Below are positions 1 to 64,000 of a stretch of 64,000 bases of DNA, piece after piece (within the stretch, counting starts at the first letter, position 1; every line of letters starts with the position of its first letter). The notes under the pieces were generated by a model. That model ran no database searches, had not been told where the DNA came from, and worked only from the letters and a program-made list of their open reading frames with translations. The translations under genes and the position numbers were made by a program. This DNA comes from Gammaproteobacteria bacterium. Its GTDB lineage: Bacteria > Pseudomonadota > Gammaproteobacteria > Eutrophobiales > Eutrophobiaceae. The stretch covers positions 480,001-544,000 of the forward strand of contig CBDCTH010000012.1 in the NCBI GenBank assembly GCA_965222155.1, given 5' to 3'.

Positions 1-297
1 CTGGAGCTGTTTCAACAGGACCCAGCCACAACCGGCATCATCATGGTGGGCGAGATAGGCGGCAGCGCCGAAGAGGAAGCGGCAGAGTTTATCGGACAGT
101 ATGCCAATAAACCCGTAGTAGGTTATATTGCTGGCGTTACTGCGCCCCCGGGAAGGCGCATGGGACATGCCGGCGCGATTATTTCAGGCGGCAAAGGGAG
201 TGCGAGCGACAAATTCTCCGCGCTTGATGCCGCCGGCGTAACAACCGTCAAGTCACCTGCCGAACTGGGTGAGGCTATTGCCGCAAAATTAAAGTGA
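1..297 (+). CDS. sucD: Succinyl-CoA synthetase alpha subunit, 5'-partial
   Basis: Frame open from base 1; motifs [12 protein letters not shown] and GRRMGHAGA (phospho-His loop). Confidence 0.96.
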
Positions 298-2153
298 ACA
301 GAGTCGCTATTGCCCAGGTTGATTTGTGTGTCGGCGATATAGACGGTAATACGGAACTGGTTCTTGAATACATTTCCAGGGCCAGAGGCAGCGCCGGCGC
401 AGATACGATAATATTCCCCGAGTTGGCCCTGACCGGTTATCCGCCGGAAGACCTGTTATTGCGTCCTCATTTCCACGTACAGGTGGAACAGGCCTTGCAA
501 CGAGTGATGCACGGGTCGCAGGGCATAAGCGTTGTCCTCGGCTATCCGACGCAAAAAGAGACGCGCCTGTATAACTCCTGCAGTCTGGTCAGGGACGGGG
601 AGGTCGTCACAACCTACCATAAAAGAAACTTGCCCAATTACGGTGTTTTCGACGAAAAACGTTATTTTACCGAGGGAGAAGAGCTGAATCTGGTTGAAAC
701 CCCGGACCTCAAGGTTGCGCTGAGTGTATGTGAGGACCTGTGGACCGAAGACCACGTCAGCGAAGCAGCCGGCGCCGGGGCGGAGCTGCTGATCAATATC
801 AACGCCTCTCCCTACCACACAGACAAATCCAGTGTCAGGGAGGTACTGCTGAAGCGCCGCGCCGTTGACCATAATATAGCGATCATCTACGTCAACCTGG
901 TGGGCGGCCAGGATGAACTGATATTCGACGGTGGTTCCCTGGTCATAGATTGCCGTGGTGAATTCGTCTTCAAAGCCCCGCAGTTTGAACAGGGTCTGTA
1001 CCTGGTGGAGCTGGGACGGGCGGCGGCAGGCGCTATTACCGTGGAAGCCAAATCAGTGCAGTGTCCGCCCCTGGACTTTACCGAGAGCGTCTACCGGGCA
1101 CTGGTGCTTGGCGTCAAGGATTACGTGTTGAAAAACGGTTTCAAGGGTGCGGTTATCGGTTTGTCGGGCGGTATCGACTCGGCGCTGACCCTGGCTATCG
1201 CCGTGGATGCGCTCGGTCCGGAAAACGTTGAAGTGCTGCTGCTGCCGTCCCGTTACACTGCCGCCATGAGTGTCGAAGACGCACAGGAAATGGCCGATAA
1301 GCTGGGTGTCTCCTGCCATACGGTGAGTATTGAAAAACCTTTTTCGGCGTTCGCGGAAATTTTGTCACCGGTTTTCAAGGATCTCCCTATGGCCCGGACT
1401 TCTCACCAGGTGATGCGCCCTTGCTTGTCTTTTTTGCGCCAGTGGGCACGTGTTCCCTCAACCATAGCTACGGCTATGCGTTCGTTCGCAGGCGCCCACT
1501 GGCGCAAAAAATCCGGCGCATTCATTGCGCCCATCCCTGGGCGCAACCCTACGGGCGGCTGTCGCCGTGCAAATCGGCTATCCTGCCGATTTGTCATCGC
1601 ATCACTTGGTGAGAAATCCGAGCAGGACACGACCGAAGAAAATATCCAGGCCCGCTGCCGCGGATTGTTGCTTATGGCCGTATCCAACAAAACCGGCAAG
1701 CTGGTTTTGACGACGGGCAATAAAAGTGAAATGGCGGTGGGTTACGCAACCTTGTACGGGGATATGGCCGGTGGGTTTGCGCCGCTCAAAGACGTGCCGA
1801 AAATCCTGGTCTACAAACTGTCCCGCTGGCGCAACCGGACCGGGGAAATCATTCCGCAACGGATCATCGACCGCCCGCCCAGTGCGGAGTTACGTTTTGA
1901 CCAGAAAGACGAAGACTCCCTGCCTGGCTATGACGTGCTGGATCCGATACTGGAAAAATACATTGAGATGGACCACACTCCGGGTGAGATTATCGAAGCA
2001 GGCTATGACCGGGATACTGTCTACCAGGTGATCAGGCTGGTGGATAAAAATGAATACAAGCGCCGCCAGGCCGCTCCCGGCGTCAGGATCACAGAACGCG
2101 CCTTCGGTCGCGACCGGCGTTATCCTATTACTTCCCGCTACCAGGAAATATAA
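294..2153 (+). CDS. nadE: Glutamine-dependent NAD+ synthetase with a 78-aa in-frame insertion
   Basis: Nitrilase-type N-domain ([28 protein letters not shown]), SGGIDS, TGNKSE..VGY.TLYGD; element inserted at 1393-1622. Confidence 0.96.
1393..1622. mobile_element. Palindromic MITE, copy 1, in frame within nadE
   Basis: TIRs CCCGGACTTCTCACCAGGTGATGCG / CGCATCACTTGGTGAGAAATCCGAG; degenerate 4-bp flanks ATGG/CAGG; homologous to 17535-17773, 25311-25644 and 37803-37946. Confidence 0.9.
1521..1595. repeat. 75-nt multi-hairpin element nested in MITE copy 1
   Basis: Near-identical 75-nt copy at 25417-25491, at a different position within the host MITE. Confidence 0.85.
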
Positions 2154-2171
2154 CCCGCTGATAAAACATAT

Positions 2172-2309
2172 ATCCGCAGATTATGCAGATAAACGCAGAT
2201 AAAAATATCAGGTTATAAATGTTAAATTTAACGTTATTCCTGTACCTTACGCCACTGCACCACATTAACAAGAATCCTTAACCTGTGGAAATCTGCGTAA
2301 TCTGCGGAT
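2172..2309. repeat. Inverted repeat with ~9-nt periodic CGCAGAT units between convergent nadE and bamD
   Basis: ATCCGCAGATTATGCAGAT ... ATCTGCGTAATCTGCGGAT around an AT-rich spacer. Confidence 0.75.
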
Positions 2310-2317
2310 AATATCCT

Positions 2318-3103
2318 TTACTCAACGACTATATCTTTTATGTCGTAATAACCGGGATGGTTCGGGTAGTTCAATTCCAGGACGCGCACGGTGTCCACGG
2401 ACAAGTTCGGCATTTCCAGGATTTTGTAGGTTTTGGCCATCAGCACCAGGGCATCGGGTACCGAAGGCGTGCGCGGATAGGACTCCACCACGGTCCTTGC
2501 CCGGTTGAGCGCCGCCAGGTACGCACCTCTTTTCAAATAATAGTTTGCCACATGTATTTCGTGCCGGGCGAGGCGGTTGCGCAGGAATACCATCCGTTTT
2601 TTCGCGTCCTCGGTGTATTGGCTCTGGGGGTATCTTTCCAGTAGTTCGGAAAAAGCCTGGAATGCAGTCAGGGCGGCGCCCTGGTCGCGCTGGCTTGAAT
2701 CTATCGGTAAAAATCGCTCCGTCAAGCCTTTGCCGCGGTTAAAGTTTACCAGCCCCTTCAGGAAATAAGCATAATCGACGTGAAGGTTCTGGGGATATAG
2801 ACGGATAAAGCGGTCACAGGCCGCCATTGACGACTCAAATTCTTCAGTCTTGTAATAGGCGTAGGCCAGGTCCAGCAGCGACTGCTGCCCGTAAACACCG
2901 AATGGAAAGCGGGTTTCGAGAAACTCGTAATACTCAACCGCCTTGCTGTAATAACCTGAATCGAGCGCACCCTTGGCTTCGGAGTAGAGCCGTTCCACCG
3001 TCCAGTTCTTGGTTTCATTGTTGTCCTTATCGCCAAACCAGGCACAACCGCCAAGCAGCAGGATGACTGCACAAATACAGGGTATAATTCTATGGCTATA
3101 CAT
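2318..3103 (-). CDS. bamD: Outer membrane protein assembly lipoprotein BamD
   Basis: Lipobox LGGC, TPR repeats, LE.RFPFG.Y, YP....VDYA.F.KGL. Confidence 0.95.
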   Translation of the reverse strand: MYSHRIIPCICAVILLLGGCAWFGDKDNNETKNWTVERLYSEAKGALDSGYYSKAVEYYEFLETRFPFGVYGQQSLLDLAYAYYKTEEFESSMAACDRFIRLYPQNLHVDYAYFLKGLVNFNRGKGLTERFLPIDSSQRDQGAALTAFQAFSELLERYPQSQYTEDAKKRMVFLRNRLARHEIHVANYYLKRGAYLAALNRARTVVESYPRTPSVPDALVLMAKTYKILEMPNLSVDTVRVLELNYPNHPGYYDIKDIVVE

Positions 3104-3265
3104 CTTGAGTTCGGTTCATATCGGTCCGCCCCTGAATAATCGCACAGAATAAAAGCCTATAGCAATATTTATGCGTTCAATAGCCCTGATTATGTATTGA
3201 CAGATCGTGATATACTGCTGCTTTTTCCGGTTTTTCAGGCATGAGTGAGTTTGAGGATACACTAA

Positions 3266-3871
3266 ATGAAGAAAGATGGAGTTAACAGTGAGCGACGCCG
3301 TTTTCTCACCACGACTGCATCCGTTGTAGGCGGTGCAGGCGCCCTGGCCACCAGTGTGCCGTTTGTGTCGACGTTGACGCCAAGCGCCAAGGCCAAAGCA
3401 ATCGGCGCCCCGGTTGAAGTCGATATCGGCGATTTGGAGATCGGGGAGCGAAAAATAGTCAAATGGCGCGGTAAGCCGGTCTGGATCCTGCGCCGTGGTG
3501 ATGCGGCCATAGACGAACTCAGCGAGTTGGATGAAGTGGTCAAGGACCCGGCATCAGAAGTCGAACAACAACCGTTTTATGCGAGGAACGAGTACCGTTC
3601 ACAGCGCGCGGAATACCTGATCGTGCTGGGGATTTGCACCCACCTGGGTTGTTCCCCCGTTTACGCCAGAAAAGGTGAAGGGGAAGCCCACCAGCTCGGT
3701 GAAGACTGGCGGGGAGGGTTCTTCTGTCCCTGTCACGGCAGCCGTTTTGACCTGGCCGGCAGAGTTTTCAAAGGTGTGCCGGCGCCCACCAACCTGGTGG
3801 TGCCGCCGCACCAGTACCTGAGCGATACCCGGGTATTGATCGGTGATGATTCGGCTGTCGTCCAGTCATGA
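3266..3871 (+). CDS. petA: Cytochrome bc1 Rieske iron-sulfur subunit
   Basis: Tat motif RRRFL; CTHLGC and CPCHGS. Confidence 0.97.
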   Translation: MKKDGVNSERRRFLTTTASVVGGAGALATSVPFVSTLTPSAKAKAIGAPVEVDIGDLEIGERKIVKWRGKPVWILRRGDAAIDELSELDEVVKDPASEVEQQPFYARNEYRSQRAEYLIVLGICTHLGCSPVYARKGEGEAHQLGEDWRGGFFCPCHGSRFDLAGRVFKGVPAPTNLVVPPHQYLSDTRVLIGDDSAVVQS

Positions 3872-5088
3872 ATAAACGGTTAATGGCATTACGCGACTGG
3901 GTGGACGCGCGCTTTCCGTTGATGCGGTTATGGAATGAGCACCTGGCCCGGTATTACGCCCCGAAAAATTTCAATTTCTGGTATTTCTTCGGCTCATTGG
4001 CCCTGTTCGTCCTGGTGATCCAGATTATTACCGGGATCTGGTTGACCATGAACTTCAAACCGTCCGCGGAACTCGCTTTTGCCTCGGTCGAGTACATCAT
4101 GCGCGACGTGGAGTGGGGCTGGTGGATACGTTACATGCACTCGACCGGCGCTTCCGCATTTTTTATCGTGATCTACCTGCACATGTACCGGGCCATGCTG
4201 TACGGTTCCTACAAAAGGCCCAGGGAGTTGCTCTGGATCATCGGCATGCTCATTTACTTCACACTGATGGGAGAGGCGTTCTTCGGCTATTTGCTGCCGT
4301 GGGGGCAGATGTCTTACTGGGGCGCCCAGGTAATCATCTCGCTGTTCGGCGCGTTGCCGATTGTCGGAGACGAACTTGCCTTGTGGATACGGGGCGATTT
4401 CGTCGTATCGGACGTGACCCTGAACCGATTTTTCTCCCTGCACGTCATCGCCTTTCCCCTGGTGCTGTGCGGCCTGGTCGGCGCGCACCTGATCGCCTTG
4501 CACGAGGTTGGCTCAAATAATCCGGATGGAATTGAAATAAAGAACTACAAGGACGCCGACGGTATCCCGCTGGACGGCATCCCCTTTCATCCTTACTACA
4601 CCGTCAAGGATATTGTCGGGGTCGTGGTTTTTTTGATCATTTTTTGTGCGGTTGTATTTTTCAAACCCGAGATGGGCGGCTATTTTCTCGAAGCAAACAA
4701 TTTTATCCCTGCCGACCCGCTCAAGACACCGGAACACATAGCGCCGGTGTGGTATTTCACCCCGTTCTATGCCATTTTGCGGGCCGTGCCGAGCCAGGTC
4801 GGTGGTGTTATCGCCATGGGAGCGGCAACGTTGCTGTTCTGTTTTCTCCCCTGGCTGGACCGGAGTCCGGTCAAGTCCATCCGCTACCGGGGCCGGAATT
4901 ACAAGATTGCCCTGGCTTTATTCACGGTCAGTTTTATTGCATTGGGCTGGCTGGGGCTGCAAGCCGCTACGACGAACTACACCTGGATGGCGCGCTTGTT
5001 TACAGTGATTTATTTCCTGTTTTTCCTGTTGATGCCGTTTTATACCGGCTCCGATAACGATAAACCCGTACCGGACAGGGTGACATGA
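3868..5088 (+). CDS. petB: Cytochrome b
   Basis: YLLPWGQMSYWG, PVWY motif, heme-ligand histidines. Confidence 0.97.
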   Translation: MNKRLMALRDWVDARFPLMRLWNEHLARYYAPKNFNFWYFFGSLALFVLVIQIITGIWLTMNFKPSAELAFASVEYIMRDVEWGWWIRYMHSTGASAFFIVIYLHMYRAMLYGSYKRPRELLWIIGMLIYFTLMGEAFFGYLLPWGQMSYWGAQVIISLFGALPIVGDELALWIRGDFVVSDVTLNRFFSLHVIAFPLVLCGLVGAHLIALHEVGSNNPDGIEIKNYKDADGIPLDGIPFHPYYTVKDIVGVVVFLIIFCAVVFFKPEMGGYFLEANNFIPADPLKTPEHIAPVWYFTPFYAILRAVPSQVGGVIAMGAATLLFCFLPWLDRSPVKSIRYRGRNYKIALALFTVSFIALGWLGLQAATTNYTWMARLFTVIYFLFFLLMPFYTGSDNDKPVPDRVT

Positions 5089-5882
5089 TTATTACTCGTA
5101 TTCCAATGCCGAAATGGGGACGGAATTTAATTCCGTCCCCTGTTATTTTGCTGTTGCTGCTGGCGACAAACCCTTGCCTGGCTGCCGGCAACAACGGCCA
5201 CATGCTCCACGCTGATGTTGACCTGTCCGATAAGAAATCATTACAGCGCGGCGCCCGTACCTTTGTAAATTATTGCCTCAGTTGCCATTCCGCCTCGTTT
5301 ATGCGCTACAACCGCCTGGGTAGAGACCTGCACATAAGTGAGGACATCCTGAAGGAAAATTTCATGTTCGGGACGGACAAAATGGGCGATACCATGACAG
5401 TTGCCTTGAACAGGCAGGAAGCAGAAAAATATTTCGGGGTAGCTCCTCCGGATCTTTCAGTAAGCGCGCGCGCGCACGGCGCAGACTGGTTGTATACCTA
5501 CCTGATGACGTTTTATCGGGATACATCCCGCCCCAATGGCGTCAACAACCTGGCTTTCGAGGATACTGCAATGCCCCACGTACTCTGGCAGTTACAGGGT
5601 TGGCAGGAACCCGTGTATAAGGAAGTAACTCATCGGGACGGCAGGATAAGCAGGATGATCGACTACCTGGAAGTTGTGAACGAACCGGTCGACAAGCCGA
5701 AACCCTACCAGGATGAAAGCTATGAGGAGACGATAACCGATCTGGTGAATTTCATGGTCTACCTGGGGGAGCCTATCAAACTTAAACGCAAGACAATCGG
5801 CGCCTGGACCATAGCGTATCTTCTGGTGTTACTGGTTTTGGTATACCTGCTCAAGCGGGAATACTGGCGCGACGTACATTGA
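5085..5882 (+). CDS. petC: Cytochrome c1
   Basis: CLSCH, PPDLS, AMP, C-terminal TM helix ending EYWRDVH. Confidence 0.95.
   Translation: MIITRIPMPKWGRNLIPSPVILLLLLATNPCLAAGNNGHMLHADVDLSDKKSLQRGARTFVNYCLSCHSASFMRYNRLGRDLHISEDILKENFMFGTDKMGDTMTVALNRQEAEKYFGVAPPDLSVSARAHGADWLYTYLMTFYRDTSRPNGVNNLAFEDTAMPHVLWQLQGWQEPVYKEVTHRDGRISRMIDYLEVVNEPVDKPKPYQDESYEETITDLVNFMVYLGEPIKLKRKTIGAWTIAYLLVLLVLVYLLKREYWRDVH
5116..5140. repeat. GGGGAC-family palindrome within the petC signal-peptide region
   Basis: GGGGACGGAATT-T-AATTCCGTCCCC, perfect 12-bp arms. Confidence 0.8.
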
Positions 5883-5889
5883 ACAACAA

Positions 5890-6528
5890 GTGAATACTTT
5901 ACCTAATGGCGGGCCGGTGATGGTCCTGTATTCCAACATAACCGGCCCGGTCAGTCACTGTGTGCGTCTGGCGCTGGCGGAAAAAGATATCGATACAGAG
6001 ATAAAATATGTCCACGAGGACAGTATTCCTGAAGAACTGGCGGAGTTAAATCCATACAACACGGTTCCCACCCTGGTAGACCGTGAACTTACTTTGTATG
6101 ACGCTCAAATCATACTGGAATACCTGGATGAACGTTTTCCTCATCCACCGTTGATGCCGGTTGACCCCATGTCTCGCGCCATAAACAGGCAATTGAGGTA
6201 CCGGATTATGCGGGATCTGTACAACCTGGTCGAAGAGATGGTCGATGAAAATGAAATTGCCGCAGCAAGCGCCAGGAGAAGCCTGCGCAACAGCCTGATG
6301 GCGATTGAACCGGTTTTCTCTCAAATGCCTTATTTTATGTCTGATAATTATACCCTGGTGGACTGCTGTATGGCGCCTTTGCTGTGGCGTCTTGAAGCCT
6401 ACAATATCAGGTTACCCAATAGCGCGAAGGCGTTGCGCAAATACGCACAATCGCTGTTTGAACGCGACGCGTTCCAGTCCAGCATGTCTGAACCGGAACG
6501 TGATATGTGTGAGCGTATGACGGCCTGA
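5890..6528 (+). CDS. sspA: Stringent starvation protein A (GST fold)
   Basis: LNPYNTVPTLVDRELTLY, EYLDERFPHPPLMPVDP; follows petC. Confidence 0.93.
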   Translation: MNTLPNGGPVMVLYSNITGPVSHCVRLALAEKDIDTEIKYVHEDSIPEELAELNPYNTVPTLVDRELTLYDAQIILEYLDERFPHPPLMPVDPMSRAINRQLRYRIMRDLYNLVEEMVDENEIAAASARRSLRNSLMAIEPVFSQMPYFMSDNYTLVDCCMAPLLWRLEAYNIRLPNSAKALRKYAQSLFERDAFQSSMSEPERDMCERMTA

Positions 6529-6600
6529 TACAGCGGCGTATATTTGGGGTCAGTCAGGGCAAACGCATACTTTTGAATTCAGATGTTTCTGCCCGATTCC

Positions 6601-6695
6601 GTCATTCTGGCGCAGGCCAGAATCCAGTGAATAACTCTTCATTACCCTGAGCATGCGCTGTTGTTTGACTGGATGCTGGCATTCGCCAGCATGAC
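6601..6695. repeat. GTCATTCC...GGAATCCAG type paired palindromic repeat
   Basis: GTCATTCTGGCGCAGGCCAGAATCCAG ... CTGGATGCTGGCATTCGCCAGCATGAC; related copies at 11523-11685 and 36428-36515. Confidence 0.75.
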
Positions 6696-6760
6696 GGGCG
6701 GTGTTTTCCGGTTGGTTTCCTGTCTTCTGCAACAGAATCCAAAAGTATGCGGTTGCCCTG

Positions 6761-6803
6761 TGGGGTCAGTGTAAAAACTCTATAAGTTTTTACACTGACC
6801 CCA
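6761..6803. repeat. TGGGGTCAG-family palindrome, possible bidirectional terminator
   Basis: TGGGGTCAGTGTAAAAACT-N5-AGTTTTTACACTGACCCCA, perfect 19-bp arms. Confidence 0.85.
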
Positions 6804-6820
6804 AATTTGAATATGATAAT

Positions 6821-7459
6821 TTACTGCGTTTCAGTCTCCGCTTCCTCCGTTTCTTCCGCTTCCGTGTCATCGGCCGGTTCCCTGTACTCGAAAAGTTTTA
6901 CTACTTTCTGTACGCCCCCGGTGCGCCGGGCGATTTCCGTTGCTACGTCAGCTTCCTGCGTGGAAACCAGACCCATGAGGAAGGTAACGCCGTTCTCGTT
7001 TACAACTTTTATATGCAGGCTGCTCAGGTTTTTTTCCGCAATGATCTTTGCTTTTATCTTGGCGGTAACTACGGTGTCCGCACTGCGCGAGATAAGTGAA
7101 CTGGGGGCGGCAATTACGATTTCATCGTATACCCGGGTCACTTTTTCAACGTTTTTTACGAGGTCAATCACGGCCTGTCGATCCTCTTCGGTCGGCGCTT
7201 CCCCGCTGACCAGGACCGAGGTGTTATAACTGGTGAAATTGATATGCACCCGTTTGTTCAAATCTTTTTGATTCGACAACGCCAGGCGGGATTTAATCTC
7301 AATGGCTTCGTCTTCTATGAAAGTACCGGTCGTCCTCCGATCTGACGTCAGTGTTGTGACCGCGGTGGTGGCGCCGGTTACTGCTATGGGCGCGCAGCCT
7401 TGTAATACGAACAGCTGCGCAAGGAGGATGATTAACAGGTGGTAGTGTTGTATTTTCAT
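6821..7459 (-). CDS. dolP: Double BON-domain lipoprotein DolP/YraP
   Basis: Lipobox LQGC, DRRT.G...ED..IE, two BON domains; yraMNOP synteny. Confidence 0.88.
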
Positions 7460-8049
7460 GTAGCTGCTCCGAGTAGTTTATGGTCGATCAGGTCACAAAG
7501 TGAATGGATTATCATGAGGTGCACCTCCTGAATCCTGGCTGTAGAGTCAGCCGGCACACGCAGTTCAATATCGGATTTCAGCAGGATATTGGCAACCTGT
7601 CCGCCTGTCTTGCCGGTCAAAGCTATGACGTGCATGCGTTTGTCCTGGGCGGCGTCAATTGCATGAATAATATTATGGGATTCTCCGCTGGTGCTGAACG
7701 CCAGCAAAATATCATCCGGATGCCCCAGCGCCCGGATCTGCCTGGAAAAAATATCGGCAAACTGGTAATCATTGGCTATCGACGTTAATACGGATGAGTC
7801 GGTAGTCAGGGCGATGGCCGGCAGCCCCGGCCGTTCCAACTCAAAACGGTTGATCATTTCTGAAACGAAGTGCTGGGCCTCTGCGGCAGAACCGCCATTG
7901 CCGCAACTGAGAATTTTATTGCCGTTCATCAGGCAGGCGACCATTAATTCAGCGGCGCTTGCTATTAACGGAGCGAGGCTGTTCCCGGACTCAACTTTGA
8001 CCCGGATGCTCTCAGCAAAAATATCCTTCACGCGTTGGGCAAAATCCAT
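7456..8049 (-). CDS. gmhA: Phosphoheptose isomerase / DiaA-like SIS protein
   Basis: [26 protein letters not shown]; ATG at 8049 preferred; occupies the diaA position. Confidence 0.85.
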
Positions 8050-8063
8050 CAGTGAAATCCTGG

Positions 8064-8432
8064 CTAGAATGCCCCCTTGAACCACTCGATCTTCATCCCG
8101 TGCTCGCTCCTGCCGATTAACGTGATAACGTCAAAACGCCAGTTACAATGGTTCAATACGGATGTTTTCTGCATAAAGACCTGGCTGGTTTTCCTGATTT
8201 TATTTCTCTTTGAATTATCTATGGTCTCGACCGGATGTAAAAAAGCACTATTTTTTCTCGACCTGACTTCAACGAATATAATGGTATTGTTTTCCCGCAT
8301 GATCAAGTCAATCTCACCGAACCTGGAGCGAAAGTTACGCGCCAGCAAAGCCAGGTCATGTTTTTGCAGGTAGCGTAACGCCATATCTTCAGCCATCCTG
8401 CCGAATTCGGCCCGGGAATTATCTGGCGCCAT
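8064..8432 (-). CDS. yraN: YraN family (UPF0102) nuclease
   Basis: [24 protein letters not shown]. Confidence 0.93.
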
Positions 8433-10278
8433 GGTTGTCCAGTAATTCCGGTTTACCGTTGATAATTTTTCCCCAGGGTAATTTTCTGTTGATCCGGCCG
8501 ATTTCGGTCATGCTGAGAATTCCCGTTTCCCCATTGAAACCGGCGACGCGCTCAAACGCCAGACGGGGAAGATGCGGGATAAGGTTAAAGGCATCCACCC
8601 CCATTGCATATAAACGCTGATAAACGGATGTATCGGCCTGGAAATTATCGTTGATGTGGGATTTTATCGATGAGTTTTCGCCATGAGGAAATAATATCCA
8701 GGGCAAGTCTGGAAACATGACTCCGTCCATATCCACATCGGCCTGTGGGTTTACACTGCCGGTAAAGATATGCGAGGTAGCATATACCGGGATTTCCTCG
8801 GCTTTGTGGAAGCGTAACTGCGGGATGATCTGGCGTCCGGCAATGGGAAATGCGGCCATGAAAATCACGTCCACGTCCTGGCGCCGCCGGGTCTGGTTTT
8901 CCAGTCTCCGGTTGAGTATCTGGCGCAGCCGTTGCGCCCGGAAATCACTGTCGTCCACATTCAACAACTGTTCCACCGGAGCGGAATAATCGTTATTCTG
9001 AGGGTCATAATCAACCATTTTCAGTATTTCCCCGCCCAGCGCCGCCCAGTTTTCCCGGAATGCGCCGTACAAGCGCAGACCCCACAGGTCATTCGGAATA
9101 ATGACCAGGGCTCTGCCGTACCCGTCCGCAAAAGCCCGTTCAGCAACCTGGCGCGCCTCGTCTTCCGGAGACAATCCGAATTGCATCAGGGTCGGGACTA
9201 TATTTCCATCAGCGCCGGTTTCCAGTTCGGCTACAGACTGGATCCTGTTCAAGGCCAGTGTCGGTACGGACAGGCCGGTCGAGGTGGATAACTTCGTCAA
9301 TGCCTGTTTTTCCAGCGGTCCGACAATGAAATCTGCGCCTTCCGCCACAGCCCGTGAGTATGCCTGCTCAATGTTCAATGAGTTTGCCTCATATATTTTA
9401 ACCAGGGGTTTGTTCTGGTCCGAGTTATACCAGGCTGAAATAAAGCCGTCCCTGATTGCTTCGGCGGCTTTCCGGTAACCCCCGTTCAACGGCAACAGCA
9501 GGGCAATCTGGCCTGGTCGCAGGTTGTAGCGCCGGGCCGTGGCGTGCATCTGCCCGATGATGCTGCGATTGGCAGGATGCGCAGGATATTTGTCCTGCCA
9601 GGCAGCCAGCGCGCGCGACAATGGTCCAGGATCAGGCAGCAAAGTCCGATTGATAAGCGCAAGCTCCAGCCAGCCGGACAATGCCTGCGGGTCTGAGCGG
9701 TGCAGTTCGCCCAGGTTTTCCTTATCCACCTTGTTCAGGTCTTCCCAGATCTTCGTGCTATTGGCCTGCATAGCGGCGCCCTGCGGTAAATAGGCGTTAT
9801 AACTGATGCGTGTTTCAGCCGCATTGATATAATCCGCCTGCTGTTCATAAGCAAGCGCAGTTAACCGGTAACGCTGCGCCTGCAGTGAAGCCGGGGTGGT
9901 GGCTGGGAAATCATGCAGCAGGAGGTCCAATGCTGCTCCCGGCTGCTTATTCAGCAACTGAAGCTCGGCCTGCAAAAGCGTCTTCAACGTATTGCTGTCC
10001 GTACGCTGCGGTTTTGTTGTGGATAATAACTCTCCAGCCTCAGCCGGCCGCTTCATTGAAACCAGGGTTGCCACGGCCTGTAGACGATAGATATCGGATT
10101 TATCCGGGTATAATTCCGCCAGGCGCTGATATTTCTCGACCGCGCGTTGATACTGGCCGTCGCTTAATAACTGCCTGATTTCCATTTCCGGATCGACGGG
10201 CAGCGCCGCTTTCCTGGTCTCCAGCGTACAGCCCTGTAACAATACGATTATGAGCAGGATTTTGAATGAATTTTGCAT
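8419..10278 (-). CDS. lpoA: Penicillin-binding protein activator LpoA
   Basis: Lipobox LQGC, GWLELA, IALLLPL.G, VGPL.K, RLYAMG.DA. Confidence 0.92.
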   Translation of the reverse strand: MQNSFKILLIIVLLQGCTLETRKAALPVDPEMEIRQLLSDGQYQRAVEKYQRLAELYPDKSDIYRLQAVATLVSMKRPAEAGELLSTTKPQRTDSNTLKTLLQAELQLLNKQPGAALDLLLHDFPATTPASLQAQRYRLTALAYEQQADYINAAETRISYNAYLPQGAAMQANSTKIWEDLNKVDKENLGELHRSDPQALSGWLELALINRTLLPDPGPLSRALAAWQDKYPAHPANRSIIGQMHATARRYNLRPGQIALLLPLNGGYRKAAEAIRDGFISAWYNSDQNKPLVKIYEANSLNIEQAYSRAVAEGADFIVGPLEKQALTKLSTSTGLSVPTLALNRIQSVAELETGADGNIVPTLMQFGLSPEDEARQVAERAFADGYGRALVIIPNDLWGLRLYGAFRENWAALGGEILKMVDYDPQNNDYSAPVEQLLNVDDSDFRAQRLRQILNRRLENQTRRRQDVDVIFMAAFPIAGRQIIPQLRFHKAEEIPVYATSHIFTGSVNPQADVDMDGVMFPDLPWILFPHGENSSIKSHINDNFQADTSVYQRLYAMGVDAFNLIPHLPRLAFERVAGFNGETGILSMTEIGRINRKLPWGKIINGKPELLDNHGAR

Positions 10279-10356
10279 TCGCTTATTCTATAGCGAAAAG
10301 GCAGGGCAGACCATATTTCCTGCCCCCCATCATCCCTGACAAAAGTGGAGTACGTC

Positions 10357-11205
10357 ATGCCAACTGAACCGGGCACCTTATATATAGTGGCAACGCCTAT
10401 CGGCAACCTTGAAGATCTGAGCCCGCGCGCGCAAAGAATCCTGTCCACGGTTGATCTGATCCTGGCAGAAGACACTCGCCACAGCCGCAAGTTATTGACC
10501 GCATTTCATATCAAAACCGAGATGCTCGCCTGCCACGAGAACAACGAGGAACGCTTGACGCCGCAGGTAATCAGTCGGCTTACCGCCGGCGCCAACGTTG
10601 CCCTGGTTGCCGACGCCGGTACTCCGCTAATCAGCGACCCCGGGTTCAAGCTGGTCAGACAGGCCCACGCTGAGAATATTCCCGTGTCTCCTGTTCCCGG
10701 CCCGGCAGCGTTGATCGCGGCCTTATCAGCCGCCGGTATCGCTCCCGCGAAGTTCCTGTTTGAAGGCTTTGCCCCGAGCAAGGCCGAGGCCCGGCTCAAG
10801 CACCTGCAAAAACTGTCCGCTGCAGACCACACCATGATTTTTTATGAAGCCCCGCACCGGATAAAAACTTTTCTGGCCGACGCCGCGTCTATCTTTGGTG
10901 AGGATAGACAAGCGTCCGTCGCCCGGGAGTTGACTAAAAAGTTTGAAACCATACGCTGCGGGACGCTGGGCGGGCTGATTGAGTGGATGAATAATGACCC
11001 CGACCAGGGCCGCGGCGAATTTGTCATCATCATCGCCGGCGCCGCCGGCAAAAAAACCGACATGCCTGAATTGGCAGCCATGTTGAAAGTGTTACTCAAA
11101 TCCCTCACCTTGAAACAAAGCGTACAGGTAGCAACCGAACTGACCGGCGGCAGCAGGAACGAAATATACGACCTTGCCGTAACCCTGCAGCAAGACAGTT
11201 CGTAA
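10357..11205 (+). CDS. rsmI: 16S rRNA C1402 2'-O-methyltransferase
   Basis: LYIVATPIGNLED, AEDTR, DAGTPLISDPG, RELTK.FE. Confidence 0.96.
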   Translation: MPTEPGTLYIVATPIGNLEDLSPRAQRILSTVDLILAEDTRHSRKLLTAFHIKTEMLACHENNEERLTPQVISRLTAGANVALVADAGTPLISDPGFKLVRQAHAENIPVSPVPGPAALIAALSAAGIAPAKFLFEGFAPSKAEARLKHLQKLSAADHTMIFYEAPHRIKTFLADAASIFGEDRQASVARELTKKFETIRCGTLGGLIEWMNNDPDQGRGEFVIIIAGAAGKKTDMPELAAMLKVLLKSLTLKQSVQVATELTGGSRNEIYDLAVTLQQDSS

Positions 11206-11310
11206 CAAAGGGGGAGTGCTTGAACAGGTTACTGCCTCCGCTTATCATTGCAGACCGCGCAAATACAGGTTTACGTGGTAAACATAGTAACGATAGGAAT
11301 TATGAATTAT

Positions 11311-11440
11311 GGGGACACAATACTTAATTATCCCACCGTGAATTCTGCTGAATTAAGTATTGTGTCCCCATAACTTAAATTCTGCTGAATTAAGTATTGT
11401 GTCCCCATAACTCCCCGGCACTCCCCCCATAACTCCCTCC
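11311..11440. repeat. GGGGACAC...GTGTCCCC palindrome with tandemly duplicated right arm
   Basis: GGGGACACAATACTTAATT / AATTAAGTATTGTGTCCCC; right arm present twice. Confidence 0.8.
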
Positions 11441-11444
11441 CCGT

Positions 11445-11685
11445 CGTCATGCCGGGCCTGACCCCCCGTCCGTCATGCCGGGCTTGACCCCCCCTCCGTC
11501 ATGCCGGGCTTGACCCCCCGTCCGTCATTCCGGGCTTGACCCGGAATCCAGTGAAACAAGGTGTCGCCTCCGGCGACACGTTATCTGACTGGATTTCCGT
11601 CCTTTGGTTCGTCAACGGCACATCCCCCTGCTTACAGCATGCAGGGGCAGGCTATGTGCCACTACTCGGCATTCGCCGGAATGAC
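11445..11685. repeat. Four 26-nt tandem units leading into a GTCATTCC-family element
   Basis: CGTCATGCCGGGCTTGACCCCCC units at 11445, 11471, 11497 and 11523; closed by CGGAATGAC at about 11685. Confidence 0.8.
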
Positions 11686-11735
11686 GACAGAGTAGTCCCC
11701 AGAACTTCCTCAGAACTCTGGTGGCGGGGGCGGGC

Positions 11736-11764
11736 TTGACGCTGTTTCCGTTCCAACCTAGTAT
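11736..11764 (+). promoter_or_regulatory. Sigma70 promoter of rnpB
   Basis: TTGACG-17 bp-TAGTAT, 6 nt upstream of the rnpB 5' end. Confidence 0.7.
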
Positions 11765-11770
11765 ATTAAT

Positions 11771-12146
11771 GGGAGTCAGCCGGGCAATCGCTGTCGGAAC
11801 GGATTGATTTTTTATCAATTCCGGTTCGGCAGAGGAAAGTCCGGGCTCCACAGGGGCAGGGCGCCAGGTAATTCCTGGGCGGCGCGAGTCGACGGAAAGT
11901 GCAACAGAAAGTATACCGCCCGGCCACTTACCCCAAGTGGCCGGGTAAGGGTGAAATGGTGCGGTAAGAGCGCACCGCGTGGCTGGCAACAGGCACGGCA
12001 TGGTAAACCCCGCCTGGAGCAAGGCCAAATAAGGGGGCGATAATGTGGCCCGCATTGTCCCCGGGTAGGCTGCTGGAGGTGTATGGTGACGTACATCCTA
12101 GATGAATGATTGTCCTGGACAGAACCCGGCTTACAGGCTGACTCCC
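11771..12146 (+). ncRNA. rnpB: RNase P RNA, type A
   Basis: GAGGAAAGTCCGGGCTCC, AGTGCAACAGAAAG, GGTAAACCCC, ACAGAACCCGGCTTA; P1 GGGAGTCAGCC/GGCTGACTCCC; rsmI-rnpB-mraZ synteny. Confidence 0.97.
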
Positions 12147-12202
12147 ACCTTGTTCCCCCGGTTTATTCCTGAATCCACACTCTTTTCTTAATAAAGTTTT
12201 AC

Positions 12203-12305
12203 CGTAAATCCAGGACACCCATCGTAAATCCAGGACACCCATAAATTCACTTTGCAGAAAGAAACGGGCCGGGTCTCAACCTGCCTAATTTTATGGGTGT
12301 CCTGA
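12203..12305. repeat. CAGGACACCCATAAA...TTTATGGGTGTCCTG REPIN-like element with a duplicated left end
   Basis: Same family as 45556-45628 and 45851-45925, opposite orientation. Confidence 0.8.
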
Positions 12306-12396
12306 ATTTGGCTTCCCTGAATTTGGCTTCCCTGAATTTGGCTTCCTGAATTTGGCTTCCTGAATTTGGCTTCTGAATTTGGCTTCTGAATTTGGG
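12301..12396. repeat. Tandem ladder of TGAATTTGGCTT(C)n units
   Basis: Seven units with spacings 15,15,14,14,13,13 nt. Confidence 0.9.
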
Positions 12397-12563
12397 CTGA
12401 CTCCATTTTCTCCAGATATAAATCTGTCCCCTTTTCTTAATAAAGTTTTTCAACTTCATAATATAAAAAGACTTATATCTCAAATATTCACGGTTTGTTC
12501 CTTTCTCACCGGCTAAGTATTTGTAAGACGGGCAAATTTTTGCCGGAAAGTTACAAGATTTGC

Positions 12564-12626
12564 TTGACATTACAGCGTCTTGGTTCCTATAGTTACGAAA
12601 TGTGGGAAAAAGTGGGTAAATGTGGA
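12564..12626 (+). promoter_or_regulatory. dcw promoter and MraZ operator
   Basis: TTGACA-18 bp-TATAGT followed by three GTGG(G/A) repeats at 10-nt spacing (12601-12626). Confidence 0.8.
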
Positions 12627-12652
12627 TTTAAATGTAACAGAAGGGTTTAACA

Positions 12653-13111
12653 ATGTTCCGGGGTTTCAGCAGCGTAAGTCTTGACAGCAAAGGCAGGTTA
12701 GCCGTGCCCAGCCGTTTTCGTGAACGGCTCATGGGGATTGCCGACGGTTGCCTGGTGCAGACCCTCAACCCGTTGGACCGGTCCCTGTGGCTGTATCCGT
12801 TACCCGAATGGGAACTCATTGAGGAGAAACTGGCGGTGTTGTCCGATTTTGACAAGCAGAGTCGCAGGGCCAAGCAGATGATGCGCGGCTATGCGGCCGA
12901 TTGCCAGTTGGATGCCCACGGGAGAATCCTGGTCCCTGCTGAACTACGCAACCACGCCCACCTCGATAGGCAGGCCGTCATCCTGGGGCAGGGCAACAAG
13001 TTCGAAATCTGGAACAGGGCAAGCTGGGAGGAACAGCGTGACAACTGGTTGAATATGGTGGGTGATGAAGAGGGAACACCGACCGGAGCATTACAATCAT
13101 TGTCCTTATGA
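12653..13111 (+). CDS. mraZ: Transcriptional repressor MraZ
   Basis: MFRG....LD.KGRLAVP.RFR, LD..GRILVP. Confidence 0.96.
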   Translation: MFRGFSSVSLDSKGRLAVPSRFRERLMGIADGCLVQTLNPLDRSLWLYPLPEWELIEEKLAVLSDFDKQSRRAKQMMRGYAADCQLDAHGRILVPAELRNHAHLDRQAVILGQGNKFEIWNRASWEEQRDNWLNMVGDEEGTPTGALQSLSL

Positions 13112-13126
13112 CGCCCTGGTATTGCA

Positions 13127-14071
13127 TTGTTGAAATTGAATGAGTACGCACATAAACCGGTATTTCTCGATGAGGTATTGGATGCGCTTGCACTACGATC
13201 GGATGGCTGTTACGTGGACTGCACGTTCGGCCGCGGCGGCCATAGCATGGCAATCATGCAGCGGCTTGGCAGCCGGGGTCGTTTACTTTCTTTCGACAAG
13301 GACCCGGAGGCTGTCAGCTTTGCCCAAAACAAGTTTGCCGGCAACAAACGCTTCAACTGTTTCCACGGTTCTTTCACACGTCTGGCTGAGGTCATAGGAC
13401 AAATGGGCTTAATGGGAGCGATCGATGGCTTGTTATTTGACCTCGGCGTTTCTTCGCCGCAACTGGACGATGCCGGTCGAGGTTTCAGCTTTCTCAGGGA
13501 CGGCAGGCTTGATATGAGGATGAACCCCGATGAAGGTTTGAGTGCGGCGGACTGGGTCAATCAAGCGAGCGAAGCGGAATTGAAAACCGTATTGCGTCAT
13601 TATGGCGAAGAGAGATATGCCGGACGAATTGCCCGGGCCATTGTGACTGTGCGTTCCGAAAATGCCGTCACGTCCACCCGGCAACTGTCCGAACTGATTA
13701 AGGCCGCGGCGCCGACCACTGAGAGAAACAAACACCCGGCGACCCGTTCATTCCAGGCCATCAGGATCCATGTAAATCAAGAACTGGAAGAGTTAAAGAC
13801 GGTACTGGCCCAGGTGACCGAGGTCTTGCGCGACGGGGGAAGACTGGCCGTGATCAGTTTTCATTCCGGGGAAGACAGGATTGTAAAAAGGTTTATACGG
13901 GAACAATCCCGCGCCGACCCCTACCCCAGCTACCTGCCCATTTCCGTCAGTGAAATCAAACCCAGGATGCGAGCGGTAGGTCGACCGATCAAGTCCGGTG
14001 AAGCGGCAAACCAGGCCAACCCGCGGGGACGGAGCGCAGTATTGAGGATCGCGGAAAAATTGCCGCAATGA
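13127..14071 (+). CDS. rsmH: 16S rRNA m4C1402 methyltransferase
   Basis: DCTFGRGGHS, DLGVSSPQLD, HPATRSFQAIRI. Confidence 0.96.
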   Translation: MLKLNEYAHKPVFLDEVLDALALRSDGCYVDCTFGRGGHSMAIMQRLGSRGRLLSFDKDPEAVSFAQNKFAGNKRFNCFHGSFTRLAEVIGQMGLMGAIDGLLFDLGVSSPQLDDAGRGFSFLRDGRLDMRMNPDEGLSAADWVNQASEAELKTVLRHYGEERYAGRIARAIVTVRSENAVTSTRQLSELIKAAAPTTERNKHPATRSFQAIRIHVNQELEELKTVLAQVTEVLRDGGRLAVISFHSGEDRIVKRFIREQSRADPYPSYLPISVSEIKPRMRAVGRPIKSGEAANQANPRGRSAVLRIAEKLPQ

Positions 14072-14331
14072 AATCGTCCGTTATCCTGCTCCTCATTTTT
14101 ACCGTACTGGTTTCGGCCGTATCGGTAGTGCAGTCGCAACACGCCTCGCGCAGGGTGTTTATGGAGATAGAGCAGTTGAAGATGGAGCGGGACCTGTTGA
14201 ATGAAGAATGGGGCAGACTCCAGATTGAACAGAGCATCTGGGCGATGGATGAGCGGGTGGAGGATATGGTAAAGGAGGAATTAGGCATGCATGTGCCGGA
14301 TAACGGCGCCCGGGTCTTTTTAGTGCCGTGA
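14068..14331 (+). CDS. ftsL: Cell division protein FtsL
   Basis: TM helix plus coiled coil, EWGRLQIEQS; position between rsmH and ftsI. Confidence 0.9.
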   Translation: MKSSVILLLIFTVLVSAVSVVQSQHASRRVFMEIEQLKMERDLLNEEWGRLQIEQSIWAMDERVEDMVKEELGMHVPDNGARVFLVP

Positions 14332-16040
14332 AAACACGCGTCCCTGAATCCGGCTATACCGGTCGCAAGTGGTTCCTGCTGGTGTTGTTCGGTATTGCTG
14401 CAGCCGCGGTTGTCTGCCGGGTGTTCTATCTGCAGATATTGAACAAGGATTTTCTGATAAACGAAGGCGACGCAAGAGCCATCCGCAGCGTTACCATCCC
14501 GGCATACCGGGGCACGATTACCGACCGGAATGGCGAGCCCCTGGCCGTCAGCACGCCGGTGGCGTCGATCTGGGCCGTGCCGGGGAAAGTCCTGGATTCA
14601 GCCGCCGACCTGAGTGAACTGGCCGGTCTGCTGGACACGTCGGTAGCTGAGATACGCCAGTTCCTGGCCGGCCGGCAGGACAGGAATTTCGCATATATGA
14701 AGAGACACGTGCCACCCGACGTAGCGCGCCGGGTGCGGGCGCTGAAAATTCCGGGGATCAATACCAGCAAGGAGTACAAGAGATATTATCCGGTCGGTGA
14801 GGTGGCTTCTCACCTGGTCGGTTTTACCAATGTCGATGATGAGGGACAGGAGGGCATAGAACTTGCCTTCGATGACTGGTTGCGGGGCGTTCCGGGTAAA
14901 AAACGGGTATTGAAGGACCTGTATGGTTCAGTCGTCAAGGATATTGAAAACATCAAACAACCCGTTCCCGGCCAGTCCCTGACCCTGGCGCTGGACCAGC
15001 GCCTGCAATACCTGGCATACAGGGAATTGAAATCAGCGGTGATAAACCACAAGGCCAGGGGCGGGATGCTGTTGTTGATCGGAGTCAAGACCGGTGAAGT
15101 GCTGGCCCTGGCGGTACAGCCACCGTTCAATCCCAATAATCGCGCGCATCTTAAAGGCAACCTGTACCGGAACCGTGTGGTAACGGATGTATTCGAACCC
15201 GGTTCCAGCATGAAACCGTTCACCATCGCGGCGGCGCTGATCTCCGGGCTTTACCAACCGGAAACCATGATCGATACAGGCCCCGGACGTATGACAATCG
15301 GCCGTTATTCGATCAGTGACCTTAACAATTACGGGACCTTGAGCATCAGTGACGTGATCCGCAAGTCGAGTAACGTCGGCACCACAAAAGTCGCGCTGGC
15401 ACTGGGTCCGGAACGGCTTTGGGAGTTACATCATAAGATCGGTTTCGGCAGCCTGACCATGAGCGAATATCCGGGAGAAGCGGCGGGGACGCTCAATAAT
15501 TATGCCGACTGGTCCAGGCTGGACCTGGCGACGGCTTCATACGGGTATGGCATCTCGGTGACCGCCATGCAGTTGGCGCAGGCCTATTCCGTGATTGCGT
15601 CCGGCGGTCTGTTATATCCGATCAGCTTTCAGAAAGTGACCGCTGTTCCCGCCCACCGGCGGGTCATGCCGGAAATGGTTGCGTTTGAGGTGAACAGGAT
15701 GATGCGGGCAGTGATCGGGCCGGGTGGCAGCGGCAGGCGGGCGGCGGTCAACGGTTACCATGTTGCCGGTAAAACAGGCACCGTGCATAAGACGTCGGAC
15801 TCCGGTTATGCCGAGGACAGTTATGTTTCACTGTTTGCGGGATTTGCGCCGGCAACGGAACCTCGCCTGGTTCTGGTCGTCGTCATCGATGATCCCGGAA
15901 CAGGGCAGTATTTCGGTGGCCTGGTCGCGGCGCCGGTGTTCGCCAATGTGATGGAGGGGGCGTTGCGGATAATGAATATTCCCCCTGATAACCTGATTGG
16001 ACTGAAGCAACAGACGTTGCTTGTGAACAATACCAGGTGA
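14328..16040 (+). CDS. ftsI: Peptidoglycan D,D-transpeptidase FtsI (PBP3)
   Basis: RG.ITDRNG, EPGSSMK, SSN, KTGT. Confidence 0.96.
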   Translation: MKTRVPESGYTGRKWFLLVLFGIAAAAVVCRVFYLQILNKDFLINEGDARAIRSVTIPAYRGTITDRNGEPLAVSTPVASIWAVPGKVLDSAADLSELAGLLDTSVAEIRQFLAGRQDRNFAYMKRHVPPDVARRVRALKIPGINTSKEYKRYYPVGEVASHLVGFTNVDDEGQEGIELAFDDWLRGVPGKKRVLKDLYGSVVKDIENIKQPVPGQSLTLALDQRLQYLAYRELKSAVINHKARGGMLLLIGVKTGEVLALAVQPPFNPNNRAHLKGNLYRNRVVTDVFEPGSSMKPFTIAAALISGLYQPETMIDTGPGRMTIGRYSISDLNNYGTLSISDVIRKSSNVGTTKVALALGPERLWELHHKIGFGSLTMSEYPGEAAGTLNNYADWSRLDLATASYGYGISVTAMQLAQAYSVIASGGLLYPISFQKVTAVPAHRRVMPEMVAFEVNRMMRAVIGPGGSGRRAAVNGYHVAGKTGTVHKTSDSGYAEDSYVSLFAGFAPATEPRLVLVVVIDDPGTGQYFGGLVAAPVFANVMEGALRIMNIPPDNLIGLKQQTLLVNNTR

Positions 16041-17563
16041 TGATGTTGCCCGTAAACAAGCGTCAAAGCGGTTTTCCATTGCAGATGCTGCTGGAAGGTC
16101 TGACTGATGCACGGGTCGAGGGTGATATTTCAGTTCAGGGGATCAGTTCGGACAGCCGTGAAATTCGCCCGGGTGATTTGTTTCTCGCCTGCCGGGGACC
16201 GAACACCCGCGGCAGCCTGTTCATCAACGCTGCGCTCAAGGCAGGGGCCGCGGCAGTGGTCGTGGATGAGGAATTGCTGTCCGACCTGGACCGGTGCCGG
16301 CCGGCGCTGTTTCCGGTAGCGGATTTACGCGCTAAACTGGGATTGATTGCCGGGCGGTTTTACGGCGATCCCACAAAACAGCTGCACCTCACCGGCGTTA
16401 CGGGAACCAACGGCAAAACCAGCGTAAGCTGGTGGCTGGCGAAACTCCATTCACTGCTGACGCGGACACAGGCGGGTTTGATCGGCACCCTGGGATACGG
16501 GTGTTATCCGCGCCTGCAATCCGGGCTTAATACAACCCCGGGCGCAGTCAGTTTACAGCGCTTGTTTGCCGGCTTCGTCGAAGCGGGCGCGGACACGGCG
16601 TTCATGGAGGTATCATCCCATGCCCTGGATCAGGGGCGCGTCAGCGAAGTCGATTTCGACGTTGCCGTGTTCACCAACCTGAGCCGGGACCATCTGGATT
16701 ACCACCGGAGCCTGGACGAGTACTTCCGCGCCAAACAAAAACTGTTTGCATTCAATTCATTGCGCGCTGCCGTGGTGAACTGTGATGACCCATACGGGCA
16801 GGCAATACTACGCGCTCTGCCGGCGGGCATAGAGGCGATCAGTTACGGTTTATCAGGCAATCCGCAACAGTCGGTTCAGCCTCTCGTCAGGGCAAGGCCG
16901 GCGCCGGGCGCTGAGCTTATCCTGGATATTACCAGTCCCTGGGGCAACGGCCAGGTGCGGCCGGGGGTAACGGGAAAATTCAACGTCGGCAATATACTGG
17001 CGCTGGTTTCGGTGCTGGGGCTGGCAGGGTTCCCGCTTGAGCGCATCCTGGAAAAGCTGGACAACATCGGCCCGGTACCGGGTCGTATGGAGAGTTTCAG
17101 ACGCGCAGACGGCGCCCAAATCGTCGTTGATTACGCCCATACCCCCGCCGCCCTGGAACAGGCCCTGGCAAGTCTGCGGGAATGTTGTGCGGGGCGGTTG
17201 ATCTGTGTTTTCGGCTGTGGCGGCGAACGGGATAAGGAAAAGCGGCCGCAGATGGGAGAACTGGCGGAACAACTTTCCGACGAAGTAATTTTAACTGATG
17301 ACAATCCGAGGTCTGAAGCCGGCGATGACATTATCGAGGCCATCCTCTCCGGCATAACCGCCAAGGGTTGCGCCACTATAGAGCGCAACCGTTCCAGGGC
17401 CATCGAGCTGGCGCTGGGGCGGGCCGGGCCCGCTGACGTGGTATTGATTGCCGGCAAGGGACATGAAACCTGTCAGGAAATTGCAGGTACGCGCTATCCC
17501 TTCAACGATCTGCAGCAGGTCAGGCAGTTGCTAGCCCGGAATTCTCACCAGGTGATGCGATGA
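16037..17563 (+). CDS. murE: UDP-MurNAc-Ala-Glu:mDAP ligase; C-terminus derived from a MITE
   Basis: GVTGTNGKT, MEVSSH, DYAHTP, DNPR, AGKGHE. Confidence 0.96.
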   Translation: MMMLPVNKRQSGFPLQMLLEGLTDARVEGDISVQGISSDSREIRPGDLFLACRGPNTRGSLFINAALKAGAAAVVVDEELLSDLDRCRPALFPVADLRAKLGLIAGRFYGDPTKQLHLTGVTGTNGKTSVSWWLAKLHSLLTRTQAGLIGTLGYGCYPRLQSGLNTTPGAVSLQRLFAGFVEAGADTAFMEVSSHALDQGRVSEVDFDVAVFTNLSRDHLDYHRSLDEYFRAKQKLFAFNSLRAAVVNCDDPYGQAILRALPAGIEAISYGLSGNPQQSVQPLVRARPAPGAELILDITSPWGNGQVRPGVTGKFNVGNILALVSVLGLAGFPLERILEKLDNIGPVPGRMESFRRADGAQIVVDYAHTPAALEQALASLRECCAGRLICVFGCGGERDKEKRPQMGELAEQLSDEVILTDDNPRSEAGDDIIEAILSGITAKGCATIERNRSRAIELALGRAGPADVVLIAGKGHETCQEIAGTRYPFNDLQQVRQLLARNSHQVMR

Positions 17564-17773
17564 TCGCGCCGGATTTTTGCCGCCAGCGGGTGCCTGCGAC
17601 CGAAAGCATAGCCGTAGTTCTGGTTGAGGGAGCACGTGCCCGCTGGCGGCAAAAAGACAAGCGAGGGCGCATCAAGCGTAGTTTATTCAGATGATATTGT
17701 AGACATGTTACCGCAACCTATTGACAGCAAACAAGTATTAGATGGCAACAAGCGGCTTGGTGAGAATTCCGGG
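17535..17773. mobile_element. Palindromic MITE, copy 2, in the 3' end of murE (reverse orientation to copy 1)
   Basis: TIRs CCCGGAATTCTCACCA / TGGTGAGAATTCCGGG; flanks CTAG/CTGG. Confidence 0.9.
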
Positions 17774-17787
17774 CTGGGGTACGCGGG

Positions 17788-19143
17788 GTGATCAGTATGC
17801 GCTTATCAGCCGCCTGCGCCGCACTGGACGGAAAACTCATCGGAGCAGACAGGGTATTCAGCGGTTGCAGCTATGACAGCCGCACACTGCTGCCCGGTGA
17901 GCTGTTCATCGCCCTGCGCGGGGCGGCGCGCGACGGCCACGATTTCATATCTGTCGCCAGTGCAAAAGGCGCCGGCGCGGCCCTGGTGGACCGGGATGCT
18001 GCCTATCCGCTGCCGGTGATCAAGGTGGATGACACCAGGAAACAATCAGGCCTGCTGGCCGGACACTGGCGCGCCGGGTTCAACCTGCCGATCATTGCCG
18101 TGACGGGCAGCAACGGCAAGACCACGGTCAAGGAAATGATCAATGCCATCCTGTCTATCAATGCGGAGGTCCTGTTCACCCAGGGTAATTTCAACAACGA
18201 CATAGGCGTGCCGTTAACCCTGTTCAGGCTGGCGCGCGGGCAACGTTTTGCCGTTATCGAGATGGGCGCCAATCACCCCGGGGAGATAAGCTGGTTAAGC
18301 CGGATTACCAGACCCGAGGTAGCGCTGATTACCCAGTGCGCCCCTGCCCACCTTGAGGGTTTCGGATCCGTTGCCGGTGTGGCCGAGGCCAAGGCCGAGA
18401 TCTACGAAGGACTTGCGCCCGGCGGTACGGCAGTCGTCAATATTGATGACGACTACTGCGGATTATGGCTTGAGCGTTCCCGCCGGAACCGGCAAATCAC
18501 GTTCGGCATGGGTGCGCAAGCCGACGTGACCGCCGCCAACGTCAACACGGATCTTGCCGGGGGGCGGACCCGGCTTGAACTGGAATTCCGCGCCGGAAAG
18601 GTTTCCATGGAATTAAGTCTTTACGGCAGCCATAACGTGCTAAACGCGCTGGCGGCTGCGGCCTGTTGTATTGCCGTCGATACTCCCCTGGAACAGATTA
18701 AGGCAGGTCTTGAGAAAGTACGGCCCATCAAGGGCAGGATGCAGTTGAAGACCGGGCTGCAGGACACGCGCATTTTTGACGATACCTACAATGCCAATCC
18801 CAATTCCCTGACCGCGGCGCTCAAGGTGGTGCGTGAACTGCCGGGGCGTACCTGGTTGATACTGGGTGACATGGGTGAACTGGGCAGCGACTCTGCCAGA
18901 CTCCACGAAGAGGCCGGCGCTCAGGCCCGGGCGCTTGGTATTGAGCGTCTGTACGGAATTGGTGAACTTGCCATGCATTCGGCCACAGGTTTCGGCGCCG
19001 GCGCCAGACATTTCGGCCTGATGGATGACCTGCTTGAGACCCTGCGCCGGGAACTGCGCCCGGGCGTGAATATACTGGTCAAAGGCTCCCGATCCATGGC
19101 TATGGAGCGGGTAGTCAGCGGGCTGACCGGGGAGGGTGGCTGA
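17788..19143 (+). CDS. murF: UDP-MurNAc-tripeptide:D-Ala-D-Ala ligase
   Basis: [33 protein letters not shown]. Confidence 0.96.
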
Positions 19144-20225
19144 TGTTATTGTGGCTGGCCGAATATCTCACCCCGTTCTACAGCGGGTTTAATGCATTTC
19201 AGTACATTATCACGCGCACGATTCTGGGCGCTTTGACGGCGTTGTTTGTGACGTTGTTGATCGGGCCGGGACTGATCCGTTACCTGGATAAATACCGGAT
19301 AGGCCAGGAAGTGCGGGATGACGGCCCGGAAACACACCTGCAAAAAGCCGGCACCCCGACTATGGGCGGTCTGCTGATCCTGCTCTCCATTTCCTTCAGT
19401 ATCCTGTGCTGGGCCGACCTTTCGAACCGGTTTGTCCAGGTGGTTTTCGTCGTCATCCTGGCTTTTGGACTGCTCGGCCTGGTGGATGACTATCGCAAGA
19501 TCGTGCGCAAGGACTCCAAGGGGCTCAGCGCGCGCTGGAAGTATTTCTGGCAGTCGGTATTCGGGCTGTCCACTGCCGTGTTCCTCTATGCCAGTGCCGA
19601 AGTACCGGCCGAGACACGCCTGATACTGCCGTTCATCAAATCCTTTGATTATGAACTGGGCTTGTTGTTTATCGTGACGAGCTATTTCGTCATCGTCGGA
19701 TCAAGCAACGCGGTAAACCTCACGGACGGTCTGGACGGACTGGCGATCCTGCCGACCGTCATGGTGGTCGGCGGCCTGACCGCGTTTGCCTACGTGGCCG
19801 GCAATATCAGGTTTGCCGATTATCTCGGTCTTCCCTATGTGCCGCAGGTTGGAGAAATCTGTATCGTCTGCGCCGCCATTGCCGGTTCCGGCCTTGGCTT
19901 TCTCTGGTTTAACACCTACCCCGCCCAGGTGTTCATGGGAGACATCGGCGCTTTGTCACTGGGCGCCGCGCTCGGAACCATTGCAATCGTCATCAGGCAG
20001 GAACTTGTGCTGTTCATCATGGGTGGCGTATTCGTCGTTGAAACGGTTTCCGTCATATTGCAGGTAACGTCATACAAATTGACCGGCAGGAGGATATTTC
20101 GCATGGCGCCGTTGCACCACCACTACGAATTGAAAGGCTGGCCTGAGCCGCGGGTTATCGTACGGTTCTGGATCATCACGGTGATCCTGGTACTGATCGG
20201 GCTGGCGAGCCTGAAGATCAGGTGA
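19143..20225 (+). CDS. mraY: Phospho-MurNAc-pentapeptide transferase
   Basis: [32 protein letters not shown]. Confidence 0.97.
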
Positions 20226-20246
20226 CGGAGGATTGAGTGTTAATAC

Positions 20247-21653
20247 ATGAGCTTGACAAAGATGCAGGCTGTACCTGATCCGGGTAACCACGGCATGAGT
20301 GAAATTGCACAACGGTTCGACACGCTGGTGTTAGGCCTGGGCAAGACCGGCTTATCCTGTGTCAGGTACCTGGCGGGTAGCGAGGAAAACCTGGGAGTCG
20401 CTGACTCCGGCCAGACCCCGCCTGAACTTGACAACCTGAAGCAACTCTATCCACAGGTGCCGTTCTTCCCTGGCGAATTTCAGTCCGACCTGCTGCGCCG
20501 GGCGCACAGGCTGATTATCAGTCCGGGTATATCTCCGGCCGATCCGGCAATCCGCGCGGCGCGCCGGGCAGGGGTGGAAATCCTGGGCGACGTAGAAATT
20601 TTCTGCCGCAATATCAACGCGCCGCTTATTGCAGTAACCGGTTCCAACGGCAAGAGCACGGTTGTCAGTTTACTTGCACGGATGCTCAGGCGCGCGGGTC
20701 TGCGGGTGGGCCTGGGGGGGAATATCGGCACGCCGGCGCTGGATTTACTGTCACAGCCTGCGCCTGATTATTATGTATTGGAATTATCCAGTTTCCAGTT
20801 GGAGACCCTGCGCTGTCACAGGCCCGTTGCCGCGACGGTACTCAACATATCGGCCGATCACCTTGACCGCTACGAGGATCTGCGGGACTACGCGCGCGCC
20901 AAGGAAAATATCTATGCCGGCGGCGGCGCGATGATCATCAATCGGGATGATGAGGCCGTACTGGGCATGTTACGCCCGGAGCGCGAGGTGGTCAGCTATT
21001 CCCTGAAGCGGCCTGAAGCCGATTTCAGCGTCAGCAGCCGGAATGGAGAAAACTGGTTGATGTATAAACAGGATGCGTTGATAAAGCAATCGGAACTCAA
21101 GATCTACGGCATGCATAACCTGGCAAATATCCTGGCGTGCCTTGCGCTGGGCAGGTCAATAGACCTGCCCATGCCCGCCATGCTGGGGGCGTTGCGGGAT
21201 TTTACCGGGTTACCCCATCGCTGTGAGTGGGTGGCCGGGATCAACGGGGTCAACTGGTTTAATGATTCAAAAGCGACAAATGTCGGCGCCACGCTGGCCG
21301 CGCTGTACGGCTTGGCGGATAAACGCAGGAACATACACCTGATTGCCGGTGGCGACGGCAAGGGCGCAGATTTTTCAGCGCTGCGGAGTGCATTTGAGAA
21401 GCACGTCAGGTCAATCATATTGCTTGGCAACAGCGCAAAAGAAATTGCCGGCATTGTCCCGGACTGGGAAACCGTATATTACGCGACCAGCATGGCGGCA
21501 GCGGTGAGCACCGCATTCCGGCTTGCGCAGCCGGGAGATACGGTATTGCTGTCGCCCGCTTGCGCCAGTTTCGATATGTTCAGGGATTTCGCTGATCGGG
21601 GTGACGCGTTTAAACGCTGTGTTGCCGGGATTTTACCGGGAGCCGGAAACTGA
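20247..21653 (+). CDS. murD: UDP-MurNAc-Ala:D-Glu ligase
   Basis: GLGKTG, TGSNGKST, LELSSFQLE, NDSKATN, SPACASFD; start may be at 20295. Confidence 0.95.
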   Translation: MSLTKMQAVPDPGNHGMSEIAQRFDTLVLGLGKTGLSCVRYLAGSEENLGVADSGQTPPELDNLKQLYPQVPFFPGEFQSDLLRRAHRLIISPGISPADPAIRAARRAGVEILGDVEIFCRNINAPLIAVTGSNGKSTVVSLLARMLRRAGLRVGLGGNIGTPALDLLSQPAPDYYVLELSSFQLETLRCHRPVAATVLNISADHLDRYEDLRDYARAKENIYAGGGAMIINRDDEAVLGMLRPEREVVSYSLKRPEADFSVSSRNGENWLMYKQDALIKQSELKIYGMHNLANILACLALGRSIDLPMPAMLGALRDFTGLPHRCEWVAGINGVNWFNDSKATNVGATLAALYGLADKRRNIHLIAGGDGKGADFSALRSAFEKHVRSIILLGNSAKEIAGIVPDWETVYYATSMAAAVSTAFRLAQPGDTVLLSPACASFDMFRDFADRGDAFKRCVAGILPGAGN

Positions 21654-22843
21654 TGCAGAAACTACAGGCAATCAGGGTTCAGGATGTAAAAACAGCAAGC
21701 TGGCACGAACATGACCCGTGGCTGATTTTGGTCCTCATGTTCCTGCTGGTTGCGGGAATCGTGATGGTTGCGTCCGCCTCCGTTGCCCTCGCCGAACGGC
21801 TGCACCATGATCCGTTCTACTATTTCCGCCGCCAGGTTATCGCCGTTGTGATCGGCCTGGCGTTTGCCGGTCTTATTATGAAAACCCCGGTGTCCATATG
21901 GGAGAAGATGAGCACGCCGTTGTTGTTCGCGGCCATCATGTTGCTCGTGCTGGTATTGATTCCCGGGATAGGCCGGGAGGTCAACGGCAGCGTGCGCTGG
22001 ATCAGGCTGGGTCCCGTTAATTTTCAGAGTTCGGAACTGGCCAAGGTCTGTATTATTACCTATACCGCCGCGTACCTGGTACGTCATGCCGGCCATTTAC
22101 ACCTGACTTTTACCGGCTTTATGCGGCCCATCGGAATCGTGACGCTCATCTCGGGCCTGTTGCTGCTGGAGCCGGACTACGGCTCGGTCATCGTGATCTT
22201 CCTGACGACAATCGGTATGTTGTTCATGGCGGGTATTCCGGTAGGCCGTTTCTTTCTGTGGATACCGGTGATGGTTGCCGCATTGGGCGCGCTGGCGGTT
22301 TTTCCCTCCTATCGCATGGCCAGGTTGAAGGCGTTTATCGACCCGTGGCAGGACCCGTTCAATTCAGGCTATCAGCTTATCCAGTCACTGATCGCATTCG
22401 GCAGGGGCGAGTGGTTCGGGGTCGGCCTGGGCAGCAGCGTGCAGAAACTGTTTTATCTGACACAGGCCCATACGGACTTTATTTTTGCCATTTCCGCAGA
22501 AGAACTGGGCCTGTTGTTCACCCTGCTGGTTACGCTGGCGTTTTTCGTCTTCGTCTGGCGCGCGTTCAGTATTGCCGGGTACGCCTACCAACTGGGGAAA
22601 AACTTTGCCGCGTACATGGCCTACGGTATCGGTCTGCTCATCGGCATACAGGCGTTTATCCACATGGGCGTGAACGTGGGCTTATTGCCCACCAAGGGAC
22701 TGACCCTGCCCTTGTTCAGTTATGGCGCCAACAGCATTGTCTTCAGTTGTATCCTGGTGGCAATCCTGTTGCGCATTGATTTGGAAAACCGTTATCCCCG
22801 GGGTATCAGGATACGCAGACAGGTGGTAGACCATGAAGGCTAA
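21653..22843 (+). CDS. ftsW: SEDS glycosyltransferase FtsW
   Basis: NG..RW, EPD.G, GYQL.QSLIAFG.G, HTDFIF, LPTKGLTLP. Confidence 0.95.
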   Translation: MQKLQAIRVQDVKTASWHEHDPWLILVLMFLLVAGIVMVASASVALAERLHHDPFYYFRRQVIAVVIGLAFAGLIMKTPVSIWEKMSTPLLFAAIMLLVLVLIPGIGREVNGSVRWIRLGPVNFQSSELAKVCIITYTAAYLVRHAGHLHLTFTGFMRPIGIVTLISGLLLLEPDYGSVIVIFLTTIGMLFMAGIPVGRFFLWIPVMVAALGALAVFPSYRMARLKAFIDPWQDPFNSGYQLIQSLIAFGRGEWFGVGLGSSVQKLFYLTQAHTDFIFAISAEELGLLFTLLVTLAFFVFVWRAFSIAGYAYQLGKNFAAYMAYGIGLLIGIQAFIHMGVNVGLLPTKGLTLPLFSYGANSIVFSCILVAILLRIDLENRYPRGIRIRRQVVDHEG

Positions 22844-23912
22844 CCCGATCATGATCATGGCGGGGGGGACCGGCGGACATGTTTACCCGGCGCTGGCAGT
22901 GGTTGATTACCTGCGCGCACAGGACATACCACTGTTCTGGCTGGGAACGCCGCGCGGGATCGAGAACCGGGTTGTGCCGGAACAGGGAATAGAACTGTTG
23001 ACCGTCAGGGTGAGCGGGGTACGCGGCAAGGCAATTTCAAGCAAGCTGGTTGCGCCACTGAAAATACTGATAGCGATACTCCAGGCCCTGTCCATTTGTA
23101 TTCGGCGGCGGCCGGCGGCGGTCCTCGGAATGGGCGGGTTCGCCAGCGGTCCCGGCGCTATTGCAGCGTGGTTGTTACGCATCCCGTTATTGATCCATGA
23201 ACAGAACAAGGTCGCCGGTACGACCAACAGGATACTGTCCCGGTTCGCCGTGAAGGTGATGCAGGGGTTTCCGGATACTTTCAAGGCCGGCGCCAGGGTT
23301 GTTACCACGGGCAATCCCGTGCGGCGCGAGATCGTGGGACTGCCCGGACCGAAAATCGCCGGGACGCCGAACCGGCCTAATGTCCTGGTGCTGGGCGGTA
23401 GCCTGGGCGCGCAACAACTGAACCGGGTTGTGCCCCTGGGCCTGAACAGGTTGCAACGCAGGTTAAAGGTAAACGTCTGGCATCAATGCGGAGAGAAAAA
23501 CCAGATTGAGACGCAGCGTCTCTATGGGGGTCTGCAACTGGACGAGGTCAGGATCGATGCGTTTATTACCGATATGGCATCAGCCTACCGCTGGGCGGAT
23601 ATCGCCGTGTGCCGGGCCGGCGCGCTGACGATTGCGGAATTATGCGCGGCGGGACTGGCATCGATACTGATACCGTTTCCCCACGCCATAGATGACCATC
23701 AGACAGCCAATGCCCGTTACCTCAGTGACTCCGGCGCCGCGCTACTGCTCCCGGAAACTGAATTGACCAAAGCCAGGATCGAGGACTTGTTGTGGCAGCT
23801 TTGCAGCACGGAGAACAAACTGTTCGAGCTGGCGCAAAAAACCCGGCTGCATGCCTATCCGGATGCCGCGCAGGCAGTAGCTTCATTGTGCCTGGAGCAA
23901 GCTTATGCCTGA
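22833..23912 (+). CDS. murG: Lipid II GlcNAc transferase
   Basis: AGGTGGH, HEQN, GNPVR, GGSLGA, RAGALT. Confidence 0.96.
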   Translation: MKANPIMIMAGGTGGHVYPALAVVDYLRAQDIPLFWLGTPRGIENRVVPEQGIELLTVRVSGVRGKAISSKLVAPLKILIAILQALSICIRRRPAAVLGMGGFASGPGAIAAWLLRIPLLIHEQNKVAGTTNRILSRFAVKVMQGFPDTFKAGARVVTTGNPVRREIVGLPGPKIAGTPNRPNVLVLGGSLGAQQLNRVVPLGLNRLQRRLKVNVWHQCGEKNQIETQRLYGGLQLDEVRIDAFITDMASAYRWADIAVCRAGALTIAELCAAGLASILIPFPHAIDDHQTANARYLSDSGAALLLPETELTKARIEDLLWQLCSTENKLFELAQKTRLHAYPDAAQAVASLCLEQAYA

Positions 23913-25335
23913 TGGGCACAACATGGGTCGCGTCAGGCATATCCATTTTGTCGGTATTGGCGGAGCCGGCATGAGCGGGATAGCCGAAGTCCTGCATAAC
24001 CTGGGCTATACGGTGTCAGGCACGGACCTGAAGCAGGGCAACAGCACGGAACGGCTTGCAGACATGGGTGTCGAGGTGCGCTTTGAACACGAAGCGGAAT
24101 GTGTGAACGGCAGCGACGTGGTTGTTTATTCAAGCGCGATCCCGGCAGACAATCCGGAGTTGTCGGCAGCGCGCCGACAACGCATACCGATCATCCCGCG
24201 GGCCGAGATGCTGTCTGAACTGATGCGTTTCAGGGAAGGGGTTGCGGTAGCCGGCACCCACGGCAAGACGACAACAACCAGCCTGATCGCCAGCCTGCTG
24301 GCGGAAGGCATGTTCGACCCGACCTATATCATCGGTGGGCGCTTGAACATGACAGGTTCCCATGCCCGGCTCGGCAAGGGGAAATACATGGTAGCCGAGG
24401 CGGATGAGAGTGATGCCTCCTTCCTGCACCTGCAACCTGTCTATGCCGTGCTGACGAATATCGATGCCGATCACCTGGAGTACTGTGGCGGCAGTTACCA
24501 GGCGTTGCAAAACAACTTTATAGACTTCCTGCACTGCCTGCCGTTTTACGGTCTGGTGGTCATCTGCAGCGATGACGCCGGTATCCGCGGTATCGTCACC
24601 CGCATAAACCGGCCTTATGTCACCTATGGGATTGATTCCGACGCGGATTACCGGGCGGAAGCGATTCAATATGACGGGCCGACAACCCGGTTCAACATAG
24701 TGCGCCGCAACCAGGATGACGCGTTCCGGGTAACGCTGAACCTGCCGGGCCGGCATAACGTCCTGAATGCCCTGGCGGCAGTGGCGCTGGCTATCGAACT
24801 GGGCGTGTCGGAACAGGCAATAAGCGCCGGATTGGCAAACTTCCAGGGCATAGACCGCAGGAGTTCGATCCTGGGTGATATCCATATCGACGGCAAGACC
24901 GTATTGCTTATCGACGATTATGCCCACCACCCCAGTGAAATAGCCGCTATCAATAATGCTCTTGCTGACGGTTGGCCCGGCAGGAAAGTGGTCGTCGTGT
25001 TTCAACCGCACCGGTATACCCGTACCCGGGATCTTTTCGAAGAGTTCTGCCAGATATTGTCGGAACTCGACAGCTTGATTCTGCTTGACGTCTATCCCGC
25101 CGGGGAGCGCCCCATCAAGGGCGCCGACAGCCGTTCCCTGAGCCGGGCGCTCAGGGTCAGGGGCAAGGTGGAGCCTATTCTCGTCAACAATGAAACGGAA
25201 TTGCTGGCCGTGCTGGAAAACCTTACGGCGCAGAACGATATCCTGTTGCTGCTGGGCGCAGGAGATATCAGCGCCCTCGGTAGCCGGTTGCTCGACGTGT
25301 ACGGCACCAGCCCACATTTCTCACCAGATCGCTAG
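23905..25335 (+). CDS. murC: UDP-MurNAc:L-Ala ligase; C-terminus derived from a MITE
   Basis: GIGGAGMSG, GTHGKTTT, EADESD, DDYAHHP, FQPHRYTR. Confidence 0.96.
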   Translation: MPDGHNMGRVRHIHFVGIGGAGMSGIAEVLHNLGYTVSGTDLKQGNSTERLADMGVEVRFEHEAECVNGSDVVVYSSAIPADNPELSAARRQRIPIIPRAEMLSELMRFREGVAVAGTHGKTTTTSLIASLLAEGMFDPTYIIGGRLNMTGSHARLGKGKYMVAEADESDASFLHLQPVYAVLTNIDADHLEYCGGSYQALQNNFIDFLHCLPFYGLVVICSDDAGIRGIVTRINRPYVTYGIDSDADYRAEAIQYDGPTTRFNIVRRNQDDAFRVTLNLPGRHNVLNALAAVALAIELGVSEQAISAGLANFQGIDRRSSILGDIHIDGKTVLLIDDYAHHPSEIAAINNALADGWPGRKVVVVFQPHRYTRTRDLFEEFCQILSELDSLILLDVYPAGERPIKGADSRSLSRALRVRGKVEPILVNNETELLAVLENLTAQNDILLLLGAGDISALGSRLLDVYGTSPHFSPDR

Positions 25336-25644
25336 TTGCCCTCCGATAATTTATTGCTATCAATACATAATGATAATTCACTTACTATATAGACATTACA
25401 GACTGCGCTTGATGCGTTCATTGCATCCATCCCTGGACGCAACCCTACGGGCGGCTATCGCCGTGCAAATCGGCTGTCCTGCCGATTTGTCTCGCTTGTC
25501 TTTTTCCCGCCAACGGGTACGTGCTCCCTCAACCAGAGTCCCAGCTATGCTTTCGGTCCCCGTATCAAGTACGGGGCAGACTCCGGCACCCGTTGGTGGG
25601 AAAAATCCTGCGCGATCATCGCATCACCTGATGAGAAATGCGGG
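25311..25644. mobile_element. Palindromic MITE, copy 3, at the murC/murB junction with two nested inserts
   Basis: TIRs CCCACATTTCTCACCAG / CTGATGAGAAATGCGGG; nested inserts at 25417-25491 and 25558-25582. Confidence 0.88.
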
Positions 25645-25660
25645 CTTCGGGGCGATTGAG

Positions 25661-26584
25661 ATGCTTATGGAAACTGTTTCGACACGCCTGAACAGCCGGC
25701 CTGAGAAAGCGCCGGGGCGCGGCCTGCTCAAAACAGGCGAGAAGATGTCCAGGCATACTTCATGGAAAGTCGGCGGACCGGCAGACCGGTTTTATGTCCC
25801 TGCCGATGAGGACGACCTGGCCGGCTTCCTCGCGGCACTGGCGGATGACGAACCTGTTACCTGGATTGGCCTGGGCAGTAACGTACTGGTACGGGACGGC
25901 GGTATCAGGGGGACGGTCATTTCAACAGCCGGCATGAAGCAAAGGCTTGAGTTGATTCCCGACAACGCAGTACGGGCGGGCTGTGGCGTGGCTTGCGCAA
26001 AAATCGCCCGGTTCAGCGCCGGGGCCGGATTGGCCGGCGCTGAATTCCTGGCGGGTATCCCGGGTTCAGTGGGGGGTGCGCTGGTCATGAATGCCGGCGC
26101 CTTCGGCGTCGAGACCTGGAGCATCGTCGAACAGGTGGAAACGGTTACGCGTAACGGCAGGCGGGTTCAAAGACCGGGCGCTGACTTTGCAACCGGTTAC
26201 CGCCAGGTCGACCTGGCGGATGGCGAATGGTTCGTCAGCGCGCTGTTGCGGCTTCAAGCCGATGCTGACGGAAAAGCGCAGCAGCGTATCAGGGAATTGC
26301 TGGCCAGAAGAACTGAAACCCAGCCGACCGGGAAGTTCAGTTGCGGCTCCGTATTCAAGAATCCCGCGGGTGATTTCGCCGGGCGCCTGATCGAGCAGTG
26401 CGGTTTGAAAGGCTTTGCCGTTGGCGATGCCCATGTGTCGGACAAACATGCGAACTTTATCATCAATGCCGGCAAGGCGCGCGCAGGGGATATCGAGGCC
26501 CTGATATTACACATACAGGCAACCGTTAAGGAGATGACGGGTATCAGATTAATCCCGGAAGTAAGAATCATCGGTGCATCATAG
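25661..26584 (+). CDS. murB: UDP-N-acetylenolpyruvoylglucosamine reductase
   Basis: HTSWKVGGPAD, G.GSNVLVRDGG, GIPGSVGGA..MNAGA, GSVFKNP, KHANF; frame stays open upstream through the MITE. Confidence 0.94.
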   Translation: MLMETVSTRLNSRPEKAPGRGLLKTGEKMSRHTSWKVGGPADRFYVPADEDDLAGFLAALADDEPVTWIGLGSNVLVRDGGIRGTVISTAGMKQRLELIPDNAVRAGCGVACAKIARFSAGAGLAGAEFLAGIPGSVGGALVMNAGAFGVETWSIVEQVETVTRNGRRVQRPGADFATGYRQVDLADGEWFVSALLRLQADADGKAQQRIRELLARRTETQPTGKFSCGSVFKNPAGDFAGRLIEQCGLKGFAVGDAHVSDKHANFIINAGKARAGDIEALILHIQATVKEMTGIRLIPEVRIIGAS

Positions 26585-26603
26585 AAAAGGTACGGACTCG
26601 GAC

Positions 26604-27566
26604 ATGCACACAAAAAGCAGGCAATACGGCAAGGTCGCCGTGTTGATGGGAGGACGCTCGGCAGAGCGGGAAATATCCCTGCAGACTGGCGCGGCGATCC
26701 TGGCGGCCCTGCGTCGGCAAGGTGTGGATGCATGGAAAATCGACGCGGGTGAGAACGTGGTAAGCGACCTGATCGGAGCCGGTTTTGCGCGTGTCTTCGT
26801 CGCATTGCACGGGCGCGGTGGTGAAGATGGCGTCATCCAGGGCGCCCTCGAATCCCTGAACCTGCCCTATACGGGAAGCCGCGTACTGGGTTCGGCCGTA
26901 TCCATGGACAAGGTGAGGTGTAAATGGATCTGGCAGAACCAGGGCCTGCCGACCCCGGAATTCAAGCTGATCCGCGCTGTGCAAGACCTGGAAACCGTAG
27001 CCGAAGAGCTCGGTCTGCCGCTCATGATGAAACCGGTGCATGAAGGTTCCAGTTATGGCGCCGCAAAAGTGGTTACTGCGCAAGGATTGCATGGGGCCTG
27101 GCTGAACGCGGTCGAATACGACAGCGAAGTAATGTGCGAACGCTGGATCGGCGGCGGCGATTACACCGTGGGTATATTGAACGGGTATGCCCTGCCCGCA
27201 ATTAAAATAGAGACGGAGCGGGATTTTTATGACTACCAGGCGAAGTACCTGGACGATACTACCCGTTATCTCTGTCCCTGCGGTCTGCCGCAGGAGCTGG
27301 AAAAAGACCTGGCCGACCTGGCGCTGAAGGCGTTCGATTCAATCGGCGCCGGCGGCTGGGGCAGGGTTGATTTTTTACTGGATGAAAACCGCAGTCCTTA
27401 CCTGATCGACGTGAATACGGTCCCCGGTATGACCGGTCATAGCCTGGTGCCCATGGCGGCGCGACAAGTGGGAATAGATTTCGACAGCCTGGTCCTGCAG
27501 GTGCTGAATACGAGCATGTCGGAGAATGAACCGGCCGGTGTGGGGGCGCAATATGCAAATCGGTAA
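26604..27566 (+). CDS. ddl: D-Ala-D-Ala ligase
   Basis: GG.SAEREISL, LHGRGGEDG, YDYQAKY, NTVPGMT. Confidence 0.95.
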   Translation: MHTKSRQYGKVAVLMGGRSAEREISLQTGAAILAALRRQGVDAWKIDAGENVVSDLIGAGFARVFVALHGRGGEDGVIQGALESLNLPYTGSRVLGSAVSMDKVRCKWIWQNQGLPTPEFKLIRAVQDLETVAEELGLPLMMKPVHEGSSYGAAKVVTAQGLHGAWLNAVEYDSEVMCERWIGGGDYTVGILNGYALPAIKIETERDFYDYQAKYLDDTTRYLCPCGLPQELEKDLADLALKAFDSIGAGGWGRVDFLLDENRSPYLIDVNTVPGMTGHSLVPMAARQVGIDFDSLVLQVLNTSMSENEPAGVGAQYANR

Positions 27567-28314
27567 TGATGTGATGACCGGCGCTGATTTGGCCGTTGCG
27601 CATTCGCAAAAATATCTCACCGGGATATTGACGCTGGCCGTGTGTATAGCGCTGGTGCTGTTTGCCTGGTCGAAAATTCCCTGGTCGGGATTCCTGCCGA
27701 TTAAACGCGTGGAGATTGCCGGAAATTTCGTCCACTTGTCTCCTGCTGAACTGGAACAACAGGCAGCGGAGATTATCCGGGGTGGTTTTATTACCGTGAA
27801 CGTCGCCGGCATAAAGCGGGAATTACTCCGGGAAGAATGGATCAGCGAGGTCGTGGTCAGACGGGTCTGGCCGGACAGCCTGATGATTTTTATTACGGAA
27901 CATGAACCCGTGGCCCTGTGGGGCAGTAACGCCCTGATCAGCAACGAGGCAGGCATTTTCTCTCCGGCACAGGATTCCTTCCCTCCGGGGCTGCCGTTCC
28001 TGAGTGGACCTCAGGGTAGTGAAGAGGCGGTGTTGAAGAAATACGAGTTTCTGAAAACGGAATTATCGCGCCGGGATATGGAAATCGACATGCTTGTGCT
28101 GACCGAAAGAAGGGCCTGGCAATTCAAATTGGCAGGCGGCCCAGTCGTCTTGCTGGGGAGAAAAGATGTGGAAGACAGGTTTAAACGGTTTTTCAGTTTT
28201 GCAATCCCGTATCAGGCTGACAGGTTGATGCAGGCAAAATCGATTGATATGAGATATACGAACGGGTTTGCGGTCAAATGGATCAAGGAATCCAAATTTA
28301 TTGTTTCCAGGTGA
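27553..28314 (+). CDS. ftsQ: Cell division protein FtsQ
   Basis: TM helix plus POTRA (VRRVWPD), IDMRYTNGFAV. Confidence 0.93.
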   Translation: MQIGNDVMTGADLAVAHSQKYLTGILTLAVCIALVLFAWSKIPWSGFLPIKRVEIAGNFVHLSPAELEQQAAEIIRGGFITVNVAGIKRELLREEWISEVVVRRVWPDSLMIFITEHEPVALWGSNALISNEAGIFSPAQDSFPPGLPFLSGPQGSEEAVLKKYEFLKTELSRRDMEIDMLVLTERRAWQFKLAGGPVVLLGRKDVEDRFKRFFSFAIPYQADRLMQAKSIDMRYTNGFAVKWIKESKFIVSR

Positions 28315-28320
28315 GAGGAG

Positions 28321-29541
28321 ATGACTAATCTAATTGTTGGGCTCGATATCGGGACGTCCAAGGTTGTCTCGATAGTTGCAGAGGTATCCGAGGAAAACGA
28401 GGTCGAAATCATCGGTCTGGGGTCGTGCCGGTCGCGCGGGTTGAAGAAAGGTGTGGTAGTCAACATCGAGTCGACGGTGCAGACCATCCAGAGCGCCATA
28501 CAGGAAGCCGAGTTGATGGCGGGTTGTAATATCCACGCCGTATTCACGGGGATTGCGGGCAATCACATTCGCAGTCTGAATTCCCATGGAATAGTAGCGA
28601 TCCGCGACAATGAAGTGACGGCCGGCGATATCGAAAGGGTCATTGATGCCGCGCGGGCCGTCGCCATACCGGCAGATCAGAAGATACTGCATATTATCCC
28701 CCGGGATTTCATCATTGACGGCCAGGAAGGCATCAAGGAACCCATAGGCATGTTCGGTGTGCGGCTGGAAGCGAAGGTGCATATAGTGACCGGCGCGGTC
28801 AGCGCCGCCCAGAATATCATCAAGTGCGTGCGCCGCTGCGGCCTGGAAGCAGACGATATCGTCCTGGAGCAAGTGGCGTCGAGCTACTCGGTATTGACGG
28901 AAGATGAAAAAGACCTGGGAGTCTGTCTGGTGGATATCGGTGGAGGTACGACCGACCTGGCCGTCTTTACCAATGGCGCAATCAGCCACACCGCGGTGAT
29001 ACCCATAGCCGGCGACCAGGTTACCAACGACATAGCCGTCGCGTTACGCACACCTACACAAAATGCCGAAGAGATTAAGGTCGAACACGCCTGCGCGCTG
29101 GCGCAACTGGCTAATTCCGACGAGACCGTCGAAGTTCCCAGTGTCGGCAACCGGCCGGTACGCCGGATGTCCAGACAGACACTGGCGGAAGTCGTCGAAC
29201 CCCGCTACGAGGAGTTGTTTTCCCTGGTGCAGGCTGAATTGAGACGTAGCGGTTATGAGAGGTTGATCGTGGCCGGCATTGTGTTGACGGGCGGCAGTTC
29301 CAATATGCAGGGCGTTGTCGAACTGGCCGAAGAAGTCTTTCACGTACCTGTCAGAGTGGGGACACCGCAGTATGTCGGCGGCTTGGTTGAACTGGTCAGG
29401 AATCCGATTTATGCAACCGGCGTCGGGCTGTTGCTGTACGGCCTGCGCCAGCAACTGGATCGCACCCAAACGAAGCGTATTGATAGCCGGACGACCAGTA
29501 TCTGGAATCGAATGAAGAGTTGGTTTCAAGGTAACGTTTAA
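28321..29541 (+). CDS. ftsA: Cell division protein FtsA
   Basis: GLDIGTSK, DIGGGTTD, LTGG. Confidence 0.97.
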   Translation: MTNLIVGLDIGTSKVVSIVAEVSEENEVEIIGLGSCRSRGLKKGVVVNIESTVQTIQSAIQEAELMAGCNIHAVFTGIAGNHIRSLNSHGIVAIRDNEVTAGDIERVIDAARAVAIPADQKILHIIPRDFIIDGQEGIKEPIGMFGVRLEAKVHIVTGAVSAAQNIIKCVRRCGLEADDIVLEQVASSYSVLTEDEKDLGVCLVDIGGGTTDLAVFTNGAISHTAVIPIAGDQVTNDIAVALRTPTQNAEEIKVEHACALAQLANSDETVEVPSVGNRPVRRMSRQTLAEVVEPRYEELFSLVQAELRRSGYERLIVAGIVLTGGSSNMQGVVELAEEVFHVPVRVGTPQYVGGLVELVRNPIYATGVGLLLYGLRQQLDRTQTKRIDSRTTSIWNRMKSWFQGNV

Positions 29542-29573
29542 CGATAGTTCTTAAAATCCTGGAGGAAGATAAA

Positions 29574-30716
29574 ATGTATGAATTAGTCGATGCCGCAAGT
29601 CAAGCGGCGGTAATAAAAGTAATCGGGATTGGCGGCGGTGGCGGTAATGCCGTTAATCACATGTTGAAGGCCGAAATTGAAGGCGTTGATTTCATTTGTG
29701 CGAATACGGACTCCCAGGCACTGAAGGCCTCGAATGCGCGCAATATCATACAACTGGGAAACAGTATTACCAATGGTCTGGGCGCCGGGGCCGACCCGGA
29801 GATCGGGCGCCAGTCGGCACTGGAGGACAGGGACAGGATTATGGACGTGCTGGATGGCGCGGACATGGTATTCATTACTGCCGGGATGGGCGGCGGCACA
29901 GGTACCGGGGCTACGCCCATAGTCGCGCAGGTGGCAAAGGAAATGGGTATTCTGACCGTGGCGGTGGTTACCAAACCGTTCTCTTTTGAAGGCAGAAAAC
30001 GTTCCGATATCGCCAATAACGGAATCCGGGAACTCAGCCAGTACGTTGATTCACTGATCACTGTCCCCAACGACAAACTGGCGGATGTATTAGGTTCGGA
30101 CGTGCCCCTGATGAGTGCGTTTGAGGCAGCCGATGACGTGCTCCTTGGGGCGGTCCAGGGTATTGCCCAGGTAATTACCTGCCAGGGCTTGATCAACGTT
30201 GACTTTGCCGATGTCAAAACCGTGATGGGAGAAATGGGTATGGCGATGATGGGATCCGGGAAAGCCAGTGGCGAGGACCGCGCCAGGGCTGCGACGGAGG
30301 CCGCGATAAGCAGTCCGTTACTGGAACACATTGACCTGTCCGGCGCCAAAGGCATACTGGCCAATATCACTGCCGGTATGGATTTTTGCATAGGCGAATT
30401 TAACGAAGTGGGAAATATCATCAAGACTATTGCCGCTGATGAAGCGACGGTGGTCGTGGGAACCGTTCTCAATCCGGAACTCAGTGGTGAATTATGGGTT
30501 ACCATCGTTGCTACCGGGCTCAGCCATCCCGGGGATGAGATGTCACGACCTAAACTGGTCGCATCGAACAGCGCTGGTGTGGGTACCATGGACTATGGTA
30601 AACTTGAGCGCCCCACAGTAATTCGTAACAAAGTCGCCAATGCTGAAATTGCCCCTGTTAGTGATGATCCTGATTACCTTGAGATTCCTGCTTTTCTCAG
30701 GAGGCAGGCTGATTAA
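29574..30716 (+). CDS. ftsZ: Cell division protein FtsZ
   Basis: [21 protein letters not shown]-terminal [10 protein letters not shown]. Confidence 0.98.
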
Positions 30717-30718
30717 TC

Positions 30719-31636
30719 GTGATTAGACAGCGCACACTCAAAAATGCGATCCGGGCGCAGGGAGTCGGTCTGCATACGGGCAAAAAGACCAGCATCACCA
30801 TACGTCCGGCAACGGTGAACACAGGCATTATCTTCCGCCGCGTGGATCAGGATCCACCACTGAACATTCCTGCGGATATGACCAATGTGGGGAGCACCCA
30901 GCTATCTACTACGCTGATCAAGGACGGAGTCAGTATTTCCACGGTAGAACACCTGTTGTCGGCCCTCGCTGGATTCAGCATTGATAATGCCTATATCGAT
31001 GTGAGCGCGGAAGAGGTGCCGATCATGGATGGCAGCGCGGGTCCTTTTGTCTTTTTGATCCAGTCCGCAGGGGTGCAGGAACAGGATGAAGAAAAATGTT
31101 TTCTGCGGATAAAACAGGAGTTACGCGTTGAAGACGGTGATAAATGGGCAATGCTTCAACCTTATAACGGGTTCAAGGTCGGTTTTACTATCCAGTTCGA
31201 TCATCCGGTTTTCCAGGACAGGCACTGCCGTGCGGAAATTGATTTTTCCACCACGTCATTTGTCAAGGAAGTCTGCCGGGCCAGGACCTTCGGCTTTATG
31301 AAGGATTTTGATTTTTTGCGGGAAAGAAACCTTATCCTGGGTGGCAGTCTGGATAATGCGATCGTTGTTGACAGCGAGCAGGTCGTCAACGAAGAAGGCT
31401 TACGCTACCAGGATGAATGCGTCAGGCATAAGATTCTCGATGCGATAGGCGACTTGTATCTGCTCGGTCATAACTTGATCGGTTCATATCAGGGCTATAA
31501 ATCCGGGCATGAGCTTAATAACCAACTGCTGCGCAAATTGACACTCACCCGGGATGCCTGGGAAATCGTCAATTTCGGCGAGGAAATCGCAGAATCGGTT
31601 TCCTATATCCGGCCGCTTGCTGCCGTGGGATTATGA
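30719..31636 (+). CDS. lpxC: UDP-3-O-acyl-GlcNAc deacetylase
   Basis: [25 protein letters not shown]. Confidence 0.97.
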
Positions 31637-31691
31637 CAGCGGTTCCTGTTGACAGGGTTTTGGGAGCTGTCTGTCCGTTCCGAGGGCCAGG

Positions 31692-32184
31692 ATATTTGCT
31701 GTGTAACTCATTAGGGAGATAGGCGATGCCAGCGCGCAAAACCCCCACCCCGTCCGAAAGAGGGCGGGTTGACCATGCTAACACGGTGTTGTGGCGAAAC
31801 TCTCTGTGCCATGATAGCTGCCCCGCGATTATGGCTTCATGTCGGATCAGGTTTGCGCCACGGCACCTGTGATAGCAGCATATTGCCACAGCTCTGCGTG
31901 TGAACCAACCAACGCCGGTATGTAACTAAAACTCTGGAGATGCAGTGTTATCCACAGCCTCCTCAGAGTGACTACTGTCCCGTCCTGGTGTAGTCTGCTT
32001 AGCACATCGTCCACGTTAGCGCGTAAGCCCAACCCGGCTACAGGCCCTATGGCGGGGCCGCCTGAAAGACCAGAATGGGTATCCCTGTGGCGTGTCCTTT
32101 CCAGTCGGTCAGACCTTGTTAAGACCGAATGTGTTCGTGCGGCCTGATGCTTAGAACGCCCAAAAATAGTTACACAGCAAATAT
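31692..32184. mobile_element. 493-bp element bounded by a perfect 17-bp inverted repeat; no transposase
   Basis: ATATTTGCTGTGTAACT (31692-31708) / AGTTACACAGCAAATAT (32168-32184). Confidence 0.6.
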
Positions 32185-32206
32185 GAGGCGTTAACAGGAA
32201 CTGCTG

Positions 32207-32650
32207 TCAAAGCAGTTTTTTTGCTATGCCGGATAGGGTGGATCGGAGGGCCGGGTCCGCAATTTTGTCAGCCACCTGACGTATACCGTCTGCAGTGTCG
32301 GGGGAGACTGTCAGCGGCCGGAGCGAGGTCTGGTGCGGCGGGTCAGGGAGCACTACCTTGATGCGGATTGTGCTGAGCTCCGGCATGTCGACCTGGAAGA
32401 TTGTGAGGATTTCAGGGGTCATATAGCGTAACCTGGTCGCCCAGCTGTCGCTATCGGTATGTAATACAAGGATTTTCTGCTGGTAATCAGCGACAACGAC
32501 GTGTTTATTCAGCGGGCTGTCGAGATTTTTACACAGTTTGATTTGTAGCTCCTTGATTTTTTCGGTATGATTGCATATCTGTGACAGTCGATCAGAGGAG
32601 GCAAGGAGGTCTGTTATCGTACTGATTTGTGATTTGGTGCGGGTATTCAT
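32207..32650 (-). CDS. dciA: DciA/DUF721 family helicase loader
   Basis: L.L...S..WATRLRY; conserved lpxC-dciA-M23-secA position. Confidence 0.8.
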   Translation of the reverse strand: MNTRTKSQISTITDLLASSDRLSQICNHTEKIKELQIKLCKNLDSPLNKHVVVADYQQKILVLHTDSDSWATRLRYMTPEILTIFQVDMPELSTIRIKVVLPDPPHQTSLRPLTVSPDTADGIRQVADKIADPALRSTLSGIAKKLL

Positions 32651-32679
32651 TATCTCGAATAGCAATCTGGTTATGGCAA

Positions 32680-33564
32680 ATGAAGATAATAGTCTTTCTG
32701 AATGAAAGAAAGAAGGCCTTGCGACTGACTGTCAGTCTCTGGACCTGCGCTTTTGTGCTGGTAGCGGTTGCCGGACTTGGCGTTGTCATTTCCAACCTTG
32801 GTGGTATTTATATGGATAAACGTCACCTTGAGGGTGAATTGCAGACCCTGGAGGACGTGAAGACGGATACGGAGACAACCTTGAATGTAATGGTGGGCCG
32901 ATTGAGTTTATTGCAGAGCCACGTTATGCGCCTGGATGCGCTGGGCGCCCGCCTCGCCAAGATGGCGCAACTGGATGACATGGAATTCGGTATTGCAAAT
33001 CCGCCTGGAATAGGCGGACCTCAGACTATGCTTGCCGACGGTTCACAGGGATTGTCGGATTTTGATTTCCTCATTTCCCTGTATCAACTGGAGCAGGCCC
33101 TGGAGGACCGTCAGGATAAGTTATCAGCCATGGAAGCCATGCTGATGGGAAGAAGTTTACAGGACCAGGCCCGTCCGTTAGGCAACCCTGCCGAAGGCGG
33201 CTGGTTTTCTTCATTATTCGGTTATCGGACTGACCCGATCTCCGGGAAAAAAGAGTATCACGTAGGGATTGATTTAGCCGGCAGATCCGGCATGCTGGTT
33301 ACCTCCGTCGCCTCGGGTATCGTAACCTGGTCGGCGCCGGACCAGGGATATGGCAACCTGGTAGAAATCAGTCATGGTAACGGCTACGTTACCAGGTACG
33401 CACATAACAAAGAGAACCTGGTCAGTGTCGGGGAAAAAGTCGAGAAAGGTGATGTGATTGCAATTATGGGCAGTAGCGGGCGCAGTACCGGCACACATGT
33501 TCATTTCGAGGTTGTCAGAAACGGCCGACACGTTAATCCCCGCAGCTATATTTCCTTGCAGTAA
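32680..33564 (+). CDS. M23 family metallopeptidase
   Basis: H.GID, YAHN, GRSTG.HVHFEV; N-terminal TM helix and coiled coil. Confidence 0.92.
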   Translation: MKIIVFLNERKKALRLTVSLWTCAFVLVAVAGLGVVISNLGGIYMDKRHLEGELQTLEDVKTDTETTLNVMVGRLSLLQSHVMRLDALGARLAKMAQLDDMEFGIANPPGIGGPQTMLADGSQGLSDFDFLISLYQLEQALEDRQDKLSAMEAMLMGRSLQDQARPLGNPAEGGWFSSLFGYRTDPISGKKEYHVGIDLAGRSGMLVTSVASGIVTWSAPDQGYGNLVEISHGNGYVTRYAHNKENLVSVGEKVEKGDVIAIMGSSGRSTGTHVHFEVVRNGRHVNPRSYISLQ

Positions 33565-33646
33565 TTCTTTATTTTTTCAATCCGTTCTGTTTTAATCAGC
33601 CCTCACTTCCCGGCTGTTGCCGTGGCGTATTAATGGGATATTTCAC

Positions 33647-36337
33647 GTGATCAGAACTGTTTTCACAAAAATTTTCGGCAGCAGGAATTTGCGTGTCCTG
33701 AAGAGGATGCAAAAGACCGTAAGTCGGATCAATGACCTCGAGGATAGCGTATCCCGGCTCGAGGATGCCGAATTTCCGCAAAAAACCGCACAGTTGAAAT
33801 CCAGGTGGGAACAGGGTGAAACCCTGGAAGAGCTCTTGCCGGAGGCATTTGCCCTGGTGCGCGAAGCGGGCAGGAGAACCCTGAATATGCGGCACTTTGA
33901 CGTACAACTGCTTGGCGGTATCGTATTGCACCAGGGCAACATCGCGGAAATGCGTACCGGTGAAGGTAAGACGCTGGTGGCGACTTTGCCTGCATATCTT
34001 AATGCCCTGACCGACGCCGGCGTGCATATCATTACCGTGAACGATTACTTGGCGCAGCGTGATGCGGAATGGATGGGGGCTATCTATTCTTTCCTGGGAA
34101 TGTCGACGGGAGTGATCATTTCCGGCCTCAATAATGAGGAACGGAAACGGGCCTATGCCACCGACATCACCTATGGAACCAATAATGAATTCGGTTTCGA
34201 TTACTTGCGGGACAATATGAAGTTCCACAGTGAGGATCAGGTTCAGCGCAGTTTAAAATACGCAATAGTTGACGAAGTGGATTCGATACTCATCGATGAG
34301 GCGCGTACTCCGCTTATCATTTCAGGTATGGTGGATGACAGGTCCGACCTGTACCTGAGCATGAACAAGATAGTGCCCCGATTAAAGTTGCAAAAAGAGG
34401 AAGATGATGGCGGCGATTATGTGATCGATGAAAAGAGCAAGCAGGCTTACCTGACGGAAACAGGCCATGAGCGGCTGGAAAAACTGTTGTTGGAAAACAA
34501 TATCATGCAGCGCGGCATGAGTTTATATGATCCGGTCAATATTCCCATACTGCATCACTTGAATTCCGCGCTGCGAGCCCATGCCTTGTTTCACAATAAC
34601 GTCGAATATATTGTCCAGAACGATGAAGTGGTCATCGTCGATGAATTCACCGGCAGGACCATGCCGGGCAGGCGCTGGTCGGATGGGTTGCACCAGGCCA
34701 TTGAGGCAAAGGAAAATGTGCCGATTCAGAATGAAAATCAGACCCTGGCAACCATAACCTACCAGAATTACTTCCGGCTTTATGAAAAGCTGGCCGGTAT
34801 GACGGGTACGGCTGATACCGAAGCATACGAATTTCAACAGATATACGGCCTTGAGGTAGCTGTCGTTCCGACTCATCTGCCGATGGTGAGAGATGACCAG
34901 CCGGACATGATATACCTGACCGTCGGGGAGAAATTTGCGGCAATAATCGACGATATAAGGTCGTGCCAGGCACGCGGACAGCCCGTTCTTGTGGGTACGG
35001 TTTCCATAGAAGTATCGGAATACCTGTCCAATCAACTGAAGAAGCAGAAAATTAAACACCAGGTTTTGAATGCCAAGCATCATGAAAGGGAAGCCGAAAT
35101 TATCGCCCAGGCCGGACGCCCCGGGGCGGTGACGATCGCAACGAACATGGCCGGCCGGGGTACCGATATTGTGCTTGGCGGAAACCTGGATGCGGAAATC
35201 AAAGCCCTGGACAATGCCGATGCGGCAGTACTGAATAAAGTTCGTAGCGCCTGGCAGGAGCGCCATGAGAAGGTGGTCGAAAATGGCGGATTGCGCATAA
35301 TCGGCACGGAACGACATGAATCCAGGCGCGTTGACAACCAGTTAAGAGGACGCTCGGGACGCCAGGGTGACCCGGGGTCAAGCCGGTTCTATATTTCTCT
35401 TGAAGATGATTTGATGCGTATCTTTGCATCGGAACGGGTTGCCTCCATCATGCAGAGACTGGGAATGGAAGAAGGCGAGGCTATCGAATCGAACCTGGTA
35501 ACCAAGGCGATTGAGAACGCACAGAGGAAAGTCGAGGCCCATAACTTCGATATTCGCAAACATCTGCTGGAATATGATGACGTTGCAAACGACCAGCGTA
35601 AGGTGATTTATGAATGGCGTCATGAACTGCTGGGTGAGAACGACATTTCCACTGATATTCAAACGATGCGGGAAGACGTGGTAAAAGGTATTTTTGCAAT
35701 TCATATCCCTCCCGGCAGCCCGGACGAAACATGGAATACCTCCGGTTTGACGGAGGCATTGGTGAATGAATTAAACGTACATTTGCCGATACGACAGTGG
35801 CTGGACGAGTATGCTTCCATGGATGAAGAGGCGTTGCTTGCCAGGGTTATTGATAATGCTACGAAAGATGTGGAAACAAGACATGCCGACCTGTCGGAGG
35901 AATTAGTCCGCAGGGTTGAAAAGGGTCTGATGCTGGATACCCTGGACCGGCACTGGAAAGAACACCTGGTTGCGATGGATCACTTGAGGCAAGGCATCGG
36001 GCTGCGCGGATACGCCGCAAAAAACCCCAAACAGGAATACAAGAAGGAAGCATTCGCCATGTTCAGCGACATGCTGGAAAATATCAAATCTGACGTTATT
36101 AGCGTGTTGGCAAAAATACACGTCAGGGAAGACCAGGATATTAAGGTATTACAGGACCGCCCCCAACCTGCGGAGATGCAGTTTAATCATCCGGACGCAC
36201 CCAGTGCCCTGGGTAAGCAGGGCGAAAGCCAGGGACAAAAACCCTATATCCGCAATGAAAGAAAGATCGGCCGGAATGAGCCCTGTCCCTGCGGCTCCGG
36301 GAAAAAATATAAACATTGTCATGGTAAGCTCAACTGA
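33647..36337 (+). CDS. secA: Preprotein translocase SecA
   Basis: [30 protein letters not shown] motif [13 protein letters not shown]. Confidence 0.98.
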
Positions 36338-36396
36338 TCCGGTGGTGACACTGTGGGGACAGGTTCGGGTGGGCTTTTCAAAACTCTTACAGAAAA

Positions 36397-36515
36397 GGGG
36401 GACAGATTTATTTTTGCTCAGGACGCCCATTCCGGCGCAGGCCGGAATCCAGTCAATTTTATGAATCATTTTAAGGAAAACCGGTTTAACTGGATACCGG
36501 GTCAAGCCCGGAATG
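36397..36515. repeat. Repeat cluster: GGGGACAGATTTATT half-site plus CATTCCGG..GGAATCCAG paired element
   Basis: Matches the families at 52283, 57865 and 6601. Confidence 0.7.
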
Positions 36516-36541
36516 GCGGATTGCTGTTTTCTTGATGAATT

Positions 36542-37759
36542 ATGGCTATCGGATTGACACCTCCCGCTACGCTCCTGCCGGTTGACGGCGTTCTGGCTGC
36601 CGCCTGTTCGGCAGGTATTTATGGTAAGCCCCGGGATGACCTGGCGCTTTTTGCTGTCTGTGAAGGCGCCACGGTCAGCGCCGTGTTTACCCGTAACCGT
36701 TTTTACGCAGCGCCGGTTGCCGTTGCCGCAACACACCTGCAGCATGGTTCTGTCAAATTCCTGCTGGTTAATGCCGGCAATGCCAATGCCGGCACGGGCG
36801 CCAGGGGTATCGACGATACCATGCGGGTCTGTCAGGCCCTGGCGGAGCAGGGCAGTTGCCCGGTTGAAGCGGTATTACCGTTTTCCACCGGGGTAATTGG
36901 AGAATACCTGCCGGTCGGGAATATATGCAATGCGTTGCCGGGGTTGTACGACGCTTTGGCCGATGACGCCTGGCTCAATTGCGCCCGGGCGATAATGACG
37001 ACGGATACGCTGCCAAAAGGCTGCTCCGCCCGGTTTTCCGCTGATGCGGGAGTGGTTACCGTGACCGGTATAGCAAAGGGCTCAGGCATGATAAAACCGG
37101 ATATGGCAACCATGCTCGCGTTTATCGCCACGGATGCCGGCGTGGAACAAAGCTTATTGGACCGCATATTGGCGTCGGCGCTAGAACAATCATTCAACCG
37201 GATCTGTGTTGACGGTGATACCTCCACCAATGATGCCTGTGTGCTGGTTGCTACCGGCAAGAGCCCTTGCCGTATTATCGATGAAAACAGTCCGGCATAC
37301 GGCTTGCTGGAAGAACAAATCACGCAGGCATGTATCCGCCTGGCCCAGGCAATTGTCAGGGATGGCGAAGGCGCGACAAAATTCGTAACGATCCAGGTTG
37401 ATAACGCCCGAAGTGAAGCAGAGTGTGCTGCTGTAGCGGATGCCATATCAACATCTCCACTGGTCAAAACCGCGTTATATGCTGCTGACCCCAACTGGGG
37501 CAGGATATTGGCCGCTATCGGACGCAGCAAGGCCGGCAATCCGGACATCGACAGGGTTTCGGTATATCTGAACGAGGTATGTGTAGTCGAAAATGGCGCC
37601 AGGGCAAAAGACTACACCGAGGAACAAGGGGTCGCCGCCATGCAGTCCGATGAAATTCTGCTGCGCATCAACTTGAACAGGGGTGAGCTGAGCGGCCGCT
37701 ACTGGACCTGTGACCTGTCCCATGACTACGTCACGATCAACGCGGAGTACCGAACCTGA
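36542..37759 (+). CDS. argJ: Bifunctional ornithine acetyltransferase
   Basis: KGSGMI.PDMATML, DGDTSTND, DGEGATK, NAEYRT. Confidence 0.97.
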   Translation: MAIGLTPPATLLPVDGVLAAACSAGIYGKPRDDLALFAVCEGATVSAVFTRNRFYAAPVAVAATHLQHGSVKFLLVNAGNANAGTGARGIDDTMRVCQALAEQGSCPVEAVLPFSTGVIGEYLPVGNICNALPGLYDALADDAWLNCARAIMTTDTLPKGCSARFSADAGVVTVTGIAKGSGMIKPDMATMLAFIATDAGVEQSLLDRILASALEQSFNRICVDGDTSTNDACVLVATGKSPCRIIDENSPAYGLLEEQITQACIRLAQAIVRDGEGATKFVTIQVDNARSEAECAAVADAISTSPLVKTALYAADPNWGRILAAIGRSKAGNPDIDRVSVYLNEVCVVENGARAKDYTEEQGVAAMQSDEILLRINLNRGELSGRYWTCDLSHDYVTINAEYRT

Positions 37760-37802
37760 GGCTTTTGCCACAGGGGACGCGGAGAGCACAGAGTATTATC
37801 AA

Positions 37803-37946
37803 TCCGGATTTCTCAGGTCTAATGTTGCCATCGGATAGATGTCCGCTGTTACTGAGTTATGGTCATCTGCTCACCATGTCACCATTACAGACTTCACTTG
37901 ATGCGCCCTCGCTGGTCTTTTCGCCGCCAACGGGCACATGCTCCCT
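37803..37946. mobile_element. Palindromic MITE, copy 4, truncated at the island boundary
   Basis: TCCGGATTTCTCA end, 67-nt region, CTTGATGCGCCCTCGC...GGGCACATGCTCCCT, then similarity ends abruptly. Confidence 0.75.
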
Positions 37947-38187
37947 ATTTAAATTTGACTTGGACGCCGCGCTCGGCTAAAGTTACGCTTAATGAAGACA
38001 AACCATCTCGACCAAGCAATAGGAACCATCCACATGAACTTGACCCTGGCAAACCCGAAGGGGTTATCTGCAGCAAGCTGCGTGGGTCGGTTTGGCGCGG
38101 TCAGACGGGCTCCGTCGGTCTACCATCTCTTGGCGTTGGCCCCGGCCTTCACCTCCAGTGCGCTGCCGCCTGAAGCCAGTCAGTCTA

Positions 38188-38206
38188 CCCCCCCCCCCCC
38201 CCCCCC
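38188..38206 (+). repeat. Poly-C tract (C19) inside short ORF 37992-38234
   Basis: 19 consecutive C, about 230 bp upstream of the protease ATG. Confidence 0.9.
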
Positions 38207-38436
38207 GGAAAATACAGCTTTTTCAGTGAGTTAGAACACTTTTCCGGCCCCACTGCGCGGGCCGGCAACAGCGTATTTCAGCATACAAGCAGGGCAGCCC
38301 CTCACTGCTTGATGCAGGACTCCATCAGTACGGCGACGTACTGCGGCCTCCCCATGACTTCCCGCCGTCAACCCGGCACACAGCGGGTGTCTTTGCCTTG
38401 CCTAACGCGTCACTTGATAACCATGAAGAAAGCAAC

Positions 38437-47799: not shown

Positions 47800-48417
47800 T
47801 TAATGATTGTTTTTCTGACGGGATAATTCGATATATTTGTTATGTATATTTACAACCTTAATTTTCATATCGCTCATACTACCATCGTTGACAATAATGT
47901 CATGCGCGGCGCGCAGTCTTTCCGAGCGGCTGATTTGAGCCATGATTATACTCCTTGCCTGGTCTTCATTCGTATTATCTCGCCGGGTCACCCGCTCTAC
48001 CTGTAATTCTTCAGGTGCATCCACCACCAGTACCCTGTCCATGGCCGCCTGTCCGCCTGTTTCCATCAATAAGGGTATGCAGATAATACAATAAGGATAT
48101 TTCACTCGATTTATGAACGTTTGAATTTCCGCGCGGACGCGCGGGTGGATGATGGCTTCCAGTTGTTTTTTCAACGCCGGATCGGTAAAGATGAGTTCGC
48201 GTAAATGTTGCCGGTTCAGGTTGCCTGATTCGTCAAGACTCTCATTTCCGAACAGGTCGACCACTTCGTTGAAAGCCGCCTGACCGGGCATGGTAAGCCT
48301 GTGAGAAATTTCATCTGCGTCGATAGTGGGTACTCCAAGCTCATCAAAATAGTTTTTGACTATCGACTTGCCGCTGCCAATTCCCCCGGTTAAACCTACT
48401 CGCATGGGACGGTTCAT
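47800..48417 (-). CDS. coaE: Dephospho-CoA kinase
   Basis: GLTGGIGSGKS, IDAD, LE.IIHP. Confidence 0.96.
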   Translation of the reverse strand: MNRPMRVGLTGGIGSGKSIVKNYFDELGVPTIDADEISHRLTMPGQAAFNEVVDLFGNESLDESGNLNRQHLRELIFTDPALKKQLEAIIHPRVRAEIQTFINRVKYPYCIICIPLLMETGGQAAMDRVLVVDAPEELQVERVTRRDNTNEDQARSIIMAQISRSERLRAAHDIIVNDGSMSDMKIKVVNIHNKYIELSRQKNNH

Positions 48418-49292
48418 AGCGCGCTTGCTCCCAGCAGGTAGGGATAATCAAACAGGTTTAATCCCCATACCAGGCTCAGCCATCCTGCCAGAGCCAGGTA
48501 AGGCCCGAAAGATATTGGCGCCGACCTTTGCCGCCGGCGAAACAAAACCAGGTACAGCCCGACCAGTGAGCCGAGCAGGGAGGAGAGAAAAACAATCGAT
48601 GCCAATGCCTGCCAGCCTGTCCATGCCCCCAGCATTGCGAGCAGCTTCAGATCTCCCAAACCCAAACCCTCCTTTCCGCTAATGAGTTTGAACAACTGAT
48701 AAACAATCCAGAAAATGCCATAACCCGCCACGGCGCCCAACAGGCTGGAATACAAGTCAGTGAATAGCCCGAAATAGTTGCAGAGCAGGCCCAGCCATAG
48801 AAAAGGAAGGGTGATATTATCCGGCAGCAGTTGATGGTCAATATCAATGAAAGTCAATGAGATAAGCGCCCAGGTGAATAAACAGGCAAACACCATCCGG
48901 ACGGACACATCATAGTTTACCGCGACTGCCACTGTCAGTAATGCGGTTAACACCTCGACGAGGGGGTAGCGCAATGAAATCCGCTTGTTACAGCCCGTGC
49001 ATCTTCCCTTGAGAAAGACAAAACTCAACACGGGAATATTTTCCAACGCGGTGATCCTGTGACCGCAGTACGGACACCTGGAGCCGGGTTTTAATAAATT
49101 ATAAGGTTCCGCGGCGGGTTTTCCCCCATTTTTCAGTTCGAGAAATTCATGGCAGTCCTGGCGCCAGGCAAACTTCATTATGCCGGGAAGCCGCAGGATA
49201 ACCACGTTCAGGAAACTCCCGATCAGCAAACCAAGTACCGCGCTCACGGCATAAAAAAGGGGAGGCGGCATTTGCAGGAGTATATTCATCAC
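48414..49292 (-). CDS. pilD: Prepilin peptidase / N-methyltransferase
   Basis: GSFLNVVI.RLP, two CxxC pairs, D...QLLPD, G.GD.KL. Confidence 0.95.
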   Translation of the reverse strand: MMNILLQMPPPLFYAVSAVLGLLIGSFLNVVILRLPGIMKFAWRQDCHEFLELKNGGKPAAEPYNLLKPGSRCPYCGHRITALENIPVLSFVFLKGRCTGCNKRISLRYPLVEVLTALLTVAVAVNYDVSVRMVFACLFTWALISLTFIDIDHQLLPDNITLPFLWLGLLCNYFGLFTDLYSSLLGAVAGYGIFWIVYQLFKLISGKEGLGLGDLKLLAMLGAWTGWQALASIVFLSSLLGSLVGLYLVLFRRRQRSAPISFGPYLALAGWLSLVWGLNLFDYPYLLGASAL

Positions 49293-49429
49293 ATACTGTA
49301 AAAAGGGGGGACGAGTTCATCAATATAACGAATCCTGTAAGGAATTCAATAGGGTGTGGGTCTGCACAGGCTAATATCCACACTGTGTCCTCTGTGCCCT
49401 CTGTGGTAAACAATCCCCTATGTCCCCTT

Positions 49430-52006
49430 TTATCGGGCGGAGAAGGTGAGGGCGCCTTCGTCCGCGTCCACGTAAATGGTATCCGCTGCATGAAAATTCC
49501 CGGCCAGTAACTCTTTTGCCAAAGGTGTTTCCAAGTGGGTCTGGACGGCCCGTTTTAAGGGGCGGGCGCCGTATACCGGGTCAAAACCGTTCTGCGCCAA
49601 GGTGTCTTTAGCCTTATCTGAGACGCTGATGGTGATGCCTTGTTCGGTCAGACGCTGTTTCAGCCTTTCAATCTGGATCTCGGCAATAGCCTTAAGTTGT
49701 GTGCGCTTTAAGCTATGGAACACTACCAGATCATCAATCCTGTTGAGGAATTCCGGCCGGAAATAAGCGGATACGATCTCCAGTACCGTCGATTTCATGG
49801 TCTCATAGTCGGCGTCGTCGGACAGTTCACGAATTCGATCCGAACCCAGGTTCGATGTCATGATGATAACGCTATTACGGAAATCAACGGTTCTACCCTG
49901 GCCGTCCGTCAAACGGCCGTCGTCCAATACTTGTAACAGTACGTTGAAAACGTCAGGGTGGGCTTTTTCCACTTCGTCCAGCAGTACCAGGCTATAGGGT
50001 CTGCGTCTGACCTGTTCGGTCAGTTGTCCGCCTTCGTCATAGCCAATATAGCCGGGCGGCGCGCCGATCAGCCTGGCCACTGCGTGCTTTTCCATATACT
50101 CCGACATGTCGATGCGGACAATGGCGTCTTCGCTGTCAAATAAAAAATCAGCCAGGGCTTTGCACAATTCCGTCTTGCCTACCCCGGTGGGACCGAGAAA
50201 AAGAAAAGAACCATTGGGTCTGTTCGGATCGGAAAGCCCGGCGCGGGCGCGGCGAATGGCATCTGACACCGCAACAATGGCCTCATCCTGGCCGATAACC
50301 CGGCGATGCAGCGCCTGCTCCATCTGCAGCAACTTGTCTCTTTCCCCCTGCAACATCTTTGCCACAGGAATTCCCGTCCACTTGGACACCACTTCAGCGA
50401 TCTCGTTTTCAGTTACCTTATTGCGTAACAATTGCATCGGCTTGGTTTCGGTGCGATCGGCTTTTTCGAGTTGTTTTTCAAGAGCGGGAATAATGCCGTA
50501 TTGCAATTCCGACATTCTGTTGAGATCTCCGGCCCGTTGCGCCGCCTCAAATTCCAGCCTGGCCTGCTCCAGTTTTTCCTTGATGTCATGAGCGCCCTGT
50601 AAGGCCGCTTTTTCGGATTTCCAAATCTCTTCCAGGTCGGCAAACTCCAGCTCTACGTTGCTTATGTCTTTCTCCAGGTCGGACAAACGTTTCTTTGATG
50701 CCTCATCGGATTCCTTTTTCAAGGCCTCGCGCTCAATCTTCATTTGAATGAGGCGCCTCTCCAGACGGTCCATCGCTTCCGGTTTGGAATCTATCTCGAT
50801 ACTGATTCTGCTGGCGGCCTCATCAATCAAGTCAATGGCTTTGTCGGGCAATTGTCTGTCAGTGATGTAACGCTGCCCTAGATTGGCCGCGGAAATTATT
50901 GCCGGATCGGTAATCTGAACGTTATGGTGTACTTCATAACGTTCTTTCAGACCGCGTAGAATGGCAATGGTGTCATCCACATTCGGTTCGTCGATGAATA
51001 TTTTCTGAAAGCGCCGCTCCAGCGCCGCGTCTTTTTCGATATTTTCCCTGTATTCATCCAGGGTCGTAGCGCCGATACAGTGTAACTCACCCCTGGCCAG
51101 GGCGGGTTTCAACATATTGCCGGCATCCATTGACCCTTCCGCCTTACCGGCGCCGACCATGGTATGCACCTCATCAATAAACAGGATGATCTGGCCCTGT
51201 TGTTTGTTGAGATCGTTCAATACCCCTTTCAGTCGTTCCTCAAACTCGCCGCGAAACTTCGCTCCGGCGATGAGTGAACCCATGTCCAATGCCAGCAATT
51301 GCTTGCCTTTCAAGGAGTCGGGCACCTCGCCGTTGATGATACGTTGCGCCAGGCCCTCGACTATGGCTGTTTTACCGACACCCGGTTCCCCGATCAGCAC
51401 AGGATTATTTTTCGTTCGTCTTTGCAGGACCTGGATCGTGCGGCGTATCTCCTCATCCCGACCGATAACGGGATCCAGTTTCCCCTGGATGGCCTGTTCA
51501 GTTAGATTAATCGTGAATTTATCCAATGCGCCCCGGTTATCTTCACTGTGAGGGTCGTTAACGCTTTCCCCGCCACGGATTTTATTTATCGCCGCCTCTA
51601 TTTTATGTTTGTCGGCGCCGCACTCTCGCATGAGTTTCCCCAGCCCTGATTTGTCGTCAGTGGCGGCAAGGGAGAACAATTCGCTGGAAATATATTGATC
51701 CTTACGATTTTGCGCGTACTTGTCCGTGAGGTTGAGCAGCCGCTCCAGGTCTTTGGACACGTATATTTCCCCGTTGTGTCCCTGTACCCGGGGAAAATTC
51801 TCCATGTCACGGGTTATTTGTTTGTGCAACCCGTCGACATCCACCCCTGCCAGGCCCAGTAAATGGGTGGTCGAACCGCCTTCCTGGTCCAACAGCGCGG
51901 CCATAACGTGTAACGGTTCTATAAATTGGTTATCGCGCCCCAGCGCCAGACTCTGGGCATTCGCCAAAGCCTGCTGGAATTTACTGGTTAATCTGTCTGT
52001 ACGCAT
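49430..52006 (-). CDS. clpB: Chaperone ClpB
   Basis: [17 protein letters not shown], coiled-coil middle domain, GARPLKR. Confidence 0.97.
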
Positions 52007-52039
52007 CAGTCAAGTCCGGTAATTGGTGACACCATATAA

Positions 52040-52065
52040 ATATGGGCATTTAGGTCCGATTCAAG
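52040..52065 (-). promoter_or_regulatory. Sigma32 (RpoH) promoter of clpB
   Basis: Minus strand CTTGAA-13 bp-CCCATAT. Confidence 0.75.
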
Positions 52066-52080
52066 TCTGTGTCCTTTCCA

Positions 52081-52860
52081 TCACTGCATCCATATCATAC
52101 TTGCCATACGTCCTGTCACGCCGTCCCTGCGATAGGAATAGAACAGGTCTTTTCTACTGTAGGTACACAGGTTACATCCATAAACGTCTTCGACACCTTG
52201 TTGCAGCAGCTTGATTTTCACCAGTTGTCCGAGGTCCAGGAACCAGTGATTCGCACGACTCTGACGGATTGCCTGAGAAAACGGGACAGATTTATTTTCA
52301 CTCTGTTCCGACCGGGGACAAATTTCAAATCTGTCCCCGGTCCCCAGGCAAGCAGTGATAACGTCAGCCCCGACTTCGTAATTTTCCTGACTGATATACG
52401 GCCCCAGCCAGGCCAGTAATTCCCGGGGATTGGCGTTAAACATGGCCAGGGCGCTTTTTATGATGCCTTGACACAGGCCGCGCCAACCGATGTGGATAGC
52501 GGCAATTTCAGTGCCGGATTTATTACAGAGCAACAGGGGAATACAGTCAGCCGTTAAAACTGCACATACCCTGTCGGTTGCGCGAGTATAAGCGCCGTCC
52601 GCGTCTGCGTTTTCGTCCGGATTGACTTCAACTACCCTGCTGCCGTGGCGCTGTTTCAACCAGTTCGGCGCGGCCGGCAGGCTTAATTGACTTTGCAACC
52701 GTAAGCGGTTCTCTGCAACGGCCTGCAGGTCATCGCCTACATGACCGGCAAGGTTAAAGCTGTCGAACGGGGGGCGACTGACACCGACCAGCCGCGTTGT
52801 CGTTCCGGCGTGAATGTGCCCGGGCGCAGGCCAGTCTGCGGCCATCCATATCTCATTCAT
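52081..52860 (-). CDS. pgeF: Peptidoglycan editing factor PgeF/YfiH with an in-frame palindromic insert
   Basis: NLA.HVGD, LTADC.P, H.GWRG, SYRR....GRMAS. Confidence 0.93.
   Translation of the reverse strand: MNEIWMAADWPAPGHIHAGTTTRLVGVSRPPFDSFNLAGHVGDDLQAVAENRLRLQSQLSLPAAPNWLKQRHGSRVVEVNPDENADADGAYTRATDRVCAVLTADCIPLLLCNKSGTEIAAIHIGWRGLCQGIIKSALAMFNANPRELLAWLGPYISQENYEVGADVITACLGTGDRFEICPRSEQSENKSVPFSQAIRQSRANHWFLDLGQLVKIKLLQQGVEDVYGCNLCTYSRKDLFYSYRRDGVTGRMASMIWMQ
52278..52345. repeat. GGGGACAGA-family palindromes in frame within pgeF
   Basis: GGGACAGATTTATTTTC plus GGGGACAAATTTCAAATCTGTCCCC; encodes GDRFEICP...ENKSVPF. Confidence 0.82.
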
Positions 52861-53806
52861 TCGACTCATGCCTGATGGCGGCCAGTAATTCTTCGATATC
52901 TGCGGTCAGTGGCGCCGACCACTCCAGGCTTTCATTATTCAGCGGATGCAGCAACTCCAGCCGGACCGCATGCAGCGCCTGTCTGGGAAATGCGGCAATC
53001 TTTTTCCTGAGTGTGTCCGATACATTTTTAGGAAACCGCTTCCTTCCCCCATAAACAGGGTCGCCGATAACAGGATGGCCCAGGTGCGCCATGTGGACCC
53101 GGATTTGATGGGTACGTCCCGTCTCAAGTCTTATTTTAAGGTCCGTACAGATGGGATATTTCCTGACGATCCGATAATGGGTCGTTGCGGTTTTACCCTT
53201 GTCGGTAACGGCCATGCGGGTTCGTAACGTCGGGTGCCTGCCTATGGCAGCGTTTATCGTACCGCCGCTGATTAAATGCCCATGCACGACAGCCCGGTAT
53301 TCTCTTGTGATTTTCCGGTCCTGTAAATCCTTCACCAGTCTCGTATGGGCTTCCAGTGTTTTCGCCACCACCATGATTCCTGAAGTTTCCTTATCGAGGC
53401 GCTGAACAATACCCGCCCTTGGGACCTGCGCCAAATCAGGGCAGTGATACAGCAAGGCGTTGACCAGGGTACGATCCGGGTTGCCGGCGCCCGGGTGAAC
53501 GACAATGCCCGGCGCCTTGTTGATGACAAGAATGGCCTCATCCTCATAGAGGACATCGATGGGGATAGCCTGTTCAATCCATTTTTCATTTCGATTTTCA
53601 AGCTGCGCCCTGACCTTGATCGACTGACCCCCCTGGACGGTATCTTTCTGCTTCAGCGAAGCGCCGTCCACGCTGACAAAACCATCTCTTATCCATGCCT
53701 GCAAGCGGGAACGGGAATGCTGCGGGCATAACAGGGCCAGGACCTGGTCGAGTCGTTTCCCGGTATGCTGTTCCGGCACAATTAGCGTATGGTTCTCCTT
53801 TCTCAT
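52853..53806 (-). CDS. rluD: 23S rRNA pseudouridine synthase RluD
   Basis: S4 domain RLDQ..A, GIV.RLDKETSG, LETGRTHQIRVH. Confidence 0.95.
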   Translation of the reverse strand: MRKENHTLIVPEQHTGKRLDQVLALLCPQHSRSRLQAWIRDGFVSVDGASLKQKDTVQGGQSIKVRAQLENRNEKWIEQAIPIDVLYEDEAILVINKAPGIVVHPGAGNPDRTLVNALLYHCPDLAQVPRAGIVQRLDKETSGIMVVAKTLEAHTRLVKDLQDRKITREYRAVVHGHLISGGTINAAIGRHPTLRTRMAVTDKGKTATTHYRIVRKYPICTDLKIRLETGRTHQIRVHMAHLGHPVIGDPVYGGRKRFPKNVSDTLRKKIAAFPRQALHAVRLELLHPLNNESLEWSAPLTADIEELLAAIRHESNE

Positions 53807-53885
53807 CTCAACATTAGTATAAGCTACACAGGGTACGGAGATCACATTACACGCGGGAACAGCCGAAGCCTACTACCCTCCGCCC

Positions 53886-54119
53886 TCACCATCTCGTTCG
53901 ACCCCGGGTTGCTGAGAATGCAGAGTTCACCGAATCGGAAGGGAGAGATGCCATTCCATATCTCAAATTGTACTGTTCTATCATCTCTTTACCTCCTTTC
54001 TTAAGGACAATGAGGTCGCACATTGTGCTCTCGACCCAAAGCAGGTACATGAAGCATTGGCCCGCTTCCAAAAGGAGTTGATCAACTTCAACAGTTAGTC
54101 TTGTCATTTGTGTGCTCAT
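53886..54119 (-). pseudogene. Short hypothetical ORF, possibly 3'-truncated at the island edge
   Basis: 77-aa ORF with a protein-like N-terminal half; no family recognised. Confidence 0.3.
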
Positions 54120-54213
54120 TCTTATTTTTGACTGGATCCCACTTGCATCGTCGAAGTCCCCTCACCGTATCCGGGAAGTTCTGACATTGACCCGATTGCA
54201 AATGGCAATTTTC

Positions 54214-57003
54214 TCACCGCCTTCGGCGTTTCCTTCCCTTCATTTGCGCCGCGAGCGGCGTTTGCATCTTCTCGTAGAGCATAAACAGGTGCTCGACACG
54301 CTCGCGCTCGGAGGCGAAGCCGGTGCGCCGATAAAGCCGGTCCACCGCACGGTCAAGTGCCTGATGCGCCCGGCGCAGGTTCGGCGGCATCAAGTCAGGA
54401 TCGTAGAGATCAGCCAGTGTCGCGCCAGGATGAGCGGCACGGGCATCGAGCACTGCCTGGGCCAGCGGTTCCAATCTCGACAGGTCCTCTCCTTTGGGCA
54501 GCATCGGAAAGGTGTTGTAGACGAGACCGATGGAGTAGCGGTAGTCGCTCTTGAGCCGCCCGCCGATATGGCGCAGCCAGGCCATGTGCATGGCCGAGGT
54601 CAGTAGCGCGAAATCCGCCAGCGTTGCGTTTTGCAGAATCCTCACGAGATTGCTCGGAAAGACCGGCGGCTTCAGCCAGCCGATGGGCGCATACTCCCGC
54701 CGCTCGGAACTGACTTCGGGAATCACCAGAAACGGCGCATTGGGGATGACCTCGACATTGTACCGCGTCGGGTAATCGGCAATCGCCAACGTACTCTTGC
54801 GCTTGCTCTTCATCCGAAAGCGGCGGACGGCCGCCATGCGTTCGCGTACGCGGGGAAGGCCCTTCAGCTCCGTCGGCGATGCTTCCTGCAAGGCCAGAAT
54901 CCACCGCTCGCTTCCTTGCAGGTATTCGCGAGCGCCGACATAGGGGCGAAGAAATCGCAAGGCGTCCGGCTCGGCTTCCAAAAGTTCGGCGCGTTCCTCC
55001 GAGTTGAAAATGTACTCGCCGTCATCGATGGGCTGGCTTCCACTAACCAGCCTGCCTATCCCATTGATCGGCGCGCTTTCCTCTCGCACCACCAGATGCG
55101 GGTCGGAGAGCCCGCCAGCGTCGAACAGGTAGGGCGACAGCGCGGCGTGGCCGCTTTCCTCCGGCTCGCCGTTGATATCGGGATAGCTGAACAGGCGTTT
55201 CTCCGGTCGCGCGGCCTCCTGCCGGTCGAGGCCGAGAATAACAACATGCACGTGTGCCTTGCCGCGCGCGTCCGATCCCCACGCGAACGTGCGGTGCGCG
55301 AACGCGATCTCCAGCTTGCAACGCTCGAACAGGACCGGCCAGAGTTGCGCGACCTGCTCGCCTTGCGTGATCGAGTTGGTGGCGACGAAGCCGATCCGGG
55401 CGCGGCTGCCCTGCACATACTCTCCCGCCTTGATGAACCATGCGGCGACGTAATCGAGCGTGCCGCCGCTCTTGCCGAGCGCCGCGATCCCTCGCACCTG
55501 AGCACGTTGTTCCGTTGTCTGATACTTTGCGCCCACGAAGGGTGGGTTGCCGAAGACGAAGGAACAATCGCCCGGCGGCAGCAATTCGGACCAGTCGGTT
55601 TCCAGCGCGTCGCCGTGGACGATGTGCGGCGACTTCTCCAGAGGAATGCGAGCGTAGGTCTGGCCGAACTCCAGGCTCAGCCGGTTGTTCATGATGTGGT
55701 CCATCATCCACAGCGCGGTCTCAGCAGTGCGAGCCGGGAACTCGCCAAGCTCGATCCCGTAGAACTGATCCACGTCCACCGCCGACTGCCATGCGGCATC
55801 GAGCAGCGTCTGCGTGGTCGCGACGGTCGCGTCCCGAATCTCCTGGATGACCTCGATTTCGAGTAGCCGCAATTCCCGGTAGGCGATGATGAGGAAGTTG
55901 CCGCAACCGCACGCCGGGTCGAAGAACGTCATGCCGCCGAGCTTCACCTGGAATTGCCGGAGCGCGGCAAGGCGGTTTCGGCCGCGCCGCGCCCTCGCTC
56001 GCTCGAACTCGGCGCGCAGGTCGTCCATGAATAGCGGTTCGATCACCTTGAGGATGTTCTTCTCGGTCGTGTAGTGCGCGCCCTGGGCTCGGCGTTCCGC
56101 CGGGTCCATCACCGACTGGAACAGCGCGCCGAAGATCGCGGGCGAGAGTTTCGACCAGTCGAAGCGGCAGGCGTCCAGCAGCGCCCCGCGCATCGCCGCG
56201 TCGAACGAGAAGGTCCGCAGATGCCCATCGAACAGGTCGCCGTTGACGTAGGGGAACCGGGCAAGGTCCTCATCGAGGGTCGCGGGACGCCTGTCCTCCG
56301 GCGTGTCGAGCACCTCGAACAGCTGCGCGAGCCACGGCCCGAGATCGGCCCCGTCCTCGCTTGTGCGCGTCTCGATGAAATCGAGGAAGATGTCGCGCGG
56401 CTCGAACACCCCGGTGTCGTCGGCGAACATGCAGAACACGACGCGCACGAGGAACCGTTCCAGATCGTGCCCCCGGTGCCCCGCGTCCGCGAGCGCATCG
56501 TGCAGCTGCCCAACCAGCTCGGCGGCCTCGATGTTCGCCGGGTCCTGATCGCGGAAAGTCCGGCGCTGTACGCCGAGGATGAAGCCGAACGCCTCGACAT
56601 GGGCGGGAAGGTCAGCGAGCGTGAACGCGGCGACCTCCCGCTCGTCCAGGTCGTGAAGCTCGAAGGTCTGGAAGTCGCTGACCAGAATGTAGCGCGGGCG
56701 GTCGCGCTCGGGCAGCGCGTCGAAGTACTCCCCGGCCTGGGCGTATGCCGCCTTCAGGTCGCGCCCGGCGCTTTTCTGCTCGACGATCAAGACGCCCGGC
56801 CAGAACAGGTCGATGAAGCCCGAGCGGTTGTCCAGCTTCGCGACATGGGACTCGTAGCGCGCGACGTTCCGCCGCCGCACCCCGAACACCTCGAAGAAGG
56901 CGTTGTAGAAGCTCTGCGTTTCGCCCTTCTCGTAGGCCGCGTCCGCCCAGTCCTTGGCGAAGTCTGCGGCGCGAGCACGAACCTCGTTCCACGACAGGCG
57001 CAT
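54214..57003 (-). CDS. MmeI-like type IIL restriction-modification enzyme (m6A)
   Basis: N-terminal FIDLFWPG.LIVEQK nuclease motif, GAHYT, DPACGCGNF, GNPPF, GGRLKSDYRYS, LADLYDP; ATG at 57003. Confidence 0.92.
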   Translation of the reverse strand: MRLSWNEVRARAADFAKDWADAAYEKGETQSFYNAFFEVFGVRRRNVARYESHVAKLDNRSGFIDLFWPGVLIVEQKSAGRDLKAAYAQAGEYFDALPERDRPRYILVSDFQTFELHDLDEREVAAFTLADLPAHVEAFGFILGVQRRTFRDQDPANIEAAELVGQLHDALADAGHRGHDLERFLVRVVFCMFADDTGVFEPRDIFLDFIETRTSEDGADLGPWLAQLFEVLDTPEDRRPATLDEDLARFPYVNGDLFDGHLRTFSFDAAMRGALLDACRFDWSKLSPAIFGALFQSVMDPAERRAQGAHYTTEKNILKVIEPLFMDDLRAEFERARARRGRNRLAALRQFQVKLGGMTFFDPACGCGNFLIIAYRELRLLEIEVIQEIRDATVATTQTLLDAAWQSAVDVDQFYGIELGEFPARTAETALWMMDHIMNNRLSLEFGQTYARIPLEKSPHIVHGDALETDWSELLPPGDCSFVFGNPPFVGAKYQTTEQRAQVRGIAALGKSGGTLDYVAAWFIKAGEYVQGSRARIGFVATNSITQGEQVAQLWPVLFERCKLEIAFAHRTFAWGSDARGKAHVHVVILGLDRQEAARPEKRLFSYPDINGEPEESGHAALSPYLFDAGGLSDPHLVVREESAPINGIGRLVSGSQPIDDGEYIFNSEERAELLEAEPDALRFLRPYVGAREYLQGSERWILALQEASPTELKGLPRVRERMAAVRRFRMKSKRKSTLAIADYPTRYNVEVIPNAPFLVIPEVSSERREYAPIGWLKPPVFPSNLVRILQNATLADFALLTSAMHMAWLRHIGGRLKSDYRYSIGLVYNTFPMLPKGEDLSRLEPLAQAVLDARAAHPGATLADLYDPDLMPPNLRRAHQALDRAVDRLYRRTGFASERERVEHLFMLYEKMQTPLAAQMKGRKRRRR

Positions 57004-57127
57004 CAGTTCACGCCGCCCGCCTTGTACCGCGCGAGGGATCGCTTCCCGGCGACCGGAAGCGGCACCCGCAGACGAACGACGGCTTCCGAGACAGTCGTCC
57101 GTTCCGCGGCGCGGCCGCGAGATCGGA

Positions 57128-57442
57128 TCATGCCTGCAACGCGGCCGCGCGCCTTTCGGCGGCGGCCCGGTCCCGGCGCGTCTGCGCAAGCTCGTAGCTC
57201 GCCTGCATCCGCATCCAGTGATCAGCAGTGCCCCAGCTGATATCCTCCAGCGCCAGCGCCATTTTCGCGGACACCCCTGCCTTGCCGTTCAGCAGCCGCG
57301 ACAACGTTCCGCGCTCACAGCCCAAGCGCGCCGCCGTCTCGCTTACGTTCCACCCCACATCGTTCATGCTCTCGCGGATCAGTTCGCCCAGGTGCGGTGG
57401 GTTCAGCATCGGGCTGACGCGATCGTTTGCAATGTCGTTCAT
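57128..57442 (-). CDS. higA: HigA family antitoxin (HTH)
   Basis: PPHLGE.IRE, LSRLLNGKAGVS..MAL.L, W.RMQ..YEL. Confidence 0.9.
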   Translation of the reverse strand: MNDIANDRVSPMLNPPHLGELIRESMNDVGWNVSETAARLGCERGTLSRLLNGKAGVSAKMALALEDISWGTADHWMRMQASYELAQTRRDRAAAERRAAALQA

Positions 57443-57460
57443 GGTCAACGCTCCCCTCGG

Positions 57461-57733
57461 TCAGTGGTAGTCAATCAAATTTACGTCTACGGCCTCGCCG
57501 TCCTCGAAACGGAACACCACGCGCCAGTTGCCGAAGACGCGAACGCTCCACTGGCCCGCGCGGTTGCCCTTCAGGGGATGCAGCCGGAAGCCCGGCGCAT
57601 CGGCGCTGCCCGGATGCGTCGCCTCTTGCAGCCGGAGCAGGATACGCCGAAGCCGTGGCGCCAGCCCGACAGGCAGTCGCGCGGCATCGTCCCGCTCGTG
57701 CAGTGCCCGCAGTCCCTTGTGCCTGATCTTCAT
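57461..57733 (-). CDS. higB: HigB/RelE family toxin
   Basis: RHKGLR, LHPLKG.RAG.WSVRV.GNWRVVFRF, IDYH; toxin precedes antitoxin. Confidence 0.92.
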   Translation of the reverse strand: MKIRHKGLRALHERDDAARLPVGLAPRLRRILLRLQEATHPGSADAPGFRLHPLKGNRAGQWSVRVFGNWRVVFRFEDGEAVDVNLIDYH

Positions 57734-57740
57734 GCAACAT

Positions 57741-57759
57741 TGTAGCGCGCCACGTTACA
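57741..57759. promoter_or_regulatory. Probable HigA operator
   Basis: TGTAGCG-N5-CGTTACA imperfect palindrome just upstream of higB. Confidence 0.6.
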
Positions 57760-57864
57760 CGCCGCAAGCGTTTGTATGGGTCCAACCAGGACTATCTTAA
57801 AGTCATGCCAGGCGCTTCCGCTAAATCGGGGTCAATACAGTGATTTTTGCCGGATTCGAACACA

Positions 57865-57967
57865 GGGGGGACAGATTTAAATCTGTCCCCCAGGAGTCAC
57901 GGGTATGTTTCCTTGGGAGGGAGGGCGTCTCGCCCTCCACGAGGGCAGAATGCCCTCGCTCCCGGGA
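57865..57967. repeat. GGGGACAGA palindrome plus GGGAG.GAGGGC double-hairpin repeat
   Basis: GGGGGACAGATTTAAATCTGTCCCCC; GGGAGGGAGGGCGTCTCGCCCTC..GAGGGCAGAATGCCCTCGCTCCC. Confidence 0.75.
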
Positions 57968-58133
57968 GTTAGCGGGAGCACCTGTATGTTGATCGAGTTT
58001 CTTGATAAGGAGCTTATTGTGCTCATTGAATCGGTCAGTGAACTGTTTGCTCTTTTGTGAGGAAGGGCGGCAGGAATCCATGATATGATATCGTCACGAT
58101 CGATCAGTAAAATAGTCAGGTTTCGCATTGATC

Positions 58134-64000: not shown

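Follow-up and report, generated by a model that had tools for sequence, protein, structure and literature searches.

An in-frame MITE insertion in the single-copy NAD+ synthetase gene of an uncultured gammaproteobacterium

In the genome of an uncultured gammaproteobacterium, nadE, the sole NAD synthetase gene, has gained 78 codons in frame through the insertion of a MITE. We consider it likely that this insert is a translated loop, tolerated within a working NadE. The gene lies near the beginning of the stretch of DNA that we analyzed (64,000 nucleotides of contig CBDCTH010000012.1, assembly GCA_965222155.1; hereinafter, the window). A sequence-only reading of the window had already proposed that 78 residues were added to the essential enzyme NadE, without a stop codon and in frame, and this core claim is borne out.

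The inserted segment in nadE

The nadE open reading frame (294..2153, + strand) encodes, with the insert included, 619 aa and retains both domains of a glutamine-dependent NAD+ synthetase, namely, an N-terminal CN_hydrolase domain (PF00795, residues 3-246, E 1.5e-33) and a C-terminal NAD_synthase domain (PF02540, E 1.6e-70), the match to the latter being split at profile position 93. The nearest solved structures are 4f4h (E 1.4e-157) and 5kha, and the Foldseek TM score of the NadE model is 0.78-0.79 (target-normalised). Residues E43, K110 and C146, which we take to be the catalytic triad, as well as S291-G292-G293, D295 and S296, presumably the PP-loop, occupy invariant columns across 72 sequences, the window NadE among them. 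When the insert is left out, the protein has 541 aa, the usual length for this enzyme, as the sequence-only reading had stated and as the alignment confirms. That reading had also raised the prospect of a second intact nadE; no second NAD synthetase was found in the genome, where the partial PF02540 matches represent PP-loop paralogues only. The source genome is rated 100% complete, with 7.28% contamination in the assembly and some duplicated contig ends.

Comparison with relatives delimits the insertion. In an alignment of 18 related nadE loci (16 from the same genus and 2 from the same class), every locus carries a single variable codon, for Val, Ile, Glu, Ala or Pro, at the site where the window has a segment of 237 nt (1389..1625, + strand), so that the site has grown by a net 234 nt (78 codons) and contains no stop. 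The empty loci include that of the closest species, G032 (95-97% nucleotide identity), in which 3 nt stand in place of the 237. Furthermore, none of 22 further species in the genus gave a match to a query spanning the insert, and a search for related loci with the insert-spanning protein showed the insert in none of the best 80 loci. The expectation that relatives lack the insert is supported by these loci. An unrelated NadE, from Solirubrobacterales, has a natural extension of 17 residues at the corresponding loop.

Within this segment, the MITE proper spans 232 bp (1392..1623, + strand) and consists of a 160-bp short form and a nested 72-nt module. Its terminal inverted repeats (1392..1417 and 1598..1623, both given on the + strand) are 26 nt long and 88% complementary, and the left one departs from the family terminus consensus by 1 mismatch in 16. 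The flanking dinucleotides, TG on the left (1390..1391, +) and AG on the right (1624..1625, +), are degenerate counterparts of the TA that borders the family. These boundaries replace the 230-bp element with a 4-bp duplication (ATGG/CAGG) that had been read from the sequence earlier. The core of the element is a long hairpin (1430..1511, +) with arms at 1430-1452 and 1489-1511 that are 91% complementary. The nested module D (1521..1595, +), which contains hairpins, comprises 75 nt in place of 3 nt and accordingly adds a net 72 nt, or 24 codons, that are missing from the +54 alleles described below. Module D is present in 34 near-full copies in the genome, with the same ends in four different contexts, and is open in all three forward frames, so that its stop-free state says little; for the nadE copy of the element as a whole, one of the six frames is free of stops. 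On the minus strand of module D, GGA is present in two hairpin loops.

The presence of ~130 family places in the genome, along with the contamination and the duplicated contig ends mentioned above, is what might be expected if a repeat copy had been misplaced into nadE during assembly. However, separately assembled (Logan) contigs from two studies run across both junctions without a single difference, and NadE with the insert is encoded by thirteen other assemblies, such that an artefact of this kind is scarcely credible. Specifically, contigs from run X3 cover 1000-1440 and 1576-2000, and those from run X4, which belongs to another study, cover 1279-1440 and 1571-1696; being de Bruijn contigs, they break inside the repeat and leave part of the insert uncovered. 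The sequence-only reading had singled out unspanned junctions as a sign of misassembly, and here both are spanned.

The element family and related systems

The 234-nt query yielded 262 matches at 132 places in the genome, and with this many copies and just one stop-free frame in six, the in-frame element is not a product of chance. The family occurs in forms of 160, 232 and 241 bp, none with a transposase, and its termini were detected at 97 sites with no more than 3 mismatches. Among the 77 clean left-right pairs genome-wide, 50 have TA at both flanks, and 72 at one flank or both. Three further copies lie in the window: a standard 241-bp copy with the AT-rich segment, located between genes (17534..17774, - strand), a composite copy of 336 bp directly upstream of murB (25310..25645, +), and a fragment of 48 nt (37899..37946, +). 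The AT-rich segment, previously put at 67 nt, measures 81 nt when the 241-bp and 160-bp forms are compared. The assertion that the nadE copy alone lacks this segment holds within the window and fails genome-wide, where four other 160-bp copies lack it as well.

The genome also contains an IS of 1,770 bp, in two copies and one broken copy, the termini of which are close to the MITE ends across the first 14-16 nt and divergent further in. The copies of this IS are likewise flanked by TA and encode a PF13701 DDE transposase (E 3e-119). Judging from the shared termini, the IS is the likely parent of the MITE family, and we infer that the MITE is mobilised by the PF13701 transposase. Inverted repeats, TA flanks and an IS with matching ends make this a classic MITE family, in agreement with the initial classification of the element; this modular family, in which 72-nt modules are nested and of which an IS is the likely parent, was previously undescribed. 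Among species representatives searched for exact 23-mer matches, only ten genomes carry the family, all from uncultured Gammaproteobacteria. In Rfam, neither RF02770 nor any other family matches any of the four element copies in window 1-40000 at E up to 1. The sole Rfam match in that part of the window, at the same threshold, is RNase P RNA.

We considered whether the family is built to be neutral with respect to the reading frame and rejected this idea: 17 of the 47 distinct lengths of clean pairs are divisible by three (p 0.39). The basic forms (160+2 and 241+2) and the modules (81, 72 and 72) are all multiples of three, and the excess of such lengths among copies (38/77) stems from the 241-bp class. 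In-frame cases are rare, with two conserved genes and one transposase family among the ~130 places. The second conserved gene, a case of the kind that a genome-wide scan had been proposed to look for, encodes an MFS transporter. Its central loop is lengthened by 54 residues (162 nt), the element having the frame and orientation that it has in nadE. This insert is missing from 12 orthologues in the genus, one of which is 96-97% identical, so that for both nadE and the transporter, the evidence of movement consists in presence and absence at orthologous sites.

The sequence-only reading had likened the element to Rickettsia palindromic elements (RPEs), a comparison that stands for behaviour and falls for membership. 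As with RPEs, short palindromic repeats are found in frame in unrelated housekeeping genes, adding a peptide without known function while the gene is kept, and the MFS transporter provides the second such case. The host, however, is an uncultured gammaproteobacterium and not Rickettsia, and the terminal inverted repeats, TA flanks and matching IS set the nadE family apart. Moreover, nearly half of the RPEs lie in ORFs, according to a review (PMC10969869, referring to Ogata et al. 2000), compared to the few in-frame cases among our ~130 places. Likened by behaviour rather than by comparison with RPE sequences, the nadE element is best regarded as an RPE analogue and not as an RPE.

In-frame fusions of MITEs are themselves on record: QMITE1 of Coxiella burnetii, intragenic ERIC elements and MITEs of Anabaena PCC 7120 all provide examples, and the same review calls such fusions 'not unusual' (PMC10969869; see also PMC5896051). 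These elements share with ours the fusion of open-frame copies to host ORFs; ours belongs to a separate sequence family, and the nadE site differs from them in its five natural length alleles, its nested modules and its location in an essential gene. The Correia elements of Neisseria are TA-duplicating MITEs of ~100-250 bp, with inverted ends of ~26 nt and TA on both flanks. In these general traits of size, inverted ends and TA flanks, they resemble the nadE family, the likely parent of which, in contrast, encodes a PF13701 DDE transposase. The YPAL/RU-2 repeats of Yersinia are similar as dispersed palindromic repeats with several inner hairpins, but differ in that RF02770, as noted above, has no match in window 1-40000.

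Length alleles at the nadE site

Outside the site, NadE proteins encoded in other assemblies are 95-96% identical; they form a series of alleles with 0, +12, +54 and +78 residues, the last being that of the window genome, and a second +78 allele with a different nested module of 24 residues; all five are in frame, without a stop or a frameshift. The empty alleles have 541 aa, and one allele of 553 aa (+12), P0004, retains only the two ends of the element. The 11 alleles with +54 comprise eight proteins of 595 aa (the P0003 cluster), two that measure 585 aa owing to a shorter start call, and P0132. The second +78 allele, P0121, corresponds to the +54 form with a different module, which occurs as a repeat at no fewer than 15 places in the window genome. 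The junctions of P0003, P0004, P0121 and P0132 are known from the protein alone. Altogether, at least 13 distinct insert-bearing proteins, from different assemblies, are open over ~540 flanking codons. A search of metagenome and genome contigs with a degenerate pattern of the left junction returned, among the matches listed, chance hits in unrelated taxa, with 0 of 237 loci resembling window 1200-1800.

The insert alleles fall into two separate clades among the empty ones, which implies that the history of the site was not a simple single gain. Between P0001 and P0003, the insert is 81% identical (44/54), compared to 95.9% for the flanks, as expected of a loosely constrained loop. Given that shorter, longer and empty versions exist in related strains, the enzyme evidently tolerates the extra loop, to the extent that sequences can tell. 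Because three of the four length changes involve modules of fixed length (162, 72 and 72 nt), multiples of three are built in, and selection is independently indicated only by the 126-nt deletion and by the lack of stop codons.

Several features of this series would fit an element that exits and re-enters the DNA, with excision or recombination supplying the 541-aa allele and the insert-bearing copy being transient or switchable. The empty allele P0013, which has Val at the site, and the +54 allele P0003 have identical protein flanks, P0006, also empty, has a branch length of 0, and the two insert clades are separated by ~0.13 changes per column, yet just 3 of 54 insert residues distinguish them (P0132 vs P0003). 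In addition, empty alleles with Met (P0006, P0008 and P0010) occur, among the 39 alleles listed, only in the two insert clades. Run X5 contains both the +54 form, seen here in DNA and at a depth of ~75-80, and an empty form, at ~31: one contig crosses the left junction, another goes from 1526 directly to 1599 and so omits precisely the 72 nt that module D adds, and in the empty contig just 3 letters separate 1387 from 1625. However, the empty contig shows 19 differences from the window over 272 flanking bases, and five flank variants of the +54 contig are missing from it, so that it comes from another strain rather than from a subpopulation. Furthermore, no X3 or X4 contig joins across the insert, although contigs drop rare variants, and in the window copy, the inverted ends and the two flanks depart from the family consensus, which ought to make it harder for a transposase to excise the element. 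We accordingly regard such traffic of the element as quite unlikely.

A different route to the 541-aa protein, offered in the sequence-only reading as the second alternative to a new peptide loop, is removal of the insert from the RNA through its terminal stem. The predicted RNA fold of the insert is closed by this stem (-136 kcal/mol, z -12.1), and a metatranscriptome contig from run X20 (283 nt, depth 2.7) covers nadE 1136-1390 and resumes directly at 1625, with 234 nt left out, and has five flank variants (1272, 1273, 1325, 1327 and 1331) in common with the insert-bearing X5 contig. However, over 255 flanking bases this contig shows 17 differences from the window, and its join reads like the Met-bearing empty alleles P0006, P0008 and P0010. 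Of these, P0006 is part of a contig 254,699 nt long, presumably DNA; the existence of P0013, empty and with the protein flanks of a +54 allele, points in the same direction, and run X20 may itself contain DNA. Moreover, were the insert cut out, the five alleles would have no reason to stay in frame and free of stops, and RNA removal is for this reason unsupported. We know of no cut-and-rejoin mechanism for such hairpins in bacteria; cutting of the hairpin by RNase III would not rejoin the ends. Removal from the RNA thus appears very improbable. We also dropped X20 as proof of expression or of RNA excision, since it offers contigs only, at low depth and from a diverged relative. According to the fold prediction, the very stable structure of the insert in the mRNA could hinder expression.

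State of the enzyme and implications

With the insert left out, comparison of nadE with that of G032 gives a dN/dS of 0.19 for the gene and of 0.117 for the synthetase domain (dS 0.13), a pairwise value that averages over two lineages, such that a recent loss of function could go undetected. These ratios indicate purifying selection on nadE outside the insert. In the AlphaFold2 model, most 10-residue blocks of both domain cores have pLDDT >90, whereas residues 364-446 have pLDDT <50 and are bordered by helices at 349-361 (blocks at 74 and 56) and 448-467 (blocks at 76-84). The model thus places the insert between two confident helices and assigns it no structure with confidence. The evidence fits the first of the two alternatives put forward, namely, that the synthetase domain has gained a new peptide loop.

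The C-terminal junction is one residue ahead of the position aligned to residue 128 of Bacillus subtilis NadE, which we take to be the start of the NaAD-binding helix at the dimer interface, and a loop of 78 residues adjoining this helix could therefore impair catalysis. In the part of PMC6946656 at hand, no NadE loop at the insert site is described. It is conceivable, then, that nadE is a young pseudogene or encodes a crippled enzyme, with NAD or amidated precursors coming from another route, a host or the community. Apart from the insert ending one residue short of a conserved substrate-helix motif and receiving no structure from AlphaFold, the uncultured lineage is represented by metagenome-assembled genomes only, and dependence on a partner can be imagined. 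However, at least 13 distinct insert-bearing proteins keep the frame open across the flanking codons, dN/dS in the synthetase domain is 0.12, and all later length changes are in frame. Besides, the insert itself has diverged, to 81% identity between alleles, and so is no recent arrival, and still the gene has remained intact. Inactivation is, accordingly, distinctly improbable.

Taken together, these observations are compatible with a model for the translated, tolerated loop that we favor. Under this model, the MITE would have landed in a variable codon of the linker that joins two helices of the synthetase domain, in the sole stop-free choice among six phases and orientations, and its 160-bp short form with a 2-bp duplication would have contributed 162 nt, or 54 codons. 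Later nesting of the 72-nt hairpin module D in the lineage of the window genome would have brought the addition to 78 codons; we infer this order of events, as well as translation of the loop and retained activity. The insert would be present in the mRNA and in the protein alike, as a tolerated loop at the enzyme surface, basic and probably disordered; nadE would remain the working NAD synthetase of the cell, and selection on this essential single-copy gene would have kept each later length change in frame.

A bolder reading, which we consider unlikely, pertains to one species complex and holds that the linker codon is a reusable landing site, where the element and 24-residue sub-modules (D and that of P0121) are gained, trimmed and perhaps precisely lost. 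If so, loop length would vary between strains (0, 12, 54 and 78 residues, with two kinds of 78), the Met-bearing empty alleles in the two insert clades would be footprints of excision, and the loop beside the substrate helix might tune the activity or regulation of NadE. The site would then represent a natural, modular and reversible insertion of peptide cassettes in an essential enzyme.

In-frame MITEs in housekeeping genes are already known, RPEs foremost, and their effects on proteins have mostly been argued from single genomes. The nadE site provides five natural length variants in proteins that are otherwise nearly identical, the enzyme being an essential one of well-known structure. Such variants are ready-made constructs for asking how much foreign sequence a linker adjacent to an active site accepts, and they could tell whether such loops are neutral, costly or useful.

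An in-frame insertion in the single nadE gene

The nadE open reading frame (294-2153, plus strand) encodes a protein of 619 amino acids, in which the CN-hydrolase domain spans residues 3-246 and the Pfam match to the NAD_synthase domain is broken at profile position 93. Alignments to the nearest solved structures, 4f4h and 5kha, both glutamine-dependent NAD+ synthetases, are interrupted between query residues 362/365 and 442/444. In all 18 related nadE loci that we read (16 from the same genus and 2 from the same class), the site is occupied by one variable codon (Val, Ile, Glu, Ala or Pro), flanked by a conserved ...DLP and a conserved stretch of ten residues; the window has 237 nt in its place (1389-1625, plus strand). 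This codon is the most variable position of its neighbourhood among the relatives. This adds a net 234 nt, or 78 stop-free codons, and without them the protein has 541 amino acids, the common length, in accord with what the sequence-only reading had proposed. The ortholog alignment suggested there gave the same picture: in the closest species, G032, the site is empty, with 3 nt (GTG) instead of 237 and DNA identity of 95% and 97% on the two sides. A 145-residue query spanning the insert had no match at E 1e-20 in any of the 22 other species of the genus.

Logan contigs of sequencing run X3 cover positions 1000-1440 and 1576-2000, and those of X4, which belongs to a different study, span 1279-1440 and 1571-1696, in each case with zero differences from the window; each junction thus has confirmation from two studies, although one of these runs may itself come from the source sample of the window. 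That the insert is an assembly artefact, a concern raised at the outset, is thus hardly credible. In the genome (rated 100% complete), a search for a second intact nadE gave no other full-length match to the protein; PF02540 was otherwise hit only in part, in PP-loop proteins of 365 and 530 amino acids. Elsewhere in the assembly, repeat termini on contigs C7 and C10 have identical 28-nt flanks (e.g. C7:23568 with C10:47339 and C7:29708 with C10:53397), and therefore parts of these contigs duplicate each other, which agrees with the 7.28% contamination figure of the assembly.

The element family and its nested modules

The inverted arms of the nadE element (1392-1417 and 1598-1623) are 26 nt each and 88% complementary. 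Because TA stands before nearly every terminus in the genome, we delimit the element as 232 bp (1392-1623, plus strand) with a 2-bp flank, which is degenerate in this copy (TG on the left, AG on the right). The initial description of a MITE with inverted ends is accordingly retained, whereas its 230 bp and 4-bp duplication are replaced by these boundaries. A 234-nt query produced 262 matches at 132 places in the 4.55-Mb genome, with TA on both sides in 50 of the 77 clean left-right pairs and on at least one side in 72. The commonest form is 241 bp long (17-18 copies); a 241-bp copy at 17534-17774 (minus strand) includes an 81-nt AT-rich segment that is missing from a 160-bp short form (5 copies, one in a gene). 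The nadE copy is this short form plus a 72-nt nested module. The AT-rich segment, conserved among copies, looks promoter-like, with a TATAT-type motif followed by a conserved ACAGACTGCGC, and several family copies stop a few bases ahead of a ribosome-binding site and start codon.

Two full copies of a 1,770-bp IS (C12:1242096-1243865 and C4:218570-220339) and a broken one closely resemble the MITE ends in the first 14-16 nt of their termini. These copies, too, have TA flanks, and they code for a DDE transposase (PF13701, E 3e-119). Judging from these sequence similarities, this IS is likely to be the parent or mobiliser of the family. An exact 23-mer of the core was found at 69 places in ten genomes among species representatives, all uncultured Gammaproteobacteria, and no Rfam family matched the MITE copies in positions 1-40000 of the window at E up to 1; the window has a bacterial class A RNase P RNA at 11772-12149 (337 bits). 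Frame neutrality as a property of the whole family was considered and rejected: counted with the 2-bp flank, only 17 of the 47 distinct lengths are divisible by three.

The 135 repeat places obtained with a tighter joining distance were screened for spanning open frames of 150 amino acids or more. The genome-wide scan, another early suggestion, did reveal further in-frame insertions, namely in an MFS transporter and, for the nested module, in IS5-like transposases. The transporter (482 amino acids, PF07690; C12:629058-630503, minus strand, L029:882-2327) is the one clear further case for the MITE: its central loop contains the 160-bp short form (C12:629651-629810), which with 2 further nt adds 162 nt (54 codons) and is read in the frame and orientation seen in nadE. 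Twelve genus orthologues, that of G032 at 96-97% identity among them, are without it. The remaining long open frames come from copies just upstream of the real starts of trpB, murB, rplC, atpC, folK and genes for a histidine kinase and a TPR protein. Directly upstream of murB is a composite 336-bp copy (25310-25645) whose open frame continues into the gene, but the real murB start probably lies further downstream. Six copies lie within about 13 kb with ribosomal-protein and secY genes (C12:2345288-2358113; L006, L016 and L008), some of them directly upstream of start codons (rplC, with secY nearby), and presumably sit within long operon transcripts.

The nested module, module D (1521-1595, plus strand), has 34 near-full genome copies with fixed ends, in each of which 75 nt replace 3 nt and so add 72 nt. 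It occurs alone, at three different positions within MITE copies and inside a transposase gene; it folds as a row of hairpins, and all three of its forward frames are open. On the minus strand it forms four hairpins, two with GGA in the loop (AGGAUA, GGGA), which resemble CsrA/RsmA binding hairpins; nadE carries the opposite orientation. An IS5-like DDE transposase bears module D in frame in three full copies (C12:36030-36914, that is L458:231-1115; C12:2186212-2187096; C12:3368512-3369342) and eleven paralogous copies are without those 24-33 residues; an IS copy bearing the module seems to have multiplied. A third module, of 24 residues, is present in the NadE protein P0121 (residues about 404-427) and is repeated at at least 15 places in the present genome, within composite MITE copies (e.g. 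C12:2225668-2225742).

Alleles of the nadE site and their history

A protein-collection search with residues 340-470, followed by alignment of the listed members of the P0003 cluster, retrieved alleles that are 95-96% identical to the window protein outside the site, except for P0132, with about 88% over the whole alignment. Empty alleles (541 amino acids; P0006, P0013, P0036 and others) have a single Met, Val or Glu codon, and a +12 allele (P0004, 553 amino acids) keeps just three residues from the start of the element's reading and nine from its end. The +54 allele, the short-form MITE without module D, is represented by eight distinct 595-residue sequences of the P0003 cluster, two 585-residue sequences with a shorter called start and, in a more distant background, P0132 (595 residues). 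There are two kinds of +78 allele, both of 619 residues: that of this genome adds module D to the +54 form, and P0121 adds its different module at another position. Fragments P0002, P0128, P0130 and P0133 bear parts of the insert, and no allele contains a stop or frameshift at the site. Three of the four length changes involve fixed-length modules, so multiples of three are built in. Contigs of run X5 contain the +54 form in DNA, one crossing the left junction and another joining 1526 to 1599, which skips exactly 72 nt, as well as the empty form, in which 1387 is joined to 1625 with CGT between them, reading Pro-Val-Asp.

A tree of 36 NadE proteins, computed with the site columns left out, places the insert alleles in two well-supported clades. 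In clade I (support 99/96), the allele of this genome is sister to a group made up of P0121, nine +54, one +12 and nine empty alleles; in clade II (100/97), P0132 is grouped with eight empty alleles. Outside the site, the +54 allele P0003 does not differ from P0013, an empty allele with Val, and P0132 differs from P0003 at 3 of the 54 insert residues, their flanks being about 0.13 changes per column apart. Met precedes the insert in all insert alleles, and Met-type empty alleles are confined to the two clades among the 39 matches listed. At the protein level, this distribution could stem either from a single old insertion that homologous recombination spread and that was lost repeatedly, or from repeated hot-spot insertion, and it would leave room for precise excision; excision or switching of the element at the DNA level appears unlikely.

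Removal of the insert from the RNA, the second option of the sequence-only reading, could be invoked for a contig of the metatranscriptome X20 (depth 2.7) that skips the 234 nt. However, 17 of the 255 flanking bases in this contig are not those of the window, and across the join it reads like the Met-type empty alleles, which are known from assembled contigs (P0006 on one of 254,699 nt) that are presumably DNA; it is therefore most simply the transcript of an empty allele. Moreover, splicing would leave no need for all five alleles to stay open and in frame, and we regard RNA removal as very improbable.

A probably translated and tolerated loop

With the insert removed, comparison of nadE with G032 yields dN/dS of 0.19 overall and 0.117 in the synthetase domain (dS 0.13), and loss of NadE function through the insert is, in our assessment, quite unlikely. 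The inserts of P0001 and P0003 share 44 of 54 residues, and the flanks are 95.9% identical, as expected of a weakly constrained segment within a constrained protein. Only one of the six frames of the nadE copy is open, as expected if selection admitted only that phase and orientation. In an AlphaFold2 model (72-sequence alignment, mean pLDDT 76, pTM 0.80), residues 364-446 have pLDDT below 50 and are bordered by helices 349-361 (10-residue blocks at 74 and 56) and 448-467 (blocks at 76-84), and most blocks of both domain cores exceed 90. In a Solirubrobacterales NadE (L058:2501-3037), the loop that holds the insert is naturally longer by about 17 residues, so its length varies across bacteria. 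Two features call for caution. At its C-terminal end, the insert joins NadE one residue ahead of the position that aligns with residue 128 of Bacillus subtilis NadE, where the NaAD-contacting helix starts, and the insert RNA is predicted to be very stable (-136 kcal/mol, z -12.1). On balance, the insert is quite probably a translated, tolerated loop of NadE; of the two original options, the loop in the synthetase domain is thus favoured and RNA removal is not.

In one review, in-frame fusions by intragenic MITEs are called 'not unusual', and Rickettsia palindromic elements (RPEs), intragenic ERIC, QMITE1 of Coxiella and Anabaena MITEs are named as examples (PMC10969869). The proposed parallel with RPEs holds for behaviour, in that the nadE element would work like an RPE, but the element itself has the TIRs and TA flanks of a classic MITE, comes with an IS partner and resides in a gammaproteobacterium. 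The nadE case is a further member of a kind of fusion already known; it contributes a set of naturally occurring loop lengths at a single position in an essential enzyme, together with nested 72-nt modules.

Follow-up and report, generated by a model that had tools for sequence, protein, structure and literature searches.

The window, the whole stretch of 64,000 nucleotides analysed here, carries four copies of a short repeat that, judging from sequence comparisons within its genome and genus, is a gene-less, non-autonomous IS1380-type MITE family; this assignment is made because its ends and its 4-bp YTAR target duplication match those of full-length IS1380-family elements of the genome and the genus. 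The kind of element is ordinary, and what is unusual is the strictness with which its long hairpin is paired and the strand on which this pairing holds. We consider it probable that the family is moved in trans by IS1380-family transposases and that a single-stranded hairpin of one polarity is selected in it.

The four-copy family had been proposed in an earlier sequence-only reading and was confirmed, with all copies located at the positions given in Table 1. Searching the 4.55-Mb genome by blastn with these copies as queries returned 784 matches that merged into 200 loci, and among these about 200 loci 92 copies (117-590 bp) have bounded ends, a bounded copy being an element of 100-600 bp delimited by inverted ends. 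Such numbers greatly exceed what chance would produce. A transposase-sized ORF cannot fit in any of the 92. Their modal length is 239 bp (18 copies), which is also the length of 50 of the 58 elements parsed from relatives. The element is present in 20 of 22 sister genomes of the genus and in none of 19 genomes outside it, and a search of a plasmid collection gave no match. It did not match a described Rfam family: RNase P was the sole match of Rfam 15 at gathering score over the window, and positions 25250-25700, the region of copy 3, gave nothing even at E values up to 1. A full-text literature search at the level of the IS1380 family found no such MITE described in the titles and abstracts it listed. 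The present collection documents such a MITE as abundant and genus-wide, and for annotation it matters that the family and its smaller nested elements account for much of the repeat content of the genus and give rise to spurious ORFs.

Table 1 Copies of the MITE in the window and their parts, in window positions.
Feature	Positions	Strand	Description
MITE copy 1	1393..1622	+	230 bp; lacks the 81-bp insert of one arm; inserted in frame into nadE (ORF 294-2153)
Copy 1 stem, 5' arm	1430..1446	+	TTTTTTGCGCCAGTGGG
Copy 1 stem, 3' arm	1495..1511	+	CCCACTGGCGCAAAAAA, perfect complement of the 5' arm
Nested 'B' mini-element, copy 1	1520..1595	+	About 75 nt, three hairpins, between stem-loop module and right end
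MITE copy 2	17535..17773	-	Canonical 239-bp form
Copy 2 stem arm	17574..17590	+	TTTTTGCCGCCAGCGGG, read on the window + strand
Copy 2 other stem arm	17639..17655	+	CCCGCTGGCGGCAAAAA
Copy 2 67-nt AT-rich segment	17677..17743	-	Within the 81-bp insert of one arm only
MITE copy 3	25311..25644	+	334 bp; canonical form plus nested B element plus 23-nt hairpin insert
Copy 3 67-nt segment	25341..25407	+	
Nested B mini-element, copy 3	25417..25491	+	
Copy 3 stem, 5' arm	25501..25517	+	TTTTTCCCGCCAACGGG
Small hairpin insert in copy 3 loop	25559..25585	+	CCCGTATCAAGTACGGGG...; recurs in 251-, 262- and 336-bp forms of the genome
Copy 3 stem, 3' arm	25589..25605	+	CCCGTTGGTGGGAAAAA, one G-T
MITE copy 4	37803..37946	+	Left end degenerate; truncated inside the loop after GCTCCCT

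The 158-bp core is one long irregular hairpin. Its outer part consists of 19-25-bp terminal inverted repeats beginning CCCG, followed inwards by the helices GATGCG/CGCATC and TCGC/GCGA (4 bp), and at its centre a conserved 48-nt 'loop' is closed by a 17-bp stem. In the canonical form of 239 bp, one arm only bears an additional AT-rich insert of 81 bp; this one-sided insert and the unlike arm spacers (12 vs 14 nt) are kept genus-wide. Many copies contain smaller nested hairpin elements, which is why copy lengths differ. Between GTTGCC and CTTGATGCG, copies 2, 3 and 4 do contain the 67 nt that had been taken for a variable segment of fixed length, with 38 of 67 positions shared by copies 2 and 3; its length is conserved but not strictly fixed. 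Counted from the element start, GATGCG ends at a distance of 106 in 45 of the 76 segment-bearing ends, 107 in 9 and 108 in 17. By these comparisons, the segment is the less-conserved part of the 81-bp arm insert, with conserved motifs, and not a special variable cassette. The IHF-like site placed at the same offset within it proved weak, the strict WATCAANNNNTTR motif occurring in just 10 of the 76 ends, and most copies read TGTCAAT. From the alignment, a conserved TGnTAATnT could be read as an extended -10 box. Terminator-like hairpins were at chance level (1 found vs 0.5 expected).

The ends of the MITE, CCCGSATWTCTCACC, match those of full-length IS1380-family elements from this genome and the genus, as the sequence-only reading had suspected. 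In this genome, full-length elements of 1768 bp and 1641 bp carry CCCGCATATCTCAC / CCCGGATATCTCAC at both ends with CTAG flanks, and the protein of the full-length elements matches Pfam PF13701 (3.5e-120) and NCBIfam NF033539 'IS1380 family transposase' (1.4e-93). Across the full-length ISs, CTAG, TTAA and CTAA were found on both sides. Elements that encode NF033539/PF13701 proteins, whether from this genome, its sister genomes or other phyla, share their first 14-17 nt with the MITE; among relatives from other phyla, matching ends stood at both sides in 9 of 48, 1.64-1.77 kb apart. Beyond the ends, the interiors of MITE and IS showed no detectable similarity, and the idea that the interior of the MITE arose from the IS by deletion was rejected, since the similarity is confined to the ends. 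An IS1380 profile hit the genome at 20 sites, all of them outside the window. The IS1380 remnant suggested near 41.9 kb was not found, the ORF there having no Pfam match and the local sequence showing no IS-like features. IS1380-family transposases would move the MITE in trans. Every IS1380 transposase gene of this genome is broken, so that trans-mobilisation here rests on the intact copies of sister genomes: intact genes are present in 10 of the 22, and 5 of 6 intact copies retrieved from such genomes have the same ends and flanks.

The flanks, which had been described as resembling CTAG, do include CTAG, and the full target is a duplicated 4-bp YTAR in four variants (CTAG, TTAA, TTAG and CTAA). 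Of 92 elements, 33 have the same 4-mer on both flanks and 61 have flanking 4-mers that agree at three or more positions, compared to 0 and 4 of 92, respectively, for neighbouring control 4-mers. Because YTAR contains TAA or TAG, surviving copies mostly lie at gene stops or a few codons before them; a stop codon in the target means landing on gene ends and rewriting C-termini. All three full copies of the window hit coding sequence, as claimed earlier and as now evident from the corresponding empty sites of relatives. Copy 1 and its 4-bp duplication (234 nt) add 78 codons to nadE, i.e. NadE gains 78 residues. In 20 of 22 relatives from the genus, the two parts of NadE are contiguous (empty site seen in G019 and G013). 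Copy 2 entered murE four codons ahead of its original stop and stands 14 nt upstream of murF, so that murE (16037-17563) now ends 29 nt inside the element; its empty site in G019 reads CTGG, and it is absent from a relative's metatranscriptome contig. Copy 3 interrupts murC (23905-25335) within its last codons and precedes murB (ATG at 25661); its site is empty in G014 and G013 and holds a 22-nt remnant in G019. One copy was largely deleted in a sister genome. The insertions uncouple overlapping genes of the mur operon. Long-ORF read-through was found in 2 of the 92 copies only (nadE and C12:629652), on which ground a general in-frame design like that of Rickettsia palindromic elements, which commonly become part of host proteins by read-through, was rejected; element length plus 4 is divisible by 3 in 43 of the 92.

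Covariation was assessed in 77 sequences from 17 genomes over 55 pairs, the counts being cells and clusters rather than tree-placed events. Changes on both sides were found in 30 of the 55 pairs, and 98.6% of cells were paired compared to 89.7% in shuffles, none of 500 shuffles attaining the observed value. With partners slid by 1-3 columns, pairing fell to 32-48%. The three stem pairs quoted in the sequence-only reading are exact, including the single G-T of copy 3, and the covariation it placed in the central stem is strong (12 of 17 stem pairs altered on both sides); it is not a property of the stem alone, as the terminal inverted repeats covary equally (12 of 19 pairs) and the two short helices do so too. 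Of the 34 distinct stems of this genome, 14 are perfect, each with a different sequence. On this evidence, pairing along the whole hairpin, and not arm sequence, is what is conserved across subfamilies and species. An alternative explanation is that the arms are matched by mutation without structural selection, changes being copied by a hairpin-templated strand switch or arm-to-arm conversion. This would fit the many subfamily differences that are base-pair flips or transversions (CG/GC, UA/AU) without a wobble intermediate, the adjacent double changes such as CCAG to CTGG, and the terminal repeats covarying as well as the stem. We nevertheless regard it as unlikely, since individual copies show single mismatches that persist uncompensated, three recombinant copies retain four mismatches in the stem, and free conversion would erode the unlike spacers and the one-sided insert. 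Acting on either strand, it would also not yield the 3:1 excess of one mismatch class described below.

Unpaired cells are about 3:1 of the type that becomes G·U/G·T on the complement of the strand on which the repeat was first written. On the strand as first written, the same 55 pairs are just 93.9% paired and the mismatched cells are 59 A·C vs 17 G·T; the imbalance is 46 vs 15 once 90%-identity clusters are collapsed and 17 vs 5 among the stems of this genome alone. On the complementary strand only, the stem is lengthened by two G·U pairs that hardly vary, and the predicted RNA fold is -118.5 kcal/mol (z -9.5) for this strand and -97.5 kcal/mol (z -6.6) for the other. The favoured strand carries the AT-rich insert at its 3' side. 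Neither host transcription (24 vs 22) nor replication direction (38 vs 49) accounts for the asymmetry. A bias in this direction is also present, more weakly, in the AT-rich segment (about 1.6-fold per base, from rough base counts), so that part of the 3:1 asymmetry could be mutational and not selective; in the loop, raw transition counts are even (42 vs 45) and the per-base picture is mixed. Overall, the asymmetry points to the fold of one specific single strand. Strand-specific pairing is a cheap, testable hint that one-strand hairpin formation matters for a transposon class not known to need it.

A wobble asymmetry is also a classic sign of an RNA fold, and both strands fold far better than shuffles. 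The host might use the element as a post-stop hairpin in operons that stabilises or processes the upstream message or binds an RNA-binding protein, which would suit the copies found at gene ends within operons (murE|murF, murC|murB). Family sequences do occur in metatranscriptome contigs, which carry no strand, ends or level; the copy number of the element also inflates its depth in metatranscriptomes. Such a role appears quite unlikely to us, as the orientation of elements to the adjoining gene is random (24 vs 22) though one strand alone is wobble-tolerant, and insertions differ between genomes whose flanks are 97-98% identical. The large deletion of one copy in a sister genome, the empty Rfam result and a sigma-70-type promoter scan of the AT-rich segment that found none in copies 2 and 3 argue against it as well. 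It could further be proposed that both ends and the internal repeats change together because one transposase variant has to recognise them all: between species, terminal positions 5, 7 and 8 vary jointly at both ends, the IS ends of the genus vary at the same positions, and in piggyBac-type elements sub-terminal repeats are bound by the transposase. This we hold to be very improbable, because at least 14 perfect stem variants stand against few IS1380 genes, all broken, in this genome, MITE and IS ends within a genome do not track each other exactly, and a G·U-type tolerance of one strand is not predicted.

Under the preferred reading, a selected hairpin of one polarity, only copies whose single strand of the favoured polarity folds back would found new subfamilies. 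Selection would for this reason act at element proliferation, and resident copies would decay by uncompensated mutations. The folded strand might be an RNA, or ssDNA formed while the element is mobilised. The DNA moved by DDE transposases of this kind is generally taken to be double-stranded, and for this reason a strand-specific single-stranded stage has, to our knowledge, no known place in their transposition mechanism. That the non-autonomous derivative of a DDE (IS1380/piggyBac-type) family actually spreads via a folded single strand of fixed polarity seems to us rather doubtful. If true, a family whose movement is believed to involve double-stranded DNA alone would have an ssDNA or RNA stage, and the whole 158-nt core would be one structured molecule instead of two protein-binding ends.

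REPINs, the REP doublets of Pseudomonas, are likewise non-autonomous, abundant and hairpin-forming. They depend on Y1 (RAYT) transposases and ssDNA transposition without target duplication, whereas the MITE has DDE-type ends and a 4-bp duplication. Because of this duplication, and since element motifs are absent within 1.2 kb of all three Y1 genes, both REP/REPIN membership and Y1 transposases as mobiliser were rejected. Correia/NEMIS elements of Neisseria and ERIC/IRU elements of enterobacteria resemble MITEs, being imperfect palindromes 100-160 bp long whose co-transcribed RNA folds; Correia elements duplicate TA, and a sub-terminal IHF site has been reported in them. The IHF-type motif is weak in the MITE, and the likeness to all these elements is one of description, not of sequence similarity. 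The piggyBac elements of eukaryotes have ends that begin CCC and unequal spacers between terminal and sub-terminal repeats. According to a passage in PMC10813416, piggyBac duplicates the tetranucleotide TTAA, and IS1380 transposases serve as the prokaryotic outgroup of piggyBac transposases. TTAA is among the four YTAR targets of the MITE, which differs in being bacterial and in having a looser target, with CTAG as common as TTAA; the two are likened by target and ends, not by transposase kinship. The MITE also resembles IS1380-family ISs, for which IS1247 is listed with 1672 bp, IR 16/13 and DR 5 (PMC3281130, Table 2). Like examples such as IS1247 and ISEcp1, it has ends beginning CC/CCC and a similarly short target duplication, and the same CCCGSATATCTCAC ends are found on either side of transposase genes matching the IS1380 profile, both here and in other phyla. 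Compared to these ISs, the MITE is without a transposase gene and has 158-239 bp instead of about 1.7 kb, its interior is unrelated, and its duplication is 4 bp at YTAR.

The MITE, a gene-less small transposon with four copies in the window, can securely be identified as IS1380-type. The sequence-only reading had taken its ends to be IS1380-like, and we found the same ends on full-length IS1380 elements of this genome: an insertion sequence of 1768 bp (two copies) and one of 1641 bp are flanked by CTAG and terminate on either side in CCCGCATATCTCAC or CCCGGATATCTCAC, and the profiles Pfam PF13701 (3.5e-120) and NCBIfam NF033539 'IS1380 family transposase' (1.4e-93) recognize their ORFs. No IS1380 transposase gene of this genome is intact: a single TAG is common to the two best copies, and one further copy is broken into two pieces. 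Even so, a sister genome with 97–98% identity in the flanks lacks two of the three window insertions. In the window, no IS1380 gene was found. Intact copies occur in 10 of 22 sister genomes, and the intact transposase with matching ends that the earlier reading had proposed to look for was found there, five of six fetched copies showing the same ends and being flanked on either side by TTAA, CTAG or CTAA. Of 48 relatives belonging to other phyla (at most 67% identity), nine have the end motif on both sides of the gene, 1.64–1.77 kb apart, and one has exactly the MITE's CCCGGATTTCTCAC. IS1380 transposases are described as an outgroup of piggyBac, which duplicates TTAA (PMC10813416). No similarity was found between the interiors of the MITE and the IS.

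The positions of the four copies in the window, which spans C12:480001-544000, were confirmed, and the quoted stems and 67-nt segment were exact on recheck, including the count of 38 of 67 identical positions between copies 2 and 3. A blastn search with these copies against the whole genome gave 784 matches, which merged into 200 loci. Genome-wide, the 17-nt end pattern has 438 sites at up to four mismatches (163 with up to two), and inverted ends bound 92 elements of 100–600 bp, a set from which one chance pair was removed by eye and in which 239 bp (18 copies) and 158 bp (6 copies) are the lengths seen most often. The flanking 4-mers are YTAR, identical in 33 of the 92 elements and agreeing at three or more positions in 61, compared to 0 and 4 of 92, respectively, for neighbouring control 4-mers.

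Coordinates of the MITE copies and associated features (window positions, or contig and position in the genome under study unless a sister genome is named)
Feature	Location	Remark
MITE copy 1	1393-1622 (+)	nadE, ORF 294-2153
Copy 1 with its duplication	1393-1626
MITE copy 2	17535-17773 (-)	murE/murF
MITE copy 3	25311-25644 (+)	murC/murB
MITE copy 4	37803-37946 (+)	cut short
B element	1520-1595	copy 1
B element	25417-25491	copy 3
23-nt hairpin		loop of copy 3
REP-like palindrome	45981-46009; 52311-52339; 63750-63783; 5108-5143
IS1380 locus	C4:218571-220338
IS1380 locus	C12:1242097-1243864
IS1380 locus	C12:3474028-3475668
Mixed-arm MITE copies	C4:298133-298517; C7:29701-29962; C10:53390-53651
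MITE remnant site (L154)	G019:C1:539940-540100	sister genome
171-bp tandem repeats	39550-40362	four, in ORF 38398-41343
RNase P RNA gene	11772-12149
Repeats upstream of RNase P RNA	11341-11539
Repeats downstream of RNase P RNA	12288-12408

Reading all bounded copies showed the MITE to be modular. In the 158-bp core, a 17-bp stem closes a 48-nt 'loop', and a spacer separates each stem arm from the terminal repeat (19–25 bp) on its side. The 239-bp form adds 81 AT-rich bp to just one arm; this insert, between CTCACCAG.. and GATGCG, holds the 67-nt segment. What sets copies 1 and 3 apart from copy 2 is the nesting of further small elements within them, namely the B element, which spans about 75 nt and contains three hairpins, and the 23-nt hairpin. 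B elements occupy several sites, stem arms included, in both orientations, and 15 of the 57 long matches to B fall beyond any bounded MITE copy. The element is also found by itself; Rfam gave no match at E up to 1 in 25250–25700. Its subfamilies retain the hairpins and differ in sequence, and among about 107 CAAATC...GATTTG-type terminal hairpins, 105 contain the loop motif GGA on one strand.

Further repeats were observed. A REP-like palindrome, GGGGACAGATTTGAAATCTGTCCCC, lies at four places in the window and is also inserted within some MITE copies, and its 12-nt half has 862 places in the genome at up to two mismatches, both strands counted. Genome G010 has tandem MITE arrays (L062, L067 and L068), in which two or three 239-bp copies stand head-to-tail with a period of 243 bp and neighbouring copies have the 4-bp flank in common. 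The 171-bp repeats of the window, 78–79% identical, lie inside a 981-residue ORF with nonapeptide-like repeats rich in glycine and aspartate near the C-terminus. The RNase P RNA gene is flanked by short tandem repeats, with 26-nt units plus an exact duplicate of 35 nt upstream and seven units of 13–15 nt (CTGAATTTGGCTTC) downstream.

Covariation of the 17-bp stem, claimed from the window copies, holds in an alignment of 77 distinct copies, of which this genome contributes 25 and 16 others contribute 52, picked from full-length matches in relatives and canonical copies of this genome. Taking the stem, the terminal repeats, the GATGCG helix and a small inner hairpin together, 95.7% of cells are paired compared to 85.6% when shuffled. 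Of the 48 pairs, 30 have changes in both partners (12 of 17 in the stem, 12 of 19 in the terminal repeats). RNAalifold, run on the reverse-complement alignment, predicted one long irregular hairpin, adding a TCGC/GCGA helix (12 two-sided changes) and an inward extension of the stem; 98.6% of cells pair in 55 of its pairs, a value reached by none of 500 shuffles, with slid controls at 32–48%. Cells rather than events are counted throughout, and the figures are inflated by relatedness among copies.

On the strand on which the MITE was first written, only 93.9% of cells pair at the same 55 pairs. Mismatched cells on that strand are 59 A·C versus 17 G·T, a skew also seen in 90%-identity clusters (46 versus 15) and among this genome's 34 distinct stems (17 versus 5), and two nearly invariant G·U pairs form on the complementary strand only. 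The latter also folds more stably, at -118.5 kcal/mol (z -9.5) versus -97.5 (z -6.6). Because MITE orientation is random to both the adjoining gene (24 versus 22) and the direction of replication as judged by GC skew (38 versus 49), the asymmetry belongs to the element itself. The AT-rich segment shows a weaker bias per base in the same direction, and therefore part of the strand signal may be mutational.

Of the 22 other genomes of the genus, 20 contain the MITE, and it was not found in 19 genomes outside the genus (2 from the family, 17 from the class); 50 of 58 elements parsed from fetched relatives are exactly 239 bp. As had been noted, all three full window copies lie within coding sequence. 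Copy 1 sits within nadE without breaking the reading frame and, with its duplication, gives NadE a 78-residue insert in the sole full-length nadE found in the genome. This insertion was found here only: the NadE halves abut without it in 20 of 22 relatives, the remaining two being one split across contigs and one weak match only. Copies 2 and 3 were inserted some four codons short of the murE and murC stops, and thus both proteins end in element-encoded residues. G019, with 97–98% identity in the flanks, has no MITE between murE and murF and reads CTGG there, and a relative's metatranscriptome contig runs from 17522 to 17773 with seven other letters between. The murC/murB junction is empty in G014 and G013, and in G019 it holds a 22-nt MITE remnant (14 nt of one end and 8 nt of the other) amounting to nine extra in-frame codons, after which murC again ends at its original stop overlapping the murB start.

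Of 184 element sides genome-wide, 48 are entered by an ORF of at least 100 codons: in 21 the stop is precisely at the duplication's TAR, in 13 it falls within 60 nt, in 8 deeper and in 4 just before the element, and 2 ORFs read through. By a looser definition, stops fall at the duplication on 18 of 74 element sides compared to 73 of 917 random YTAR sites. YTAR, the target, itself includes a stop codon; insertions at other positions in genes are presumably lost.

Spread of the MITE is the most likely stage for the pairing constraint to act, because differences between subfamilies are compensated and individual copies have single mismatches; the folded strand would be single-stranded DNA or RNA. 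Four mismatches are even retained in the three mixed-arm copies, which join an arm of one subfamily to an arm of another and apparently arose by recombination within the loop; those on C7 and C10, whose flanks are identical, may be one locus assembled twice. A precedent for compensated hairpins in mobile DNA is provided by REPINs, as described in PMC3116915.

Follow-up and report, generated by a model that had tools for sequence, protein, structure and literature searches.

In the 64,000-nt stretch of DNA analysed here, referred to as the window, the gene for glutamine-dependent NAD+ synthetase (nadE, 294..2153, plus strand) is open and carries a 78-residue insert after residue 366, which raises the question of what was inserted, in how many steps, and whether the smallest repeat involved moves on its own. 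Within nadE lies a MITE copy (copy 1, 1392..1623, plus strand) whose ends resemble the IS1380 ends of this genome (TAGCCCG.AT.TCTCAC) when compared within the genome; its sites A (1418-1420) and B (1453-1455) are both empty, and its site C is filled by a four-hairpin element. The initial annotation had described this element as a 75-mer at 1521-1595, with a further copy at 25417-25491, that had entered the MITE at two different sites with a net gain of 72 nt, and each of these points held. Both copies are present, 93% identical and composed of four hairpins, one at site C of MITE copy 1 and the other at site A of MITE copy 3 (25310..25645, plus strand, in the murC/murB interval), where site C (25615-25617) is empty. 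Every site is empty in MITE copy 2 (17531..17680, minus strand), as are A and B in MITE copy 4 (37801..37946, plus strand), which has lost its right part. We also observed that MITE copies 3 (25310-25335) and 2 (17531-17563) overlap the ends of murC and murE, respectively, where they appear to provide the last codons and stops.

The element in nadE belongs to subfamily a and spans 1521..1594 on the plus strand (covariance model, 80.6 bits), with base 1595 being the retained target base; its 74-nt donor would read YT + C-ATTG...TTTG + T. The second copy likewise spans 25417..25490 on the plus strand (76.6 bits) and is followed by a target base at 25491. Read on the minus strand, H1 (1525..1546) has the loop CAGGGATG, a GGA loop, H2 (1547..1555) is a cGNAg triloop, H3 (1556..1567) has a cG..Ag loop, and H4 (CAAAT...ATTTG, 1570..1593) again presents a GGA loop and sets the precise end of the element. 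Folded as DNA, both window copies form the four hairpins (z = -6.8 and -5.5), and for each copy 0 of 200 shuffles folded as well. The hairpins had been described as kept through a compensatory change, and they are kept; the change in H1 of the second copy is truly compensatory at a single pair (C-G to T-A) and also includes an A.C mismatch. Other short tandem or palindromic repeat families lie in the window at 12288-12408, 11436-11557, 45549-46009 and 52256-52356, among them a 14-15 bp array, GTCATGCCGGGCTTGA and GGGGACAGATTT...AAATCTGTCCCC. In addition, 171-bp tandem repeats and glycine-rich nonapeptide-like repeats occupy 39550-41032, in a 981-aa ORF (38398-41343) that probably encodes a secreted calcium-binding repeat protein.

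Orthologues of nadE align to residues 1-365/366 and 444/445-619 and have no insert at this site, a short stretch right before the conserved D-x-TEEN motif of the synthetase domain. A strong nadE match was present in 21 of 22 same-genus genomes (G011 gave weak hits only), a few of them split over contigs, and 13 of the junctions were read directly. The insert is 78 codons long as first described, but its reading as two successive events proved weak, since a MITE copy at C12:215871 carries an identical element core (75/75) and the same GCA flank, so that one insertion of a composite is possible. Judged from these comparisons, it seems fairly probable that a ready-made composite of MITE and element inserted once in nadE, and this is no less likely than two steps. 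Among full-length MITEs, the one closest to the nadE copy is empty and reads AAC at site C. No read contig joined the nadE-specific flanks without the element, a result without weight since the contigs break at the repeat, and in the RNA run we saw no evidence of transcription.

Around 70 copies of the 75-mer occur in this genome. Among the 68 end-paired copies, MITE sites A, B and C account for 11, 23 and 13; 7 are A/B or B/C chimeras, 9 lie in four other targets, and 5 have at least one unclassified flank, with MITE flanks on both sides in 57 of the 68. Outside the MITE, the four targets comprise a different palindromic repeat, a further repeated element that is entered at its 5' end, and two transposase-like genes which, from reading their translations, we take to be IS5-like and ISAs1-like. 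The genome-wide tabulation of targets thus found the 75-mer neither confined to this MITE nor always at one position, and the element has at least seven target classes here. Relatives contain MITEs with A and B both filled, 107 bp apart, and near-identical pairs of empty and filled alleles exist elsewhere; these observations uphold the early suggestion of independent mobility and leave us in little doubt that the element is independently mobile. Copies that lie in a MITE or IS are also carried along when that host spreads, and patterns in this genome suggest that the chimeras arise by recombination between two element copies in one MITE. The element is present in 19 of 22 same-genus genomes. 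A plasmid BLAST with the 75-mer returned no match, and Rfam 15 models gave only sub-threshold MIR1222 matches, on the MITE.

We then compared empty and filled sites to define the junctions. The empty triplets are CCC at site A (68 of 77 matches), CTC or CTT at B, ATC at C (78 of 87 matches), CTT at D, and TTC at E, F and G. Filled left ends are TTC or CTC whatever the empty triplet (at A, TTC in all 15; at C, TTC in 9 and CTC in 4), site G being filled with CTC where its empties have TTC. The last base of the element matches the target, being T at site D and G or C for subfamily b; one of the tables behind this covers 42 copies. In near-identical allele pairs from metagenomes, TTC becomes TTG...TC and CTC becomes TTC...TC; at the latter site an 88%-identical allele already has the TTC form. 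Contigs of two read runs show 74-nt skips with two letters between, including at the 1521..1594 element. Because the last base follows the target, and the paired alleles and skips agree, 74 nt replace 2 nt, and the initial reading of a 75-for-3 replacement is corrected to 74-for-2 with its net gain of 72 nt intact. This gain is modal, not universal. Of 81 independent targets, 80 have C or G directly after the element and 45 have TT as the left pair; at the right end, T follows TTTG in 75 of 76 copies. The target is a weak 5'-YT^S site, to whose target base the right end (TTTGT) joins exactly, and 5' of the cut a donor-type YT often takes the place of the two target bases. The ends, YTS and TTTGT, form no terminal inverted repeats and share at most a formal 1-bp T overlap. 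Alternatively, some sites may have been struck only where a rare TT variant was present, the filled variant then multiplying with the MITE, an explanation that fails for site G and for the CTC variants at C.

One exact end beside overwritten bases is also what copying without an enzyme would leave. Under double template switching, a nascent strand ending at S would jump to a donor copy, held by one base pair with the donor flank, copy 74 nt and return by 2-5 nt of microhomology, overwriting two bases. Such a process accounts for a right end that is exact and a left end that varies, for the overwriting of bases and for the ±1 variants seen at tRNA loci. The third base of the element equals the target base in 48% of cases against 37% expected by chance (p = 0.002), and several targets (TTCAT, TTGAC) look like the left end of the element itself. 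However, longer microhomology is not enriched (p = 0.18 at +2, 0.31 at +3), and template switching alone leaves unexplained the four strongly covarying hairpins with fixed ends found class-wide. We consider it rather unlikely.

The covariance model yields 120 matches in this genome. A sister subfamily, b, starts TTGATG and occupies three further MITE sites on both strands; a subfamily-b copy lies in frame in a gene whose product resembles formylmethanofuran dehydrogenase subunit B, at a score below the cut-off of that protein family, and whose orthologues are empty. In genome G014, the gene orthologous to that at C1:47229-48536 reads TTGATG where the empty triplet would stand; this adds 3 nt in frame and resembles the scar of a deletion, made up of the element's left end. 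The element is itself a target: a relative of about 84 nt was found inserted in the 75-mer, at the foot of H4 on the other strand, in keeping with the TT^G rule (C4:609244-609329, C12:1801106-1801189 and others). Some 27 copies, for example C12:215871, C12:646635 and C4:593754, also carry a 27-57 nt hairpin insert of the CCCCTGC...CAGGCT type at the tip of H1, giving lengths of 102-105 and 131-132 and a third level of nesting.

The proposal that the element targets structured DNA found weak support. Reconstructed targets folded at z < -2 in 25% of 77 cases against 12% of 154 local controls (p = 0.006), but several targets are plain coding sequence, and strict loop targeting is not supported, mean pairing around the insertion site being flat. 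MITE sites A and C lie opposite each other in one internal loop; other sites lie in stems or coding DNA, two subfamily-b sites falling within a paired stem of the MITE. Preservation of reading frame, originally taken as a feature of the insertions, does not extend to a general rule: the net gain is 65-77 nt at tRNA loci, and multiples of three occur in 10 of 23 and 36 of 76 copies. In-frame copies within genes are best explained as having been kept by selection.

We next considered how far the family extends. Of 101 Gammaproteobacteria genomes, 49 gave a match to the covariance model, with this genome and the unpublished G063 included in the count, and a scan of a sequence collection matched at least 116 stretches, mostly from Gammaproteobacteria, of which 80 were fetched. 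The covariation score is 0.431 against 0.137 for shuffled and at most 0.12 for slid alignments, with stems H1 and H4 covarying strongly. The relatives interrupting tRNA T-loops that the initial annotation had mentioned do exist: a pattern joining the right half of the element to a T-arm remnant occurred in 38 of 301 class genomes with 0 control hits, and an intact tRNA lay nearby at 27 of 30 fetched T-arm loci, the left flank copying its T-arm and acceptor side in 23 of 33 matches. The opposite-orientation pattern occurred in 4 of 301 genomes, at most one of its 5 matches reading as a sense T-arm. The T-arm pattern is absent from this genome. Many loci with an interrupted T-loop fragment carry, behind that fragment, a second conserved hairpin arm (GGTTCTCAYCC or GGTTCGAACC), giving a T-arm palindrome, and units repeat in tandem at 140-175 bp. 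By eye, the element flanks at four loci look antisense to tRNA anticodon-arm fragments (Ser, Leu) and not to T-loops. Phage copies (8 loci) sit at apparent overlapping stop/start gene junctions (CAT|TTC...TCA). A two-gene unit of a small upstream gene and a tyrosine recombinase (PF00589) is widespread in metagenomes, and near-identical copies of it have collected three or four independent element insertions.

Two further settings lie in Escherichia coli. At one locus, an insert of 71 nt, with a covariance-model score of 62.5 bits, divides a complete 127-bp ERIC that has both ERIC primer sites; the break, at TT^CAC, falls within the site for primer ERIC1R. Similar ERIC-borne copies occur in Serratia, Yersinia and Symbiopectobacterium, and a filled Serratia ERIC was covered over at least 80% of its length in 606 of 5426 E. 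coli genomes. Insertions of about 70 nt within ERIC sequences were reportedly described by Cromie et al. in 1997 and Sharp in 1997, and also by Wilson & Sharp in 2006 and De Gregorio in 2005. Compared by description and not by sequence, the E. coli insert is probably one of these. In E. coli K-12 the model matches only three places, all at 63.4 bits. We checked one of them, which is the rrB interval of rrnB; here the element forms the core of RrB and interrupts a 5S 3' fragment. We take the remaining two to be rrA and rrF.

We next explored which strand carries the conserved features. With R denoting the strand that is minus here, H3 loops of the form cG..Ag occur in 62 of 123 copies on R against 4 on the other strand, 44 of the 62 being triloops. 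Tandem G.A mismatches at the base of H1 number 29 and 27 of 69, and H4 has a GGA loop in 73 of 76 copies. The H2 loop on R reads GAA in 64, GCA in 32, GTA in 16 and GGA in 8 of 123 copies, where conservation is partly forced, because the search patterns prescribed the loops of H1 and H2 and the start of H4; only H3, the mismatches and the H4 loop are therefore unbiased. Wobble pairs pick neither strand, H1 favouring R and H4 the plus strand. According to the part of PMC13037366 available, GNA mini-hairpins have a far higher stability in DNA than in RNA, whereas a GGA loop in RNA is a site for CsrA, so that a DNA and an RNA reading are both tenable. The available part of PMC8144298 describes RrB as a real processed RNA that binds CsrA in vitro in a GGA-dependent manner, with only modest phenotypes. 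Given the GGA loops and these RrB data, in which the same strand acts as RNA, the loop bias may reflect selection on RNA. The csrA gene is present in this genome.

These loops invite the view that the element is mainly a functional CsrA-binding RNA module, carried as a MITE passenger and spread by gene conversion, with true de novo insertions rare and old. Binding of CsrA by RrB through loop GGA in vitro (PMC8144298, in the part available) fits this view, as do the MITE flanks of 57 of 68 copies here and the co-occurrence of the element with csrA (43 of 47 vs 38 of 52, p = 0.02). Yet that association is confounded by genome reduction, and polymorphic insertions in 96-98% identical alleles of single-copy genes point to recent independent landing. 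Orientation in this genome is moreover random, at 17 vs 13 relative to neighbouring genes (intergenic copies between co-oriented genes, on crude gene calls in which many 'ORFs' are MITE-derived). We regard a primarily functional module as highly improbable.

Our tentative preference is for a non-autonomous element of about 74 nt without terminal inverted repeats, belonging to an old class-wide family and moved in trans as folded single-stranded DNA by an HUH-like enzyme. In this model, the R strand would be peeled off as folded single-stranded DNA, and a candidate HUH enzyme (Y1, RAYT-like) would cut and join it in trans at S^A dinucleotides. Landing would occur on single-stranded targets, such as extruded palindromes, the non-template strand of highly transcribed tRNA and rRNA genes, or replication forks, and selection might afterwards retain in-frame genic copies and, in places, CsrA-binding GGA-loop RNAs. 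In favour of this model stand the targets and junctions, the covariation, and the R-strand loops and mismatches described above. RAYT enzymes make strand-specific cuts in folded single-stranded DNA; they cut at CT or CA, and at GA once the guide is altered (PMC8266576, in the part available). This genome has two open Y1 genes, and all nine of the nine genomes with at least 10 copies have a Y1 gene, a post hoc count. Across class genomes, with G063 left out, Y1 presence does not track the element (29 of 47 vs 29 of 52, p = 0.68), and the three Y1 loci of this genome hold no element copy, the two open ones being flanked by other repeats. Best as it is, the HUH model is weakened because no enzyme gene is tied to the element and the fixed GTAG guide of REPs is missing, the H2 loop being variable. 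We know of no HUH peel-and-paste insertion that overwrites target bases, and here two often change. Among the pairs listed in this genome, no long ORF lay between element ends that could mark an autonomous partner; the Y2/IS91 search carries no weight, as none of the control genomes gave a match, and of the 22 viral loci, 8 supplied 10 ORFs for scanning, none of them a mobiliser. The open RAYT-like Y1 genes (C12:2623939-2624262 and 1985766-1986089) are flanked by the repeat families GGGGACACAATACTTAATT and GGGGTCAGGTCGCACAATG, the first of which also occurs in the window at 11304-11413.

An alternative is an RNA intermediate, in which a processed transcript of the element would be put back into DNA by a reverse transcriptase, group II-like or other, that uses a DNA break for priming. 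R is the transcript strand at tRNA T-loops (38 vs 4 of 301 genomes for the two orientations), and RrB is a processed RNA, as noted above from PMC8144298. This genome contains five RT-domain matches. Four RT-domain genes with internal TAG stops (C12:32745, 1282745 and 2849352; C1:17591) each lie about 1 kb from a copy of the transposase-like target E, and an open RT gene lies at C12:1313735. One exact and one variable end are typical of target-primed reverse transcription, which counts in favour of an RNA intermediate. On the other hand, orientation relative to neighbouring genes is unbiased (the 17 vs 13 given above, on crude gene calls), the triloop GNA hairpins favour DNA, and reverse transcriptase presence does not track the element (15 of 47 vs 17 of 52; 4 of 9 high-copy genomes). 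An RNA intermediate therefore seems unlikely to us.

Site-specific recombination of a circular form, by a tyrosine recombinase in an integron-like manner or by an IS110 enzyme with a TC core, would suit subfamily a, which often resembles a duplicated TC or TCAT, and this genome has both tyrosine recombinases and IS110 matches, with an open IS110 gene at C12:447925. Subfamily b and the tRNA copies, however, start TTG at TT^C targets without duplicating TC, which rules out the 'TC duplication' model, and a circle junction would not template the overwritten base. We had also considered as mobiliser an integrase flanked by two inverted element copies, and rejected it: only 5 of 94 relative loci carry a copy, these are ordinary insertions, and empty alleles exist, a result that counts equally against circle recombination. 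We judge the circular route very improbable.

Comparison with known systems places the element beside several of them. It resembles the ERIC insertions in that its E. coli family member is a structured insert of about 70 nt interrupting the 127-bp ERIC, but the host of the window copies is an IS1380-related MITE, and the element also occurs in genes and in tRNA and 5S fragments. With RrA/B/F-type TLRs it shares the four-hairpin core and GGA loops on the transcribed strand, whereas the window copies adjoin no tRNA or rRNA genes and lack the copied 3' end seen in 27 of 30 class loci; the K-12 tRNA-operon TLRs are not matched by the covariance model. PMC8144298 treats RrA, RrB and RrF as RNA genes and, in the part available, mentions ERIC 0 times. 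REP/REPIN-RAYT systems, as far as the available part of PMC8266576 describes them, are similarly small and without terminal inverted repeats, with strand-specific folds, purine mismatches and dinucleotide-level cut-site specificity; unlike them, the element lacks the invariant GTAG, has four hairpins, overwrites target bases and, at the Y1 loci of this genome, flanks no transposase gene. Rickettsia palindromic elements, compared by description only and from part of PMC2229807, likewise insert in frame in conserved proteins and in RNA genes, but are about 105-146 bp with terminal inverted repeats, which the element lacks. It also differs from a TIR-type MITE in having neither terminal inverted repeats nor a target-site duplication, and from IS110- or integron-type circles in having no duplicated core dinucleotide (TTG...TC at TT^C targets). 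PATEs of the IS200/IS605 family have a fixed tetra- or pentanucleotide target and lose no target bases, whereas the element's flanks share only YT^S.

The element is real and independently mobile, and its family is known in fragments and not as one class in the literature searched; that search, which placed most subscription papers outside its scope, found none that brings ERIC inserts, TLRs and RrB together in a single mobile family. The finding joins three oddities that had been reported apart: insertions in ERIC, tRNA-linked repeats (TLRs) and, from the rrnB terminator region, the RNAs RrA/B/F; that region is widely used in cloning plasmids (PMC8144298, in the part available). We propose, with reserve, that ERIC insertions, T-loop-splitting tRNA repeats, the rrnB T1-T2 RNA RrB and the nested 72-nt inserts could be one class of mobile DNA of about 74 nt, moving as folded single-stranded DNA through an unrecognised enzyme under a '74-for-2' rule in about half of the sampled Gammaproteobacteria. 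If this is true, RrB would be a domesticated mobile element, and CsrA sites would have been seeded through genomes by the element. The junction rule, together with polymorphic empty and filled alleles, makes the movement of bacterial mini-repeats without terminal inverted repeats directly testable in E. coli, and the insertions show a route by which essential enzymes acquire loops of 24-78 residues.
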